From an uncultured Hormoscilla sp. (lineage in GTDB: Bacteria > Cyanobacteriota > Cyanobacteriia > Cyanobacteriales > Desertifilaceae), in the NCBI GenBank assembly GCA_963921275.4, contig OZ001293.3:2496001-2560000 (forward strand): DNA of 64,000 bases, given 5' to 3'. The notes under the pieces are model-generated. The model made no database searches. It had not been told where the DNA came from and was given only the letters and a program-made list of their open reading frames with translations. A program made the translations under genes and the position numbers. Shown piece by piece: positions 1-64,000 of this stretch. Numbering within the stretch: the stretch's first letter is position 1; each line of letters begins with the position of its first letter.

Positions 1-28
1 TGCTGCTAACAATAATAGTCTAGCAGAT

Positions 29-982
29 ATGAATCCGGAAATTACCGGTGTGGCCCCTGTAGATGCAGCGGCACCAAATACTCTCAGTTTCATTGAAGGT
101 GCTAAGTTTGCCTCTCAGGTGGGACGAACAGCAGCAAGTGCTTTGATTTTACCTCCAAAGTTAACACAAGCAGCAGCCGCTCGGGGGATTGCTTGGATTG
201 CTACTCCTTCCCCGAGGTTATTATTTGCCCGGGCGATCGCCCTCTTCTACCAACCCTTCCGTCCCCAGGATAAAATTCATCCGACCGCAGCAATTGACCC
301 ATCTGCTAAAGTAGGAGAAAATGTTTATATTGGGGCCCATGCAGTCATCGAAGCTGGGGTCAAGATTGGCAAGGATGTTTGCATTAATGCTAATGTGGTA
401 ATCTATCCAGAGGTGGAGATAGGCGATCGCACCATTTTACATGCTAACTGCACCATCCATGAGCGATCGCGCCTGGGTGCAGATTGCGTAATTCACAGCG
501 GTGCAGTGATTGGTGCAGAAGGTTTTGGCTTTGTGCCGACGGGGTCAGGCTGGTTGAAAATGGAGCAATCAGGTTGTACGGTATTAGAAGATGGGGTAGA
601 GGTGGGTTGTAATAGCGCAATCGACCGGCCAGCGGTAGGAGAAACCAGGGTTGGTCGCAATAGCAAGATAGATAATTTGGTGCAAATTGGTCACGGTTGT
701 CAGATTGGAGAAAATTGCGCGATCGCGGGTCAAGCAGCCATGGCAGGAGGTGTTAAACTGGGAAATAACGTGACTCTGGCAGGTCAAGTGGGCATTGCCA
801 ATGGGATAAGTATAGGAGATGGGGCGATCGCCTCGGCAAAAGCAGGAGTATACAGCGACGTACTACCAGGAGAAATTGTATCAGGTTACCCAGCTATTCC
901 GCACAAAACTCATCTGAAAGCATCTGCCATTCACAAACGCCTCCCGGAAATTTATCAGATGCTGAAACGACTAGGACAGTGA
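29..982 (+). CDS. lpxD: UDP-3-O-acylglucosamine N-acyltransferase (true start probably upstream of the window edge)
   Basis: Hexapeptide repeats; GAEGFGF, IDR and KIDNLVQIGH motifs. Confidence 0.95.
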   Translation: MNPEITGVAPVDAAAPNTLSFIEGAKFASQVGRTAASALILPPKLTQAAAARGIAWIATPSPRLLFARAIALFYQPFRPQDKIHPTAAIDPSAKVGENVYIGAHAVIEAGVKIGKDVCINANVVIYPEVEIGDRTILHANCTIHERSRLGADCVIHSGAVIGAEGFGFVPTGSGWLKMEQSGCTVLEDGVEVGCNSAIDRPAVGETRVGRNSKIDNLVQIGHGCQIGENCAIAGQAAMAGGVKLGNNVTLAGQVGIANGISIGDGAIASAKAGVYSDVLPGEIVSGYPAIPHKTHLKASAIHKRLPEIYQMLKRLGQ

Positions 983-1036
983 AAATGGCAAGCAAAGATG
1001 TAAAAGAGATAAGGACTAAAGTCCTTACTACAAACA

Positions 1037-2011
1037 GTGAAAATGGCAAGCAAAGATGTAAAAGAGATTCTGAGGCCAGATACCCAGGCGATTTTGCTGC
1101 TATGTGCTAACTTTGGTCTACCTAGGGAAATAGAACCCCAACCTCTGACTCTGAGGGAGTACAATAATTTAGCTATGTGGTTGCGAAAAAATCAACTGCG
1201 CCCAGCTGATTTGCTGACAACAGCTACTCAAAACAGATTAGATGATCTAGTAGAGACCAAGTTAAACCCCGATCGCCTGCTAGACCTGTTAGAAAGAAAA
1301 GCCATGTTAAAATTAGCGGTGAAAAGCTGGACTAATCATGGCATCTGGATCTTAGGACGCAGTGACTCAGAATATCCCCAGGGTCTGAAACAGCAGCTGA
1401 AGCATTTTGCCCCGGCAATTATCTATGGTGTGGGTAATATAGATTTACTCTCGGCGGGAGGATTAGCAGTTGTAGGTTCCCGTAATATGGATCCCGAAGG
1501 AATTGAATACACCAAACTCCTGGCCCAAACTTGTGCTGCACAAAACATGCAAATAGTTTCTGGCGGGGCGCGGGGGGTGGATATAACGGCGATGCTGGGA
1601 GTTTTATCAGCGGGGGGGACCGCTGTCGGGGTGCTAGCAGATCGCTTAATTAAAGCAGCTGTTAATGGTTTTTATCGCCCTGGGATCCGGGAAGGGAGAC
1701 TAACTCTGGTTTCGGTTTATGACCCTGAAGATGAGTTTGAGGCCGGTAAGGCGATCGGTCGGAATAAATATATTTATAGTTTAGCAGAATATGCTATAGT
1801 AGTGAGTGCTGCATTTGGGAGAGGTGGCACTTGGAATGGGGCGACAGAAACTTTAAAACGGCAAAACAGCGTTCCTATCTTTGTCAGAATGCAGGGAAAT
1901 GTCCCCGAAGGCAATCAGCAGCTAATCAAGCAGGGGGCAAAACCTTTCCCAGAAACACCTTGGCAGGGTTCTCTCCAGGCACTGATGGCTGCAGCAGCTT
2001 GCGAATTGTGA
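1037..2011 (+). CDS. DprA/Smf-family DNA-processing protein, divergent subtype
   Basis: LAVVGSR, IVSGGARGVD, GRNKYIY and GGTW motifs; N-terminal DTQAILLLCA. Confidence 0.85.
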   Translation: MKMASKDVKEILRPDTQAILLLCANFGLPREIEPQPLTLREYNNLAMWLRKNQLRPADLLTTATQNRLDDLVETKLNPDRLLDLLERKAMLKLAVKSWTNHGIWILGRSDSEYPQGLKQQLKHFAPAIIYGVGNIDLLSAGGLAVVGSRNMDPEGIEYTKLLAQTCAAQNMQIVSGGARGVDITAMLGVLSAGGTAVGVLADRLIKAAVNGFYRPGIREGRLTLVSVYDPEDEFEAGKAIGRNKYIYSLAEYAIVVSAAFGRGGTWNGATETLKRQNSVPIFVRMQGNVPEGNQQLIKQGAKPFPETPWQGSLQALMAAAACEL

Positions 2012-2071
2012 ATTGTGAATTGCTGCGGATATATGTTAGATAAGTATAAATCCGACCGTATCTCCTCACCT

Positions 2072-2497
2072 ATGTTTAATGACATGCTTCCGTTTCACTT
2101 GGCTCTGAATGCTACGGCGATCTTCGATGTCTCCGGAGAGCGCTACTCGCACTACTCCGGAGACATCGCCGGTACATCTCTGTGGTCCCTAGTCCTGTAT
2201 TTGGGCTTCTCCCCAGTGGGCGACTGGGTAGCGGAACAGCTTAACCGCTGGTTTAACTTCGCCGAGCGATCGCTCTACACATCAGCTGAAGAATTTGAAA
2301 GAACCCGTCGGGCTAGAGAATCCCAAAATTCCTTCTACGCCTCAGTTTTCAGCATTATTCCGTTTCTGATCGCTGGTGGTTTGTGCAATTACGGGGTCGA
2401 AATTACTTTAGGTCGCAGCTGGTCAATTAGTATGGGTTTACTTGCTTGTGTCTGCTGCGGCCTGTACGAGTTGGGCCGTCGAGATAGTCATTCGTAG
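2072..2497 (+). CDS. Conserved cyanobacterial membrane protein carrying a 45-nt in-frame repeat insertion
   Basis: Hydrophobic segments; EQLNRWFNFAERSLY and YELGRRD motifs; hairpin at 2123-2167. Confidence 0.75.
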   Translation: MFNDMLPFHLALNATAIFDVSGERYSHYSGDIAGTSLWSLVLYLGFSPVGDWVAEQLNRWFNFAERSLYTSAEEFERTRRARESQNSFYASVFSIIPFLIAGGLCNYGVEITLGRSWSISMGLLACVCCGLYELGRRDSHS

Positions 2498-2591
2498 ATA
2501 GTCGTTCGTAGTAAGCACTGAAGTGCTTACCAGGCGCTTCGCGCCTAGATAGGAGGCGGGAGCCTCCAGATAATCGTTCCCAGGTTCTACC

Positions 2592-4033
2592 CTTGTCATT
2601 ACCCACATTTTTCAAGTAATTTTTGTGGCCAGCTCTACACCACAGCACAAGTCTTGGAATTTCTGCCACCCCCGCCCCTATTGTCTGCCAGCCTGGCAAA
2701 CCATCTCCAGAACGACCAATGAAACCACCCAAGGGAGGGATATTTTTCCAAAATTCTGCTGTAGTCAAATTTTCAGAGGGTAAATTTAGATGCGCTTTTA
2801 GCACACCTTTAATTGCTTCTTTGGAACCAAGGAGTCCGCTGGAATTTCCCTCACGGTACGACTTATGTTAAGCAATTGCAACAACCGCTCCTGATACAAT
2901 TGCCACAAATCCCAGTAACGTTAATAACCCTGATGCCGTCTCTAACTGCCGTTTTTCCATGGCACAACCAGTCTTCATACACTTATGATATTCGCACAAT
3001 TTTCCAAGCTATACCACTCTAATTGTTGTCAAGCCTCCTCGGCATTGTCCACCTTCACAGTTGTAAATAAAATCCATTCTAACCCATCATCAACTCCCTC
3101 TTCCCAGCAACGAATACACCATCCTGATCTAGTTTCTTCTTTTGAATAAGGACTGCTCTGGTGGCGGGTGAATAGTCACAGGAGCCCAAGCCACTTTCAA
3201 TCTTACTATACCTTGGGGTTCTCCTCATGCGACTACGTAAAAACATTGTTTTATTTGTCATGCGTGAACCTTGTGCGAGCAAAAGTTTTAAGATGACTTT
3301 TTGTTCCTGAGGCCGTTGTCATTACTCGATGAAGACAAATTCTCGTCAAACAATGCCACCTAGGCGCTTGTGAACGTTTAATGTAATCGAATACATCACT
3401 TTCTCTATCTCCTACACTTACCCATAATGGTGCTATTGTTGATGATGGAGCTTTACCTATTGACTCCACCATTTCGGCCCATTTATCTCCAACTGGGCCG
3501 AAAATTTTCTTTTTTTCGTTGACCACAGGTTTTTTTCTTTTTTACCGGGGCTGGACGCATCCAAACCTCCTGACCTGCTAAACCTAATATTTCTGGGTTG
3601 TCTGGTGTTGGGATAACTGCCAGACTACTATGTACCATTATTCCTCTACCTTTACTTCGGAATTTAAAAATCTGTAAGCAGCTATAGATTGACTCCATTG
3701 AACCATTTGTTCGGGGAGACTTGCTGCCGGTAATCGTGCTATTGCTGCTCCTACTTTAATAGCTCTTTGTGTGGGACGGGCATCTCCCAAATTACAGGTT
3801 GACCATTGGTCGGCGGCCCATTTCTTAACATCTGTTAACTCCTGCTGGTCTAAGTTCATGTGTCTTTTTTGCTACATATATATTGAGATCGGGTACGGAA
3901 GGCACAAAAGTGATATAGCGCTTTACAAATCGCCTATCATGCTTTCGTGCCCTGTGAGGGGGGGTGAGAGCCCACATACGTGGGTAAAAACCACTATATT
4001 TCTAGCTTAACAGAAAATGTGGGTAATGACAAG
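2592..4033 (-). mobile_element. IS4-family (IS50/Tn5-like) element, transposase pseudogene
   Basis: TIRs CTTGTCATTACCCACATTTT / AAAATGTGGGTAATGACAAG; 9-bp TSD GGTTCTACC; fragments LGDAR, GDRESD, LGGFIGRSGDGLPGWQT. Confidence 0.9.
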
Positions 4034-4097
4034 GGTTCTACCTGGGAACGAGAGGGAAGATAGAAAATAGATAGAAGAGAAATAACTAAAGCAAATC

Positions 4098-5417
4098 ATG
4101 ACATTCCCAGTTTATTTCTATATTGGATATTGGCGCATTCATCCACAGTTTGTGTTTGAGGTACTCGCCTATGCGATCGCCTTTCGGTTGCTGCTGGGAC
4201 GGAACATTATTAAGCAAGATACTATTACCCCCAGTCAGCGGAGTTCGGTAATTGTCGGTGGCATGGTGGGAGCATTACTGGGGGCGAAATTTCTAGTGGG
4301 ACTGCAACATATTTATCTCCTGTGGCAAAATTGGCAGTTGTGGCTGTTACTGCTACTGCAAGGAAAAACGATCGTGGGAGCATTGTTAGGAGCATTGATC
4401 GGGGTGGAAGTGACCAAAAAAATGATTGGCCTCAGGCGATCGACTGAGGATGTCTTCGTCTATCCCCTAATTGTCGCTACGGCGATCGGGCGCATAGGCT
4501 GTTTTCTGACCGGGTTGAGCGATCTCACCTATGGGGTAGCCACGATTTTATCTTGGGGGGTAGATTTTGGCGATGGCATTTACCGACATCCCGCCCAGAT
4601 ATATGAGATAATATTTCTGCTAGCATTGGCGATATTAATCCAGATTCGTTCCCGTTATCAAAGGCAAGAGGGAGACCTATTCAAATTTTACATCATCGCT
4701 TACCTGGTATTTCGCTTCCTGATTGATTTACTGAAGCCAGATTTTCATGTTATCCTGGGGCTAAGTGCCATACAGATTGCCTGGGCGCTGGGTTTAGGAT
4801 ATTATTGGGCTATTAGAGCTTATTATCACGATCGGGTAGCCTCCGCACACATTGCTAGCCATCGACAACCAGTTGTGGTAGAATTAGGAGCAGGCATGTT
4901 TACTCGCTTTCATCGGATTGGCAGCAAGGTCTATCGTTGGTTCGATCTGGACTTGCCAGTGGTAACCGATCTGCGCCGTCAGTTAGATACTCAGACAGAA
5001 CAACATCAATTGATTAGCAGTTCTGTACTAGATTTTAGCTGGATGGATGCTATGCCAGAAGTACCGCCCGAAAACTTTCTGTTTATAGCAGAAGGGTGGC
5101 TGATGTACTTGCCAACAAGTGACGTGCAACGGCTCATTTGCCAGATGCGATCGCGCTTTTCGGGTGCCACATTGCTGATGGATGTGCTGGGTAATATTGG
5201 GCAGCTAGGACTGGGAAAAACGCAGTTCGATCGACTAGGTGCCCCCTTCAAGTGGTACGTTGAAGACGAAGGAGAGGTAGCAGCAATGGGGTTGTCCCCA
5301 GTCAAGGTCGCATCCCTACCTCAACTCTGTCCGGAACGTTGGCCTTTTTTAATTACTTGGCGTCCTCCGCTCCGCAATAGTTATCTGATCGTGGAGGCCA
5401 AGATCGAACCATCTTAA
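4098..5417 (+). CDS. Lgt-like (prolipoprotein diacylglyceryl transferase family) domain fused to an N-terminally truncated class I SAM methyltransferase
   Basis: GRIGCFLTG and RHPAQIYE Lgt motifs; VVELGAG, WFDLDLP and FIAEGWLMYL methyltransferase motifs. Confidence 0.75.
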   Translation: MTFPVYFYIGYWRIHPQFVFEVLAYAIAFRLLLGRNIIKQDTITPSQRSSVIVGGMVGALLGAKFLVGLQHIYLLWQNWQLWLLLLLQGKTIVGALLGALIGVEVTKKMIGLRRSTEDVFVYPLIVATAIGRIGCFLTGLSDLTYGVATILSWGVDFGDGIYRHPAQIYEIIFLLALAILIQIRSRYQRQEGDLFKFYIIAYLVFRFLIDLLKPDFHVILGLSAIQIAWALGLGYYWAIRAYYHDRVASAHIASHRQPVVVELGAGMFTRFHRIGSKVYRWFDLDLPVVTDLRRQLDTQTEQHQLISSSVLDFSWMDAMPEVPPENFLFIAEGWLMYLPTSDVQRLICQMRSRFSGATLLMDVLGNIGQLGLGKTQFDRLGAPFKWYVEDEGEVAAMGLSPVKVASLPQLCPERWPFLITWRPPLRNSYLIVEAKIEPS

Positions 5418-5489
5418 AGATAAGAAACCCGGTTTCTTTGAAAAACCGGGTTTCTGGAATACTTAGTCTCGCTCATCGGAAATAAACCC

Positions 5490-5610
5490 ATGCCTACTCG
5501 ACCATACCTATTTTATGCTTTAACTAATAGTGTCTGTTCCCAATGTCTGACTAAGGTTGAGGCGAAAATTATCTTTTGGGATGATCGGGTGTACCTAGAG
5601 CGTCGGTCAA
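5490..5610 (+). pseudogene. N-terminal fragment of a radical SAM protein
   Basis: MPTRPYLFY..TNSVCSQCLTKVEAKIIF..DRVYL, the N-terminus of the radical SAM family usually next to Lgt-like genes; similarity ends abruptly. Confidence 0.65.
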
Positions 5611-6099
5611 CTAATAATAGTTGGCAAACGGAGCTTTTTATGTATATAGCAACTAGCACGGGAATTTTTATAACAACTGAAATTATTACCCTGTATATTT
5701 TTTTACCGAAGCCAACAGGATGGAATTATCATAAATGATTTATACCCCGTTGGTACAACATTTACAAAGTGAGCTGCTCAGTTCAATAGGGATTGGTTGT
5801 TTTTCGGTGTTTTTCGGTCTTCTCTAAAGAAATAAAAAAAAGCTACCACAAGACCTAGGGAAGTTGACTCAACTTCCCGGCGCTCGACTCACGTAAGGAT
5901 TAGATAAATTTTATCTATCTAGGGCTTGCTGAATAAAGTCGGCAGAGCAAATAAAGATGCCACACAGCTTGAAAAATGGTAGTTTCGTCGCCAATGAGAC
6001 CCTAGAAACCCGACTGGTTTAGATGGCAACAGCTTTCATTGAGATGGGCCATTGGGTTGAGGCACGAAACCCAACCTACTGAGGATAAAATGTAGTAGA

Positions 6100-6354
6100 G
6101 TGATGTATAAAAGCTGTATGCTATTATTGTGTTTTAATGCCTTCGCGTTTTTGGCCGCGCATTTTTATGCAGCGTACTCGTGGCAAAATAAATTGGGTTC
6201 GAGTCCGAACGCGAGTCTAATTTACTATAGGATATTGTCTATTGGAATTTGGCAATTATTCTATGTAATTACGCTATGTATGTTGCTGAAATGGCGAGGA
6301 AAACCAAAGGCAATTTTAGGCGCGCTCGTCGGTGCAGCGATTACCCGTGAATAG
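6100..6354 (+). pseudogene. Small membrane protein paralog 1 (truncated)
   Basis: GIWQLFYVITLC..LK..GALVGAAIT aligns by eye with paralogs 2 and 3. Confidence 0.55.
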
Positions 6355-6456
6355 TCCCTGCTGGTCGATCTTCCCCATATTGTTACTCTGTTAATGCTAA
6401 CATTCGTTCCCAGCATAAATGCGATCAAGAAAAAATATAATAATGGAAGAATTACT

Positions 6457-6771
6457 ATGTCAAAATCGAATGAATATGATATGGTTGCTGGCATTTGTCT
6501 CTTAATAACTTGACACGAGATCGCTTTTGTAATCTGGTTTCTAATCCTGGCAAGGCTAGAGGTAATACTAGAGTCAATACTAGAGCAACCTTTTGAGGAC
6601 AGGCTGCTGAACTTCTTCATATCAGCTATAGCAGTAAGTGGTATATTGCAATTGTTGTATCTGGTGCCGCTATGTATCTGGTTAAAACGGAAAAACCAAA
6701 TGAGTATGATGGAAGGAGTAATTATTAGCGCAGTAATTACAATTTTATTGAATAGCTTTTGTTTCTTATAA
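6457..6771 (+). pseudogene. Small membrane protein paralog 2 (internal TGA at 6511)
   Basis: Hand translation MSKSNEYDMVAGI...GILQLLYLVPLCIWLK...GVIISAVITILLNSFCFL. Confidence 0.65.
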
Positions 6772-7228
6772 TTAGTAATGTAGGTTGGAGAACGTTCGTT
6801 CCCCAACCATATGGTGGCGATCCCTCTTTATTTGATTCTGGTAAGCAAGTATGGCTCTTCGTGAAATGGTATGCGTTCATTGCCATCGGAATAGCCTAAA
6901 ACCCTTGCTTCGTCTAGGGTTGAGGCCGTCGCCGCGCGCGAATACGTAAATTACCAAAACAAAAGACACCAGCCCCACATATAAATACACGGCCCTTCGC
7001 GCAGCGTGGCGCAGCCATGTCCCTTGGGATAAGAGCTCTGGCAGAGATATCGAAGTTGGAACCATTATTGGTAAAGGGTTTCAGGCGCATTAGCTATGAT
7101 TTTAGCATACTAGATTGGGAAGAGCCGCAAGTATCTGCTTTATAAAAATATAGAAAATACTGTTGCACTTCATAATATTTCTTATGTAGACGCGATCTAG
7201 AAAAAAATATAATAAGGGAGGAATTACT

Positions 7229-7597
7229 ATGTCAAAATAAAATGAATGGGGTAAGATAGTTGCTGGCATTATTATCTCAATAATTTTAAACGCGATCGCC
7301 ATAACAATCTGGTTAATAATCGTATACATAATATCCGAAAGTAGCTTGGAGCAAACTCCTGTTGGCAGAGTGCTAAATACGATCTTTACAGCAGCTATAA
7401 TCGGAATTGGCATATCGCAATTATTGTACGCAATTACCATATGTCTGTGGCTGAAATCTCAGGAAAAAATTGCCTTGCTTAAAAGGGCGAACGTCGGTGC
7501 AGTAATTACAGTTTTATTAAATGGCAGCTGCTGGTTAATAGCCTTTGACATTTTCTATAATTATTGGTTATTGTTGGTTATATTTAGATGTATTTAG
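7229..7597 (+). pseudogene. Small membrane protein paralog 3 (TAA at codon 4)
   Basis: SD GGAGG; ATG TCA AAA TAA in frame with ORF 7346-7597, which contains GAVITVLLNGSCW. Confidence 0.65.
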
Positions 7598-7852
7598 TCG
7601 GTTGAAAACCGACTCCTACCGAGTTCCCTGGCTCCCCCCTAGGAACGTCGGGGGTTTGAACCCCCGGCGGGCCATCGGGAAAGAATCAAGATATCAATTT
7701 CTAGAATTATTGATATAGCTAAATGTATTTAGTCGGTTTTTAACCGACCTTAGCTAATTGGTTATAGTCAGATGTATTTAGTCGGTTTTCAACCGACTCC
7801 TACCGAGTTCCCTGGCTCCCGCCTGGTAACGCGGGGGTTTGAACGGCGGGCC
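7585..7852. repeat. Duplicated composite palindromic repeat (AGTCGGTT..AACCGAC / GGGGTTTGAAC)
   Basis: Two ~85-bp copies near 7585 and 7771 plus a partial third. Confidence 0.7.
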
Positions 7853-9099
7853 CCCAGTTCCTCAAACACAAGTTCCGCTAGCTTTTCTGCGGCCCCTGGC
7901 TGACCACGCACGGCCCGCAGGAGATCTGCCATCTGTTCCAACTTCTCAGGATGGGCCAAAAAGTCCAAAACCAATGCTGCCATATCCCGGGACTGAAGCT
8001 GACCAACTAATTCAGGGACGATCGCCTCACTGGCCCAAATATTCGGCCAAGCAAATAAGCGTCCTTGTCGGAGAACCAACCAATTAATTAATTTAGCAAA
8101 AGCCGAACCGAGAAAAGGCAAATTAGCCAGCAGTCCGGGTAACCCATCCCAGGCTCGCATGGCATCCAACTGCTGGGTGGGCAGGAACACAATCATCGGC
8201 ACAGCTAAGGCCCCCAATTCCGCCGTATTCGCCCCCACCGTAGTCAAACATAACATGCATTGGCATAAGAGATCGTAAGCGGGAAATTCGGTCCAAAGTT
8301 CCACCAGTAAACCAGTTGGGGTTTGCAAACAAGGGCGATCGCCTGCCATGACCAACTCGGCAACCCCCGTCGGCCATTGTTGAATTAAAGGATTGCGATC
8401 GGGGTCAGCAAAACCTGCTAAAGTTTCCACATCCAAGGTTGGTGCCACAGGGATGGCGAACCGAGTTGTCCGACGCAGCTTGTAAATATCCTGGGCAACT
8501 GCTAAGATTAAGGGAAGGCCCTGATATAGCTTGGCAGGTTTTGATCCCGGCAGCAATCCAATCAATTCTGATGCATGGGGTTCGACCAGGGGCCGCTTCC
8601 TTGCTGCCACCTCGGCCATCAAGTCCCCAACCACAGTGAACTTACGAGCAAATTTGGGCTTGACAGGGGCAGCAATCTCTGGTTTAATGACTCCAAAGCG
8701 ATCGATAAAACCATGCCAGCGGGCATCCCATTCGGCATAAACCACAGTGCGATAACCCAGTCGCCTGCCAATAACCACCGGAAAAAATTGATCGCCTCCC
8801 AAGAAAACCACCACACCCCGGTCACTCCAGTCCCAATTGTCCGCCGTTTTCCCCCAAAGTAAAAATGGGATAAAATGTGCGGGTGCTTGTACCCGGTCAA
8901 CTTCAGGATAGTCAAGGGCGATCGCGGCCTCTTTTCCGGTAGCATGGCGACAAGGAGACAGGACCACCGAGATCCGCAGGCGATCGCTCTTATATTTGCG
9001 CAAAGCTTGCACGACAGGGCGCACCCAAGTAGTCACTTCTCCCGGTCCATTAGAGAGAATCAAAATATCAGCTATTGAATTTGAGACATTTATGGACAT
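7789..9099 (-). CDS. Lipid-A-disaccharide synthase-like glycosyltransferase (cyanobacterial LpxB-like)
   Basis: ILILSNGPGE, IGLLPGSKP, TTVGANTAELG and FAWPNIWA motifs. Confidence 0.85.
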   Translation of the reverse strand: MSINVSNSIADILILSNGPGEVTTWVRPVVQALRKYKSDRLRISVVLSPCRHATGKEAAIALDYPEVDRVQAPAHFIPFLLWGKTADNWDWSDRGVVVFLGGDQFFPVVIGRRLGYRTVVYAEWDARWHGFIDRFGVIKPEIAAPVKPKFARKFTVVGDLMAEVAARKRPLVEPHASELIGLLPGSKPAKLYQGLPLILAVAQDIYKLRRTTRFAIPVAPTLDVETLAGFADPDRNPLIQQWPTGVAELVMAGDRPCLQTPTGLLVELWTEFPAYDLLCQCMLCLTTVGANTAELGALAVPMIVFLPTQQLDAMRAWDGLPGLLANLPFLGSAFAKLINWLVLRQGRLFAWPNIWASEAIVPELVGQLQSRDMAALVLDFLAHPEKLEQMADLLRAVRGQPGAAEKLAELVFEELGARRSNPRVTRREPGNSVGVG

Positions 9100-9576
9100 T
9101 TCTTAGCAGTAAAAAACAGCGACCTCTCTTCAGTAAACACCTTCATTGACCGAGGTGCAGATGTCAATGTCAAAGATGACGCCGAAGGTTCCACCCTCTC
9201 GATCCTGGCAGTCACAACTGATAATCCTGACATTCTCCAAGCATTATTAGCTGCTGGTGCCGATGTCAATGGGGCCGACAATGACGGTTGGACTCCCTTG
9301 ATGGAAGCTGCTGCTAATGGTAATATGGATATCGTGGAAATTCTCCTGGCCGCTGGCGCTGACGTGCATGCTAAAACTAACTTCGGCATAACCGCTTTGA
9401 TGACTGCTGCTGCTAAAGGTCATCGCCCGATCGCCCAAACCCTATTAGACCGAGGTGCGGACCTCAAGGCTAAGGATAACAACAGTTGGACCGCCCTAAT
9501 TTGGGCTGCCTCAGAAAAGCAAACTGAAATAGTAGAATTACTAAAACTTGCCCGATCGCAGCAAGCTAAAGGCTAA
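9092..9576 (+). pseudogene. Ankyrin-repeat protein with a frameshift after codon 3
   Basis: GWTPLMEAA, GITALMTAA and WTALIWAA repeats; ATG at 9092 is one base out of frame. Confidence 0.75.
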
Positions 9577-9666
9577 TTGCGAATGGCTAATTGCGAATTG
9601 AAAATTGTGAATAGATATGAATAAATAATCAATAATTCTCAATTATTCCTTCTCAATTCTCCCTTC

Positions 9667-10536
9667 TCAACCCACAAACCCCTGCCAAATTCTCTGGGCC
9701 GTATTTCTGATGAAAGAATTAGGGGATAGCATTTGACGGAGGGCCGCACGCATGATTTGGGAATAAAAAAACATCAACACCCGCTTCAGGATCGCCTTAG
9801 TTGGCCAGGACAAAACCACCGCTAAACAACCAGAGGCGATCGCCTGGGGAGTATTATCCTCCAGAGAGGCGATCACATTACTCAGAGTCGGCAGCCAAAC
9901 CAGCACTACAGACAGTCCCCAAGCCAACCAATTAATAAATTGCCTGCTTCTCAATTCCAGGGTACTTAACAATTGATTAATCAGCCAATGGTGGGTAGCC
10001 ACAATCTCCAAACAGTAAAAATGTTGTAGATAATCCCGACGCACTTGATTGAGCACATCTCCATCCGCAGACACTACCGTCCGCAACACAAATTGCCCCT
10101 GTCTACCTCCCATCTGTTGACTGTCTTGCTGGTCAACATAGTAGGTACAAAAGGTAAGTCCAGACTGAATGCGATTTAACCTCCCCTCATCGAACAGCAC
10201 CAACTTTTGCAGTGAGGCCACCAAACGCCAGGTAATTTGCAACCGTTCTCCCTGATATCGGGCTGCTTGAATTGCCTGTAACACTGACTGATTCAAATAG
10301 AAAATAAACTCCCCCTCTTCTATGCTGATGCATTGAGCAAGATAATCTTGCTCTCGTTGAAACTGCTCTAAAAACCACCCGAAAAATTTTTCAATCACCT
10401 GCCGAATCCTCGATCGCCTCGATCTGCATCTAAATAAAATGTCGGCAAATCTATACCCGTACTCCCCTGAATCCCCGCACTCCGCTGAATAATATTTTGC
10501 ACTATACTCACCATAAAGTATAACACTCTCCGCCAC
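9667..10536 (-). CDS. Hypothetical membrane protein (true start probably downstream of 10536)
   Basis: Long ORF with two C-terminal hydrophobic segments, co-oriented with upstream genes. Confidence 0.6.
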   Translation of the reverse strand: MAESVILYGEYSAKYYSAECGDSGEYGYRFADILFRCRSRRSRIRQVIEKFFGWFLEQFQREQDYLAQCISIEEGEFIFYLNQSVLQAIQAARYQGERLQITWRLVASLQKLVLFDEGRLNRIQSGLTFCTYYVDQQDSQQMGGRQGQFVLRTVVSADGDVLNQVRRDYLQHFYCLEIVATHHWLINQLLSTLELRSRQFINWLAWGLSVVLVWLPTLSNVIASLEDNTPQAIASGCLAVVLSWPTKAILKRVLMFFYSQIMRAALRQMLSPNSFIRNTAQRIWQGFVG

Positions 10537-11180
10537 TGCTGTTCTCCTGATGATACTCCCTCACTGTGAATACTTATGATCGTCTGCCTGAAATCATTTG
10601 TCAGCAGTTGCTCGTGGTAGCGGTTGATAATATCCCCATCCAGCTGCATTATCGTTTGGGCATAGATAATGTCCGTCGTTTCCGATTGCAAATCCGTGCT
10701 ATCGATCGCCGTTTTCAGTTCCATTATTTTCCGCAAACCCCGTAGAAATTTTCCATTATCTAGCAGTTTTTGCAACTCCTTTTGCTCCTTAGGATCCCCT
10801 GGATTTGGCAGCCTTTCCTGGAGATCAAACATATCTGAACTCGGGTCTTGCAGCACCTGACGATACTCCCAAACTAGTTTTTGGCGTAAGTTTCTGTAAC
10901 GAGGGTATAAAGCTGGTGGTATTTGCCTATCTACAAAGTATCTGTTGTCCATTTCCGAAATAGGAATTTCATAGATTTGTTCATACGCCTCCTCTGGAAT
11001 AAACTTGCTTCCCGTAATCTGAGTCACTATCATCGTATTTACCTCTAGAGTTGTGATGTCATTCATCACATCCCCCAAAGACTGGATAAATTCCTTAAAC
11101 CTTTCCTGCAGCCTATCGATTTCCTTCTCAACTTTACCGTTTTTTACCTTCTCTATCTCCGTATTCTTCTTTAGCACCAT
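10395..11180 (-). CDS. Conserved cyanobacterial hypothetical protein
   Basis: 261-aa ORF with SD AGGAG; LEVNTMIV and AQTIMQLDGDIINRY motifs. Confidence 0.8.
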   Translation of the reverse strand: MVLKKNTEIEKVKNGKVEKEIDRLQERFKEFIQSLGDVMNDITTLEVNTMIVTQITGSKFIPEEAYEQIYEIPISEMDNRYFVDRQIPPALYPRYRNLRQKLVWEYRQVLQDPSSDMFDLQERLPNPGDPKEQKELQKLLDNGKFLRGLRKIMELKTAIDSTDLQSETTDIIYAQTIMQLDGDIINRYHEQLLTNDFRQTIISIHSEGVSSGEQQWRRVLYFMVSIVQNIIQRSAGIQGSTGIDLPTFYLDADRGDRGFGR

Positions 11181-11201
11181 TTATCTCCTGACTTGGTAAC
11201 T

Positions 11202-11395
11202 GGGAACATCCCAATGCATGTATTTGTATTTGCGAAGGTCAAAAGGCTAATATGGCTCAGGGAAAATGGAGCAATTCTCAATGAAAATCTTCTCAATTCT
11301 CAATGAAACAATTTGCCTCGTTAAGAGGCACCCCCACCTGGGAACACGCTGCGCTAATTTTCAATTGCTCAAGAAGCAAAACACCAGATGCACCC
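11202..11395. mobile_element. MITE (GGG(A/T)GCATC..GATGCACCC family) with a nested small repeat
   Basis: Termini GGGAACATCCC / AGATGCACCC; imperfect flank duplication TGGTAACT/TGATAACT; sibling at 40110. Confidence 0.5.
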
Positions 11396-11585
11396 TGATA
11401 ACTTTCCTCTAGCTAATTGCTAATTGCTATTGCCTGAATCAATAATCAACCATTCACCCTTCACCATTCTCAGTAATTGTCAGCATTCAGCGAGATTCGA
11501 TGTCTTCGGGATGCTAGCGGCTGCGCAGCCGCTGCGCTGACGCAAAAACCCCGAAGACATCGATGAATGCTTACCTTTTCTTCTG

Positions 11586-14411
11586 CTAACGCTTTTTCTT
11601 TGTCTGCGGCGAGCCAGAAGGGGACTCTGCCAGTTCTAGATCTGCAAATGGATCCTCTAAATTCTCTGCATTTACATCATCGGAGAACAGCGCATCCAGT
11701 TCATCTGTCCCTTCGCTCCCAGAATTTAGATCCTCCTCCTGGTCGGACTCTGCAAACAATTCCGCCAAGGGGTCAAATGCCGCTTCACCCTCGAAAGCAC
11801 CAGCTTGCGCCGGTGCTATGAGCCCATCATCCCCATCTAATAAAGCCGCTAACGGGTCATCCGACTCTTCATCATAGCTGCTATTGTCCCCTGCTGTTGC
11901 TGTCGCCTTTTTGGTCCCATTCCCCTGGGGTTCGGACCACAGTTCTGGTTGTTCGCCAAGCATATCTACGTCGAACTCATCTAAGGCATGGGAGTCTGAC
12001 CTATTGAACATTCCATCGGGCGACCCTGGTGCCTGGGACGCTTCTGTGGCGGTCTCAGACATATCTGAGGAGAACACATCATCTAGCACCTCCCCGTCCA
12101 TGCCCCGATCTCCACCCGTTGTGCCTGGGTATGGCTGAGGTTCATCAAACCCCTGATCTGCCTCTGCATCGCTATCGAAGGCACTCATCAGAGCCGCATC
12201 TTCATCATCTGTCAACTCTTCGTAGTCCGACATCTCTGAAGCAAATAATGGATCTGCATTATCTGCTTGAGCGAAGGCATTGGACTCTGAGTCTGACAAG
12301 TCTAATTTCGACTCCATACCATTCATCCCAAATGCATCGTCATCCGCTGCCGCCTCTCCTGGTACCTCAAGCAACTCCGATGACTCATAATCGGCGTCTG
12401 CCAATGGATCTGTCTCCGGTTCTTCCCAGAGGGATAAATCCTCATCCGACCCAAGAGGCGCTGCTTCTTCCGAACCGAATGAGTCCTCTGCCAATACTTG
12501 ATTTTCCCAATCTGTTGGCAATTCATCTGTTGCTTGCGCCTCTTGGGTTTCCGGTGAGTCCCAGAGAGATTCTAAATCTCTCGACGAGGCACTCTCTTCT
12601 GCTGCCTCCTCATCCTCCAAAGCTGTTGGCCATTCCGAAGTTGCTGACTCTTCTGCTAAAGACATTTCTGACTCTACTGCCAAATAGTCATCCTGCCAAT
12701 CTGCTGGCCATTCCGAAGCTGCTGACTCTTCTGCTGCCTCCTCATCCTCCAAAGCTGTTGGCCATTCCGAAGCTGCTGACTCTTCTGCTAAAGACATTTC
12801 TGACTCTACTGCCGAATAGTCATCCTGCAAATCTGTTGGCCATTCCGAATCTGACCCTGTTTCCCAGGAAGTTTCCGGTTCTTCCCAGTTTGCTGCTAAC
12901 TCATCTTCGGCAGTACCCATCATATCAGCAGATACTCCATCTCTTCCTAGCGCCGGAGACTCTGCTTCTGTGTTCGACCGTAACTCAGTCCCATCCCAGC
13001 TGGGTGCTAACTCTCGTTCCGTTTCCAACACACCCAGAATCTCGGCTGTTTCGTTCTCTTTTGCTGGTGTGGACCCTGACTCTTCTGTCTCCAAGGCACC
13101 CATAATCTCTACTTCTGAGTCCTCTGTTGATTCCTCTATTACCTGTTCATCCTCATCGGTTAGTGACTCAACTAATGTCTCTGCCGAGATGTCGGGTTCT
13201 ATTGCTTCTGGTTCCGGTTCATCTTCCCATAATTCGGTCTCATCCCAGCTTGATGCTAACTGTTCTGTCCCATCCATCATCTCTAATTCCGGGTCTTCTG
13301 TTACCGGTTCTGACTCCAGTATTGACTCAACTAATGCCTCGGGGTCGGCATCTATTGCTGTTGATTCCGACATTATCGGTTCTTCCGAGGGGGTAGTTTC
13401 CGGTAAGTCGGTCTCATCCCAGCTTGATGCTAACTCTTGGGACTCCTCGAACTCGTCGGCCATCGGAGAAGTAGTTGCAACATCTAGATCTAGATATACT
13501 AGTGCTTCTGACTCCGTCAGATCGCCGGACGCCGCTGCTTCATCTGAGCCCCATGCCCCTGCTGCCGCTGCCACCGCCGTTCCTACTACTGCTGCTGTTC
13601 CTGCTACCACTGCGGCTGTCTTCAGGGCCGAATTTTCCCTCACGTTTTCTGTTGAGGGTACTGCTATTTCTGGATCTCCCGTGAAGGCCAAGCCATCTGT
13701 GGTCTGTGTCCCCCCCCTCGTTCCCACGGCTCTGCCTGGGAACGTGCTTTTAGCGATCCCAGGAGAGGCCGCATCGGGGGACACAGATGGATCTAAATCG
13801 AAGGCCGCCAGCACTTCTGGGTCATGCTCTTCACTAGAGGTTACTTCCTGTTCTCTTTCTGTCCCACCTGTCACTCCTGTAGTAACTGGTTCCGATCTTG
13901 CTACTACTGGCCTCAGTTCCTCTTTTCTTTCTCTCAGGTCTGGTGCTGAAAAAGCTGCTGGTCGAGGGCTGCTGCCAGAGGCGAGCGCATCTGGTTGTAT
14001 ACTTTTTAGTTCTGACGAATGGGTTTTGCTATCGGTAACCACTACCGTCTGCTGTGTCATTCCCACCCACAGCTCCAGCAGTTTCTGTAAACTGGAGATA
14101 TTTCTTTCTATTATTTGCCCGCTTGCCTGCATCTGGCTGACGTGGAAATCCCGCAGTTCGGCAAACTTCCCGCCTTCGAGGAATTTGCTCCCGATTTTCG
14201 TTTCGATCTTGCCTTCTACAATGTTGAGCCTAGTGCGCATTATCTCCCCTGAATCCCCCTTCTCCCTTATCTGGGAAGCTGTCTCGGGGTCTGATGAGGC
14301 GATCGTAGTTGTGATTTCCAACTCGATCGACTTTCCTAATGCCGTTTTCAGGGCATCTACTATTCTACCTTCCTTGAGCGCTGCTCTGAACTCTTCGCTT
14401 GTTGCTGCCAT
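11586..14411 (-). CDS. Large, very acidic low-complexity protein with a folded N-terminal domain (941 aa from MAATSEE)
   Basis: Purine-rich SD before ATG 14411; D/E-rich body with internal 44-aa repeats; the upstream ORF extension is repeat-derived. Confidence 0.8.
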   Translation of the reverse strand: MAATSEEFRAALKEGRIVDALKTALGKSIELEITTTIASSDPETASQIREKGDSGEIMRTRLNIVEGKIETKIGSKFLEGGKFAELRDFHVSQMQASGQIIERNISSLQKLLELWVGMTQQTVVVTDSKTHSSELKSIQPDALASGSSPRPAAFSAPDLRERKEELRPVVARSEPVTTGVTGGTEREQEVTSSEEHDPEVLAAFDLDPSVSPDAASPGIAKSTFPGRAVGTRGGTQTTDGLAFTGDPEIAVPSTENVRENSALKTAAVVAGTAAVVGTAVAAAAGAWGSDEAAASGDLTESEALVYLDLDVATTSPMADEFEESQELASSWDETDLPETTPSEEPIMSESTAIDADPEALVESILESEPVTEDPELEMMDGTEQLASSWDETELWEDEPEPEAIEPDISAETLVESLTDEDEQVIEESTEDSEVEIMGALETEESGSTPAKENETAEILGVLETERELAPSWDGTELRSNTEAESPALGRDGVSADMMGTAEDELAANWEEPETSWETGSDSEWPTDLQDDYSAVESEMSLAEESAASEWPTALEDEEAAEESAASEWPADWQDDYLAVESEMSLAEESATSEWPTALEDEEAAEESASSRDLESLWDSPETQEAQATDELPTDWENQVLAEDSFGSEEAAPLGSDEDLSLWEEPETDPLADADYESSELLEVPGEAAADDDAFGMNGMESKLDLSDSESNAFAQADNADPLFASEMSDYEELTDDEDAALMSAFDSDAEADQGFDEPQPYPGTTGGDRGMDGEVLDDVFSSDMSETATEASQAPGSPDGMFNRSDSHALDEFDVDMLGEQPELWSEPQGNGTKKATATAGDNSSYDEESDDPLAALLDGDDGLIAPAQAGAFEGEAAFDPLAELFAESDQEEDLNSGSEGTDELDALFSDDVNAENLEDPFADLELAESPSGSPQTKKKR

Positions 14412-14467
14412 GACGATTTCCCCTTCCAATATATCGGGCTCTTTTTCCCTCCGGCGTATACTGCCGC

Positions 14468-14594
14468 CGTGTCTCCTGGGTAGTGCGACTAGCGCGCTGT
14501 GCCTCCCGGGCGGTGCGACTACGATGTTTCTCGGGTAGTGCGGCGCTCCCGGGAAACATCGAGCTTTCGGGAGACACAGCACCAGGAGAAACGG
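14468..14594 (+). repeat. Triple-nested hairpin repeat (GTCTCCTGGGTAGTGCG..CCCAGGAGAC family)
   Basis: Three concentric stem pairs are readable. Confidence 0.8.
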
Positions 14595-14636
14595 CACCCC
14601 CCACTTGTTGCTGAATAGCCTACTTTCCTTATGCTA

Positions 14637-14789
14637 ACTCAAGTTGCTACCTATAAAAAATTCTACCTCTCAAACAGCCATTTTTGGTAAATATATCCGC
14701 AAAAATGCCATTTGGGGGTAAATTATAAGGCGATTTTAGCCGATTTTGGCTAATTTTGGTGTTAAGTTTCTATAGGTAGCAACTTAGGT
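14637..14789. mobile_element. MITE, IS982-like ends
   Basis: TIRs ACTCAAGTTGCTACCTATA / TATAGGTAGCAACTTAGGT; 7-bp TSD TATGCTA. Confidence 0.8.
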
Positions 14790-14927
14790 TATGCTACTAT
14801 ACAGTAGTTCCTTGGACACATCCTTACCCTTGGCCCCGCCAGTGCCAGTTTACCATTGCTAGCCCTCTGACCGCGAGCCAAGCTTGTTTTCTATCTTATC
14901 CTATTTTACAGAGAGTTGAAAATTATT

Positions 14928-16214
14928 ATGTCAGAGAGCTTATTTGCTGATGCCAGTCTGAGACTGGAAAAAGCCTTAAAACATGCGGAAATTTCCCCTG
15001 ATGCGAGCGAGCGCTTAAAGTTTCCCAAGGCTAGTTTAAGAGTGTCAATCCCGGTGCGCCTGGATGATGGTTCCTTGCGGGTTTTTCAGGGCTATCGGGT
15101 CCGGTATGATGATACCAGGGGACCGACGAAGGGGGGCATCCGCTATCATCCTAATGTAAACATGGATGAGGTGCAATCCTTGGCTTTTTGGATGACCTTT
15201 AAGTGTGCGGTGCTAAATTTGCCCTTTGGTGGGGCCAAGGGGGGCATCACGGTCAACCCCAAGGAGTTGTCACGGCTGGAGTTGGAACGGTTGTCTCGGG
15301 GCTATATCGATGCGATCGCCGACTTTATTGGCCCCGATATTGACATTCCGGCGCCGGATGTCTACACGAATGAAACGATCATGGGTTGGATGATGGATCA
15401 ATACAGCATCATCCGGCGACAGCTGACACTAGCGGTGGTGACTGGTAAACCCATCACCCTGTCCGGCAGTGCGGGCCGGAGGAAGGCCACGGCCATGGGG
15501 GCTTTGTTTGTGATTGCAGCTATTCTGCCCAAGTTCAACCAGTCTCCCCAGGATACCACAGTAGCAGTGCAAGGTTTTGGCAATGTGGGGGCGACCCTAG
15601 CTGAGTTACTCTGTAATGCTGGCTATAAGGTGGTGGCGGTGAGTGATTCTCGCGGGGGTATTTATGCCAAAAAGGGGTTAGATATAAGCAGCGTGCGCAG
15701 ATATAAGGAGGCAACTAAAGGCATACAAGCTGTCTACTGTAAGGGTACTGTTTGCAATATTGTCGAACATGAAGTGATTAGTAATGCCGATCTGTTAGCC
15801 TTGGATGTGGATCTGTTGGTTCCGGCGGCTTTGGAGAATCAAATTACGGAGCAAAATGCCGATGATATTAAGGCTAAGTTGATCTTTGAACTGGCCAACG
15901 GACCGATTACTTCGGGGGCTGATGAAATTTTAGCAAGGAAAGGGATTCAGGTTTTTCCTGATATCTTGACCAATGCTGGTGGGGTGACCGTGAGTTATTT
16001 TGAATGGGTGCAAAATCGGAGTGGACTCTATTGGACGGAGGCGGAAGTAAATCAGCGGTTGCAAGCTAAGATGGTGGAAGAAACTGAGAAAATCTGGGCG
16101 ATCGCGCAAAGACACGCTGTTTCTATGCGGACTGCTGCTTATATTCATGCCCTACATCGGATCTCAGAGGCGATCGATGCTAAGGGGACGCAAAGCTATT
16201 ATCTCAGTCGCTGA
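14928..16214 (+). CDS. gdhA: Glutamate dehydrogenase
   Basis: GPTKGGIRY, LPFGGAKGG, DIPAPD, VQGFGNVG and NAGGVTVSYFEW motifs. Confidence 0.95.
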   Translation: MSESLFADASLRLEKALKHAEISPDASERLKFPKASLRVSIPVRLDDGSLRVFQGYRVRYDDTRGPTKGGIRYHPNVNMDEVQSLAFWMTFKCAVLNLPFGGAKGGITVNPKELSRLELERLSRGYIDAIADFIGPDIDIPAPDVYTNETIMGWMMDQYSIIRRQLTLAVVTGKPITLSGSAGRRKATAMGALFVIAAILPKFNQSPQDTTVAVQGFGNVGATLAELLCNAGYKVVAVSDSRGGIYAKKGLDISSVRRYKEATKGIQAVYCKGTVCNIVEHEVISNADLLALDVDLLVPAALENQITEQNADDIKAKLIFELANGPITSGADEILARKGIQVFPDILTNAGGVTVSYFEWVQNRSGLYWTEAEVNQRLQAKMVEETEKIWAIAQRHAVSMRTAAYIHALHRISEAIDAKGTQSYYLSR

Positions 16215-16232
16215 AGGTAAGCGATCGCTCCG

Positions 16233-16410
16233 TTCGATATCTCTGCCGGTGTTCTTGTCCCAAGGGACATGGCTGCGCCCCCAGCGCAGCGCTATCGGCA
16301 CACAGGAGACATCGCCGTCTCCCTTGTCACGTAGGACGGGCGAGACTCCTGTCATTCGATATCTCTGCCGGTGCTCTTGTCCCAAGGCACTCGGCACACA
16401 GGAGACATCG
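16233..16410 (+). repeat. Two copies of a TTCGATATCTCTGCCGG..CAGGAGACATCG repeat; the first has a nested mini-insert
   Basis: Direct comparison of the two copies; inverted relative at 6996-7053. Confidence 0.75.
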
Positions 16411-16419
16411 ACTTTTCGG

Positions 16420-17400
16420 ACCTCTCATATATGTAGCTGCTCCTCGGTGCATTTTTCCCAATTTGGGAATTTTTTCTTGAATTTATTTCAGCTTAATTTC
16501 TTGTTCTTCTTTAATGTTTTCTTGATTTTTTATGAGCTTTACTTTTATTTAATACCGATGATATCTCTTCTTTTTATGACTTTCTCTTAAGTTTTTTAGC
16601 TTCATTCTTGATTTGTTTTCGACAATTATCTAGCTCTTCATTTACTTGCTTAGTCACACGGTCAGCTATAACTTCAGCATTAGGCATCAATTCTTCCACT
16701 AAACTTTGATACGGTTTCCACATATCTATACTCACTTCTTCAATACCATTCAACACCTCGGGACTCCATGATAGCAAGACTTCTCGCAGATATTCTTGTC
16801 GCCGAGACTTCACTATTTCCAGAAGTTTGCTATTCTCAACATCCACGTCTCCTGGGTAGTGCGAATAGCGCTCCCAGGAGACACGGCTAAAACAGCTAAA
16901 TAATTACCTTGTCCTTTTACCAATGCAATTTCATCGATCCCTAGCTTTTTTAGTTCGGTTCAATTTTCACCTGTCCCGATAGCATTTGTTGAACCTCAGA
17001 TTCTTTTAAGTCATACCGAAGCGCTACATTAATAATATCCCCATTTAATACTTCTCGAACCACTTGTTATCCCAGTCTCTTCGTATATTTACGCCGACCT
17101 TCTACGTATGACAATTTCTCACGGTTTCAAACAGCGAGCGCACGGCGATTGATTTTGAGAAAAACTTTTTTTCTCCCCAGAGCAAATCCTTAATTAAATA
17201 ATTATGGTTCTGATACAAGACTTTTTTGATGACATCTAGGGCAAATTGCTTCTTTTTTTTCTGCCTCAATTGTTATCATCACTTCTTTTAAATGAGTCTC
17301 AGTATACCCGACAACTTTCACTTCTGGAATGTTTAACAATGTTGTTAGTATTTTTAGATTCGAGCGTGGCATCTTATAAATTCTCCCTGTTTTCGCGCCT
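16420..17400 (-). mobile_element. ISL3-family transposase remnant
   Basis: LGIDEIALVKGQGNY and EVSIDMWKPY..MPNAEVIADR; boundaries approximate. Confidence 0.8.
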
Positions 17401-17640
17401 CTATGTTATACCACAACTAGTTGCTGAATGTCAAGCTGGAAAAGGTTTTCCGGTTTTCAGGATCTCCCGTTGAGCGGGCGCATCAACTTCAAGACCTATT
17501 TTAGCATACTAGATTGAGAAGAACCCAAATTAAAAGCAATCAAAAAAATCTTCGCACCCAAGGGGAAGTGGTGCGGCACAACCAGAAAATGAGTCTGCTG
17601 GATGCGAACAATCAGAATTCGGGAGAAGTGGTAGGTTAGG

Positions 17641-17803
17641 TTGAGGAATAGTGAAGCCAGTTTCTTTGGACAAAATCAAGAAATGTACTACACAGACGAT
17701 CGTTACAATAGCTTTCAAGAAGTATTATTGCAGCCTCGAGTAAAAAGAGGTAAAAATGAATCAAAATATCCAAGTTCTGGAAACATCTGCCCTCAAACCT
17801 GAA
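17641..17803 (+). pseudogene. C-terminal remnant of a barnase/RNase Sa-like ribonuclease
   Basis: Hand translation GQNQEMYYTDDRYNSFQEV resembles the family motif YYTxDHY; lies upstream of barstar once the IS630 is removed. Confidence 0.55.
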
Positions 17804-17843
17804 TTGGGGATTGACCGGCAGTATCACTTGACATAGTGTGAGA

Positions 17844-18819
17844 TATAGCATTTCTCAAAATGGTGAGGACAGTAGCAACAATGTGTAAAAAAGTTGTATA
17901 GGTCTGACAAACTAACATTTTCAAAACCATCAGTAATTGCATCAAGCGGTTCTCGGTGACATTTTTTTCTTATAGCTCTTTAGCTGCGATCAAAAGTTCT
18001 CAATTGGAGAAAAATCGGGAGAATAAGGAGGTAGATAGACTAACCGCGCACCTACTTGTTCAATAGCTGCTCTTATGGCTTTTCCATTATGTATTGTACA
18101 TCGGTCGATGACCAGGCTTTTTTCCATAAACGAGGAACTAAATGTCTAACTATAAAAGCTTCAAAAGTTAAGCTATTATAAGAACCTAAAATCTTGAATG
18201 AACTCACTACTCTCTTAAGACGCTCCGACTATCGAAACGTTTTTTCCTCGCTTACTTGGCTTACTTCCATGGGCTCTTTGACCACATGCGACCTACGTGT
18301 TAAGTTAACACCGGATTCCTCCAAGAAGATCAAGTCAAAAGGGTCTATTCCTTCTATTTCTTTCCAGTAGTCTACCCTTAATTTTTGGACTCTATCACTT
18401 CTTTTCTCTGTTGGATGTAACGCTTTTTTTTTGATGGTAAATCCCAACTTCTTTATCATCCTATCTATTGTCGAACGGCTGACCACCGGTCTCTTTTTCA
18501 AGACTAGATTGATCTTCTTCTAAGGTCCAGTCATTATTTTCCTTTACTAAATTATGAATAATTGCCAGTTCTTCATCCTTAAGTTTTCGTGGACGACCAG
18601 GACTTTTCTTAGGTAATAAATTGCCGCCGATCCTGCTGGATGATTTTGGTAACAAAACTTAGAGCTACCCTAAATCTGCCCGCCAGTTTTCTTTGTGATA
18701 TATTCTCATTTTTATAGACCGATTTTTTGGCCTAGATCTACTGAATAGGGTTTCATGGCTTTCTCTTCCATATATTCTTGACTCTCTTATTGTACCTCAT
18801 GTTTTTGAGAAATGCTATA
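17844..18819 (-). mobile_element. IS630-family element, frameshifted transposase
   Basis: TIRs TATAGCATTTCTCAAAA / TTTTGAGAAATGCTATA; LPPYSPDFSPIEN motif. Confidence 0.9.
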
Positions 18820-18868
18820 ATATATTATCACATATGTCAAGTGATACTGGAAGCAGATAATCCCAAAA

Positions 18869-19192
18869 ATGATTGCCGAACTGTCCGGGCATGGCATTCA
18901 GGTATTCTATCTGGATGGGAGAGAAATTTCGGGCAAAGCGGAATTTTTAAGCCAAGCGGCTAAAGCAATGAAGTTCCCTGCCTATTTTGGGGCTAACTGG
19001 GATGCCCTTGAAGAATGTATCACCGCTCTAGAATGCGGTCCCGCCCAGGGATATATCATAATCTATGATAGGCCCGATGTTTTCGCCGCTGCTGACCCCG
19101 AACAGTGGCAAATAGCCCTGGACGTTTTGCAATCAGCAGTTGAATACTGGCGAGCGCAACAGATACCTATGGATGTGTTCTTGCTCAATTAA
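18869..19192 (+). CDS. Barstar-family ribonuclease inhibitor
   Basis: FPAYFGANWDALEEC signature. Confidence 0.9.
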   Translation: MIAELSGHGIQVFYLDGREISGKAEFLSQAAKAMKFPAYFGANWDALEECITALECGPAQGYIIIYDRPDVFAAADPEQWQIALDVLQSAVEYWRAQQIPMDVFLLN

Positions 19193-19232
19193 TATCGTGG
19201 CGATCACATGTACCGGCGATATGCGATCGCCC

Positions 19233-20084
19233 TCAACCCAACGGATAATTTTCTCGTTGATTTTGTTGCAGCAACCAATAGCAAAACCCCGATAAAAGCA
19301 TAATGGGGATGGTAGAAAAAATTTGGGCGTCGTCGGAGTGCCAGTATTCATAGAGAGGATAATTGTAAGCTGCGAAAAGCACCAGAATAGGAATGCGGAA
19401 AATGCCATTAAACAGCCAAACGATCGTCACAGCGACGATGGGAACGAGAAACTTTTGCCAGAACTTAGTCGGGTAGGTGACTAAAAACAGCAGGGCGAGT
19501 TGCAACATCCACGCGATCGTCACTACACAGTTAGGTCCTATCCAGACATTGATTTGGGGCGTAATAATTGTATCCCCTTGACTAGCGACATCAAACCCGA
19601 CGTACCAAAGGATAAAGGTAGAAAATTTAGTCATTAAGACATTAACATTGGTTAGCTGATTAATGGGTTCCACCAACCTTTCTACAGGAACCGCGAGAAC
19701 CAGAAACAACATCAGTTCTTGCCAATATTGCTTTAACCCTTTGATTCCAGAAACTAAAAGCGCTAGACTGAAGGCAGAAATAAAGGGTAAGCAGCGGATT
19801 AACAGGTCATAATTGGGGAGGATGGGACTGTTTTTGAACATCAAGGCGATGATGCAGATGCTTAATATGCGTGCAGCTAGTTCACTTTCCAGATTGAAGG
19901 AATGAGAATTATTCTTGAAGCGGAAGGCGATCGCCCCTGTATATAATATAGTTGTCACTTGCAGGTTAGTGAGTCCCGCTTTACCGACTAAGTTGAGGTT
20001 CAGACCCAGGATAGTTACAGTGAAAGTCAACAACCAGAAGTTTGTGGTTGACAGGCGTTGAATTACACTCGAGAATATTTTCAT
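19233..20084 (-). CDS. Exosortase-family protein (cyanoexosortase A-like)
   Basis: Multi-TM; GLKQYWQEL; Cys (GPNC), Arg (NGIFRI) and His (YEYWH) at catalytic positions. Confidence 0.8.
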   Translation of the reverse strand: MKIFSSVIQRLSTTNFWLLTFTVTILGLNLNLVGKAGLTNLQVTTILYTGAIAFRFKNNSHSFNLESELAARILSICIIALMFKNSPILPNYDLLIRCLPFISAFSLALLVSGIKGLKQYWQELMLFLVLAVPVERLVEPINQLTNVNVLMTKFSTFILWYVGFDVASQGDTIITPQINVWIGPNCVVTIAWMLQLALLFLVTYPTKFWQKFLVPIVAVTIVWLFNGIFRIPILVLFAAYNYPLYEYWHSDDAQIFSTIPIMLLSGFCYWLLQQNQRENYPLG

Positions 20085-20126
20085 TTTTCTGACTTTGGCG
20101 CGATGTCTTTCATGCATGTGCGAATA

Positions 20127-20369
20127 CGATGTCTCCTGGGTAGTGCGATTAGCGCGCTGCATGTCCTAGGTAGTGCGACTAAGTAGTCATGCAAAATTAA
20201 TTTTATATCGAATCCACCTGCAAAGCTCGATCTGCGCGGATTTCATATAAAATTAATTTTGCTGAGGTACTTACAGCGCGAGCGGTCTCTCATGCATCTG
20301 CGACTACGATATTTCTCGGGTAGTGCTTCTAGCGCTCTTCGGAGACATCGAGTTCCCGAGAGACACCGC
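20127..20369 (+). repeat. Nested hairpin-repeat cluster containing a TA-flanked MITE (20180-20273)
   Basis: GATGTCTCCTGGGTAGTGCG units; inner TIRs TAAGTA..GCAAAATTAATTTTATAT / ATATAAAATTAATTTTGC..TACTTA. Confidence 0.75.
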
Positions 20370-20492
20370 GGCTATCCTGGGTTTATAGTGGAAAAAGTAT
20401 TGCAATATACAATTTTGCCCTATAAGAAAGGCTGAAACCCTTGATTTTGTGTAATCATAAGCTTTACTTATCACCCAAAACCCAGGAGACCC
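20370..20492. mobile_element. MITE with GG..TCCTGGGTT ends (ISL3-like)
   Basis: 8-bp TSD GACACCGC; inverted sibling at 50916-51038. Confidence 0.8.
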
Positions 20493-20572
20493 GACACCGC
20501 TTTGTAATGCTACCATGATAACTCAAGTTGCCATAAATTTTATGGCTTGACATAAAATTTAATAAAATTCTA

Positions 20573-20693
20573 GGCGTTGCACATTTTGGAGATGATGCCC
20601 TTTTTTGCACAAGCTACGCTACTGAAAATGGCTTGTAGTCTAAGTTTGAGAGTTCTGAAACTATCTCCATCATCTCGTCCGAAGTGCAACGCC
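20573..20693. mobile_element. MITE with GGCGTTGCAC ends
   Basis: 8-bp TSD AAATTCTA; related ends near 35960 and 37119. Confidence 0.8.
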
Positions 20694-20829
20694 AAATTCT
20701 AATTGGTTCTGTATGACAATAAAAAGTGATGGCGGTTGGATGGCACTGGTTCAGTCTGCTTAAGAAGCTAAAATCTTTGATACATAAAGGTTAGAAGCTC
20801 ATCGACAGTTAGATAATTTCTTCCCAAGT

Positions 20830-21065
20830 CAGACCTCTTTTCAAGATCCCTAATGCCAGAGGACTTGTCCAGTTGTAAAATAAGGTCTAACAAAATTATG
20901 AATAATCCAGAAAATATCTAAAACTTTTTGTCGGCCTTCCTGACTCTGTAAGTATTAATGCGACGAATAAAAGCAGACAAATAGCGTCGTAGAGAACTGT
21001 TAAAGGCTTTTACATGTAGGCCAAGAACTTCGGAATTTTCAACAGAGATAGTTGTCCGAGGATGC
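20830..21065 (-). pseudogene. Transposase C-terminal fragment (cyanobacterial IS1-like)
   Basis: HVKAFNSSLRR and FWIIHNFVRPYFTTGQV. Confidence 0.55.
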
Positions 21066-21281
21066 AGGGTAAGCACAAGAATCAATAAGGGGCATCTATT
21101 CTCAACTCTCTGATAATGATTGCCAGATTATTGCTAATAATCCATACTATTGAGAATTAGCCTGGATCCATACCACATTTTGGCACAGTTTTTCTTGCGC
21201 TTGCCCTGGATCGCTTCTTACCCCTAGCCAAGCCCAAAAACAAAAAAGCTTCCACCCAAAACCCTTAATTGTCCGTTGTCC

Positions 21282-22700
21282 GTGTGATTCGTTTGGTGGT
21301 CCCCCACGGTGGGGGACCACCAGCAGGATTCCATTAGCCCTGACAACTTATAGATGATGTGGGTGCAAGCCCCACCCTCCAGGTGCAGGAGTGACAGCAC
21401 CTTCCCGGCGGTAGCGATGGCATCAATCCGTAAAGCGGGAAGGAAAGGCGCACGGCTGGCGCCGCGCTGCGCGATCTGGCTGGCAGCCCTAAAACCGGTC
21501 ATCGTCAAGCAAGTAGCCATGGTGAACGCAAGTGAAGGCTCACAAGTGTCGTTAGACATAACCAGTGAAATAAGGCTGATACACTGGCCCCAAAAGGGGA
21601 AGGATATAGGTCGCTGGCCAATGGGCAATGGACGCACCGACAACAAACCCGGCATAAAGAGTCCACCTAAAGCTACAACCAATCGTCTATAGGAACGAAG
21701 TAACCCGGATATGTACTCTCTACCAAGGTCGATAGGTAGAGTAGCCACCAAAGGCGCAACATCTGCTTCCATCAGGCAGGTCATAACCGGGAAGGATTGA
21801 GTGGAGGAGCAAACGCCTATCTGTAATGGATAGGATAAGCTGACGCCCTCACGGTGAAGTGAAAAGTAGAGTTGCAAGTAACAGCACAAAAGTTATGAGC
21901 ACGGTAAATCAACCGATGTATGAATGGAACGCAATCCCCTGGCGCAAGTTGGAGAGGAGAGTGTTTAAGCTGCAAAAACATTTCTACAAAGCGGCACAAC
22001 GTGGCGATAAGCAGAATGTCCGCAAACTCCAGAGATTACTAACGAAGTCCTGGTCAGCAAAATGCCTGGCCGTGCGACGGGTAACACAGGATAATAATGG
22101 CAAAAACACCGCCAGCGTTGATGGGGTCAAAACTATTAGCCCTAAAGAGCGCCTAGAGATGCGCATGGTTGAAAGCCGGTGTGGTAGATGTAGGACAAAT
22201 ACAACCAAGGTCGATAGGTAGAGTAGCCACCAAAGGCGCAACATCTGCTTCCATCAGGCAGGTCATAACCGGGAAGGATTGAGTGGAGGAGCAAACGCCT
22301 ATCTGTAATGGATAGGATAAGCTGACGCCCTCACGGTGAAGTGAAAAGTAGAGTTGCAAGTAACAGCACAAAAGTTATGAGCACGGTAAATCAACCGATG
22401 TATGAATGGAACGCAATCCCCTGGCGCAAGTTGGAGAGGAGAGTGTTTAAGCTGCAAAAACATTTCTACAAAGCGGCACAACGTGGCGATAAACAGAATG
22501 TCCGCAAACTCCAGAGATTACTAACGAAGTCCTGGTCAGCAAAATGCCTGGCCGTGCGACGGGTAACACAGGATAATAATGGCAAAACACCGCCAGCGTT
22601 GATGGGGTCAAAACTATTAGCCCTAAAGAGCGCCTAGAGATGCGCATGGTTGAAAGCCGGTGTGGTAGATGTAGGACAAATACAGACACCCGAAGGTAGT
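21282..22700 (+). mobile_element. Group II intron A, 3'-truncated, with deleted RT and a 482-bp tandem duplication
   Basis: 5' GTGTGATTCG; domain I collinear with intron C; RT0 YEWNAIPWRKLERRVFKLQK; no D5/D6. Confidence 0.85.
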
Positions 22701-22774
22701 CAACTGGCAGGATCCACGCCCGGACTGCAGCCAGTTGAGCGAAAATAACTGACCGGTGTCTCTGGAGTAGTGCG

Positions 22775-23609
<835 letters not shown>

Positions 23610-23735
23610 TTTACGATGTCTTCTGGGTAGTGTGATTAGCGCCCCCAGAAGACATCGAGATATCCGGAGACACCGGAAGCAACGCTAGTCCAATCGCTAA
23701 ATTTTTACCCGATTTTTATCCCGCGCCACCGATCG

Positions 23736-24173
23736 TTAGTCACCGAGCGCTGACACTAGGGCATGTAACCCCAGCCGATAACTTTCTGCACCAAAGCCAC
23801 TAATTTGCCCCACTGCCACCGGCGCTATATATGAATGATGGCGGAAGCTTTCACGGCGATAGATGTTGCTGAGGTGAACCTCCACCGTCGGTATGGCCAC
23901 TGCGGCGATCGCATCTCTAATAGCCACGCTAGTATGGGTATATGCTCCAGCATTGATCAGCAACCCTACATAGCGACCTCGGGCCTGATGGATCGCATCT
24001 ACCAAAGCACCCTCGTGGTTCGACTGGAAGCTTGACACCTTTACCTTAAGCGAGCGCGCTTCCGAATCTAGGAGGCGATTAATGCCCTCTAGGGTTAAGC
24101 TACCATAAATCTCTGGTTCTCGTTGACCCAATAGATTTAGATTTGGTCCATGCAGTACTAAAACCTCTAACAA
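23736..24173 (-). CDS. aroQ: Type II 3-dehydroquinate dehydratase
   Basis: [26 protein letters not shown] and EVHLSN motifs. Confidence 0.97.
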
Positions 24174-24201
24174 AATCCTCCTCCCAAATCAAGGAAGACC
24201 A

Positions 24202-24342
24202 CTACCGATGCCTGCTTTCTGGATCTTTTACTGGGATGGGAATCAGCTCCGGTTCTGGCTGGACATCTGGTCCGACTAGCGCTTCTATGAGCTTGCGAGC
24301 CCATTCCTTAATTTTTTCCAGTATCTTGTCGATGTAGTCCAT
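24202..24342 (-). CDS. 46-aa small protein absent from the ORF track
   Basis: SD AAGGAG; MDYIDKILEKIKEWARKLIEALVGPDVQPEPELIPIPVKDPESRHR. Confidence 0.7.
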   Translation of the reverse strand: MDYIDKILEKIKEWARKLIEALVGPDVQPEPELIPIPVKDPESRHR

Positions 24343-24435
24343 TAATTAAAAGCTCCTTCACTATAGCCTGTTCTCGCTACTTAAGAGTGATACCCGTCAT
24401 CCCTTACACTCTTTACTCGATCATAACGAATATTC

Positions 24436-25719
24436 TCAAAGATCGACAAACCTGGTTTTTGTCTCCTCTCTGGTTGACAATTGGCGTCGCAGATGGTCAA
24501 GAGCACTGCAAGCGCTCCGGTGACGAATCATATCCCTGTCTTGCTGCGAACCAAAACGATGCTTAAAGCTCTGTACGCCGTCAGCAGCAGCCAGACCCAC
24601 ATAAACTAATCCTACTGGTTTGGACTCTGTACCGCCTCCTGGTCCAGCAATCCCCGTAATACTCAGTCCCCAGGTAGTCCCCATCAGCTTTTGGACTCCC
24701 ATAGCCATTTGCTGGGCGACAACATCACTTACAGCTCCCGAAAGGGCCAACTCTGCGGGATTTACACCCAGCTGGTCAACTTTCACCTGATTGTCATAAG
24801 AAATGATCCCGCCCTGGAAGTAATTAGAGCTTCCAGCCACCGTGGTAAGCATACTACCCAGACCTCCACCGGTGCATGATTCAGCAACGCTTAGGGTTTC
24901 ACCCGCCGCCAGCAGCAGCTTTCCCACCACTTCTGCCAGAGTTTCGTCATCAGCACCATAGCAGTTTAGTCCGCCAATCTGTCGCAGCTTTTCTTCCACT
25001 GGCGAAATCCGTTGGCGGGCCGTCTCTGCTGAAGAAGCTTTAGCACTGATGCGTAGCTTCACCTCTCCCTTCCCCGCATAGGGCGCAACTGTGGGGTTGG
25101 GCATATCTAGGATGGACGGTGGGATCTTTTCTACTAAAGCTGATTCTCCAATACCCCAAAACTTTAACGTCCGACTGTAGATTATTTCTTTACCCCAGCC
25201 CTTACTTTTTAGATAGGGTACAGCGGTTTCCCTCCACATCCGGTGCATTTCTGAGGGGACACCCGGGAAGGTAAGAATCGTCAGATCCGCGGGGGGTTGC
25301 CAGATTATACCTGGTGCTGTCCCCGCTGGGTTGGGTAAAACTGAAGCACCCTGGGGAATCAATGCTTGTTTGCGGTTACTGGGGTTCATTTTACGCCCCC
25401 TAGATGCGTATTTTTGGGTAATGTCTGCTAATAACTCTCGCTCCTCCACCAGCGGTACGCCAAAAAAGTCGGCAATAGTTTCGCAGGTAAGGTCATCGGG
25501 AGTTGGTCCCAGACCACCTGTGAATATTAGTATTTTCGCTCCCCGATCGATCGCTATTGCGATCGCCCGTTTTATTCGCTCCCGATTATCACCCACTACC
25601 GTTTGATAGTAGTGCGTAATTCCCAGACTCGCCAACTGCTGGGCTAAAAATTGGGCATTCCTATTGATAATCTCTCCTAAAAGTAATTCCGTTCCTACAC
25701 AAATAATTTCAGCTGTCAT
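24436..25719 (-). CDS. cinA: Competence/damage-inducible protein A
   Basis: GTELLLG, GGLGPTPDDLT, AESCTGG and SITGIAGPGGG motifs. Confidence 0.95.
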   Translation of the reverse strand: MTAEIICVGTELLLGEIINRNAQFLAQQLASLGITHYYQTVVGDNRERIKRAIAIAIDRGAKILIFTGGLGPTPDDLTCETIADFFGVPLVEERELLADITQKYASRGRKMNPSNRKQALIPQGASVLPNPAGTAPGIIWQPPADLTILTFPGVPSEMHRMWRETAVPYLKSKGWGKEIIYSRTLKFWGIGESALVEKIPPSILDMPNPTVAPYAGKGEVKLRISAKASSAETARQRISPVEEKLRQIGGLNCYGADDETLAEVVGKLLLAAGETLSVAESCTGGGLGSMLTTVAGSSNYFQGGIISYDNQVKVDQLGVNPAELALSGAVSDVVAQQMAMGVQKLMGTTWGLSITGIAGPGGGTESKPVGLVYVGLAAADGVQSFKHRFGSQQDRDMIRHRSACSALDHLRRQLSTREETKTRFVDL

Positions 25720-25966
25720 TGTTAATTATTAATTGTTAATTGTTCATGCCTTGCCGATCTATTTAACAATTATAGTTATCTAATCAGCTCTTTGATATTG
25801 CTTCTTTTGACTGTGTCAATCGTTTCTTTTGCTAAAACTAGATTACCCGTGTTTTTCGTTGATTCTCTTAACCACTAACAATGGCAAATTTAAATTGCCA
25901 ATTGCCGCGAATGGGCATAATAAATAATCAACAATTCTCAATTCCCAATGCTCAATTCTTCATACT

Positions 25967-27010
25967 TTACTGTCGAGCTTGCTTTTCAACTTTCCAGGTA
26001 GTGTAACCTAGGAGTAAGGTAGCACCGATCGCGTAAGTCTGACCACCAGGCAGACCAGCGACAGCCAAAGATAAACTTCCCACCCAGAGAGTCAAGGAGT
26101 AAATAAATAAAACCGTTAAACGATGGGAAAGACCAGCTGACAGCAGTCGGTGATGCAGATGACGCTTATCCGCTATAAAGGGCGATCGGCCATTAAGAAG
26201 TCGGTTCAAAATCACAGCTGACATATCCAAAATCGGCACAGCCAGAATCAAGTATGGTAGCACTGCTGCTGTAACAGCAGTAGTTTTGACCAAACCAATC
26301 ACCCCTACTCCGGCCAGGGTAAATCCCATAAAATAAGCTCCGCCATCTCCCATAAAGATCTGAGCTGGGTTAAAATTATAGCGCAGAAATCCCAAACATC
26401 CCCCCGCTAGGGCAGCGGCAATTAAGGCCGCTGCTGGTTGAGCCATAAACAAGCTGACAACCAACATTACCACGGCGGCAATTCCCGAGACTCCTGCGGC
26501 TAGACCATCTAGACCATCGATCCAGTTAATCGCATTCACCATTCCCACTAGCCAAATCACAGTGATTGGCATTGAGATCAAGTCTGGTAGAGAGACTAGA
26601 CCAGCAAAGGGAATTGTGATAAACTCGATTTGCACTCCCACATTCCAGGCCCAACTAGCGATGATTACCTGGATCAGGAGTCGAGAGAAAGGCGAGAGAC
26701 CGAATAGGTCATCTGCTAGGCCAATCAGGAAAAAGGCCAGACTGCCAACCGTGACTCCCCAAACCTCATACTCTTTATCTGGGGGCAAAACGCCAAAGCC
26801 TCCCGCCCACCATACTACCAATAGGGCTCCAATTGTACCTAAAAATATGGCCATACCCCCTAAGCGTACCATTGGCGCAGAGTGAACTTTCCGTTTGTCA
26901 GGGATATCCACCCGCCCATTTTTTAGTCCTATTTCCTTGACTATTGGCGTGGTTGCTAGGACAACCAAGGCCGATACTATAAAGGCAACTAGGTGGTACA
27001 ACTGGTAAGG
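25967..27010 (-). CDS. MraY/WecA/TagO-family polyprenyl-phosphate GlcNAc-1-P transferase
   Basis: NAINWIDGLDGLA, IFMGDGG and HLHHRL motifs. Confidence 0.92.
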   Translation of the reverse strand, partial: PYQLYHLVAFIVSALVVLATTPIVKEIGLKNGRVDIPDKRKVHSAPMVRLGGMAIFLGTIGALLVVWWAGGFGVLPPDKEYEVWGVTVGSLAFFLIGLADDLFGLSPFSRLLIQVIIASWAWNVGVQIEFITIPFAGLVSLPDLISMPITVIWLVGMVNAINWIDGLDGLAAGVSGIAAVVMLVVSLFMAQPAAALIAAALAGGCLGFLRYNFNPAQIFMGDGGAYFMGFTLAGVGVIGLVKTTAVTAAVLPYLILAVPILDMSAVILNRLLNGRSPFIADKRHLHHRLLSAGLSHRLTVLFIYSLTLWVGSLSLAVAGLPGGQTYAIGATLLLGYTTWKVEKQARQ

Positions 27011-27306
27011 CATCTGAAACTCAGCTTGGGAGCTATACATTCATTTGCATATGACAGTTATATACAGAACTCTAGATTTTTTGATATTTTCCAGATATTC
27101 GGATATAAATTTAAGCTATTATTTCTCTATAGGCTCACTACAATTGGGTGGAGAGCAATTACAGACTTCATTGAGGGGTACATCTCACTTTTGCTGTGGG
27201 GAATGGTTTCACTCTTTTGCCCAGAAACCCGGTTTTTTGCTCATACCGGGTTTCTTAATTTAAGCATTGAATAGCTTCTGACTGCACTTGGTGAGAATTA
27301 GGCTCT

Positions 27307-28581
27307 TCAGGGCACCCGATAGCTTAAGTGTTGATATAGGGTGAAGCGATCGCACAAGGCAGCTACCCGAGGTCGACAGTCTTGTTGGACGGTATCATCC
27401 TCTGGAGAAGTCAGGCGATCGGCAATAATATTAGCGATTTGAGTGAATTCCCCTGTGCCCATGCCCCTTGTGGTCATTGCCGGCGATCCCAGCCGCAAAC
27501 CACTGGTGACAAAGGGGGATTCTGGATCGAAGGGCACTGTGTTCTTGTTGGCAGTAATATTAATATTACCGAGGAGCTGGTCGGCTTGCTTGCCAGTCAT
27601 GCCGATCGATCGCAGGTCCACGAGTAATAAATGGTTATCTGTGCCACCAGAGACTATCTTCAGACCTCGCTGCTGTAACTGCTGCGCTAAGGCTTGGGCA
27701 TTAGCAATCACTTGAGCCGAATAGTGCTTAAATTCAGGCTGCAAGGCTTCGCCAAAGGCAACGGCTTTAGCAGCAATTACATGTTCTAAGGGACCGCCTT
27801 GAGTACCGGGGAATACAGCTTTATTGAACTTTTTGCCCAGTTCGGGATCGTTGGTCATGATTAAACCACCCCTGGGACCGCGTAGGGTCTTGTGAGTGGT
27901 TGTAGTCACCACATGACAGTAGGGAAGGGGGTTGGGGTGATGACCAGTGGCAACCAAACCGGCGATGTGAGCAATGTCTGCCAGCAGGTAAGCACCAATT
28001 TCATCAGCGATCGCCCGGAATTTCTCAAACTCGATCGTCCGAGAATAAGCTGAATAACCGCAAATTATCAGTTTAGGACGATGCTGAAGCGCCAGGTCCC
28101 GCACCTGGTCGTAGTCCAGCACCTCTGTGGAGGCACTCACCCCATAATGACAGACCTTAAACCACTTACCCGAAACGTTCACGGGGGAACCATGAGTCAA
28201 ATGACCTCCGTGAGACAGATCCATACCCATAATCTTATCGCCAGGCTCCAGCAGGGCTAGGAACACGGCTAAATTAGCCTGAGCGCCTGAGTGGGGTTGG
28301 ACATTAGCATGAGCTGCACCAAATAGCTGTTTAACCCGGTCAATGGCCAGTTGTTCCGCCTTGTCGATAAATTCACAGCCGCCGTAATAGCGTTTTTTCG
28401 GCAACCCTTCGGCATACTTGTTGGTCAGAACCGAGCCTTGAGCGGCCAACACCGCTGGTGAGGTAAAATTTTCACTGGCTATCAGTTCCAGGTGCTCCCG
28501 TTGACGCTGTAGTTCGGACTGGATGATTTCGGCAACCACTGGATCGGTTTTGGCCAATTCGTATATATTTGTCATAGTCAC
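27307..28581 (-). CDS. glyA: Serine hydroxymethyltransferase
   Basis: LIASENF, NKYAEG and [14 protein letters not shown] motifs. Confidence 0.98.
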
Positions 28582-28843
28582 TCTCAGCTTTTCCCCAAAA
28601 TTACTAACAGTTTCAGGTTCGCAATTCGGCTATCGCAAGCACCAATGGTCTCCTGAGTCAACCATCATAACTGAAAACTAGGACAATCCGGCGATCTGGA
28701 TCTAATTACTGGAGTCCGACGTGCTGGTAGAGTTGCCCAATCCGATCGCTGCTAATATTAAGTTATGTATTGATTAACACTATGCTAAACAACTACCCAC
28801 TTAAAATGAAGATAGTGGCCTCGCAGAGCTGCTGGAGGTAAGC

Positions 28844-29041
28844 ATGTTAGTTATTTTAATAGACGATCGAATCCTCGCTCCCAAAATAGTTTGTCAAGGC
28901 TGTTTACTTGCAGATCGCCAGGGCGAACCCCGCTGGCAGGGCGGTCAGCTGCGTTGCGGTCAAGCCCTTCAGAAACTGGCTCCTCAGCAACCAGAGCAGT
29001 ATGAATGTCAAATGGGCTTTCGAGTGGCCAAGGTGGAATAG
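28844..29041 (+). CDS. Small Cys-rich conserved cyanobacterial protein
   Basis: SD GGAGG; CQGC..C..YECQMGFRV. Confidence 0.7.
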   Translation: MLVILIDDRILAPKIVCQGCLLADRQGEPRWQGGQLRCGQALQKLAPQQPEQYECQMGFRVAKVE

Positions 29042-29144
29042 CCGCCGCCTCTGGGCCAGACTGAGCAATTATTCCCTCCGCTGCGTTATTGTGGAGTATA
29101 GAGGTTCACTAACTGCTGCAACTGCTTGGAGAGGACATACTACC

Positions 29145-29621
29145 ATGACTTGGCAAGGATCTACAACTGTACGGGACCGAATTTTTGCGGCCCTGCCTTA
29201 TTTGCTGCCCTTGATCGATGGACTGAGGTTTAGCGGATTCTTATTTGAGCAGTTTCCGGCTCTGAGAGTAATTTTTCTGCCACTGGTGCCCTTGCTGCAA
29301 ATTTACCGTGGCGTGCCATTTGCAGGGCTGATTATTTTCTTTGGCTTATTTTTACTGGTGGTCAGAAATACTGACATCAATTACTTTATTCGTTTGAACA
29401 CCATGCAGGCGATTCTGATCGACATCGCTTTGATTCTCTGTAGTCTGGTTGTACCTTTCTTGGCTAATGTTATTCAGGTGCCTCTGGTGGTAGAAACGCT
29501 TTACAATACAATATTTCTGGCGATTGTCATCGCCTGTGTCTATGCAGTCTCGTCCTCACTCATGGGGCGTGACTCGGAAATGCCGCTCATAACTGAAGCA
29601 GCTCGCATGCAAGTCCGTTAG
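29145..29621 (+). CDS. Tic20/Ycf60-family membrane protein
   Basis: MTWQGST..DRIFAALPYLLPL and FIRLNTMQAILIDI motifs. Confidence 0.9.
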   Translation: MTWQGSTTVRDRIFAALPYLLPLIDGLRFSGFLFEQFPALRVIFLPLVPLLQIYRGVPFAGLIIFFGLFLLVVRNTDINYFIRLNTMQAILIDIALILCSLVVPFLANVIQVPLVVETLYNTIFLAIVIACVYAVSSSLMGRDSEMPLITEAARMQVR

Positions 29622-29680
29622 GAACTATTGTTATAACTGGCAGCCCCGACAGCCCGGAACTAGGGCATAACTGTACAGGC

Positions 29681-29820
29681 GAGCGGTCTCCTGGGTAGTG
29701 CTCCTACGATGTCTCCCGGGTAGTGCGACTAGACACGCGAGCGCTCTCCTGGGTAGTGCGATTAGCGCTCCCAGGAGACCGCTCGCCCTGTCGGAGGACA
29801 TCAAGATCCTAGGAGACACC
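29681..29820 (+). repeat. Triple-nested hairpin repeat between convergent genes
   Basis: Three TCTCC(T/C)GGGTAGTGC openings followed by three closing arms. Confidence 0.8.
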
Positions 29821-30588
29821 TCAGACAACGGGATTTTCCAGGAAGCCGATGCCTTCGATTTCCACCCGGACCCGATCGCCCACCTGCATGGGCCCCACTC
29901 CAGCTGGGGTACCAGTCAATACTACATCCCCTGGTAACAGGGACATGATCCTAGAGATGTAGGAGACGAGAAAATCAGGTGAAAATACCATATCATCAAT
30001 GGAGATAGATTGTACAGGACTCTCATTGTCGTTGAGGTAGGTTTGCAATTGGGCACCCGGACTTAATTCTCTGACGACCCAAGGACCGAGTGGGCAGAAG
30101 GTATCAAAACTCTTGGCCCGCGTCCATTGACCGTCCCGCCGCTGTAGATCCCTGGCAGTGACATCATTGGCGATCGTGTAGCCCCAAATCTTGGCGCTCG
30201 CCTGCTCTGGGGTACAATCTAGACAACGATCGCCGATCACCACAGCCAATTCGCCTTCATAGTCTACTCGCTGGGATTGAGACGGATAGCGGATAGGACT
30301 ACCGGCTGAGATGATTGTGGTGGATGGCTTGAGAAATAACAAGGGTTCCTTTGGTACAGGGGTTCCCATCTCCGCTGCATGTTGGGCATAATTTTTCCCC
30401 ACCGCCACAATCTTAGAAGGGGCGCAGGGGGCGAGAACCTGGTACTGTTCGTACTCTAGGGACAGATTAGTCGGTTGACCTTGCAACCACGGGGGAGCAT
30501 CTAGTACCTGCACCTGTCGGTTCAGTTGCAGTAACCCGTAGTAAATCTGTCCCTCTGTCGTTTGTACTCGGACGTAGCGTTGCGCCAT
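29821..30588 (-). CDS. Fumarylacetoacetate hydrolase-family protein
   Basis: VGKNYAQH, DYEGEL, NDVTARD, KSFDTFCPLGP and TGTPAGVG motifs. Confidence 0.93.
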   Translation of the reverse strand: MAQRYVRVQTTEGQIYYGLLQLNRQVQVLDAPPWLQGQPTNLSLEYEQYQVLAPCAPSKIVAVGKNYAQHAAEMGTPVPKEPLLFLKPSTTIISAGSPIRYPSQSQRVDYEGELAVVIGDRCLDCTPEQASAKIWGYTIANDVTARDLQRRDGQWTRAKSFDTFCPLGPWVVRELSPGAQLQTYLNDNESPVQSISIDDMVFSPDFLVSYISRIMSLLPGDVVLTGTPAGVGPMQVGDRVRVEIEGIGFLENPVV

Positions 30589-30802
30589 AACCTCAATTCC
30601 TAAAGACTCTATAATCTTGATTTTTCCCAACCATCACCGGTGGCGGCGTACCCTGGTCGCTCGATGTCCCCCCACCAGGGGACGCGCTGCACTACCCCCG
30701 AGAGATCGTACTCGCATTACCCAGGGGACGTCGGGTAGTAATCAAGGGGTCGGGCAAAAATATATTTTCGTGATTTTAGCCAGAATATTCTAGCTTTGAT
30801 AA

Positions 30803-30921
30803 TAGACCTCTTACATAAGTCAATTTTTCTGTAGGGGCAAAGCATTTGTTCCTAATTTTATAGACAAATATATAAATGTATTCAAATGCTTTGCCCGCTC
30901 GTTATTTTTGCAAGAGGTCTA
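30803..30921. mobile_element. MITE (TAGACCTCTT..AAGAGGTCTA) with an internal REP-like hairpin
   Basis: Terminal inverted repeats; inner GGGCAAAGCATTTG / CAAATGCTTTGCCC. Confidence 0.7.
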
Positions 30922-31013
30922 ATATACAATAGTAAGTCCTTGCTTCTGCAACAAAAGTCACTGGATACCGCCGGTGCAGAAGCCGTCTAGTCCAGAAGGA
31001 GAATCCACCATCC

Positions 31014-31343
31014 ATGAAACGTTACGTTTACGAAACAATGTACATCCTGCGTCCTGATTTGGGCGAGGAATTGACCGAACGGGCGATCGAGAAGTATCAA
31101 ACCCTGCTGCGTGATATGGGAGCAGAAATCCTGGAAACCCAGCACCGGGGTAAGCGCCGTCTCGCCTATGAGATTAAAAAACAACGAGAGGGTGTCTATA
31201 TCCAAATGAATTACCAGGCCGATGGAAGCGCGATCGCCTTTCTAGAGCGTTCTCTGCGCCTCAGTGAGGATGTGATTCGCTATCTTACCATTAAGCAGGA
31301 GGTGAAGGAGGACAAAGAGACGCCACAACCTGCTGAGACCTAA
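31014..31343 (+). CDS. rpsF: 30S ribosomal protein S6
   Basis: [10 protein letters not shown] and GKRRLAYEI motifs. Confidence 0.97.
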
Positions 31344-31649
31344 ATTTATGGTTTTCTTTGCAACTCATGTAATTGGATAATAGTTAGTAGTTAGTAGTTA
31401 TATTAAGATAAAACGCTAACTACTATAAAATATTATGTTGCATAATCTGATCGAATTATTGCAAGCACAAAAGTTACGCTTCTTGAACTATTCTACCGCA
31501 TCGGTGGTGAGGAGGCCAATAAGTTCCCAGGCGGATCGAGGGAAGGAGGCGAATTATAAATTTCAAATTATAAATTTCAAATTATAAATTTCAAACTATA
31601 AAACGGCAGTAAAAAAATATATAACGCATAAGTGATAGAAGAAAAGGCG

Positions 31650-32647
31650 ATGAAGCTATCCAAGAACAACTTAGACCAGCGGTTATCTCATTTATACGAT
31701 GCGATCGTGGTTGGGGGTGGTGCCGGGGGACTGTCAGCTGCGATTTACCTACAGCGATATCGCCTGGACTGTTTGGCGATTGAAAAAGGGCGGGGGCGTT
31801 CTTTCTGGATGCAGGACTTGAGAAATTACCTGGGTTTGCCTCCAGATACAGCAGGATGTACCATGCTGCAACCGGGAGAGAAACATTTTCTCTCTCTCAA
31901 TGGTGATTATCTGCGGGGTTATGTAGAAGAAGTCTCCGATGAGGGCGAAACTTTTGCAGTTAAGGTTAAGGTTGGTAAGAAGGATAGCATTTATCGAGTA
32001 TTTCGCTCTAAATACCTGATCGCTGCCAGTGGCATCATCGATCATCTCCCCCAGCTACCAAATATGCAGAATGTCTATGACTATGCTGGATACAATCTGC
32101 ATGTCTGCATGATCTGTGATGGTTACGAGATGTCTGATAAGAATTGCGGGTTGTTCGTTGGTTCCGAAAGCGCGATAAATACAGCTTTTGTCTTGAATTG
32201 GTTTAGCCCCTACATCACCGTGTTTACTCAGGAGCTGTTTGCAGTCGGTATGGAAATAAACTGGCAGAACATGGCTATCCCCTAGTTGAGCAGCCCATCA
32301 AACGCTTTTTGGGGCATAATCATGAAATGACCGGGGTAGAACTGGCCGATGGCTCGACAGTTGAACTGGAAACGGGACTGGTGGCGATGGGTTCTCACTA
32401 CCACAATGAATATCTCCAGGGTTTGGATCTAGAGTGGCAGGGCCATAACTTGGTTACCTATGATATGTGTCGTACTTCCCATCCTCGCTTATTTGCCTTG
32501 GGATACTTAAAAGTAGGTCTCAATCAGGTGTCAATTGCTGTAGCAGATGGTACATTAGCAGCAACGGCAATTTGGCGAGATATCCGTCGTGCATCACAGG
32601 CACGTCGCTGGGAAGAGAAGATCGAAGACTATGGGGCAGTAAGTTAA
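31650..32647 (+). pseudogene. Thioredoxin reductase-like FAD oxidoreductase, frameshifted near 32255
   Basis: GGGAGG and CMICDG in the first ORF; the C-terminal half continues in another frame (KLAEHGYPLVEQP). Confidence 0.85.
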
Positions 32648-32662
32648 CGGAGCTATAAAAAA

Positions 32663-33217
32663 GTGACTACTACTACCGACGATACTACTGTTAATCCCGA
32701 ACAGCTACAAGCAGAAATGACTCACTTGCGCGAAGAGTTACAGATGCGCGACCAGCTGGTGCAACAATTGTCTCAAGAGCTTTTCCGATTGGTTAAAGGC
32801 AATGCTAGTTTTATGCCTAATCAATTAGAATCTGAAGGTAATATGGCCCAAATTCAGGCTCTGCAAGAGCAGCTACGAGGCTTTTCCGAACAGATAGGAT
32901 TTTATCAAGAGCAAATTGCCTCTCGGGATGCGGAAATTTACCAACTGCGGCATACAGTGCAGGAATTGACTGACCGTAGTCGGATGTTGGAAATGGCAGT
33001 ACAGGAATTGCCTCATATATATCGCCAGAAGTTTGCGGAAAGGATAGAACCGGTGAAAGAAAGACTGGATATGCTGCAACGGGAAAACCGTCAACTGCAT
33101 GCAGAATTGCAAAGTGTGAGTTACCGTCTGGCTGTCAAAACCCGCAGCGCGATCGATTTGCCTTCTTTCCCTCCGTTAGATTCTGACGATGCGGGTGGCC
33201 AGACTGGTAAAGCATGA
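32663..33217 (+). CDS. Cyanobacterial coiled-coil protein (Npun_F5560-like)
   Basis: LQMRDQLVQQLSQELFRLVKGN and ELQSVSYRLA. Confidence 0.75.
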   Translation: MTTTTDDTTVNPEQLQAEMTHLREELQMRDQLVQQLSQELFRLVKGNASFMPNQLESEGNMAQIQALQEQLRGFSEQIGFYQEQIASRDAEIYQLRHTVQELTDRSRMLEMAVQELPHIYRQKFAERIEPVKERLDMLQRENRQLHAELQSVSYRLAVKTRSAIDLPSFPPLDSDDAGGQTGKA

Positions 33218-33347
33218 GTAAATATTCAGATATTAGCAATCGGCATATAGCAGTAAGCTGATCGTATCAGGCTGAATGCTTACTGGACGCGATCGGTCCA
33301 ATCGATCGGAAGTCAAATGTAGCTAATAATAGGATATGATGGTCTTA

Positions 33348-34365
33348 GAGGATGTTTGGAAACACGTAGAGGTAAGAAATGTTTCAGGCTAGTCTGCGTA
33401 GCATGAGTCGAATCATAGCTATGTAGATAAAGGATTCTGGTGACGCCGGTAAGCGCTCATAATCCATGTTGAGACGACGGCACCAATGCAACCATCCGTA
33501 GGTGCGCTCAACTGGACACCACCGAGGCAGCAGGGTAAATCCTTTGACTCCCACCGGTCGTTGGACCACTTCCAGATAAGGAACAAGGATTAAACAAGAT
33601 GCTCATCCGAGAAGCCATAAAGTATTGTCAGCGCGGGCGTTTCAGACGAGTTTGACACGTTATTAAATCCTCATTCCTAAGGGCTGAAGGTATCCATGAC
33701 CCAGCGAAGAAAATCCGCCCCCGAAAAACCTTGATCGACCCAGATGCGAACCAGTCTCCGGAAACGTTGACCCTCCTCTTGTAGACAATTGAGGACAACT
33801 TGTCGCTCCCTCACCCATGGCTGCGCCACGCTGCGCGCTCGGGTACACTAGCGGCAACGACCTTCCCGCTGCTGAGACTTGCGTTGCTCGTCCACAAAAC
33901 TGCGGTTTCGACCTATCCGCAGACTCAGACAGCGTTTTTATTCGTTCCGAGCCCAAGATTGATTGGCAGTTTAGGGCGGTTCAATTTACCCGATCGCAAC
34001 TCGGAGAAAACGGCTATCACACGTAAAAATGCCATGAGTCTTGCGCGATCGAGGTTGGCATGTTTGATTCAGATTGCCACCTATGGATAGGACACTTTTC
34101 TAGAACCTGTTTGCCCATACTGCCTCCCCATTACCGCCAGTGTGCCTATCTGCTTTGGCTCTGATTGCGGCCTGTTACCAGCTTCACTCTTTGGAGTTCC
34201 GAGTCCAATCGGTGTGGTCAGGTCGGGAGTCACTGTGTCTCCTACAGGACGGGACTTGCACCCGCATCCAAGGGTCAGTTAGGAAGTTTCTCGGGTGTTC
34301 CCGGACGTTTTCCTCCCAGGCTATGGATTTGGGAACGAATCGCACTCGTGTTTCCAAACATCCTC
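33348..34365 (-). mobile_element. IS5-family element, decayed, with nested MITE (33580-33677) and intron fragment
   Basis: TIRs GAGGATGTTTGGAAACACG; TTA TSD; VERTYGWL and IWVDQGFSG motifs; MITE has TAA TSD. Confidence 0.85.
34090..34345 (-). mobile_element. 5' fragment of a further group II intron (F)
   Basis: GTGCGATTCGTT start and GGGTGCAAGTCCC domain I hairpin like introns A and C; distal boundary approximate. Confidence 0.65.
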
Positions 34366-34626
34366 TTAGGCTCAAAGGGCTATATCTCTTACTGGGTGAG
34401 GGTTTCAGGCGATCCTTTTATATAGACGCTTCGTATGTGCCGCCCTACTAGTTCCTAAGGTAAAGAAGCATTTGTGAACGGCGGGCGGCTATCCTCCCCG
34501 AGAATGGAGAGCTTACCCACCGCATGAGGCTGTAAATTGGGGCTAGTTTTTGTCAAAATTATCAATAATCATCAATAATCATCAATAGAGAGAGTACTAG
34601 AAATCTAGATAGAGAGGATTGGCACT

Positions 34627-35823
34627 ATGCGGTGGAAAAAGGATTCCCGCGCCTTGCGCCTTCTGGGTACCCATGTTTTGGCCTTCGCTCTAGGAGCATT
34701 GCTCGCCCTGAGTGCGGTTTTACCTTCCCAAGCAGATCCCTTACCTGATCGGGCTAAAGTAAAAATACCCCCATCTGCGGTAGAACTGCAAATCCCTCAA
34801 GCTGGCACAAACTTTGTGACAGCAGCGGTGCAGCAGGTAGGGCCTGCGGTGGTCAGAATTGACACGGAGCGCATTGTCACCCGTAACTTCGATCCGTTTT
34901 TTGACGACCCCTTCTTCAATCGCTTTTTTGGTGACAGGTTCCGGCAGCAATTGCCACGGGAAGAACGTCAGCGGGGACAGGGTTCGGGTTTCATTGTTGA
35001 ACGCAAGGGGGTCATTTTGACCAATGCCCATGTAGTGAGTGGAGCCGATCAAGTGACGGTGACGCTCAAGGATGGACGCGAGTTTGAAGGAACGGTGCTA
35101 GGTAAAGATAAGGTGACAGACCTGGCAGTTGTCAAGATTAATGGTGATAATTTGCCTGTGGCTAAGTTGGGAGACTCTGCTGGCGTGCAGGTGGGAGACT
35201 GGGCGATCGCGGTTGGCAACCCCTTAGGATTGGACAATACTGTTACTTTGGGCATTGTCAGTACCCTCAACCGTTCTTCTTCAGAGGTTGGCATTCCTGA
35301 CAAGCGCGTGGACTTCATTCAAACTGATGCGGCGATCAATCCTGGTAATTCCGGCGGTCCGCTGTTGAACTCACGGGGTGAAGTGATTGGCATTAACACG
35401 GCTATTCGTGCTAACGCGAATGGTATTGGCTTTGCTATCCCAATCGATAAAGCTAAAGCGATTAAAGACAAGTTGGCCCGTGGAGAAGAGATTCCTCACC
35501 CCTATATTGGAGTGCGCATTGCCAACCTGACACCGGAACTGGCAAGGGAAAACAATAGCGACCCCAATTCATCGATAGTACTGCCAGAAACTACTGGCGT
35601 ATTGGTGGTGGAAGTGATGCGTGATACGCCTGCAGCTAGGGCTGGTTTGCGTCGGGGAGATGTGATTGTCGAAATTGATGGGAAACCTGTTACTACCGCC
35701 GAGCAGTTGCAGAAGATGGTCGATCGCAGTGGTGTTGGGAAGGTACTGCAAGTTAAGCTAATACGCAACAACCAAGCCCAGCAACTTTCGATCGAGACAG
35801 TTCAACTGCGAGATATTCTGTGA
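34627..35823 (+). CDS. HtrA/Deg serine protease with PDZ domain (HhoA-like)
   Basis: TNAHVV, DLAV and QTDAAINPGNSGGPL motifs; signal peptide. Confidence 0.95.
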   Translation: MRWKKDSRALRLLGTHVLAFALGALLALSAVLPSQADPLPDRAKVKIPPSAVELQIPQAGTNFVTAAVQQVGPAVVRIDTERIVTRNFDPFFDDPFFNRFFGDRFRQQLPREERQRGQGSGFIVERKGVILTNAHVVSGADQVTVTLKDGREFEGTVLGKDKVTDLAVVKINGDNLPVAKLGDSAGVQVGDWAIAVGNPLGLDNTVTLGIVSTLNRSSSEVGIPDKRVDFIQTDAAINPGNSGGPLLNSRGEVIGINTAIRANANGIGFAIPIDKAKAIKDKLARGEEIPHPYIGVRIANLTPELARENNSDPNSSIVLPETTGVLVVEVMRDTPAARAGLRRGDVIVEIDGKPVTTAEQLQKMVDRSGVGKVLQVKLIRNNQAQQLSIETVQLRDIL

Positions 35824-35990
35824 AGATTGCGAATCGCGAATTGCGAATTGCGAATTGCAATGGGTAGTGGTCAAGATGTAGTGATTTGGGTGTTGCACAA
35901 GGACGGGATGATAAGTAATTGCCGATTATAATAATCGGCAATTACTTATCATAAGTTTATGTTGCACATTTTTGGGATGATACTAGCCAA

Positions 35991-36957
35991 ACGTCAGTTT
36001 GGGATAAGGAGGAAAGGGAGAACTCTGGTAAGCTGAAGATTGTAAAACCTCGTTCAGCCAAGTTCTCCCATGTCTAGTTTAGAAGAACTTTTCTGCCACA
36101 TAGATGACTTCTGCCAAGAATTTGAACCCCAATGGCAAAAACAGATGCTCAGCCACGGCTTAAAAACCCGAAAACGAGCCATCCGACTGCGCCTGAGCGA
36201 AATCATGACGATTCTGGTCGCCTTCCATCAGCATCACTACCGCACTTTCAAACACTTCTACCTCGAACAGGTCTGTCGGTACTGGCATCGTGCCTTTCCG
36301 GGATTGGTCAGCTACACGCGCTTTATTGAATGGATACCTTCTGCATTGATTCCTCTGAGCGTTTATCTCAAACACTGTTTTGGTCAATGCACGAGCATCA
36401 GTTTTATGGATTCGACAAAGCTATAAGTCTGCCATAATCGCCGAATCAAGCAACATCAAGTAAAGACCTTGCCCCTCGAGGAAAAACCTCAGTGGATTGG
36501 TTTTTTGGCTTTAAGTTACATTTAGTTGTCAATGAGTTTGGGGAATTAGTGAATATACAAATCACCCCCGACAATAGGGATGACCGAAAACCAGTTCCTG
36601 ATTTGTTGAAAGACTTATTTGGCAAAGTTTTTGCGGATCGAGGCTAGGTTTCTCAGGCTTGAGCACAAGAACTCTTTGAGACTTATGGCATCGAGTTTTT
36701 CGTCAAACCTCGTCGCAATATGAAGAACAAATTAATGCGGCTTACCGACAAGTTACTGGCCCGTAAACGAGCCATCATCGAGACGATTATCGACCAACTT
36801 AAAAATATTTCTCAGATTGAACACTCTCGTCATCGTAGCCCCGTGAATTTCTGCATCAAAGTTCTGTGCGGCTTAATTTCTTACTGCCACCAGCCGCAGA
36901 AGCCTTCGCTTCAGTTAGACTGGGTTTTACCTGCTTCGGCTTAACCCGAACTGACGT
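35991..36957 (+). mobile_element. IS982-family element, transposase pseudogene
   Basis: TIRs ACGTCAGTT; 7-bp TSD TAGCCAA; LFCHIDDF and QIEHSRHRS motifs; frameshifts and stops. Confidence 0.92.
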
Positions 36958-37212
36958 TAGCCAATGGTTGAAAATTAGCGCAGCGTGTTCCCAGGCGGGA
37001 GCCTCTTAACGAGGAAAATTGAAAATTGTTCGTTCAGACATCGAGCTATGACTACTTCTGACTATTTGAATTCACTGCCAACAATTAGCAACCCCTATCA
37101 TCCCGTAGTTGTGCAACGCTAATTTATAATTAGTAGAAGCTGATTTTACCCAGAAGTATCAATTAGTAGTATAATGGATATTAAGGCTAATATATAATTT
37201 CAAGGAGTTGAA

Positions 37213-37360
37213 CATGAAATGTTTACAATGTGATTCTGAACTTATCAATAAAAATGGCCATCGGCTTGGTAAGCAAAATTTTATTTTTAAAAATTGTGGC
37301 CGCCAGCTTATTGAAGATTATTCTCCACGAGGGGATCTGAAAGAAGTGAAATGCTGGTAA
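37213..37360 (+). pseudogene. IS1 InsA-like fragment
   Basis: MKCLQCDS..KNGHRLGKQNF..CGRQ. Confidence 0.6.
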
Positions 37361-37911
37361 TGATTTCAATTTTTGGAGAGGTCTAATTGTCAACAAGCCT
37401 CTTGGCCCTAGTCTATTAATCAAACTTGATAAATTCATCTTTGTTGTCTATCGACTGAAAATTTATAGATTCTCGTCTCCCCCTGGGGAGATATACCCCC
37501 GAGCACTTTACGAAAAATTACCGATTACTAAAGTGACTCTATAATGGTGTTGCTCCGCTGGGTAAATGCTGCTAAGCAAGGCGCGGAGTTAGATTAATTA
37601 CTAGGGAGCCCGAGCGCGAATAACATTCCGAATGGCTTGACAACCAGGATATATTGGTGTGAGAGAAAAAAGTAAAAGTTACAGCATGAAAAGTTGAATA
37701 AATGCGTCGCTATTCCTTAACGGGACTTAAACAAAAACTTCCCATTAAAGCGACTGAATTGCATGTATAATAGGGATTATACGTCAACGAGCACAGTCTC
37801 ATGATAGTATGGTGATGTACGGAGTTTGCCGAATCTAGTAATTATCAGTAATCTTATTTATAATTTATAGATTTGGGCTACGTATCTGCACTGATTTAAG
37901 GCAAAAATGAA

Positions 37912-38382
37912 ATGAAAGAAATAACTATTCAGGCCATGCCACCTTGTTTCGATAGATGGTGCCGTCGTTTTGACGATCTATTTACTCGCCAAGCCCAAGG
38001 AAGAGAGTTCCGTAATTATTTAAGTGGGTTATTAGGAGAAAGTGAGCGAAAAAATATCGCCCAAATGTCAAAAAATACTGTGGGTGTTTCTTATCATAAA
38101 ATGCATCACTTTATAACCGAATCTCCTTGGGATGCTGATTGTGTGAATGAAAGGCGATTAGAGATAATGACGCTCTGCCGTCAAACAAAACCTAGGCAAA
38201 ATTTTAGCTTAATAGTGGACGATACAGGTCATCGCAAAAGCGGAACAATAACTGAAGAGGTAGGCGGTGTCACTTGACAGGCATGAGAATATAGTATCTC
38301 ATGCCTGTCAAGTGACACCGGGAAGACAATATATTGGGGAAGTTGGCAAAACTGATAATGGTCTTGTAATGGTAACAACCTA
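37912..38382 (+). pseudogene. IS701-family transposase N-terminal fragment
   Basis: FRNYLSGLLGESERKN, DDTGHRKSG and RQYIGEVGKTDNG motifs. Confidence 0.85.
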
Positions 38383-38383
38383 C

Positions 38384-40882
38384 ATTCCGCACGACAAATG
38401 TATTACATATTTAACATTGGGGACTATCAACTCTTCTCTTGGATTAAAAATAGAGACAAATATGACTCCTGATTCCCTTATTTAACCTAAAAATTTCTAC
38501 TTACCTTCAACGAGTAACCTACTTGATAGAACGGTACTAAAATTTACTTAAAATTGCTCATCATCAAGTTACTCAGAGGTGCATTTCCCCCAAGCAATAC
38601 TTTGAAGTAACGTTTTTTTTAACAAGATTTAAATTAGTAAATAGTACCGCGCTCCATGCTGGAGGAAAGAATTTCAAAAAGTGTAAACGCTCCTCATTAA
38701 TATTTGAAATCTGTTTAATGCCGTGTTCGATATAGATATGTATTGACTGAAAACATTGAAATATCCAACGCAAAGTTGGTCTATCAGTCAAACGACCTAA
38801 CTGATTTTTTACTCCTGAACCTGTCCGTTTAAGCGTCTTCCTTATCTGGGCCACCTTATACACTAACAAAGATAACGCCATAATTAAATGCTTCTATCCG
38901 CTTTGGGGATTTGAGAAATACACTATCTGCAAAAAACATCGGGTCTTTCAGAAAAGCAAAACATCTTTCTACTGACTGTTGTTTATTTTTGTATGTAGAC
39001 AGCATTTTTTCCGAAGTTAACGCATCAACATCGAGCACGTTCGTTGCTAAAATAAACCTACCGGCCTGTTTTTTTAACTGTTCTACTTTTTCTGAACAAA
39101 TACTAACAGTTGCTTGAATTTGATAGTGGCAGTCTGAGGAACCCTTCTCATCTTTTATTAAAATCGGCTGGGTCTTCCGTCAATTGATGAAATCTTGACT
39201 TCTTTAATAGCTTATTAGCTGCTTTAATAGCATCCGGTTTGCAAGCAAATTGTTGCTTTCTTAACTCTTTTAATTTCTTTGACGCAACTTTTGACTCTTT
39301 TTTTATTTTTTCCTCTAACCTCTTAAGGTCTGCTTCTCTACGTTTTTGACTTTCAACAACTAGCCACCAATGTTGCAACTTAAAATAACGCTCCACGCTG
39401 CTCGTTTTTATATGTGGAGAGCATTTTTTCTGAATTTAGCGCCAATTGATCGAGTTGATTAATTGCTAAAATAAAGCCTCGGTTTTTTTGATGTTGCATT
39501 TGCTCGATACATTCACTAATAGTTGCCTTGATAGTGGCAAGAAGAAGAACCTGTGAAAATGGATTGAGTTTTTATTTCGGTTAGTTCACGATGATTTTTT
39601 TAATAGCTTCTTTGCAGCTATTATAGCATCCGGGTCACAAGGAAATTCCCGAGAACTTAATTCTTTTAATTTCTTTTGGGCAACAGGTAAATATTTGTCG
39701 ATTTTATCCTCTAATTTTGTCTGATTCCCGACGACTTTCAATCAACTAGTCATCTTTGCTCTATATCTCCATAGTTTTGCTTTACTTCTAGGTAACGATA
39801 TCCCACCTGCTCGTAAGAGATAAAATTCTCTGTATCCGCCTCCGTGACTAACTTATTGGCTGCTTTAATAGTAAGTATAACTCGCGATAACCACTTGACA
39901 TCACCTAAGATTTGCAAATTTTCTTGCGTATATAATGCTGCATCAGCTACCATTAATCCTGAAAATTAAAAGGTTTTTTTGAACTCTGTTATTGCTGAAT
40001 TTCTTTTTGGTCTGATGCATTTCCATCTCCCATCTTCATCCATAAGGGAATAGCTCCATCTCCTGAACAAATCAACTGCATTGTATATTGTTTTAAGTTT
40101 GGTCTCTGGGGGAGCATCTCAGATTTGTGAATCAACAAGCAATAAGATTATTTTAGATTTGAGATTCCCGATTTGAGATCGTCACGATCTCAGAATTTAT
40201 AGATTGAGAAAACTAGCTCTGTGCGGGACTTTCAGGTTTACCAAATGCAAGCCAGCAATTAGCGAGAATTATTGCCAAAGCGCAAAAGTGAGATGCACCC
40301 GGTCTCTGGTCTCTATCCATGTGTTATTTTTATCGGTCTAGGTGAGACAACTTTCACCTCTACTTCTGATGTTTTGTATTCTCCATGAACATGAAATGAA
40401 CTTAAATCGTGCTGTTTCCCTTTTGATTTGAGATTTTTTTAATACCTCTAACACCACTAAATATTTCTCCAATCAAGATCGCAGATATTCCGGTTTGACT
40501 CCAACTCCAATTAAGTGTTAAGCATGCTTTTCCCTCAAAAAATCTGGTAAACAGGTATAAGGGTGCTGACACTAATCCTAAAGCATTTATTATCATTGCT
40601 TTAACAACTTGACCAGAGCTGATTTTCTCTAATGAGTGTTTTTCCAATCGCCGGTTAATTATCGATTCTATTCCTATTTCATCGATGATTCCGGCCACTA
40701 ATCCCAGATGCTCTAGATTGGCAATTTCCATCTGCAAGTATCTGAACTTCTTTCACGTTCCCTTGTAACTCAATTTTGGGATTTTGGGGCAAATTTTTTC
40801 CTATCCTGAGTATTTATACTCAATTAAGTACTACATTTGTCGCACAGACATGGTATATTACAATTTGTCGTGCGGAATATGG
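38384..40882 (-). mobile_element. IS1634-family element, decayed, with partial internal duplication and a nested MITE (40110-40300)
   Basis: TIRs ATTCCGCACGACAAAT; HLGLVAGIIDEIG, VADAALY and FLKDPMFFADSVFLK motifs; MITE has 9-bp TSD GGTCTCTGG. Confidence 0.85.
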
Positions 40883-41250
40883 GTTACGGTTGAGAGCACC
40901 TCAATACGAATGATGCTCATCGAACAATCGGCGGATTGCCGAAAGTGATACCCATGCCAGCAACGTGCTTCTACTGTCTCGCCTTCATCGGTAGTCCACT
41001 GTTGTCGCTCATCGGCAACTGGCCAGGTGGATGGATCGCAAGAGCAAGAACTTGTGGCCATGTTTTCGCGAGGGACGACCTTTGCCACTGTAGGAGGGTG
41101 GCTCTCCATAGACACAGCGTAAGGAGCGCAATAGTGCCAATAGCGATACAGGAGAGTCTGCCAGACCCTTAACTAGCGTAGCATTGCCATATTCCGCATC
41201 AAACAACACTCTTCTCTTGCTTGGCATCTAACAGGGGGATGAGGGTTATG

Positions 41251-43670
41251 GTGCGATTCGTTTAGAGTAAAATGACTTGACACGTGTCAAAAAAGGGGAC
41301 CGCTAGCAGGGTTTCAATAGCCCTGACAACTTACAGATGATGGTGGTGAAAGCCCACCCCTCCAGGTGCTCTCGTGACAGCATCCTCCCGACGGTAGCGA
41401 TGGCATCAATCCGTAAAGCGGGAAGGAAAGGCGCTCTAACTGGTAGCCTAAACCGGTCATCGTCGAGCAAGTAGTCATGATGAGCGCAAGCAAAGGTTCA
41501 TAAGTGTCGTCAACATCAACCAGTGTAATAAGGCTGAGACACTGGCCCAAAAGGGAAAGGATAATGGTCATTAGCGGTTGTAATCCGACTAATAAGCACT
41601 GACAACAAACCCGGCATATAGAATCCATCTAAAACTACGATTAATCATCTGTAGGAACGAAGTAACCCAGCTAGGCACTCTCCATCACCGGTCGATAGAT
41701 GGAGTAGTCACCAAAGACGCAACATCTGCTCTCATTTGGCAGGTCATAGCTGGGAAAGATTGAGTGGAGAAGCAAACGCCTATCTGTAATGGATGGGATA
41801 AGCTGACGCCCTCACGGTTTTGTCAATTGTGAAGTTGTGAGTAGTAGTTAATATGTCACGGAACTTAGCCGAAAAGCAAGAGTATGAATGGAAGGAGGTG
41901 CCCTGGCAGGAGCTGGAGCGCCGATCGCGCTAGCGTGGCGCCAGCCATGTCTTCAAGCTACAAAAGCGAATTTACAGAGCGGCACAGGAAGGCAACAAGC
42001 GGAAAGTTCGCAAGCTCCAAGGGTTACTAAATAGGTCATGGTCCACGAAGATGATAGCGGTGAGACAGGTAACACAACAAAACCAAGGAAAGAATGCGGC
42101 TGGTGTGGATGGTGTGAAAGCACTGACTATGGAGCAGCGACTGGAACTGGTAAGTCAGCTCAGAGTATCCAGGAAGGCAAAGGCGAAACCTACACTGCGT
42201 GTATGGATACCTAAGCCAGGAAGGGACGAAAAGCGGCCACTAGGAAGACCGACGATGCACGACCGCGCACTTCAGGGATTGGTCAAACAGTCGCTTGAGC
42301 CCGAATGGGAAGCGTACATGGAAGCCAATTCCTACGGATTCAGACCAGGAAGGGGATGCCACGATGCGATCGAAACGATATTCACCAGCACCAACAAGAA
42401 ACCAAAATGGGTGTTAGATGCGGATATTGCGAAATGTTTCGACAAAATTGACCACTCAGCGCTCCTAGAGAAATTGAATACAACATCACCAATCCGTAGA
42501 CAGATACGGGCATGGCTAAAAGCCGGGGTGATGGACCAGGGAATATGGCAGGACACAGAAGCCGGAACTCCTCAAGGCGGAGTAATATCACCATTGCTAG
42601 CCAATATAGCCCTACATGGGTTGGAAAAGGTAGTGATGAGTCTTGCCCGCACAAAGAGAGAGGAAAAGAAACTAACGATAGTCAGGTACGCCGATGATTT
42701 TGTGGTAATGCACGATGACCGGTCAATGATTGAGCGAGCACAAGGAGTGATTGAGGAGTGGTTGAAGGGAATAGGACTAGAGCTAAAAGCCGAGAAAACC
42801 AGGATATCCCACACACTGGAAGGAGAAAACCCCGGATTTGACTTCCTAGGGTTCAATATCCGACAATACAAAGTAGGGAAACACAGAAGCGGCAAACTCA
42901 GCAACGGAACCCCCCTAGGATTCAAGACCCTAATCAAGCCTAGCGATAAATCCATTAGGAATCATAAAGAGCAACTATCACAGATAGTTCGCCGCCATAA
43001 ATCGGCACCACAGACAGCCTTGATAGTCAAACTAAACCCAATGATAAGGGGATGGAGCAACTACTTCAAGACGGTGGTAAGTAAGGAAACTTACAGCGAC
43101 ATGGATAGCTACCTATGGGAGCTGCTGTGGCAATGGGCAAAGAGAAGGCATCCCAATAAATCGGGCGAATGGATTGCCAAAAATTATTGGGCCATGACCG
43201 GTAAGGACCGGTGGAGGTTCATCGGTAAATCCAAGAAAGGAGAAATAAAGCTAATCCGGCACTCTGAAACTGAAATAATCAGACACACAAAGGTAAAGGA
43301 AACAGCTAGCCCGCTTGACGGTAACCTAGTCTACTGGAGCCAGAGATTACGAAAGAGCCCGGACGTAAGCATGAGAGTGATTAACCTGCTCAAGAGGCAG
43401 GATGGCAAGTGCCAGCATTGCGGACTAACGTTTAAGGACGGCGACAAATGGGAAGTGGACCACATCCTGCCAACCTCACTGGGAGGTAAGGACTGGTACT
43501 CCAACCTACAGTTGCTGCACGACTACTGCCATGATTATAAATCTGCCAGGGATGGCAGCAAAGGCCGTATCCATGACAAGGATGACGAAACTGAGGAGCC
43601 GGATGAGGTGAAAGTCTCACGTCCGGTTTTGAAGACGAGTCGGTACGGTGACGTACTGGCTTAGTTTAAT
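41251..43670 (+). mobile_element. Full-length group II intron C
   Basis: 5' GTGCGATTCG; D5 GAGCCGGATGAGGTGAAAGTCTCACGTCCGGTTTT; D6 ending TTTAAT. Confidence 0.95.
41853..43664 (+). pseudogene. ltrA: Intron RT/maturase/HNH endonuclease with in-frame TAG at 41931
   Basis: PQGG, YADD, maturase RGWSNYF and HNH CQHC..DHI motifs; ATG 41853 in frame with ORF 42051. Confidence 0.9.
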
Positions 43671-44561
43671 AGCAATCGCCTGAGTGGTCGGCGTTTCAAA
43701 CGAACCTTAGCGTTCATACAGCAGCGGTAACGCCCAACTGTCTCCCCCAGGCGGTATCCAGCTAATGGTGCTGTAGTCGTAGCCAATGGTGATCGGCGTA
43801 TGAATCGCAATTACTTCCGCTTGATGCACTATCATCCGGTCTTTCAGGGTCTTCGCCTCCGGACGGGGATAATCGGTATGATCCACGGCGAACACACTCA
43901 TATGAGCAGAGGGTACTTGAGAAGCCAATTGCTCGATGATCTCGCCACGTTGGGAACGACTATCTTCAAGAGCTTCGTAGACACTGGGCCATTGGCGGCG
44001 AAACAGTGGCGATAGGCTCAGGTGGACAAACGAACTGATGCATACGGTCGTGAGCACCGCATCCATCAGGTCAAAGATCGCCGAAACGCCCATTGCCCAA
44101 CAGATTATACACCGCTTGACGAAATTGACTAACGGGACTTTGAGATTTTCTCAGGCAAAAAACGGCTTCTTAGCTTACGGGGTGTGGGTTTTACGTCGAA
44201 GGGGATTCATAGGCAGCAAACCCGCTCGCCTGAGTCGAGGGAAACCAGGAAGACCCCACTGTGGCTCTGTGAAAGGGTTTGATGCCATTTTACGCCTATT
44301 TTTTCTCAAAGTCCCGCTAAGATTCTCGAAAATCATCATTAGGTAGACGTGATTTTTGTTACGTATTATTATCTACCATGGGCAGCGGAGTCTTGTACTC
44401 GATACTGCCTTTTCTTAAAAATTTAGTCTAAACTCCAGTCACATAGGCTGGGGCCAGATTCACCAGTACTCCGGCTGCGCCCGACCCAGAAACCCGGTTT
44501 TTTAGAAAAATCGGGTTTCTTAATTCAAGCAGATCAAGCCTCCCATACCAGTCTAGCTAGA

Positions 44562-44987
44562 TTAAGCGGTGGCGCGAGATAGCTGTGAAGCTTGGATGCA
44601 ACCGCCCAACCACCTTTCCTCTCCAGCGGGTGCATAACTTGCCCAAACCTCTCCGTTCTCCTTGGCCTGATAAAAGCTAGTGATTCTCGCTTTGGTCGCA
44701 AACCCCATCACTTCAACCTGCACCAGATCTCCAGGACGGAATTGTTTTCCCTCGGAATTAGTCGCCGAGAAAACAATTTTCAGTTCAAATTTCTTTTTTT
44801 CCGATTTTAGCTGCGGTCGCGGCTTCGGTCTGGTAGGTTTCTGTGTCAGAGAAGTTGGTCTCGCTGGTGGCGCGGTAAGCTTCTTCTCTCGTTCAGGCTG
44901 ATTTGCTGCGGTCGGTTTCTGCGCCACTTCAGCGTCAGCATCCGATTGGGGCGGTCTTTTGGGCTTTCTTAAACCAACTATTTCCAT
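44562..44987 (-). CDS. Hypothetical protein (Pro/Lys-rich N-terminus, small C-terminal domain)
   Basis: 141-aa ORF co-oriented with mnmA. Confidence 0.6.
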   Translation of the reverse strand: MEIVGLRKPKRPPQSDADAEVAQKPTAANQPEREKKLTAPPARPTSLTQKPTRPKPRPQLKSEKKKFELKIVFSATNSEGKQFRPGDLVQVEVMGFATKARITSFYQAKENGEVWASYAPAGEERWLGGCIQASQLSRATA

Positions 44988-45103
44988 GATTGTGCGATCC
45001 TAAATCCTGACTGGGAAAAGCTGGAGACCAATTCATCCTGACCTTGGATATCTCCAGCCTCCTTTATGTTAACAGGCTCGCGATTGGCGGATCAACATGA
45101 AAT

Positions 45104-45191
45104 GTGGTCAGTGGTCAGTGGTCAGTGGTCAGTTGACAGTGGTCAGTTGATAGTGGTCAGTTGTCAATTTTTAATTTTTAATTTTTAATTG
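45104..45191. repeat. Heptameric STRR-like tandem repeat (GTGGTCA)n
   Basis: Visible tandem array; similar arrays at 9575-9665, 31554-31600 and 35826-35860. Confidence 0.85.
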
Positions 45192-46244
45192 TCAGTTGCG
45201 ATCGATAATTCCTCCACCCAACACCAGGTCTCCATCGTACCAAACAGCCCCTTGACCCGGAGTAATGCTGAACTGGGGTTCGTCAAACTCTAACCTGACT
45301 CTACTCTTTGCTAAAGGAATTACTGTCACTGGTGCTGCTGGGGAACGATAGCGGATCCGGACTTGGGCCCCAATGGGTCCATCTGGTGCGGATATGGACA
45401 CCCAGTTGACCCTACTTACTGTACAGTGAGAATTTACCGCTTGCTCCCGAGTCCCGACTATCACTCGATTCATGACTGGGTCCAGTCCCGTTACGTACAA
45501 GGGTTCACAGTAGGCTATCCCCAGTCCCTTCCGCTGACCGATCGTATAATGATGAATGCCATTGTGTTGACCCAGTACCTTTCCGGACTGGTCAACGATA
45601 TCCCCTGTCTTCTGATTAATGTATTTGTCTAGGAACGCCTGCATGGAACCATTGGCTTCCACTAGACATAAATCCTGACTTTCTGGCTTATCAGCAGTTA
45701 ACAGTCCCAACTCTGCGGCGATGCGCCTGGTTTTGGTCTTGGGGACTGACCCCAGGGGAAATACTGCCGCTGCCAGCAACTCCTGGGGTAGGTCATACAA
45801 AAAGTAGGACTGGTCTTTGGTCAGGTCCACCGCCCGTTTTAGCTGATAACGTCCATTATCCCGATTATAGCTCACTCGCGCATAATGCCCAGTCGCGATC
45901 GCCTCTATTGACAAATGCGATCTGGCATATGCGAGTATGGGGCCAAACTTGACTGCCTTGTTGCATTGAGAGCAAGGCAGGGGCGTGATGCCGTTGCTAT
46001 AGCCCGATACCAGATAATCTACTATATTAGCCTGGAAGTCTTCCCGGCTATCGACAATATGATGAGGAACACCCAGCTGGGAGCAAATGCGGGCCGCATC
46101 AAGCATTCCCTCAGAGCAACATTGTCCCTTGCCCTTCATCAGCCAGAGGGTGAGACCGACAACTTCGTATCCTTGATGATGTAGGATGGCGGCGGCGGTC
46201 GAACTATCCACCCCACCCGAGAGCCCTACTACTACTTTTTTCAT
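45192..46244 (-). CDS. mnmA: tRNA 2-thiouridylase
   Basis: [28 protein letters not shown] and TPGQ motifs. Confidence 0.97.
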
Positions 46245-46593
46245 GGACCTGCTATACTTTCAAAGGGATCGACTTGAGCTTAAGGTCGAAGAATCTGTCA
46301 TTGCGAGGGGGGGATCCCAAAACCGCAACTGTGGTCAGCACCACAGGGAGACTCCCCCCTCGGAACGCGCAGCAGCTCCATCGTGGGTAAGCAGGAGCGC
46401 TCTTCATCTCCTGCTCAGCGTGCGGAGATTGCTTCGCTAGCGCTCGCAACGCTGCGCGTTCCGGGGGGTGTTACTCCTAAAGAACTTGGATATCGTTATT
46501 TAGCTCCCCCCTCGCTCCGGAGATATTGGCTGCATTCGCTCAGCGCAGTTCCTGACCCTTCGTAGTATATCTGCTGTAGACTGCTTGCCAGTC

Positions 46594-46712
46594 GCTGTGT
46601 CTCCCGGTGCTGAGTCTCCTGGTGCTGCATCTCCTGGTCGCTCGATGTTCCCCGGGAGCGCTAACCGCACAAAAGGAGGGACATCGTAGTCGCACTACCC
46701 GAGAGACACAGC
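46594..46712 (-). repeat. Nested hairpin-repeat cluster abutting the 3' end of intron D
   Basis: Reverse complement GCTGTGTCTCTCGGGTAGTGCGACTACGATGTC. Confidence 0.75.
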
Positions 46713-46718
46713 AGCGTA

Positions 46719-47722
46719 AGTCGGGGTCGAGCCTATTGTCGCCTCCCGACCCTCCCTTTCGGAACCGTGCATGCGACTGGAGCCGCACACGGCTACTGGG
46801 TAGATAGCCCTTGTCATGGGTAGAATTACTCAGGATTACTCCCTTTGTTCCTTTCCTCATGCAATGGAACCCCTTATGGTTAGTCTCAGACTAGATAAAT
46901 GCCTAACTCCGGAAGGTTCGCGGGGGATAACAGTACCAACCCATATAAACCGCTCTTTACTAACATTTACCTAATTTACTAGGTTCTCCAAGTTTTACCC
47001 GGTTAGGTCTTTAGTCCAAAATTAACTACCTAGGATTTCTCCTGGTCTAGAACATTTAAGGCTACTTTCACCCAAAGATTCTATCTATCACCGACCCACG
47101 TCAGCATATCCATAGGAATTACCCGGCGTCTTCCGCATGCTCTTGTCCTGAAGGACACGGCTGGCGCCGCGCTGCCGCGAACGGCTGGCGCTCCCGCAAG
47201 GGATACGGCATGCTCCAGACACCGCCCAGGCATTAGCTTCTTGGGCCATCTCTCCCCTCGTGGCTTGCGCTTTACATCTAACTTGTCCATATGAGGACAG
47301 CTCACGAGAGGTTACTTCGTTCCCTGATATCATTTCACGATACCTTTAGGCCCCTACTTTCCTCCGGTAGTTATCCGAGTACGATGTTAGCCAAAGTACA
47401 AAACTAACACTAACTACATTGACTTTTGTCTCCGGCGCATAAAGCCTTATTTCGCCGGTTCCCATTTACGAAGTTTACATAGGTTCGCTTATTCTAACCT
47501 TGGGCATCTAACAAGCGCGGAGTCACCGGTTTAGGCTACCAGCTATCCTACATTTGAGTCCTCGCTTAGCACCACGGCGATGTGGCTCCGCAGCACCTCC
47601 GACCGGTGTCACCCCCGTACTTGAAGGGAGGGAATTTAACAATAATGATAATCAGAGTTATCTGGCTAATGGAACCAGACCCGACTTTCACCATTACTGG
47701 CTTATGTCAGAACGAATCGCAC
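46719..47722 (-). mobile_element. ORF-less group II intron D
   Basis: 5' GTGCGATTCG; D5 AGCCGTGTGCGGCTCCAGTCGCATGCACGGTT; D6 CCCCGAC(T); EBS1 GTACTT pairs with exon GAGTAC. Confidence 0.88.
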
Positions 47723-47773
47723 GTACTCTTATAGGCTAGCATTTCTGCTGCCGAGAAGATCGGGTGAGGAATA

Positions 47774-47995
47774 ATGAGACCACCAGAAGACGAGAATTTT
47801 TCCCGTTCAGTGCATGGCTGTTTCGGACTGCTAGCCCAATACCTGGTTATTGCTGCGGTGCTTTTTTTTGCCGTGCTGTTTGGAGTGCCCTATTTTTTCC
47901 GGACAACATTTAGTACCCTATTATTCATCTGGATCTTGCTGATGTTCTTTGTCTCCCTGCTATTTTTGCTGAGACTGACTGAAGAGCGGGATTAA
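47774..47995 (+). CDS. Small two-TM hypothetical protein
   Basis: SD GAGGA; two hydrophobic segments. Confidence 0.45.
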   Translation: MRPPEDENFSRSVHGCFGLLAQYLVIAAVLFFAVLFGVPYFFRTTFSTLLFIWILLMFFVSLLFLLRLTEERD

Positions 47996-48029
47996 AAAGC
48001 TGCTAAAATAAATCTGTAGTGCTAGCTTA

Positions 48030-48420
48030 GAGAACTCCATAAAAAAGATGATCCAATGGTCAAGTTGGTTTACCCGTGATTTCCACAAACCACAAGGCGC
48101 AAATTCGGAAGTCTATAATACTGTTTTTCCAACTCTGCCATTGCCTGCTTTGTCAGTTTCACTCCGGTCTGGTAAACTTTGTCAATCAGCAGGACGACTG
48201 GTTGTTTCCCTTTGAAAGTCAGGGTAGAAGCCAAGTTTAGCACTGTTTCTACACAGGAAAGTCAACTCCCATTCCAGTGCTGTTCTAACCAACCAAAGGT
48301 ACGCTCTACTGGATTGTACTTGCTGTGATACGGGGGATAGTAGGCTAACTGGAGGTTTAGTTGAGACTGATGGGCAAAAGCTGGTAAGGAGAGAATTTAG
48401 AAACCAGGTAACTTCGGCGA
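48030..48420 (-). pseudogene. ISAzo13-family transposase C-terminal fragment
   Basis: PYHSKYNPVERTFGWLEQHWNG in a frame not shown by the ORF track. Confidence 0.7.
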
Positions 48421-48588
48421 AACCTGGTTTATGGGCATATTTTAGTTCACAGGGCACCTCTAAAAATACAGGTATTATTGAGAATACCAACGAAATTAGG
48501 TGGTTTCAAGCTTTGAATATTCGCAATAAGGCAATTAATCGAGGTGCCCCACAATTAAAATAGGATTGCTATAGCTTATGTCATAACT

Positions 48589-48858
48589 TTACCTGTTGAT
48601 ATCGTTGAGTCTTTGCGTTACCAATCTAAGAATATCCACGATCTCCCCTTGGCGGCGATCGAGATTCTCTAATACCCGATAAATGCGAGACTGGTTTTGA
48701 GTGGAATCTGCCATTAAGCTATAGAGTTGGGCCCGATCGCGCTGGTACTCCTGGTGGGATGCTGCTACCCCTGCTCGCAACTCTTGAACTGACTTTGTCA
48801 GCGCTTGGATGGCCTGAAGGTTCGATGAGGCGATCGCTTTTAGCTCTTCGTCTGTCAC
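48589..48858 (-). CDS. Small coiled-coil hypothetical protein
   Basis: SD GAGG; heptad pattern. Confidence 0.65.
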   Translation of the reverse strand: MTDEELKAIASSNLQAIQALTKSVQELRAGVAASHQEYQRDRAQLYSLMADSTQNQSRIYRVLENLDRRQGEIVDILRLVTQRLNDINR

Positions 48859-49103
48859 ACCTCTTGTTAGTGCTACTATCGAGCCTGGTAACTATATTAT
48901 ACACCCGGTTTCTGATATCCCTGACCAATGTCCGCTCTTGCGATCGCCGGTGGCCCCTCCAGAGCGTGGCCATAAACCGGGTTGAAGTAGGGGTTGGTGG
49001 GCGGGGTGCCCACTAAACAGAACCTCCTATTCACCGGTGGCGATGCCCGTAGCTTGACCGATGTCCGAGAGGCGATCGCCACCAGTATTATGCTCTAATT
49101 TTG

Positions 49104-49814
49104 TCAGAATCCATCGTAAGCATAAGCCGTCTTAGTCGTAGCATTAAAATTTATCCATCCCACCTGCTTTTGTAAAGCTTGAAACAAATTATTTGCCCCC
49201 GCTACCACAGGAACCGGAAACTGTTCTAATTTATCCTTTTCATTAATACCATTTTTTAAGATATCATAATCAAAGGAAAACTCCCCAACCAAGGGAATTT
49301 CATGGGATTCACCCAATAAATACCAAAAACTTAAACCCGCTTTGACTATTGGTTCTTCCTCAAACTTCAACTTAGCAACTTTGCGGAATATTTCGCGAGA
49401 TTTAAATCCATTAACTATTTCAACTTCCATCCCCTCGTCAAATGGCATCTTCTTTAAACCTGGAAACAGATTTGCTACTTTTTTCAAATCGCTGAGATCG
49501 GGAAGTTTATCTTCATAAACAGATGTTGAATGAGAAAATTTACTGGTGAACTGCGGGATTATATCTTCTTCAAATTTAGTTTTCGTTTTCCCTTCTGCTG
49601 ATGTAGACGCATTTGTATCGAGATACCAAGTCTTACTAGTTTCCTCATGCTTCTGTTTGTTCTGTTTGTCGTCAACCTCACCGCCTTGCTTTTTTACTAA
49701 AAACTCGACTAGATTCCAAAACGCCTTCGATCCTTCTTCTCGATCTTGAAAGCGATCGACTTGGAGCATTAATTTGTATTCTCGCGACGTAATCGGTTGG
49801 TTCGATTGATTCAC
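49104..49814 (-). CDS. Hypothetical protein (CYTH-like N-terminal motifs), possibly internally deleted
   Basis: SREYKLML, WYLDT and KFEEDI; GTG start at 49814 with SD AAGGA. Confidence 0.6.
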   Translation of the reverse strand: MNQSNQPITSREYKLMLQVDRFQDREEGSKAFWNLVEFLVKKQGGEVDDKQNKQKHEETSKTWYLDTNASTSAEGKTKTKFEEDIIPQFTSKFSHSTSVYEDKLPDLSDLKKVANLFPGLKKMPFDEGMEVEIVNGFKSREIFRKVAKLKFEEEPIVKAGLSFWYLLGESHEIPLVGEFSFDYDILKNGINEKDKLEQFPVPVVAGANNLFQALQKQVGWINFNATTKTAYAYDGF

Positions 49815-49865
49815 TGTTTTTTCCTTATTTAATCTGTTATGGTCGGATAATGTGGTGCAGCTCCA

Positions 49866-50733
<868 letters not shown>

Positions 50734-50915
50734 GGCTAGAAGCATAACCCAAGTCTCTGTTATAGCAACGCGGAGCGTCCTTGTGGAATACGGGTTTGCT
50801 AAAATTATTGCTCAGCCAAGGTTTCAGCGCCGATACCCCAGAATGTTTACACCTAATATAACGTTTCTCAGATAGATGCGCTCGGATCTATGATTGATTA
50901 AGTACGGTAAATTGC

Positions 50916-51038
50916 GGGTCTCCTTGGGTTTTGGTGATAAGTTAAACTTATATGTACGCAAAATCAAGGCTTTTAGCTTTTTTTATCATTCTAAATTGTA
51001 TCCTGCGATACTATTTACACTATAAACCCAGGAGAGCC
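50916..51038. mobile_element. MITE, inverted sibling of 20370-20492
   Basis: TIRs GGGTCTCCTTGGGTT / AACCCAGGAGAGCC; TSD AAATTGC. Confidence 0.8.
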
Positions 51039-51383
51039 AAATTGCAGACCGGATTTTGGTTTCAGCGATTCTACCATAGATCGCAAGGGCAAAGAGATCT
51101 GCTAGATCGGGGATCGCTATAGCAGATCGTGAATCTGTCCCCGATGGTGGGTTTGGTCATTTGGACTGACGATCTAGTCCATGAGACGATCGCCGGTGGC
51201 CCCTCCAGAGCGTGGCCAGAAACCGGTTGAAATAGCGAGTGGTGGGCGGGGCCAGACAGAACAACCGGCAATCATTACACTGACAACCGGATGTAACAGC
51301 AGGCGCAGTCTCGGGAAATCCTACCCCGAAAGTCGCACCACCAGGGGATTTCAGAAAAAGTTGAAAAAAAATTGCCAAAACCC

Positions 51384-51412
51384 TTGACAACGGCAAAAAA
51401 AATATATACGAT
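51384..51412 (+). promoter_or_regulatory. Sigma70-type promoter of the rplC operon
   Basis: TTGACA-17 bp-TACGAT, followed by a ~310-nt leader. Confidence 0.7.
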
Positions 51413-51735
51413 GCTATATTGTCGCCAATAAACGGGAGACAGGACTCTACAGTCCTACCGGTACCCGACGCACAGCAAGGATACTGATCATTGAGAACGA
51501 TGCTTAAGTCCCGGCGCACCAAGCCACAAGCCTATAAGAGGTTGAGGCAGCGAATGTTTGGAGACGCTACCCCATAATTGGAATCGACTTGCAAGCTTGC
51601 CCTGGGGGTAAGCAGCAATAGCAGCCCTAGTGATTGCGAGATATCTTAAATTCACCACCAAGGAAGCCATAGGTAATCCCTAGGTGCTGGTCTTGGTGGA
51701 TTGAACTGTGTAAAAAAAAGGAGACTAAGGTAGTT

Positions 51736-52383
51736 GTGTCAGTAGGAATTCTGGGCACGAAACTTGGCATGACCCAATTGTTTGACATGGAAGAAGGGAT
51801 AGCTATCCCAGTAACCGTGATCCAAGCAGGGCCATGCAAAGTGACGCAAATCAAAACTAAAGAAACTGATGGCTACGTGGCGGTGCAACTCGGCTACAAA
51901 GAAGTGCTGGAGAAGCGGAGCAATAAGCCAGAGATAGGACACGTGAAAAAGGCAGGAGTTGATACGCCGCTGCGTCACCTGCGGGAGTACCGCACGGAGG
52001 GAGTCGATGGCTACGAACTAGGTCAGGAAATTAAAGTGGATATATTTGAGGCCGGTCAAGAGGTAGATGTGATCGGCACGAGTATAGGTAGGGGCTTTGC
52101 TGGCTATCAAAAACGCCATAACTTCCGGCGCGGTCCCATGTCCCACGGTTCCAAAAATCACCGTCTGCCAGGATCGACCGGTGCGGGAACGACTCCAGGT
52201 CGGATATATCCGGGTAAGAGGATGGCAGGACGCAAAGGGGGCGATCGCATCACGATCAAGAAGTTGAAGGTAGTGCGAGCGGATGCAGAACGGGGGTTAC
52301 TGGTGGTCTCGGGGTCAGTGCCCGGTAAACCAGGAACATTGCTGAATATTGTCCCAGCGAAGCTAGTAGGCAAGAAAAAGTAG
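51736..52383 (+). CDS. rplC: 50S ribosomal protein L3
   Basis: GTKLGMTQ and GPMSHGS motifs. Confidence 0.98.
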
Positions 52384-52392
52384 AGGCAGAAA

Positions 52393-53025
52393 ATGGTTAG
52401 TTGTGTAGTCCGAAACTGGGAAGGACAAGAAGTAGGGCAGGAAAATCTAGAATTACGGGTTGCGAAAGAAGAAAATGCAGCTCACATAGTCCACCGGGCC
52501 TTGGTAAGGCAAGTGAATAATGGCCGCCAGGGGACCGCGAGCACGAAAACTCGCGCGGAAGTCAGAGGTGGCGGACGCAAACCTTGGCGTCAAAAGGGCA
52601 CGGGCAGAGCGCGGGCCGGTTCGATCCGATCGCCCCTATGGCGGGGAGGCGGGGTAATATTTGGACCCAAACCCAGAAGCTATGAAACGAAGATGAACCG
52701 CAAAGAGCGGCGTCTGGCCCTGCGGACGGCATATATGAGCCGAGTCGAAGACTTAATTGTAGTAGAAGAGTTCGCCGATCAATTTCCTCAACCAAAGACC
52801 AAAGAATTGGTAGGGGCGATCGCCCGTTGGGGAGTAGAACCAGGAGCGAAAGTGCTATTGATATTGCCAGAGAAATCAGAAATGGTATATCTGTCGGCCA
52901 GGAATATAGCTTGGGTGCGGCTGATCGAGGCAAATCAATTGAATGTCTATGACGTGCTGAATGCCGATAAAATTGTAGTGACCAAAGCAGCCTTGGCAAA
53001 AATTCAGGAGTTGTACGGTGAGTAG
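52393..53025 (+). CDS. rplD: 50S ribosomal protein L4
   Basis: [14 protein letters not shown] motif. Confidence 0.98.
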
Positions 53026-53320
53026 AAGAGACCCAAACGCCCTACCAGATTTAATCAGACGTCCGATCGTCACGGAAAAAGCAACGCGGCTGTTAGAAGA
53101 GAATAAATACACTTTTGAGGTGGACAAGCGGGCCACCAAGCCGGAGATCAAAGCGGCGATCGAAGATTTGTTCGAGGTAAAAGTGGTCAAGGTAAATACC
53201 TTAATCAAACCCCGGAGAAAAAAGAGAGTCGGGAAATTCGTGGGATCTAAAGCCCAATACAAACGGGCAATTGTTACCCTGGCAGAAGAAAATGAAATAG
53301 TCCTGTTCCCAGAAGTATAG
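53018..53320 (+). CDS. rplW: 50S ribosomal protein L23
   Basis: PIVTEKA and KRAIVTL; gene order. Confidence 0.97.
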
Positions 53321-53373
53321 TTAGCGAGGGAGACAGGGGAGATGCCCGGACAGAGCAACTGAGGAGAAAAAAA

Positions 53374-54237
53374 ATGCCAGTTATAAATTATAAACCCTAT
53401 ACTCCTAGTACCCGCGAACACAGCGTATCGGATTTTGCGGAGATTACCCGCAGCGAGCCGGAAAAATCATTGACGCGATCGAAGCATCGTGCGAAAGGAA
53501 GGAATAATCGCGGGGTAATAACCTGTAGACATCGAGGGGGCGGTCACAAGCGACTGTACCGGGAAATAGATTTTAAGCGCAAGAAGCACAACATTCCGGC
53601 AAAAGTAGCAGCAATTGAATACGATCCCAACCGGAATGCCCGGATAGCCCTGCTATATTATGAGGATGGGGAAAAGCGGTATATACTGCACCCCAAAGGA
53701 TTAGAAGTGGGGACGAAGATCGTCTCGGGACCGGAGTCCCCGATCGAAGTAGGGAATGCCTTGCCCCTGGGTAACATGCCCTTGGGAACCAACGTGCATA
53801 ACGTGGAACTGAAACCCGGGCGGGGAGGGCAGATGGTGAGAGCTGCCGGTGCCACAGCCCAGGTAGTGGCAAAAGAAGGAGACTATGTGAGCGTCCGCAT
53901 GCCCTCCGGAGAAGTGCGGATGATCCGACGGGAATGCTACGCCACCATCGGACAAGTGGGTAATGTGGAAGCGAGAAATATTAGCCTGGGGAAAGCAGGT
54001 CGCACGCGCTGGAAAGGACGCCGTCCAGAAGTCAGAGGCAGCGTCATGAACCCGGTGGACCACCCCCATGGTGGTGGAGAAGGTCGGGCCCCGATCGGGA
54101 GAAGCGGTCCCATGACGCCCTGGGGGAAACCAGCTTTGGGTTACAAAACCCGCAAGAAAAAGAAACAAAGTGATGCTTTGATTGTACGCCGTCGCCGGAA
54201 ATCTTCCAAACGCGGTAGAGGTGGTCGGCAAAGTTAA
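53374..54237 (+). CDS. rplB: 50S ribosomal protein L2
   Basis: [13 protein letters not shown] motif. Confidence 0.98.
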
Positions 54238-54336
54238 GGGTTAATAACAGAAACCCCCGGACGGGCGTCTGGCCCGTCCGACGAATCTCCGGACAGGCGA
54301 TCGGCCGGTCCGACGTAACTAACAAAGAAAAGAAAA

Positions 54337-54615
54337 ATGTCTCGTTCATTAAAGAAAGGACCGTTCGTAGCAGATCATCTGCTGAGTAAAATAGAAAAGC
54401 TGAACGAAAAAGGCCAAAAGCAAGTGATCAAGACTTGGTCTCGGGCATCGACAATTGTGCCCCAGATGATCGGCCATACGATCGCAGTCCACAATGGCAA
54501 GCAGCACGTGCCAGTGTTTATCAGCGAGCAGATGGTAGGACATAAATTGGGAGAATTTGCCCCAACTCGCACCTTTCGCGGTCATACTAAGGGAGATAAA
54601 AAATCTCGGAGATAG
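54337..54615 (+). CDS. rpsS: 30S ribosomal protein S19
   Basis: [10 protein letters not shown] and GHKLGEF motifs. Confidence 0.98.
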
Positions 54616-54723
54616 CAGATAAGGTAGCAAGAAACAGGGTTGATTGTGGTAAAATGTCCAGCAGGAGTTGCTCAAATAAGAGAAACCAGGTTGATATTAG
54701 ACTAGCAAGAAGGAAAAGGGAAA

Positions 54724-55083
54724 ATGGCAATAGAGATGGAATCGGAAACAAAGGCGATCTCGAAATACATCCGCATGTCTCCCCATAAAGTGCGTCGGGT
54801 ACTAGACCAGATTAGAGGACGCTCGTACCAAGATGCGCTAATAATACTGGAGTTTATGCCCTACCGAGCCTGCGAACCGGTGCGAAAAGTAGTGATGTCG
54901 GCAGTAGCAAATGCCGAACATAATCAGGGACTAGACCGGAGGAACTTAGTGATAAGTAAAGCCTATGCAGACGGGGGACCAGCATTGAAACGCTATAGAC
55001 CCCGTGCTCAAGGAAGAGCCTACCAGATTCGCAAGCCAACCTGTCATATTACGGTAGCAGTAGCCCCGCAATTAGAAGACTAG
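54724..55083 (+). CDS. rplV: 50S ribosomal protein L22
   Basis: [10 protein letters not shown] and RPRAQGRA motifs. Confidence 0.98.
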
Positions 55084-55110
55084 AGATAAGCAAGAGTAAG
55101 AGGTTTCATA

Positions 55111-55848
55111 GTGGGACAGAAAATACATCCAATAGGGTTTCGTCTGGGGGTGACCAAAGAACACCGATCGCGGTGGTATGCTGATGCCAAGCATTATCCA
55201 GACATATTGCAAGAGGACTATAAAATTCGTCAGTACGTAGAAAAAAATCTGAGCAATGCGGGGATCTCGGAAGTACGGATAGAACGGAAAGCAGACCAAA
55301 TAGAATTGGAAGTGCGCACGGCCAGACCAGGTGTAGTGGTAGGTCGGGGAGGAGCCGGTATTGAATCCTTGCGCACGGGATTGCAGGCAGAATTGGGAAG
55401 CAGCGATCGGCAAATCCGGATTAACGTAGTAGAAGTGGCCAGAGTGGATGCCGATGCAGCACTGCTAGCAGAATATATTGCTCAACAACTAGAAAGACGG
55501 GTATCATTTCGCCGGGTAGTCCGTCAAGCTATTCAAAGGGCTCAGCGGGCTAACGTTCAGGGCATTAAAGTTCAAGTCAGTGGGAGATTAAACGGAGCAG
55601 AAATTGCACGGACGGAATGGACACGGGAAGGGAGAGTACCCCTGCATACCTTAAGAGCAGACATTGACTACGCTTACCGCCCAGCCCAGACAATCTATGG
55701 CATCCTGGGAGTGAAAATTTGGGTCTTCAAAGGGGAAATAATTCCCGGACAAGAAGAACTGCAAGCTGCGGCAACACCGCCCCCAGGTGGTCGGAGGCGA
55801 CAACCACGACGCCGTCAGCAATTTGAAGACCGTTCTAATGATGGTTAG
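55111..55848 (+). CDS. rpsC: 30S ribosomal protein S3
   Basis: [12 protein letters not shown] and [14 protein letters not shown] motifs. Confidence 0.98.
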
Positions 55849-56338
55849 TAAGCAATTCAAAATTCAAAATTCATGCAGGGGGAAAGACATTGAGAACAAG
55901 GAACGAGGGCCAACCGTAGCAATTTAAATGCGCGACAGCTTAGTAGGACTTGTATCGCCTGTCAGTGGTGAAAAGAGTTGATAACTGACAAATCGGTCAG
56001 GGAGAGGGAAAAGGAGAGCACCCAGATGTAGATAGGAGTTTATCTTTTATCTATAATGAGCGCGATAGCTCTGATTATAAGACCGTTATAATGATGGTTA
56101 GTAGCCCTGCAGACAGGGGGATAGCCTGTCAGTGGAGAGAAGAGTTGACAATAGATAAGTAGGTGAGGGATTGGTGAGAGGGAAAAGGAGAGCACTCAGA
56201 TGTAGAGTAGAGTTTATCCCCCATCTATAATGAGCGCGAGCGCTCTCATTGGAAGCTGAAAACGGGCAGGCGAGACGCCCTACGGAAACCGGGGCAGGCG
56301 AGACGCCCACCCTACGCAAAAGAAAACGGACAAAGGTT

Positions 56339-56755
56339 ATGTTAAGTCCCAGAAGAACAAAATTCCGCAAGCAACATCGAGGTCGGATGAAGGGAATGGC
56401 CTCAAGTGGGAACAAGATTAACTTCGGCGAGTATGCTTTACAAGCACTCGAACCTCACTGGATTACATCCCGCCAAATTGAGGCAGGTCGCCGTGCTATG
56501 ACCCGTTATATCCGCCGGGGTGGGAAAATCTGGATTAGAATCTTTCCCGATAAACCAGTAACTATGCGCCCCGCAGAAACCCGGATGGGTTCTGGTAAAG
56601 GGAACCCAGAATTTTGGGTAGCAGTAGTGAAGCCCGGACGCATACTCTATGAAATCGCTGGCGTACCAGAAGCAACGGCGAGAGAGGCGATGCGCCTTGC
56701 TTCTCACAAATTGCCGATTAAAACAAAGTTCGTAGTCCGCGAAACGGAGCATTAG
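56339..56755 (+). CDS. rplP: 50S ribosomal protein L16
   Basis: [15 protein letters not shown] and RMGSGKG motifs. Confidence 0.98.
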
Positions 56756-56759
56756 TACA

Positions 56760-57065
56760 ATGGCTTTACCGAAGATTGAAGAGGCCAGAAAGCTGAGTGA
56801 TGAAGAACTGAGCGAACAGATTAAAGCCGTCAAGAAGGAACTATTTGACTTAAGGTTCAAGAAAAGTACTAATCAGTCAGAGGAAAAAACCCACCTGGTT
56901 AAACATACTAGACACTGGCAGGCTCAGCTGATGACAGTACAACGGGAAAGGGAACTGGCAGCAGCCAGGACAAAGACGCCAGAACCAGATCCCGCAGCAG
57001 CAACAGAGGTAGCAGAGGCAGAGGTAGCAAAGGCAGAGGTAGCAGAGGCAGAGGAGGCAACGTAA
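56760..57065 (+). CDS. rpmC: 50S ribosomal protein L29 with acidic C-terminal extension
   Basis: KKELFDLRF; gene order. Confidence 0.93.
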   Translation: MALPKIEEARKLSDEELSEQIKAVKKELFDLRFKKSTNQSEEKTHLVKHTRHWQAQLMTVQRERELAAARTKTPEPDPAAATEVAEAEVAKAEVAEAEEAT

Positions 57066-57071
57066 AGTAAT

Positions 57072-57467
57072 ATGCCGATTAAAGAGAGAGTGGGTGTAGT
57101 CGTCAGCGACAAGATGCAGAAAACAGTGGTGGTGGCAGTAGAAAACCGCAGCTCCCACCAGAAGTACGGCAAAATTGTCGTGCGTACTAAGCGCTATAAA
57201 GCTCATGACGAAGAGAATCAGTGCAAAGAGGGCGATCGGGTGCGGATTAGAGAAACGCGACCCCTCAGCCGCACCAAACGCTGGATGGTGAGTGAGATTC
57301 TCACCAAAGAAGCCAAGGTCAAAGATAAGAGTGCATCTGCGAGTCCAGAAGCACCTGGGAGTCCAGAAGCATCTAGTCCAGAAGCACCTAAGAGTCCAGA
57401 AGCATCTAGTCCAGAAGCACCTAAGAGTCCAGAAGCATCTAGTCCAGAAGAAGAAGCTAATAGCTAA
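57072..57467 (+). CDS. rpsQ: 30S ribosomal protein S17 with repetitive C-terminal tail
   Basis: [12 protein letters not shown] and [11 protein letters not shown] motifs. Confidence 0.97.
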
Positions 57468-57483
57468 TTAAAAGGACAAAACC

Positions 57484-57849
57484 GTGATTCAACAAGAGTC
57501 TTACCTGAATGTAGCTGATAACAGCGGGGCACGGAAAATAATGTGCATTCGTGTCCTAGGAGGAAACCGACGCTATGCTAGCGTCGGAGATGTAATTATC
57601 TGCGTTGTCAAAGACGCCAGCCCGAATATGGCGATCAAAAAGTCAGATATAGTTAGAGCTGTGATCGTCCGTACCCGTAAGGGACTGCGTCGGGAGAGCG
57701 GTATGAGTATTCGCTTTGACGACAACGCTGCTGTGATTGTCAACCAAGACAGTAATCCCAGGGGAACCCGGGTGTTTGGGCCAGTAGCCCGAGAACTACG
57801 GGATAAGAACTATACCAAGATAGTTTCGTTAGCGCCGGAGGTGTTGTGA
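57484..57849 (+). CDS. rplN: 50S ribosomal protein L14
   Basis: VADNSGA and SLAPEVL motifs. Confidence 0.98.
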
Positions 57850-58217
57850 TGGCCAACAAGAAGGATGCGAAAAGCGCCAACAATCGTCCCGTGCGATACA
57901 AGATGCATGTCAAGAAAGGTGACAAAGTGCAGGTAATTGCTGGCAAAGACAAAGGCAAAGTGGGAGAGGTGCTCAGAACCTTGCCAAAAGAGAGCAAGGT
58001 AGTAGTCAAGGATGTGAACAAAAAAACGAAGCATGTCAAACCGAGGCAAGAAGGGGAATCAGGTCAAATAACGATATTTGAAGGACCGATTCATAGCTCG
58101 AATGTCATGCTTTATTCAGAAAAAGAAAAGGTAGCGTCGCGGGTAGGCTACACTACCAATGAGGATGGCAAGAAGGTGAGAATACTCAAAAAGACGGGAG
58201 AAATAATTGATGATTAG
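57849..58217 (+). CDS. rplX: 50S ribosomal protein L24
   Basis: KOW motif [14 protein letters not shown]. Confidence 0.97.
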
Positions 58218-58276
58218 TCACCTGTGTCCCCCCAGTGTGGGTAGCGGGGGTACAGAGAAGTTGCAAGGGGGGGTAA

Positions 58277-58822
58277 ATGGTAGAACAACTAAAAAACCGA
58301 TACAATGAGAAGATTGTGCCCGCGCTGATGGAGAAGTTTAATTACAGCAATATCCATCAAGTGCCGAAGGTGGCAAAGGTGACCGTGAACAGAGGGTTAG
58401 GGGAGGCGTCATCAAATGCCTTAGCATTAGAAGCTTCTGTCAAGGAAATAGCCGCAATCACGGGTCAAAAGCCAGTAGTGACAAGGGCAAAAAAGGCGAT
58501 CGCGGGCTTCAAAATCCGCCAAAGAATGCCCGTAGGGGTGATGGTAACATTGCGACGAGAGCGGATGTATGCCTTTCTAGATCGGTTAATCAACCTAGCA
58601 CTGCCCAGGATCAGAGACTTTCGAGGGGTCAGTCCCAAAATCTTTGACGGACGGGGCAACTACACTCTGGGATTGAAAGAGCAGCTAATATTTCCAGAAG
58701 TAGACTACGACAGCATCGATCAAATTCGGGGCATGGACATTTCCATCATCACCACAGCAAACACCGACGAAGAGGGACGCGCCTTGCTGCGAGAAATGGG
58801 CATGCCCTTCCGGGATAAGTGA
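58277..58822 (+). CDS. rplE: 50S ribosomal protein L5
   Basis: LPRIRDFRG and FDGRGNY motifs. Confidence 0.98.
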
Positions 58823-58844
58823 GGCATTAAGAGGCAGAGGAAAA

Positions 58845-59246
58845 ATGGCGGTAAACGATACGATTGCAGATATGCTAACGCGCATTAGAAATGCTTCTCT
58901 AGCACGACATAAAACAACAAAAGTGCCAGCCACCAAAATGACGCGCAGCATTGCTAGGGTATTAAGAGAGGAAGGATTCATTGGTGAAGTTGAAGAAACG
59001 GGAGCAGGAGTTAAGCGGGATTTGGTGATAGAATTAAAATATAAGGGCAAGAACCGGACCCCAATTATCACAAAATTGAAACGGGTAAGCAGACCGGGAT
59101 TGCGGGTATACAAAAATCGCAAAGAATTGCCTCGGGTGCTGGGCGGGATTGGGATTGCGATTATATCCACATCCAGTGGGATCATGACTGACCGCGAAGC
59201 CAGACGCCAAGGAATAGGAGGCGAAGTGCTTTGCTATGTCTGGTAA
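58845..59246 (+). CDS. rpsH: 30S ribosomal protein S8
   Basis: [12 protein letters not shown] and SRPGLRVY motifs. Confidence 0.98.
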
Positions 59247-59263
59247 GTTAGCAGAGGTTAATT

Positions 59264-59827
59264 ATGTCGAGAATAGGTAAGCGTCCCATTAGTATTCCCA
59301 AGAAAGTAAGCGTCACCATAGATGGTCAAGCGGTGGCGGTGAAGGGACCTAAAGGCGAACTATCCCGTGTCCTGCCATCGGAAGTGACGGTGGAACAGTC
59401 GGATGGTACGATCGTGGTTAAGCGGAATTCGGAGTCCCGAAAAGCCCGATCACGTCACGGACTGAGTCGCACCCTGGTAGCCAACATGATAGAAGGGGTT
59501 GACCAAGGATTTAAGCGGCGTCTGGAAATTCAGGGTGTGGGTTATCGGGCCCAACTGAACGGCAAAAACCTGACCTTAAACGTGGGTTACAGCAATCCTG
59601 TGGAAATTGAACCCCCCCCCAAGATTGAATTTTCAGTGGAAGACAACGTCGGGAAGGCAGTTAAAACAGGGACATTAGTAGTAGTCAGTGGCATTGACAA
59701 GGAAGTGGTGGGCAACATGGCAGCCAAGATCCGTGCCGTCCGCCCGCCAGAAGTTTACAAAGGCAAAGGCATTCGCTATGTCGGAGAATTCGTCAGACGT
59801 AAGGCTGGTAAGGCAGGGAAGAAATAA
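59264..59827 (+). CDS. rplF: 50S ribosomal protein L6
   Basis: MSRIGK and YKGKGIRY motifs. Confidence 0.98.
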
Positions 59828-59829
59828 AG

Positions 59830-60195
59830 ATGAAGCTGACAAAAAGAGAATCAAAGCAGCGCAGACATGGTAGAATTCGTCGCCAAGTAGAGGGAACAAC
59901 AGAACGTCCTCGCCTAGCAGTGTTTCGTTCTCATCAACACATTTATGCACAGGTGATAGACGATAGCCAGCAACATACCCTGGCCGCAGCCTCAACCCTA
60001 GAACCGCAAATGAAAACCCAACTGAACTCGAACGGCAAAAGTTGTGCCGCAGCGACAGAAGTAGGCAAGTTGCTTGCCGAACGAGCAAAGGCAAAAGGAG
60101 TGGAAAAGGTGGTATTCGATCGAGGTGGAAACCTATATCACGGTCGGGTGCAAGCCCTAGCAGAAGCAGCTCGCGGGGCCGGGTTGGATTTTTAG
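59830..60195 (+). CDS. rplR: 50S ribosomal protein L18
   Basis: RPRLAVFRS and [12 protein letters not shown] motifs. Confidence 0.98.
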
Positions 60196-60259
60196 GAAAA
60201 TGTCATGGGCAACAGAATAGAGAACTTCAAAGCTGGTAAGCTAGACTGGGGACAAGTAT

Positions 60260-60811
60260 ATGGAAAGAAACACCGAAAAAGAAAAGGGCGCTGGCGGTCG
60301 GAAGAAAGGTAACCGCACTCGGGAAAAAGAATCAGAATGGCAAGAACGGGTGGTGCATATCCGCCGAGTAACGAAAGTGGTGAAAGGGGGTAAAAAGCTC
60401 AGCTTCCGGGCGCTCGTGGTTGTGGGCAATGAACGCGGTCAAGTGGGAGTGGGAGTTGGCAAGGCCAGTGATGTGATCGGTGCCGTGAAAAAAGGAGTCG
60501 CCGACGCTAAAAAGCACGTGATTGAGGTGCCCCTGAGCAAGTCCTACTCCATTCCCCATCCCACCAGTGGCCTTGCCACTGGTGCTAAGGTGATGATGCG
60601 ACCAGCAGCACCGGGGACTGGTGTAATTGCTGGTGGCGCTGTGCGCACGGTGTTAGAATTAGCTGGTGTCCGCAATGTGTTAGCAAAGCAACTGGGTTCA
60701 AATAATCCTCTGAACAACGCTAGAGCATCGGTGGAGGCCCTGGCAAGTCTGCGCACTTTTGCTCAAGTTGCCCAAGAACGGGGGATTCCCATTGAAAACC
60801 TCTATGCTTAG
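60260..60811 (+). CDS. rpsE: 30S ribosomal protein S5
   Basis: [10 protein letters not shown] and GTGVIAGG motifs. Confidence 0.98.
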
Positions 60812-60874
60812 CGACGACCTCGGGACAGGCGTGACAAGTCCTACGCAAATAACAATTAACAACTGACAAATGAC

Positions 60875-61330
60875 ATGAGACTACAAGATGCAGTGCCGAA
60901 AAAAGGCTCTCGCAAACGCCGTCGGCGGATCGGGAGGGGGATTGCTGCCGGTCAAGGAGCAAGCGGCGGATTTGGCATGCGGGGACAAAAATCCCGATCG
61001 GGTCGCGGCACGAGACCGGGTTTTGAGGGGGGACAACTGCCCCTGTATCGTCGCATCCCCAAGTTAAAGCACTTTACGGTAATAAATCGGCAGCAATATA
61101 CTACGATCAATGTAAGCAAACTGGCATCACTACCGGCAAATACGGAAGTGACCCTGGCTTCGTTGATGGAGGCAGGCATTGTCACAGCCGATCGAGGACC
61201 GCTGAAAATCTTGGGAGACGGAGAGTTGCACGTGCCGCTGCAAGTAAAAGCAGCTGGGTTTACAGCTTCGGCTCGCCAAAAAATAGAGTCAGCCGGTGGT
61301 AGTTGCGTCGTCCTAGATTCATCAAATTAA
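60875..61330 (+). CDS. rplO: 50S ribosomal protein L15
   Basis: [12 protein letters not shown] motif. Confidence 0.98.
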
Positions 61331-61403
61331 ACAGCACAGATCGGGTGTTCTCATCATCAGGGAGAGGATCGCGTCAGTGCAAAGTATGACGAACGAGGTA
61401 ATT

Positions 61404-62708
61404 ATGGCGGTTAGTCGAGACAAGACCCCAAGCGCTCAGGAAACATTCATGCAGATGGCGCAAGCAGCAGGTCTCAGAGGGAGGGTGCTGCTCACCATTG
61501 GTATGCTGATTCTGGCAAGACTGGGGATATATATACCAGTACCGGGCATCGACCGGGCGAGATTCGCGGCAAATATCGAAGGAAGCCCGATCGTCGGATT
61601 TTTGGATCTGTTCAGTGGGGGTGGCCTTTCCCAGTTAGGGATATTTGCTCTGGGAATTTTGCCCTTCATTAATGCTTCCATAATTATGCAGCTGTTGACA
61701 GCAGCTATCCCATCCTTGGAGGATTTGCAGAAAAATGAAGGGGAAGCCGGTCGGCGTAAGATTTCTCAGATAACTCGTTACGTAGCTCTGGGATGGGCAG
61801 TGATTCAAAGCGTGGGTATAGCCCTGTGGATAAGTTCCCAACAGGTAGCGTTAGAACCGGGGCCATTGTTTGTGGCCAAAACAGTGCTGGCTCTTACTGC
61901 TGGTTCCCTGTTCGTGATGTGGTTGGGTGAGCTGATCACGGAACAGGGCATAGGGAATGGAGCATCCCTGCTGATTTTTCTGAATATAGTTTCCACCCTG
62001 CCCAGATCCATCGGACAAACGATCGAACTCGCATCTTCAGGCGATCGGAATCTAGTGGGTGGCGTAGTCATCCTGGTCCTAGTATTCCTAGTAATGATTG
62101 TCGGGATTGTGTTCGTGCAAGAGGGAACTCGTCGAATACCGATAATTTCGGCCCGTCGCCAGGTGGGACGCAAGCTTTATCTAGAAAAAAGCAACTACCT
62201 GCCACTGCGACTCAACCAAGGCGGAGTAATGCCGATCATCTTTGCCTCGGCGGTGCTGATTCTGCCAGTAAGTTTGGCGAATTTCACCAGAAGCGAAAGT
62301 TTAGCGCGTGCTGTCCAGTATCTGAGTCCAGGGGGAACGCTGTACGTGCCCTTTTATCTGGCGATGATTGTTTTCTTCAGCTATTTCTATGCTTCCTTGA
62401 TTATCAATCCCGTAGATATGTCTCAGAATTTGAAGAAAATGGGGTCTAGCATCCCCGGAATTCGTCCTGGTCGGGCCACCAGCGAGTACATAGAACGGGT
62501 ATTGAACCGATTGACATTCTTGGGAGCAATCTTTCTCGGTCTAGTGGCGATCGTGCCCACAGCGGTAGAATCAGCCACGCGAGTGCGAACATTTCAGGGC
62601 TTGGGAGCCACCTCCCTGTTGATTCTGGTGGGCGTGGCCATTGATACAGCCAAACAGATTCAAACTTATGTGATATCTCAGCGATATGAAGGAATGGTGA
62701 AGCAGTAG
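61404..62708 (+). CDS. secY: Preprotein translocase subunit SecY
   Basis: GIGNGASL, GVMPIIFA and IPGIRPG motifs. Confidence 0.98.
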   Translation: MAVSRDKTPSAQETFMQMAQAAGLRGRVLLTIGMLILARLGIYIPVPGIDRARFAANIEGSPIVGFLDLFSGGGLSQLGIFALGILPFINASIIMQLLTAAIPSLEDLQKNEGEAGRRKISQITRYVALGWAVIQSVGIALWISSQQVALEPGPLFVAKTVLALTAGSLFVMWLGELITEQGIGNGASLLIFLNIVSTLPRSIGQTIELASSGDRNLVGGVVILVLVFLVMIVGIVFVQEGTRRIPIISARRQVGRKLYLEKSNYLPLRLNQGGVMPIIFASAVLILPVSLANFTRSESLARAVQYLSPGGTLYVPFYLAMIVFFSYFYASLIINPVDMSQNLKKMGSSIPGIRPGRATSEYIERVLNRLTFLGAIFLGLVAIVPTAVESATRVRTFQGLGATSLLILVGVAIDTAKQIQTYVISQRYEGMVKQ

Positions 62709-63262
62709 TGACACGATTAATATTTTTAGGGCCTCCGGGTTCGGGGAAGGGAACCCAGGCAGCTCAACTGGCGAATAATGAGCAAATTCCCCATATTTCC
62801 ACGGGAGAACTGTTACGCAAGGCAGTAGCGGACAAGACTCCTCTGGGGCTTAAGGTCCAGTCCTACATGGATCGAGGGGAGTTGGTGCCAGATAGGGTGG
62901 TGCTGGATTTGATGCGGGAACGCTTGAGTAAACATGATGCGCGATCGGGGTGGATTCTCGATGGCTTTCCCCGTAATGTGGCTCAGGCTGAGTTTTTGGA
63001 TAAGCTGCTGAGGGAAGTAGGCCAATGGACTGATTGGGCGATCGCCATGGAAGTGCCAGATGACGTCATCATTGACAGGCTGTGGGAGCGGGGGCGCAAG
63101 GATGATAGCGAAGAAACAATTGGTCATCGCTTAGAGGTTTATCGAGAAAAGACAGCGCCCTTGATTGACTTCTACCGCGCTCGGGGGCAGTTAAAGTCGG
63201 TCAATGGCAATCAATCAATAACGGATGTGGCGGCTGCTCTCAAACAGGCGATCTGCTCTTAG
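62708..63262 (+). CDS. adk: Adenylate kinase
   Basis: GPPGSGKGT and LDGFPR motifs. Confidence 0.97.
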   Translation: MTRLIFLGPPGSGKGTQAAQLANNEQIPHISTGELLRKAVADKTPLGLKVQSYMDRGELVPDRVVLDLMRERLSKHDARSGWILDGFPRNVAQAEFLDKLLREVGQWTDWAIAMEVPDDVIIDRLWERGRKDDSEETIGHRLEVYREKTAPLIDFYRARGQLKSVNGNQSITDVAAALKQAICS

Positions 63263-63419
63263 CTGAAGGGGACCAGTGCCGTCAAACCCCAAGCACAACG
63301 GACCAACAGGCCATCGTTGGTCTATTTTATATTGTTATATTTGATAAGATATGTAAAAGGTTGAGTCAGCAATATAGGGTGTGGTCTGGTGGCAAGAGCA
63401 GAGTTGAGGAAAAGCAAAA

Positions 63420-63644
63420 TTGGCTAAACAAGATTTAATAGAAATGGAAGGCACGGTAACAGAATCTTTGCCGAATGCCATGTTCCGGGTAGACCTGGAT
63501 AATGGGTTTAACGTGCTAGCCCATATATCCGGCAAAATCCGCCGCAATTATATCAAGATTCTCCCGGGCGATCGGGTCAAAGTGGAACTAACACCCTATG
63601 ACCTGACCAAAGGCAGAATTACCTACCGTCTGCGAAAGAAGTAA
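63420..63644 (+). CDS. infA: Translation initiation factor IF-1
   Basis: LPNAMFRV and PYDLTKGRI motifs. Confidence 0.98.
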
Positions 63645-63711
63645 GCCGGTAGTGGAGGGAAAGAAGAAGAGAGTGACGAGAGGGCACCGTAATGTCCTTT
63701 GGGAAAAAGAT

Positions 63712-63741
63712 TTGACAAGTACTGTAAAAACCTGATACCAT
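63712..63741 (+). promoter_or_regulatory. Putative promoter for rpmJ-rpsM
   Basis: TTGACA-18 bp-TACCAT with TG extension. Confidence 0.55.
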
Positions 63742-63769
63742 GTTATATTTGTAGAGTTCAAGAGCAGGC

Positions 63770-63883
63770 ATGAAAGTAAGATCGTCGGTAAAAAAAATAT
63801 GTGAGAAATGTCGCATTATCCGTCGTCACGGTCGGGTAATGGTGATCTGTTCTAATCCCAAGCACAAGCAGCGCCAAGGTTAG
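63770..63883 (+). CDS. rpmJ: 50S ribosomal protein L36
   Basis: [25 protein letters not shown]. Confidence 0.97.
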
Positions 63884-63969
63884 CAATGCGTATCGCAGAG
63901 GTCGTCAGAGTCAGACAGGCGATAGAAACAGGGAAAGTAGTAGAAAAACAACAGTAGGGAGAAAAAGAA

Positions 63970-64000
63970 GTGGCACGGATAGCAGGTGTAGACCTACCCC
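63970..64000 (+). CDS. rpsM: 30S ribosomal protein S13 (5' end only)
   Basis: GTG start, ARIAGVDLP. Confidence 0.9.
   Translation, partial: MARIAGVDLP

Follow-up and report, generated by a model that had tools for sequence, protein, structure and literature searches.

The window analysed here, a stretch of 64,000 nt, is Hormoscilla-like and 94-97% identical to the SP12CHS1 MAG. It carries copies of a non-coding hairpin repeat of about 42 nt (range 42-46 nt), found both as single units and in concentric nests. These copies are listed here along with two of the window's group II introns and a MITE-like insert:

2124..2168 (-): single unit of the CGATG...CATCGA type (covariance model match 2118-2173, minus strand, 73.2 bits; fold z -8.69)
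14467..14594 (+): three-layer nest with a model match (RNA fold z -8.45, DNA z -7.18) and an orthologous copy in locus L053
14467-14495 and 14581-14594 (+): outer halves of this nest
14496-14521 and 14563-14580 (+): its middle halves
14522-14562 (+): its inner unit
16846..16885 (+): single unit with CGT...ACG arms (model 59.7 bits; fold z -6.78)
20101..20369 (+): decayed nest that retains five 5' halves and two 3' halves, the outer 3' halves missing
20182..20271 (+): MITE-like 90-nt TIR insert with an 18-nt perfect inverted-repeat core
22753..22774 (+): 5' half of a host unit, ending in GTAGTGCG
22775..23614 (+): 840-nt group II intron I1, without an ORF, in the loop of the host unit
23614..23658 (+): inner unit (model match 23609-23664, 52.7 bits), whose first C is the last base of the intron
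23659..23676 (+): 3' half of the host unit
29681..29820 (+): three-layer nest with a model match (RNA fold z -5.36)
30651..30733 (-): degenerate two-layer nest (fold z +0.17; 107 of 200 shuffles fold at least as well)
46594..46715 (-): nest of two layers, then two orphan 3' arms (model match 46636-46691, minus strand, 52.8 bits)
46716..47722 (-): group II intron I4, without an ORF, its 3' end adjoining the preceding nest

A first-pass annotation of this DNA had placed single units at 2123-2167 and 16847-16882, and both are present, at 2124-2168 (-) and 16846-16885 (+). The concentric nests it described also exist, with three layers at 14467-14594 and 29681-29820, where 0 of 200 shuffles fold as well, but several of its ranges had to be corrected. 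Its 20127-20369 is indeed a nest but begins at 20101, contains the MITE-like insert and keeps only two 3' halves, one in the complete inner unit (20302-20357) and one further. The range 22753-23676, listed among the nests, is really a two-layer nest with the 840-nt ORF-less group II intron in its loop. The nest claimed at 46594-46712 is there, as two layers (46594-46715, minus strand), but with two orphan 3' arms and a weak fold (z -2.46, 3 of 200 shuffles as good). Two layers can likewise be recognized at 30651-30733 (-), but they are degenerate and fold no better than shuffles.

The unit has a lower stem of about 14 bp, usually CGATGTCTCCYGGG paired with its complement. It further comprises a bulged T, an apical stem that is invariant (AGTGC/GCGCT, T.G pair included) and the loop GANTA. 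As had been claimed, it is too small to encode anything. Its 22-nt core occurs six times in the window with at most 3 mismatches, against 0.00 expected and a maximum of 0 in 100 shuffles. The proposed compensatory changes in the stem are also real, and covariation is strong: among 36 complete units, hand-picked for having both arms, 91.8% of cells are paired versus 78.3% after shuffling (reached by 0 of 500 shuffles), 13 of the 19 pairs have changed on both sides, and sliding the partner columns by 1-3 lowers pairing to 28-55%. Two ortholog pairs show one compensatory double change each (G:C to T:A and C:G to A:T), and exact-flank matching of orthologs gave five unit pairs, four identical and one with a double change, too few for statistics. 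A covariance model built from the 36 units (length 56 including flanks) detected, at E<1e-6, two bare host cores and seven complete units in the window (2118-2173-, 14517-14568+, 16838-16893+, 20302-20357+, 23609-23664+, 29735-29790+, and 46636-46691-).

We encountered this family in Hormoscilla alone, a member of the Gomontiellales and hence outside the Nostocaceae. Scanning 185,579 species genomes for an 18-mer gave 68 rows, 55 of which are Hormoscilla loci, and the remaining 13 are chance single matches without the hairpin. The covariance model yielded 114 matches at E<=0.001 in the 68 loci and 0 in the 13 non-Hormoscilla loci, counts that orthologous and overlapping loci inflate and that come from loci picked for carrying the 18-mer. 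In a plasmid collection, there was no match to a nest, and the intron gave domain V matches only. The 11-nt core word was found in no relevant paper, its four literature matches being unrelated primers, and a literature search for nested miniature repeats in cyanobacteria returned nothing relevant. In the passages searched, the two Hormoscilla genome papers make no mention of introns, transposases, or dispersed repeats.

Of special interest is the way in which copies are nested. New copies were proposed to enter the loops of older ones in the same orientation, and this holds for 23 of 24 multi-core clusters; orientation is mixed in one, and a reversed core within 40 nt of another was found at a single locus, L016. 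Inner copies of the CGATG type start directly 3' of the host loop GANTA (29 unique junctions), with GTGCGANTAC followed by GAT in 29 of 31 matches, and those of the GCTG/GAGG type start directly 3' of TAGCGC (six unique junctions). Inner arms carry fewer mismatches than host arms (mean 2.3 versus 3.3 of 12; Wilcoxon p=0.007), the inner copy being better paired in 15 cases, equal in 10, and worse in four. Hosts never show the canonical GCGCT after the insert, having 4 nt where free units have 5, and an uninterrupted host of this 4-nt form gave 0 matches; simple insertion into a canonical unit is therefore not a full description. Free-standing copies share no upstream target word. Targeting of HIP1, as in SDR5, was considered and rejected, because free CGATG-type copies are mostly followed by A and not by the C of HIP1.

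Empty orthologous sites, from which the first-pass annotation had hoped to define the insertion point, were found for three whole units among Hormoscilla genomes. The cleanest is L045:12541 (45 nt), where comparison with the empty L057 shows flanks identical over 30 nt to the left and right, no duplicated junction bases, and hence none of the target-site duplication characteristic of MITEs. The units at L058:3301 (46 nt) and L041:~4301 (62-64 nt) are each present against the other's empty site; at the latter, copying of the arms from the target flank was rejected, as realignment shows the whole unit to be absent. Recent mobility of the family is supported. Orthologs also differ in other ways. 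The innermost 16-nt loop of nest 29681..29820 is inverted in its ortholog L016 and the middle layer is block-changed; MAG assemblies may misjoin palindromes, and the inversion could represent an assembly or population effect. Between this nest and its ortholog, 22 of 140 columns differ, compared with 39 of 1721 in the flanks. In nest 30651..30733 (-), 71 nt (30662-30732) are absent in L016, which keeps the outer 3' arm alone; we read this as a deletion or a solo arm. Elsewhere, L026 and L030 differ by a deletion of 100 nt between direct repeats of GGGAACG, L012 and L061 have common outer arms and different interiors, L045/L057 show an orphan 3' arm, blocks are exchanged (GGGTA<->CTTTT/CTTCT), and a loop is replaced.

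The intron in the loop of the host unit has the features of a group II intron, namely domain V/VI, a 5' GUGYG end, and an EBS1-IBS1 pairing, over 22775-23614. Rfam RF00029 matches at 23531-23608 (42.2 bits versus a gathering score of 40), the 5' end reads GTGCGATTCG, and around intron position 338 an EBS1-like CGCACT can pair with AGTGCG, the loop motif of the unit, where the 5' exon ends; no ORF of at least 100 aa lies inside. I4 has an EBS1-like hexamer, GTACTC, that fits the end of its own 5' exon, GAGTAC. There are many RT/maturase genes and ORF-less introns, with three Rfam matches and further intron ends in the window. Across the window and the loci, the intron 5'-end motif has 26 matches, one of them preceded by a unit half, and about 24 other intron copies lie at sites unrelated to hairpin units.

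Co-occurrence with TnpA-Y1 or RAYT genes, another suggestion of the first-pass annotation, was not observed. A Pfam search with 56 ORFs of the window revealed no Y1/HUH domain, and a crude motif prefilter, applied to 1749 ORFs of ~963 kb (~5% of each genome), returned three candidates, none of them a Y1 transposase; all three are E1 dehydrogenases.

We consider the hairpin probably a non-autonomous element that is mobile as a whole unit, moved in trans as a folded single strand, and that prefers the loops of resident copies (probability roughly 0.6). A structure-specific enzyme encoded elsewhere would mobilize it, and its preferred landing site would be the apical loop, unpaired where a resident copy is extruded or single-stranded, which would explain why the element nests in itself. 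Nests then decay by deletion between direct repeats of the stacked cores and arms, leaving orphan arms, as well as by loop inversion and by secondary insertions (TA-MITE, 27-nt hairpin, group II intron). For the moving form we lean toward single-stranded DNA over RNA, because of the lack of target duplication, the strict orientation, and the absence of strand asymmetry in the arms.

RNA had been the earlier suggestion, and a retro-insertion, in which the unit is transcribed, folds as RNA with its T.G as a U.G wobble, and is copied back by a group II intron RT, would suit the plentiful RT/maturase genes and ORF-less introns, the apical T.G present in 36 of 36 units (the same units were selected by that motif), and the better fold of the top strand (-14.8 versus -12.3 kcal/mol for the bottom strand, as DNA). 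RNA intermediates were reportedly also proposed for the SDRs by Elhai and colleagues. However, G.T is not commoner than A.C in the lower stem (17 versus 11 cells, p=0.34), so there is no strand-specific RNA signal there; the copies at the presence/absence sites show no A-tail, variable truncation, or target duplication; and the introns sit at unrelated sites, with only one of the 26 motif matches next to a unit half. We regard this route as rather unlikely. A reading without any mobile element, in which palindrome replication errors (slippage and intra-hairpin template switching) combine with gene conversion among dispersed copies, draws on much of the ortholog comparison: the GGGAACG deletion, the orphan 3' arms, which arise by deletion between stacked cores, the block changes and loop inversion, and the excess of differences in nest 29681-29820 over its flanks. 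The first-pass annotation had itself named slippage as a threat to its proposal. Direct-repeat deletions do shape the nests, but such errors leave unexplained the two-armed whole units at unrelated sites, with no trace of the sequence in the ortholog, arm subfamilies that recur across many unrelated loci, and inner copies that retain the termini of free units at one fixed entry point; moreover, slippage yields tandem and not concentric copies. As a full account, it seems to us quite improbable.

Two further readings are very improbable. The loop, GTGCGA...TA(C), could be the ghost of a group II intron, its 5' and 3' ends joined after internal deletion; the hairpins would then be either sites for intron homing or intron-derived mini-elements that intron RNPs carry. 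Every Hormoscilla intron seen begins GTGCGA, I1 lies exactly at the position of GTGCGANTA in other nests and its EBS1-like hexamer is complementary to the loop motif, and the 3' end of I4 directly borders a nest. Yet a 6-nt identity is weak, free units carry TAG rather than TAC (92 versus 31 matches), and the C of TAC is part of the CGATG copy that was inserted, with GAT next in 29 of 31 matches and the G of CATCG as its pairing partner; with some 24 introns at unrelated sites, we rejected the ghost as a general rule. Selection by the host for a structural or regulatory hairpin (terminator, mRNA stabilizer, or protein-binding site), as opposed to selfish spread, might be expected from the location of all window copies between Pfam-supported genes, including one nest between convergent genes at 29621/29821. 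It hardly fits with copies in both orientations and at varied positions relative to genes, the absence of a T-run 3' of the window copies, presence/absence differences between close strains, and the decay of nests; Rfam gives no match at the units at the gathering score over the whole window, and none at E<=1 in 14000-31000.

Among known systems, the closest in behavior are the SDRs, SDR1 to SDR8, of the Nostocaceae, reportedly described by Elhai and colleagues in 2008 as tiny, dispersed, non-coding repeats of 21-27 nt. They are said to fold into hairpins backed by compensatory changes (SDR4/5/6), to be recently mobile, and to lie within their own copies in complex nests (SDR1, SDR4). We know of no enzyme or intermediate for them, and to our knowledge their way of moving has stayed open since 2008. 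The hairpin agrees with these features, as the first-pass annotation had suggested: it is tiny, non-coding, dispersed, and recently mobile in a HIP1-rich cyanobacterium, shows compensatory changes, and nests in itself (29 and six unique junctions of the two types, 24 multi-core clusters). It differs in its size (whole-unit indels of 45, 46, and 62-64 nt), in not being inserted into HIP1, and in its host, SDRs being confined to the Nostocaceae according to PMC5861425; they are also treated in PMC4390886. Judged by SDR descriptions rather than by SDR sequences, the hairpin appears to behave like a larger SDR outside the Nostocaceae.

IS200/IS605 elements typically insert into single-stranded DNA on the 3' side of a short word, in a hairpin-dependent and orientation-specific manner and without target duplication. 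In the nests, this word would be GANTA, but free-standing copies have no shared upstream word, the unit is one symmetric hairpin as opposed to two different end hairpins, and no TnpA was seen. REPs and REPINs are short imperfect palindromes, intergenic, non-autonomous, and of high copy number, served by RAYT (Y1 HUH) transposases and thought to be handled as single-stranded hairpins without target duplication (PMC3116915). The hairpin shares these traits of the palindrome, but REPINs are inverted doublets whereas our copies are concentric and co-oriented, with a reversed neighbor core only at L016; the GTAG word, said to mark the foot of REPs, lies inside the hairpin; and no RAYT was found in the Hormoscilla sequence examined, a weak test given ~5% of each genome. 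Some group II introns home to repeated structured DNA, as I1 may have done with its EBS1-like hexamer complementary to the loop motif, but this concerns the intron and not the hairpin, and is one case among the 26 motif matches.

A more specific version of the preferred reading adds that the folded single strand is driven either by an enzyme outside the known RAYT/IS200 families or by group II intron machinery, and that the loop is an IBS1 mimic, through which the dispersed copies would offer homing sites to an ORF-less group II intron. In this complete form it is speculative and, in our judgment, unlikely; if true, few mobile DNAs would be smaller than this hairpin, and it would occur in a cyanobacterial order said to lack such elements. 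The family has a clear structure, a fixed point of entry into host loops, a strict orientation, and presence/absence differences among several close genomes; with these, comparison alone can test insertion rules, polarity, and candidate genes. It shows SDR-like elements to extend beyond the Nostocaceae, and it accounts for a share of the repeat load in Hormoscilla MAGs and plausibly for some fragmentation of their assemblies. Its units also provide fast-evolving strain markers for this uncultured sponge symbiont.

The hairpin differs from MITEs by its lack of a target-site duplication. The MITE-like insert in the decayed nest, on the other hand, is bordered by TA on both sides (20180-81 and 20272-73) and sits within the GACTA loop of a unit. 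Its termini resemble those of polymorphic 102- and 153-nt inserts of L064.

The Hormoscilla hairpin repeat is real, structured, recently mobile and self-nesting, and we file it among the very small cyanobacterial mobile repeats. The window looks cyanobacterial because of its 47.1% G+C and 32 copies of HIP1 (GCGATCGC). Within it, the 22-nt core of the repeat (up to 3 mismatches) occurs six times against 0.00 expected. A single unit is one hairpin whose lower stem has about 14 bp and whose apical stem is AGTGC/GCGCT, one of its pairs being T.G; it also has a bulged T, and its loop is GANTA. The single units of the window fold with z-scores of -6.8 and -8.7. Core count and folds together bear out the hairpin unit proposed in the first-pass annotation.

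Across 36 complete units, 91.8% of cells are paired versus 78.3% after shuffling (0 of 500 shuffles as high), a percentage biased upwards because the units were hand-picked for two arms and chosen by the apical motif, which also makes the four invariant apical pairs uninformative. As a control, shifting the partners by 1-3 columns left 28-55% paired. The compensatory stem changes noted earlier are confirmed in these units, with 13 of 19 pairs altered on both sides. Unrelated loci carry the same arm subfamilies, whose outer arms include CGAT/ATCG, CCGT/ACGG, CGGT/ACCG, GCTGC/GCAGC and GAGCG/CGCTC. We found no strand-specific (RNA) signal in the lower stem, where the excess of G.T (17) over A.C (11) is not significant (p=0.34).

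An 18-mer scan of the species-level genome collection returned at least 68 loci, at least 55 of them from four Hormoscilla MAGs and at least 13 being singles in unrelated phyla; by our estimate, about 70 chance matches would be expected across the whole collection. A covariance model built from the 36 units (cut-off E<=0.001) gave 114 matches in the 68 listed loci and none in the 13 listed non-Hormoscilla loci. The window shares 94-97% identity with SP12CHS1 contigs and is identical to no locus among the matches listed. No copy was found in the plasmid collection, no Rfam family matched the unit, and a literature search for the core word gave no relevant paper. Introns, transposases and dispersed repeats go unmentioned in the accessible portions of two published Hormoscilla genome descriptions.

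Nests and an intron of the window are as follows; all but the first correct the first-pass annotation:

14467-14594: three-layer nest, concentric fold, z -8.45 as RNA
20101-20369: nest with five 5' halves and only two 3' halves, containing a 90-nt inverted-repeat insert with TA/TA flanks
22775-23614 (+): intron I1, an ORF-less group II intron starting GTGCGATTCG, with Rfam RF00029 at 23531-23608
46594-46715 (-): nest with two orphan 3' arms

Concentric helices are predicted for 14467-14594 and 29681-29820 (RNA z -5.36 for the latter), and the four DNA folds of these nests, both strands taken, have z from -4.6 to -7.2. Two other nests listed by the first-pass annotation fared less well: 46594-46715(-), listed there as 46594-46712, folds weakly (z -2.46 over 46592-46716), and 30651-30733(-) folds no better than shuffled sequence (z +0.17 over 30648-30736; 107 of 200 shuffles equally good). 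Nested halves do lie in the nest it placed at 20127-20369, but the true start is 20101 and the 5' and 3' halves are unequal in number. Similarly, 22753-23676 is a two-layer nest of host and inner unit, but most of it is I1, inside the loop.

Nesting follows a grammar, which we counted across the window and some 963 kb of Hormoscilla DNA. After GTGCGANTA comes either GCGC or CGATGT, and after GTGCGANTAC comes GAT in 29 of 31 matches (29 unique junctions), so copies of the CGATG type start directly after the host loop. At a second junction type, with six unique junctions, two of them orthologous, GCTG-, GAGG- or GCGG-type copies stand directly 3' of TAGCGC. The core clusters number 112: 88 with a single core, 17 with two, six with three and one with five. 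Nested copies share one orientation, as had been described, in 23 of the 24 multi-core clusters, the exception being an inverted loop at locus L016. Exactly 16 nt usually separate the inner 3' arm from the start of the host 3' arm. Inner copies are better preserved than their hosts: by a crude, ungapped measure in which some rows are orthologous, inner arms have a mean of 2.3 mismatches of 12 versus 3.3, with fewer mismatches in 15 comparisons, as many in 10 and more in 4 (p=0.007). No filled host keeps GCGCT after the insert; in its place are 4 nt, for instance AGCG or AGAT, and no uninterrupted host with this 4-nt form was found in the same DNA.

Comparison of 22 orthologous locus pairs (126 indel rows of at least 15 nt) revealed whole-unit presence or absence at three sites. 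The unit at L045:12541 (45 nt) is flanked by 30 nt on either side identical to L057; a 46-nt unit in opposite orientation at L058:3301 is absent from L041's genome, and one of 62-64 nt at L041:~4301 is absent from L058's. The empty orthologous sites to which the first-pass annotation had looked thus exist, but a target-site duplication does not appear: the L045:12541 junction with L057 has no duplicated bases.

Interiors also change. L016 lacks window positions 30662-30732 (71 nt), retaining only the outer 3' arm, and its 29681 nest has the innermost 16-nt loop (29751-29766 in the window) inverted, a possible assembly or population effect, and a middle-layer block change from CGGGTA to CCTTTT; a like change (GGGTA to or from CTTCT) separates L041 and L058. 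One unit of the latter pair has common arms and different loops, and L012 and L061 share outer arms around a wholly different interior. A single compensatory double change was seen in each of two ortholog pairs. The 29681-29820 nest differs from its ortholog in 22 of 140 columns versus 39 of 1721 in the flanks (p=7e-11), and 14468-14594 in 13 of 127 versus 33 of 591 (p=0.07). Orphan arms are explained by deletion between stacked direct repeats; L045/L057 has an inner 3' arm without its 5' arm, and L026 is without 100 nt between two GGGAACG repeats.

Unit loops also hold other elements, namely the insert with TA flanks, a roughly 27-nt hairpin in place of GANTA, and I1. The intron lies in the loop of a host in which an inner unit was already present. 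Its CGCACT (near intron position 338) is complementary to AGTGCG, which makes up the last six 5'-exon bases and is the loop motif conserved among units. In the related intron I4 (46716-47722, -) the corresponding position is occupied by GTACTC, the complement of GAGTAC at the end of I4's own exon. This complementarity in both introns indicates that I1 arrived in the unit loop through ordinary EBS1-IBS1 pairing. The TA-flanked insert (20182-20271) belongs to a MITE-like family with TA flanks and common termini AGTAGT...GTACT, whose copies at L064:6724 (153 nt) and L064:11609 (102 nt) are polymorphic between genomes. The 27-nt hairpin (CTCGTTCCCAGGC...GCCTGGGAACG), noted at L041:387-463, L058:16083-16174, L041:4294-4370, L005, L010, L018 and L050, replaces the loop in some units; in other copies it stands before GTGCGANTA, where the GGGTA arm end is usual.

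Hairpins are present or absent as whole units, leave no target duplication, and nest in one orientation at fixed loop positions. Most likely, the unit moves as a single strand in its folded form, mobilised in trans, and its preferred target would be the unpaired loop of a resident copy. The missing duplication, the strict orientation and the lack of strand bias in the arms incline us towards single-stranded DNA rather than RNA as the moving form. Free copies have no upstream word in common, and this speaks against a strict target rule of the IS200/IS605 kind. Pfam, run on 56 of the window's 83 ORFs of at least 100 aa, matched an RVT_N fragment, an intron RT/maturase-HNH (42051-43664), DDE_5 and DUF4277, and no Y1 domain; in a crude motif prefilter of 1749 ORFs, no candidate mobilising enzyme held up. 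The family matters chiefly as tractable material for work on an unsolved mechanism.

As Elhai and colleagues reportedly described in 2008, Nostoc SDRs combine a hairpin fold and compensatory changes with self-nesting and recent mobility, and on that description the SDR-like behaviour suggested earlier holds. The Hormoscilla hairpin differs in being about twice as long, in lacking HIP1 targeting and in its order (Gomontiellales). It is also distinct from REPINs, in which repeats form inverted doublets and a RAYT gene is present, and from MITEs, a feature of which is target-site duplication. A later paper reports no SDR-like repeats outside Nostocaceae (PMC5861425).

Other repeats also vary between genomes. 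A word of 15 nt (ACCGTTCCGGAAAAA and complement) varies in presence at no fewer than five orthologous sites (L021:4395, L019:4858, L035:4838, L053:2810, L053:3695); the loci, about 1 Mb in all, hold it 38 times and the window not at all, and it looks like a still smaller mobile insert. GC-rich 22-24-nt elements vary in presence at CGAT^CG, which is HIP1-core-like, at L030:3196, 3691, 3859 and 3903 (four are polymorphic between L030 and L026), L004:2896, L045:10094 and L048:7781. They recall SDR5, a repeat reported to enter HIP1 between bases 3 and 4 (PMC4390886). Longer hairpin families vary between genomes at L048:11719 (116 nt), L061:10101 (72 nt), L019:6704 (93 nt) and L041:3551 (54 nt); one such family (arms CGGTGTCTTCCGCATGC...) also lies inside I4, at about 47130-47220.

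Group II introns are unusually dense in these 64 kb, one having the RT/maturase-HNH ORF and three being ORF-less relatives. The intron-related sites are:

41251-43670 (+): group II intron-related
50733 to ~49860 (-): group II intron-related
46716-47722 (-): intron I4
22775-23614 (+): intron I1
34345 (-): additional intron 5'-end motif
21859-22221 (+): group II intron-related

The RVT_N fragment lies with intron-like DNA at 21322-22088. The transposase fragments (DDE_5, DUF4277; 37912-38277(+), 40402-40737(-)) fall in the interval bounded by the unit-rich region and intron I2. A further repeat, about 70 nt long (…CTTGATTTTG…ACTTATCACC…AAACCCA(A)GGAGACCCG…) is found at 20430-20500(+), downstream of the 20101 nest, and at about 50900-50990(-), upstream of intron I3.
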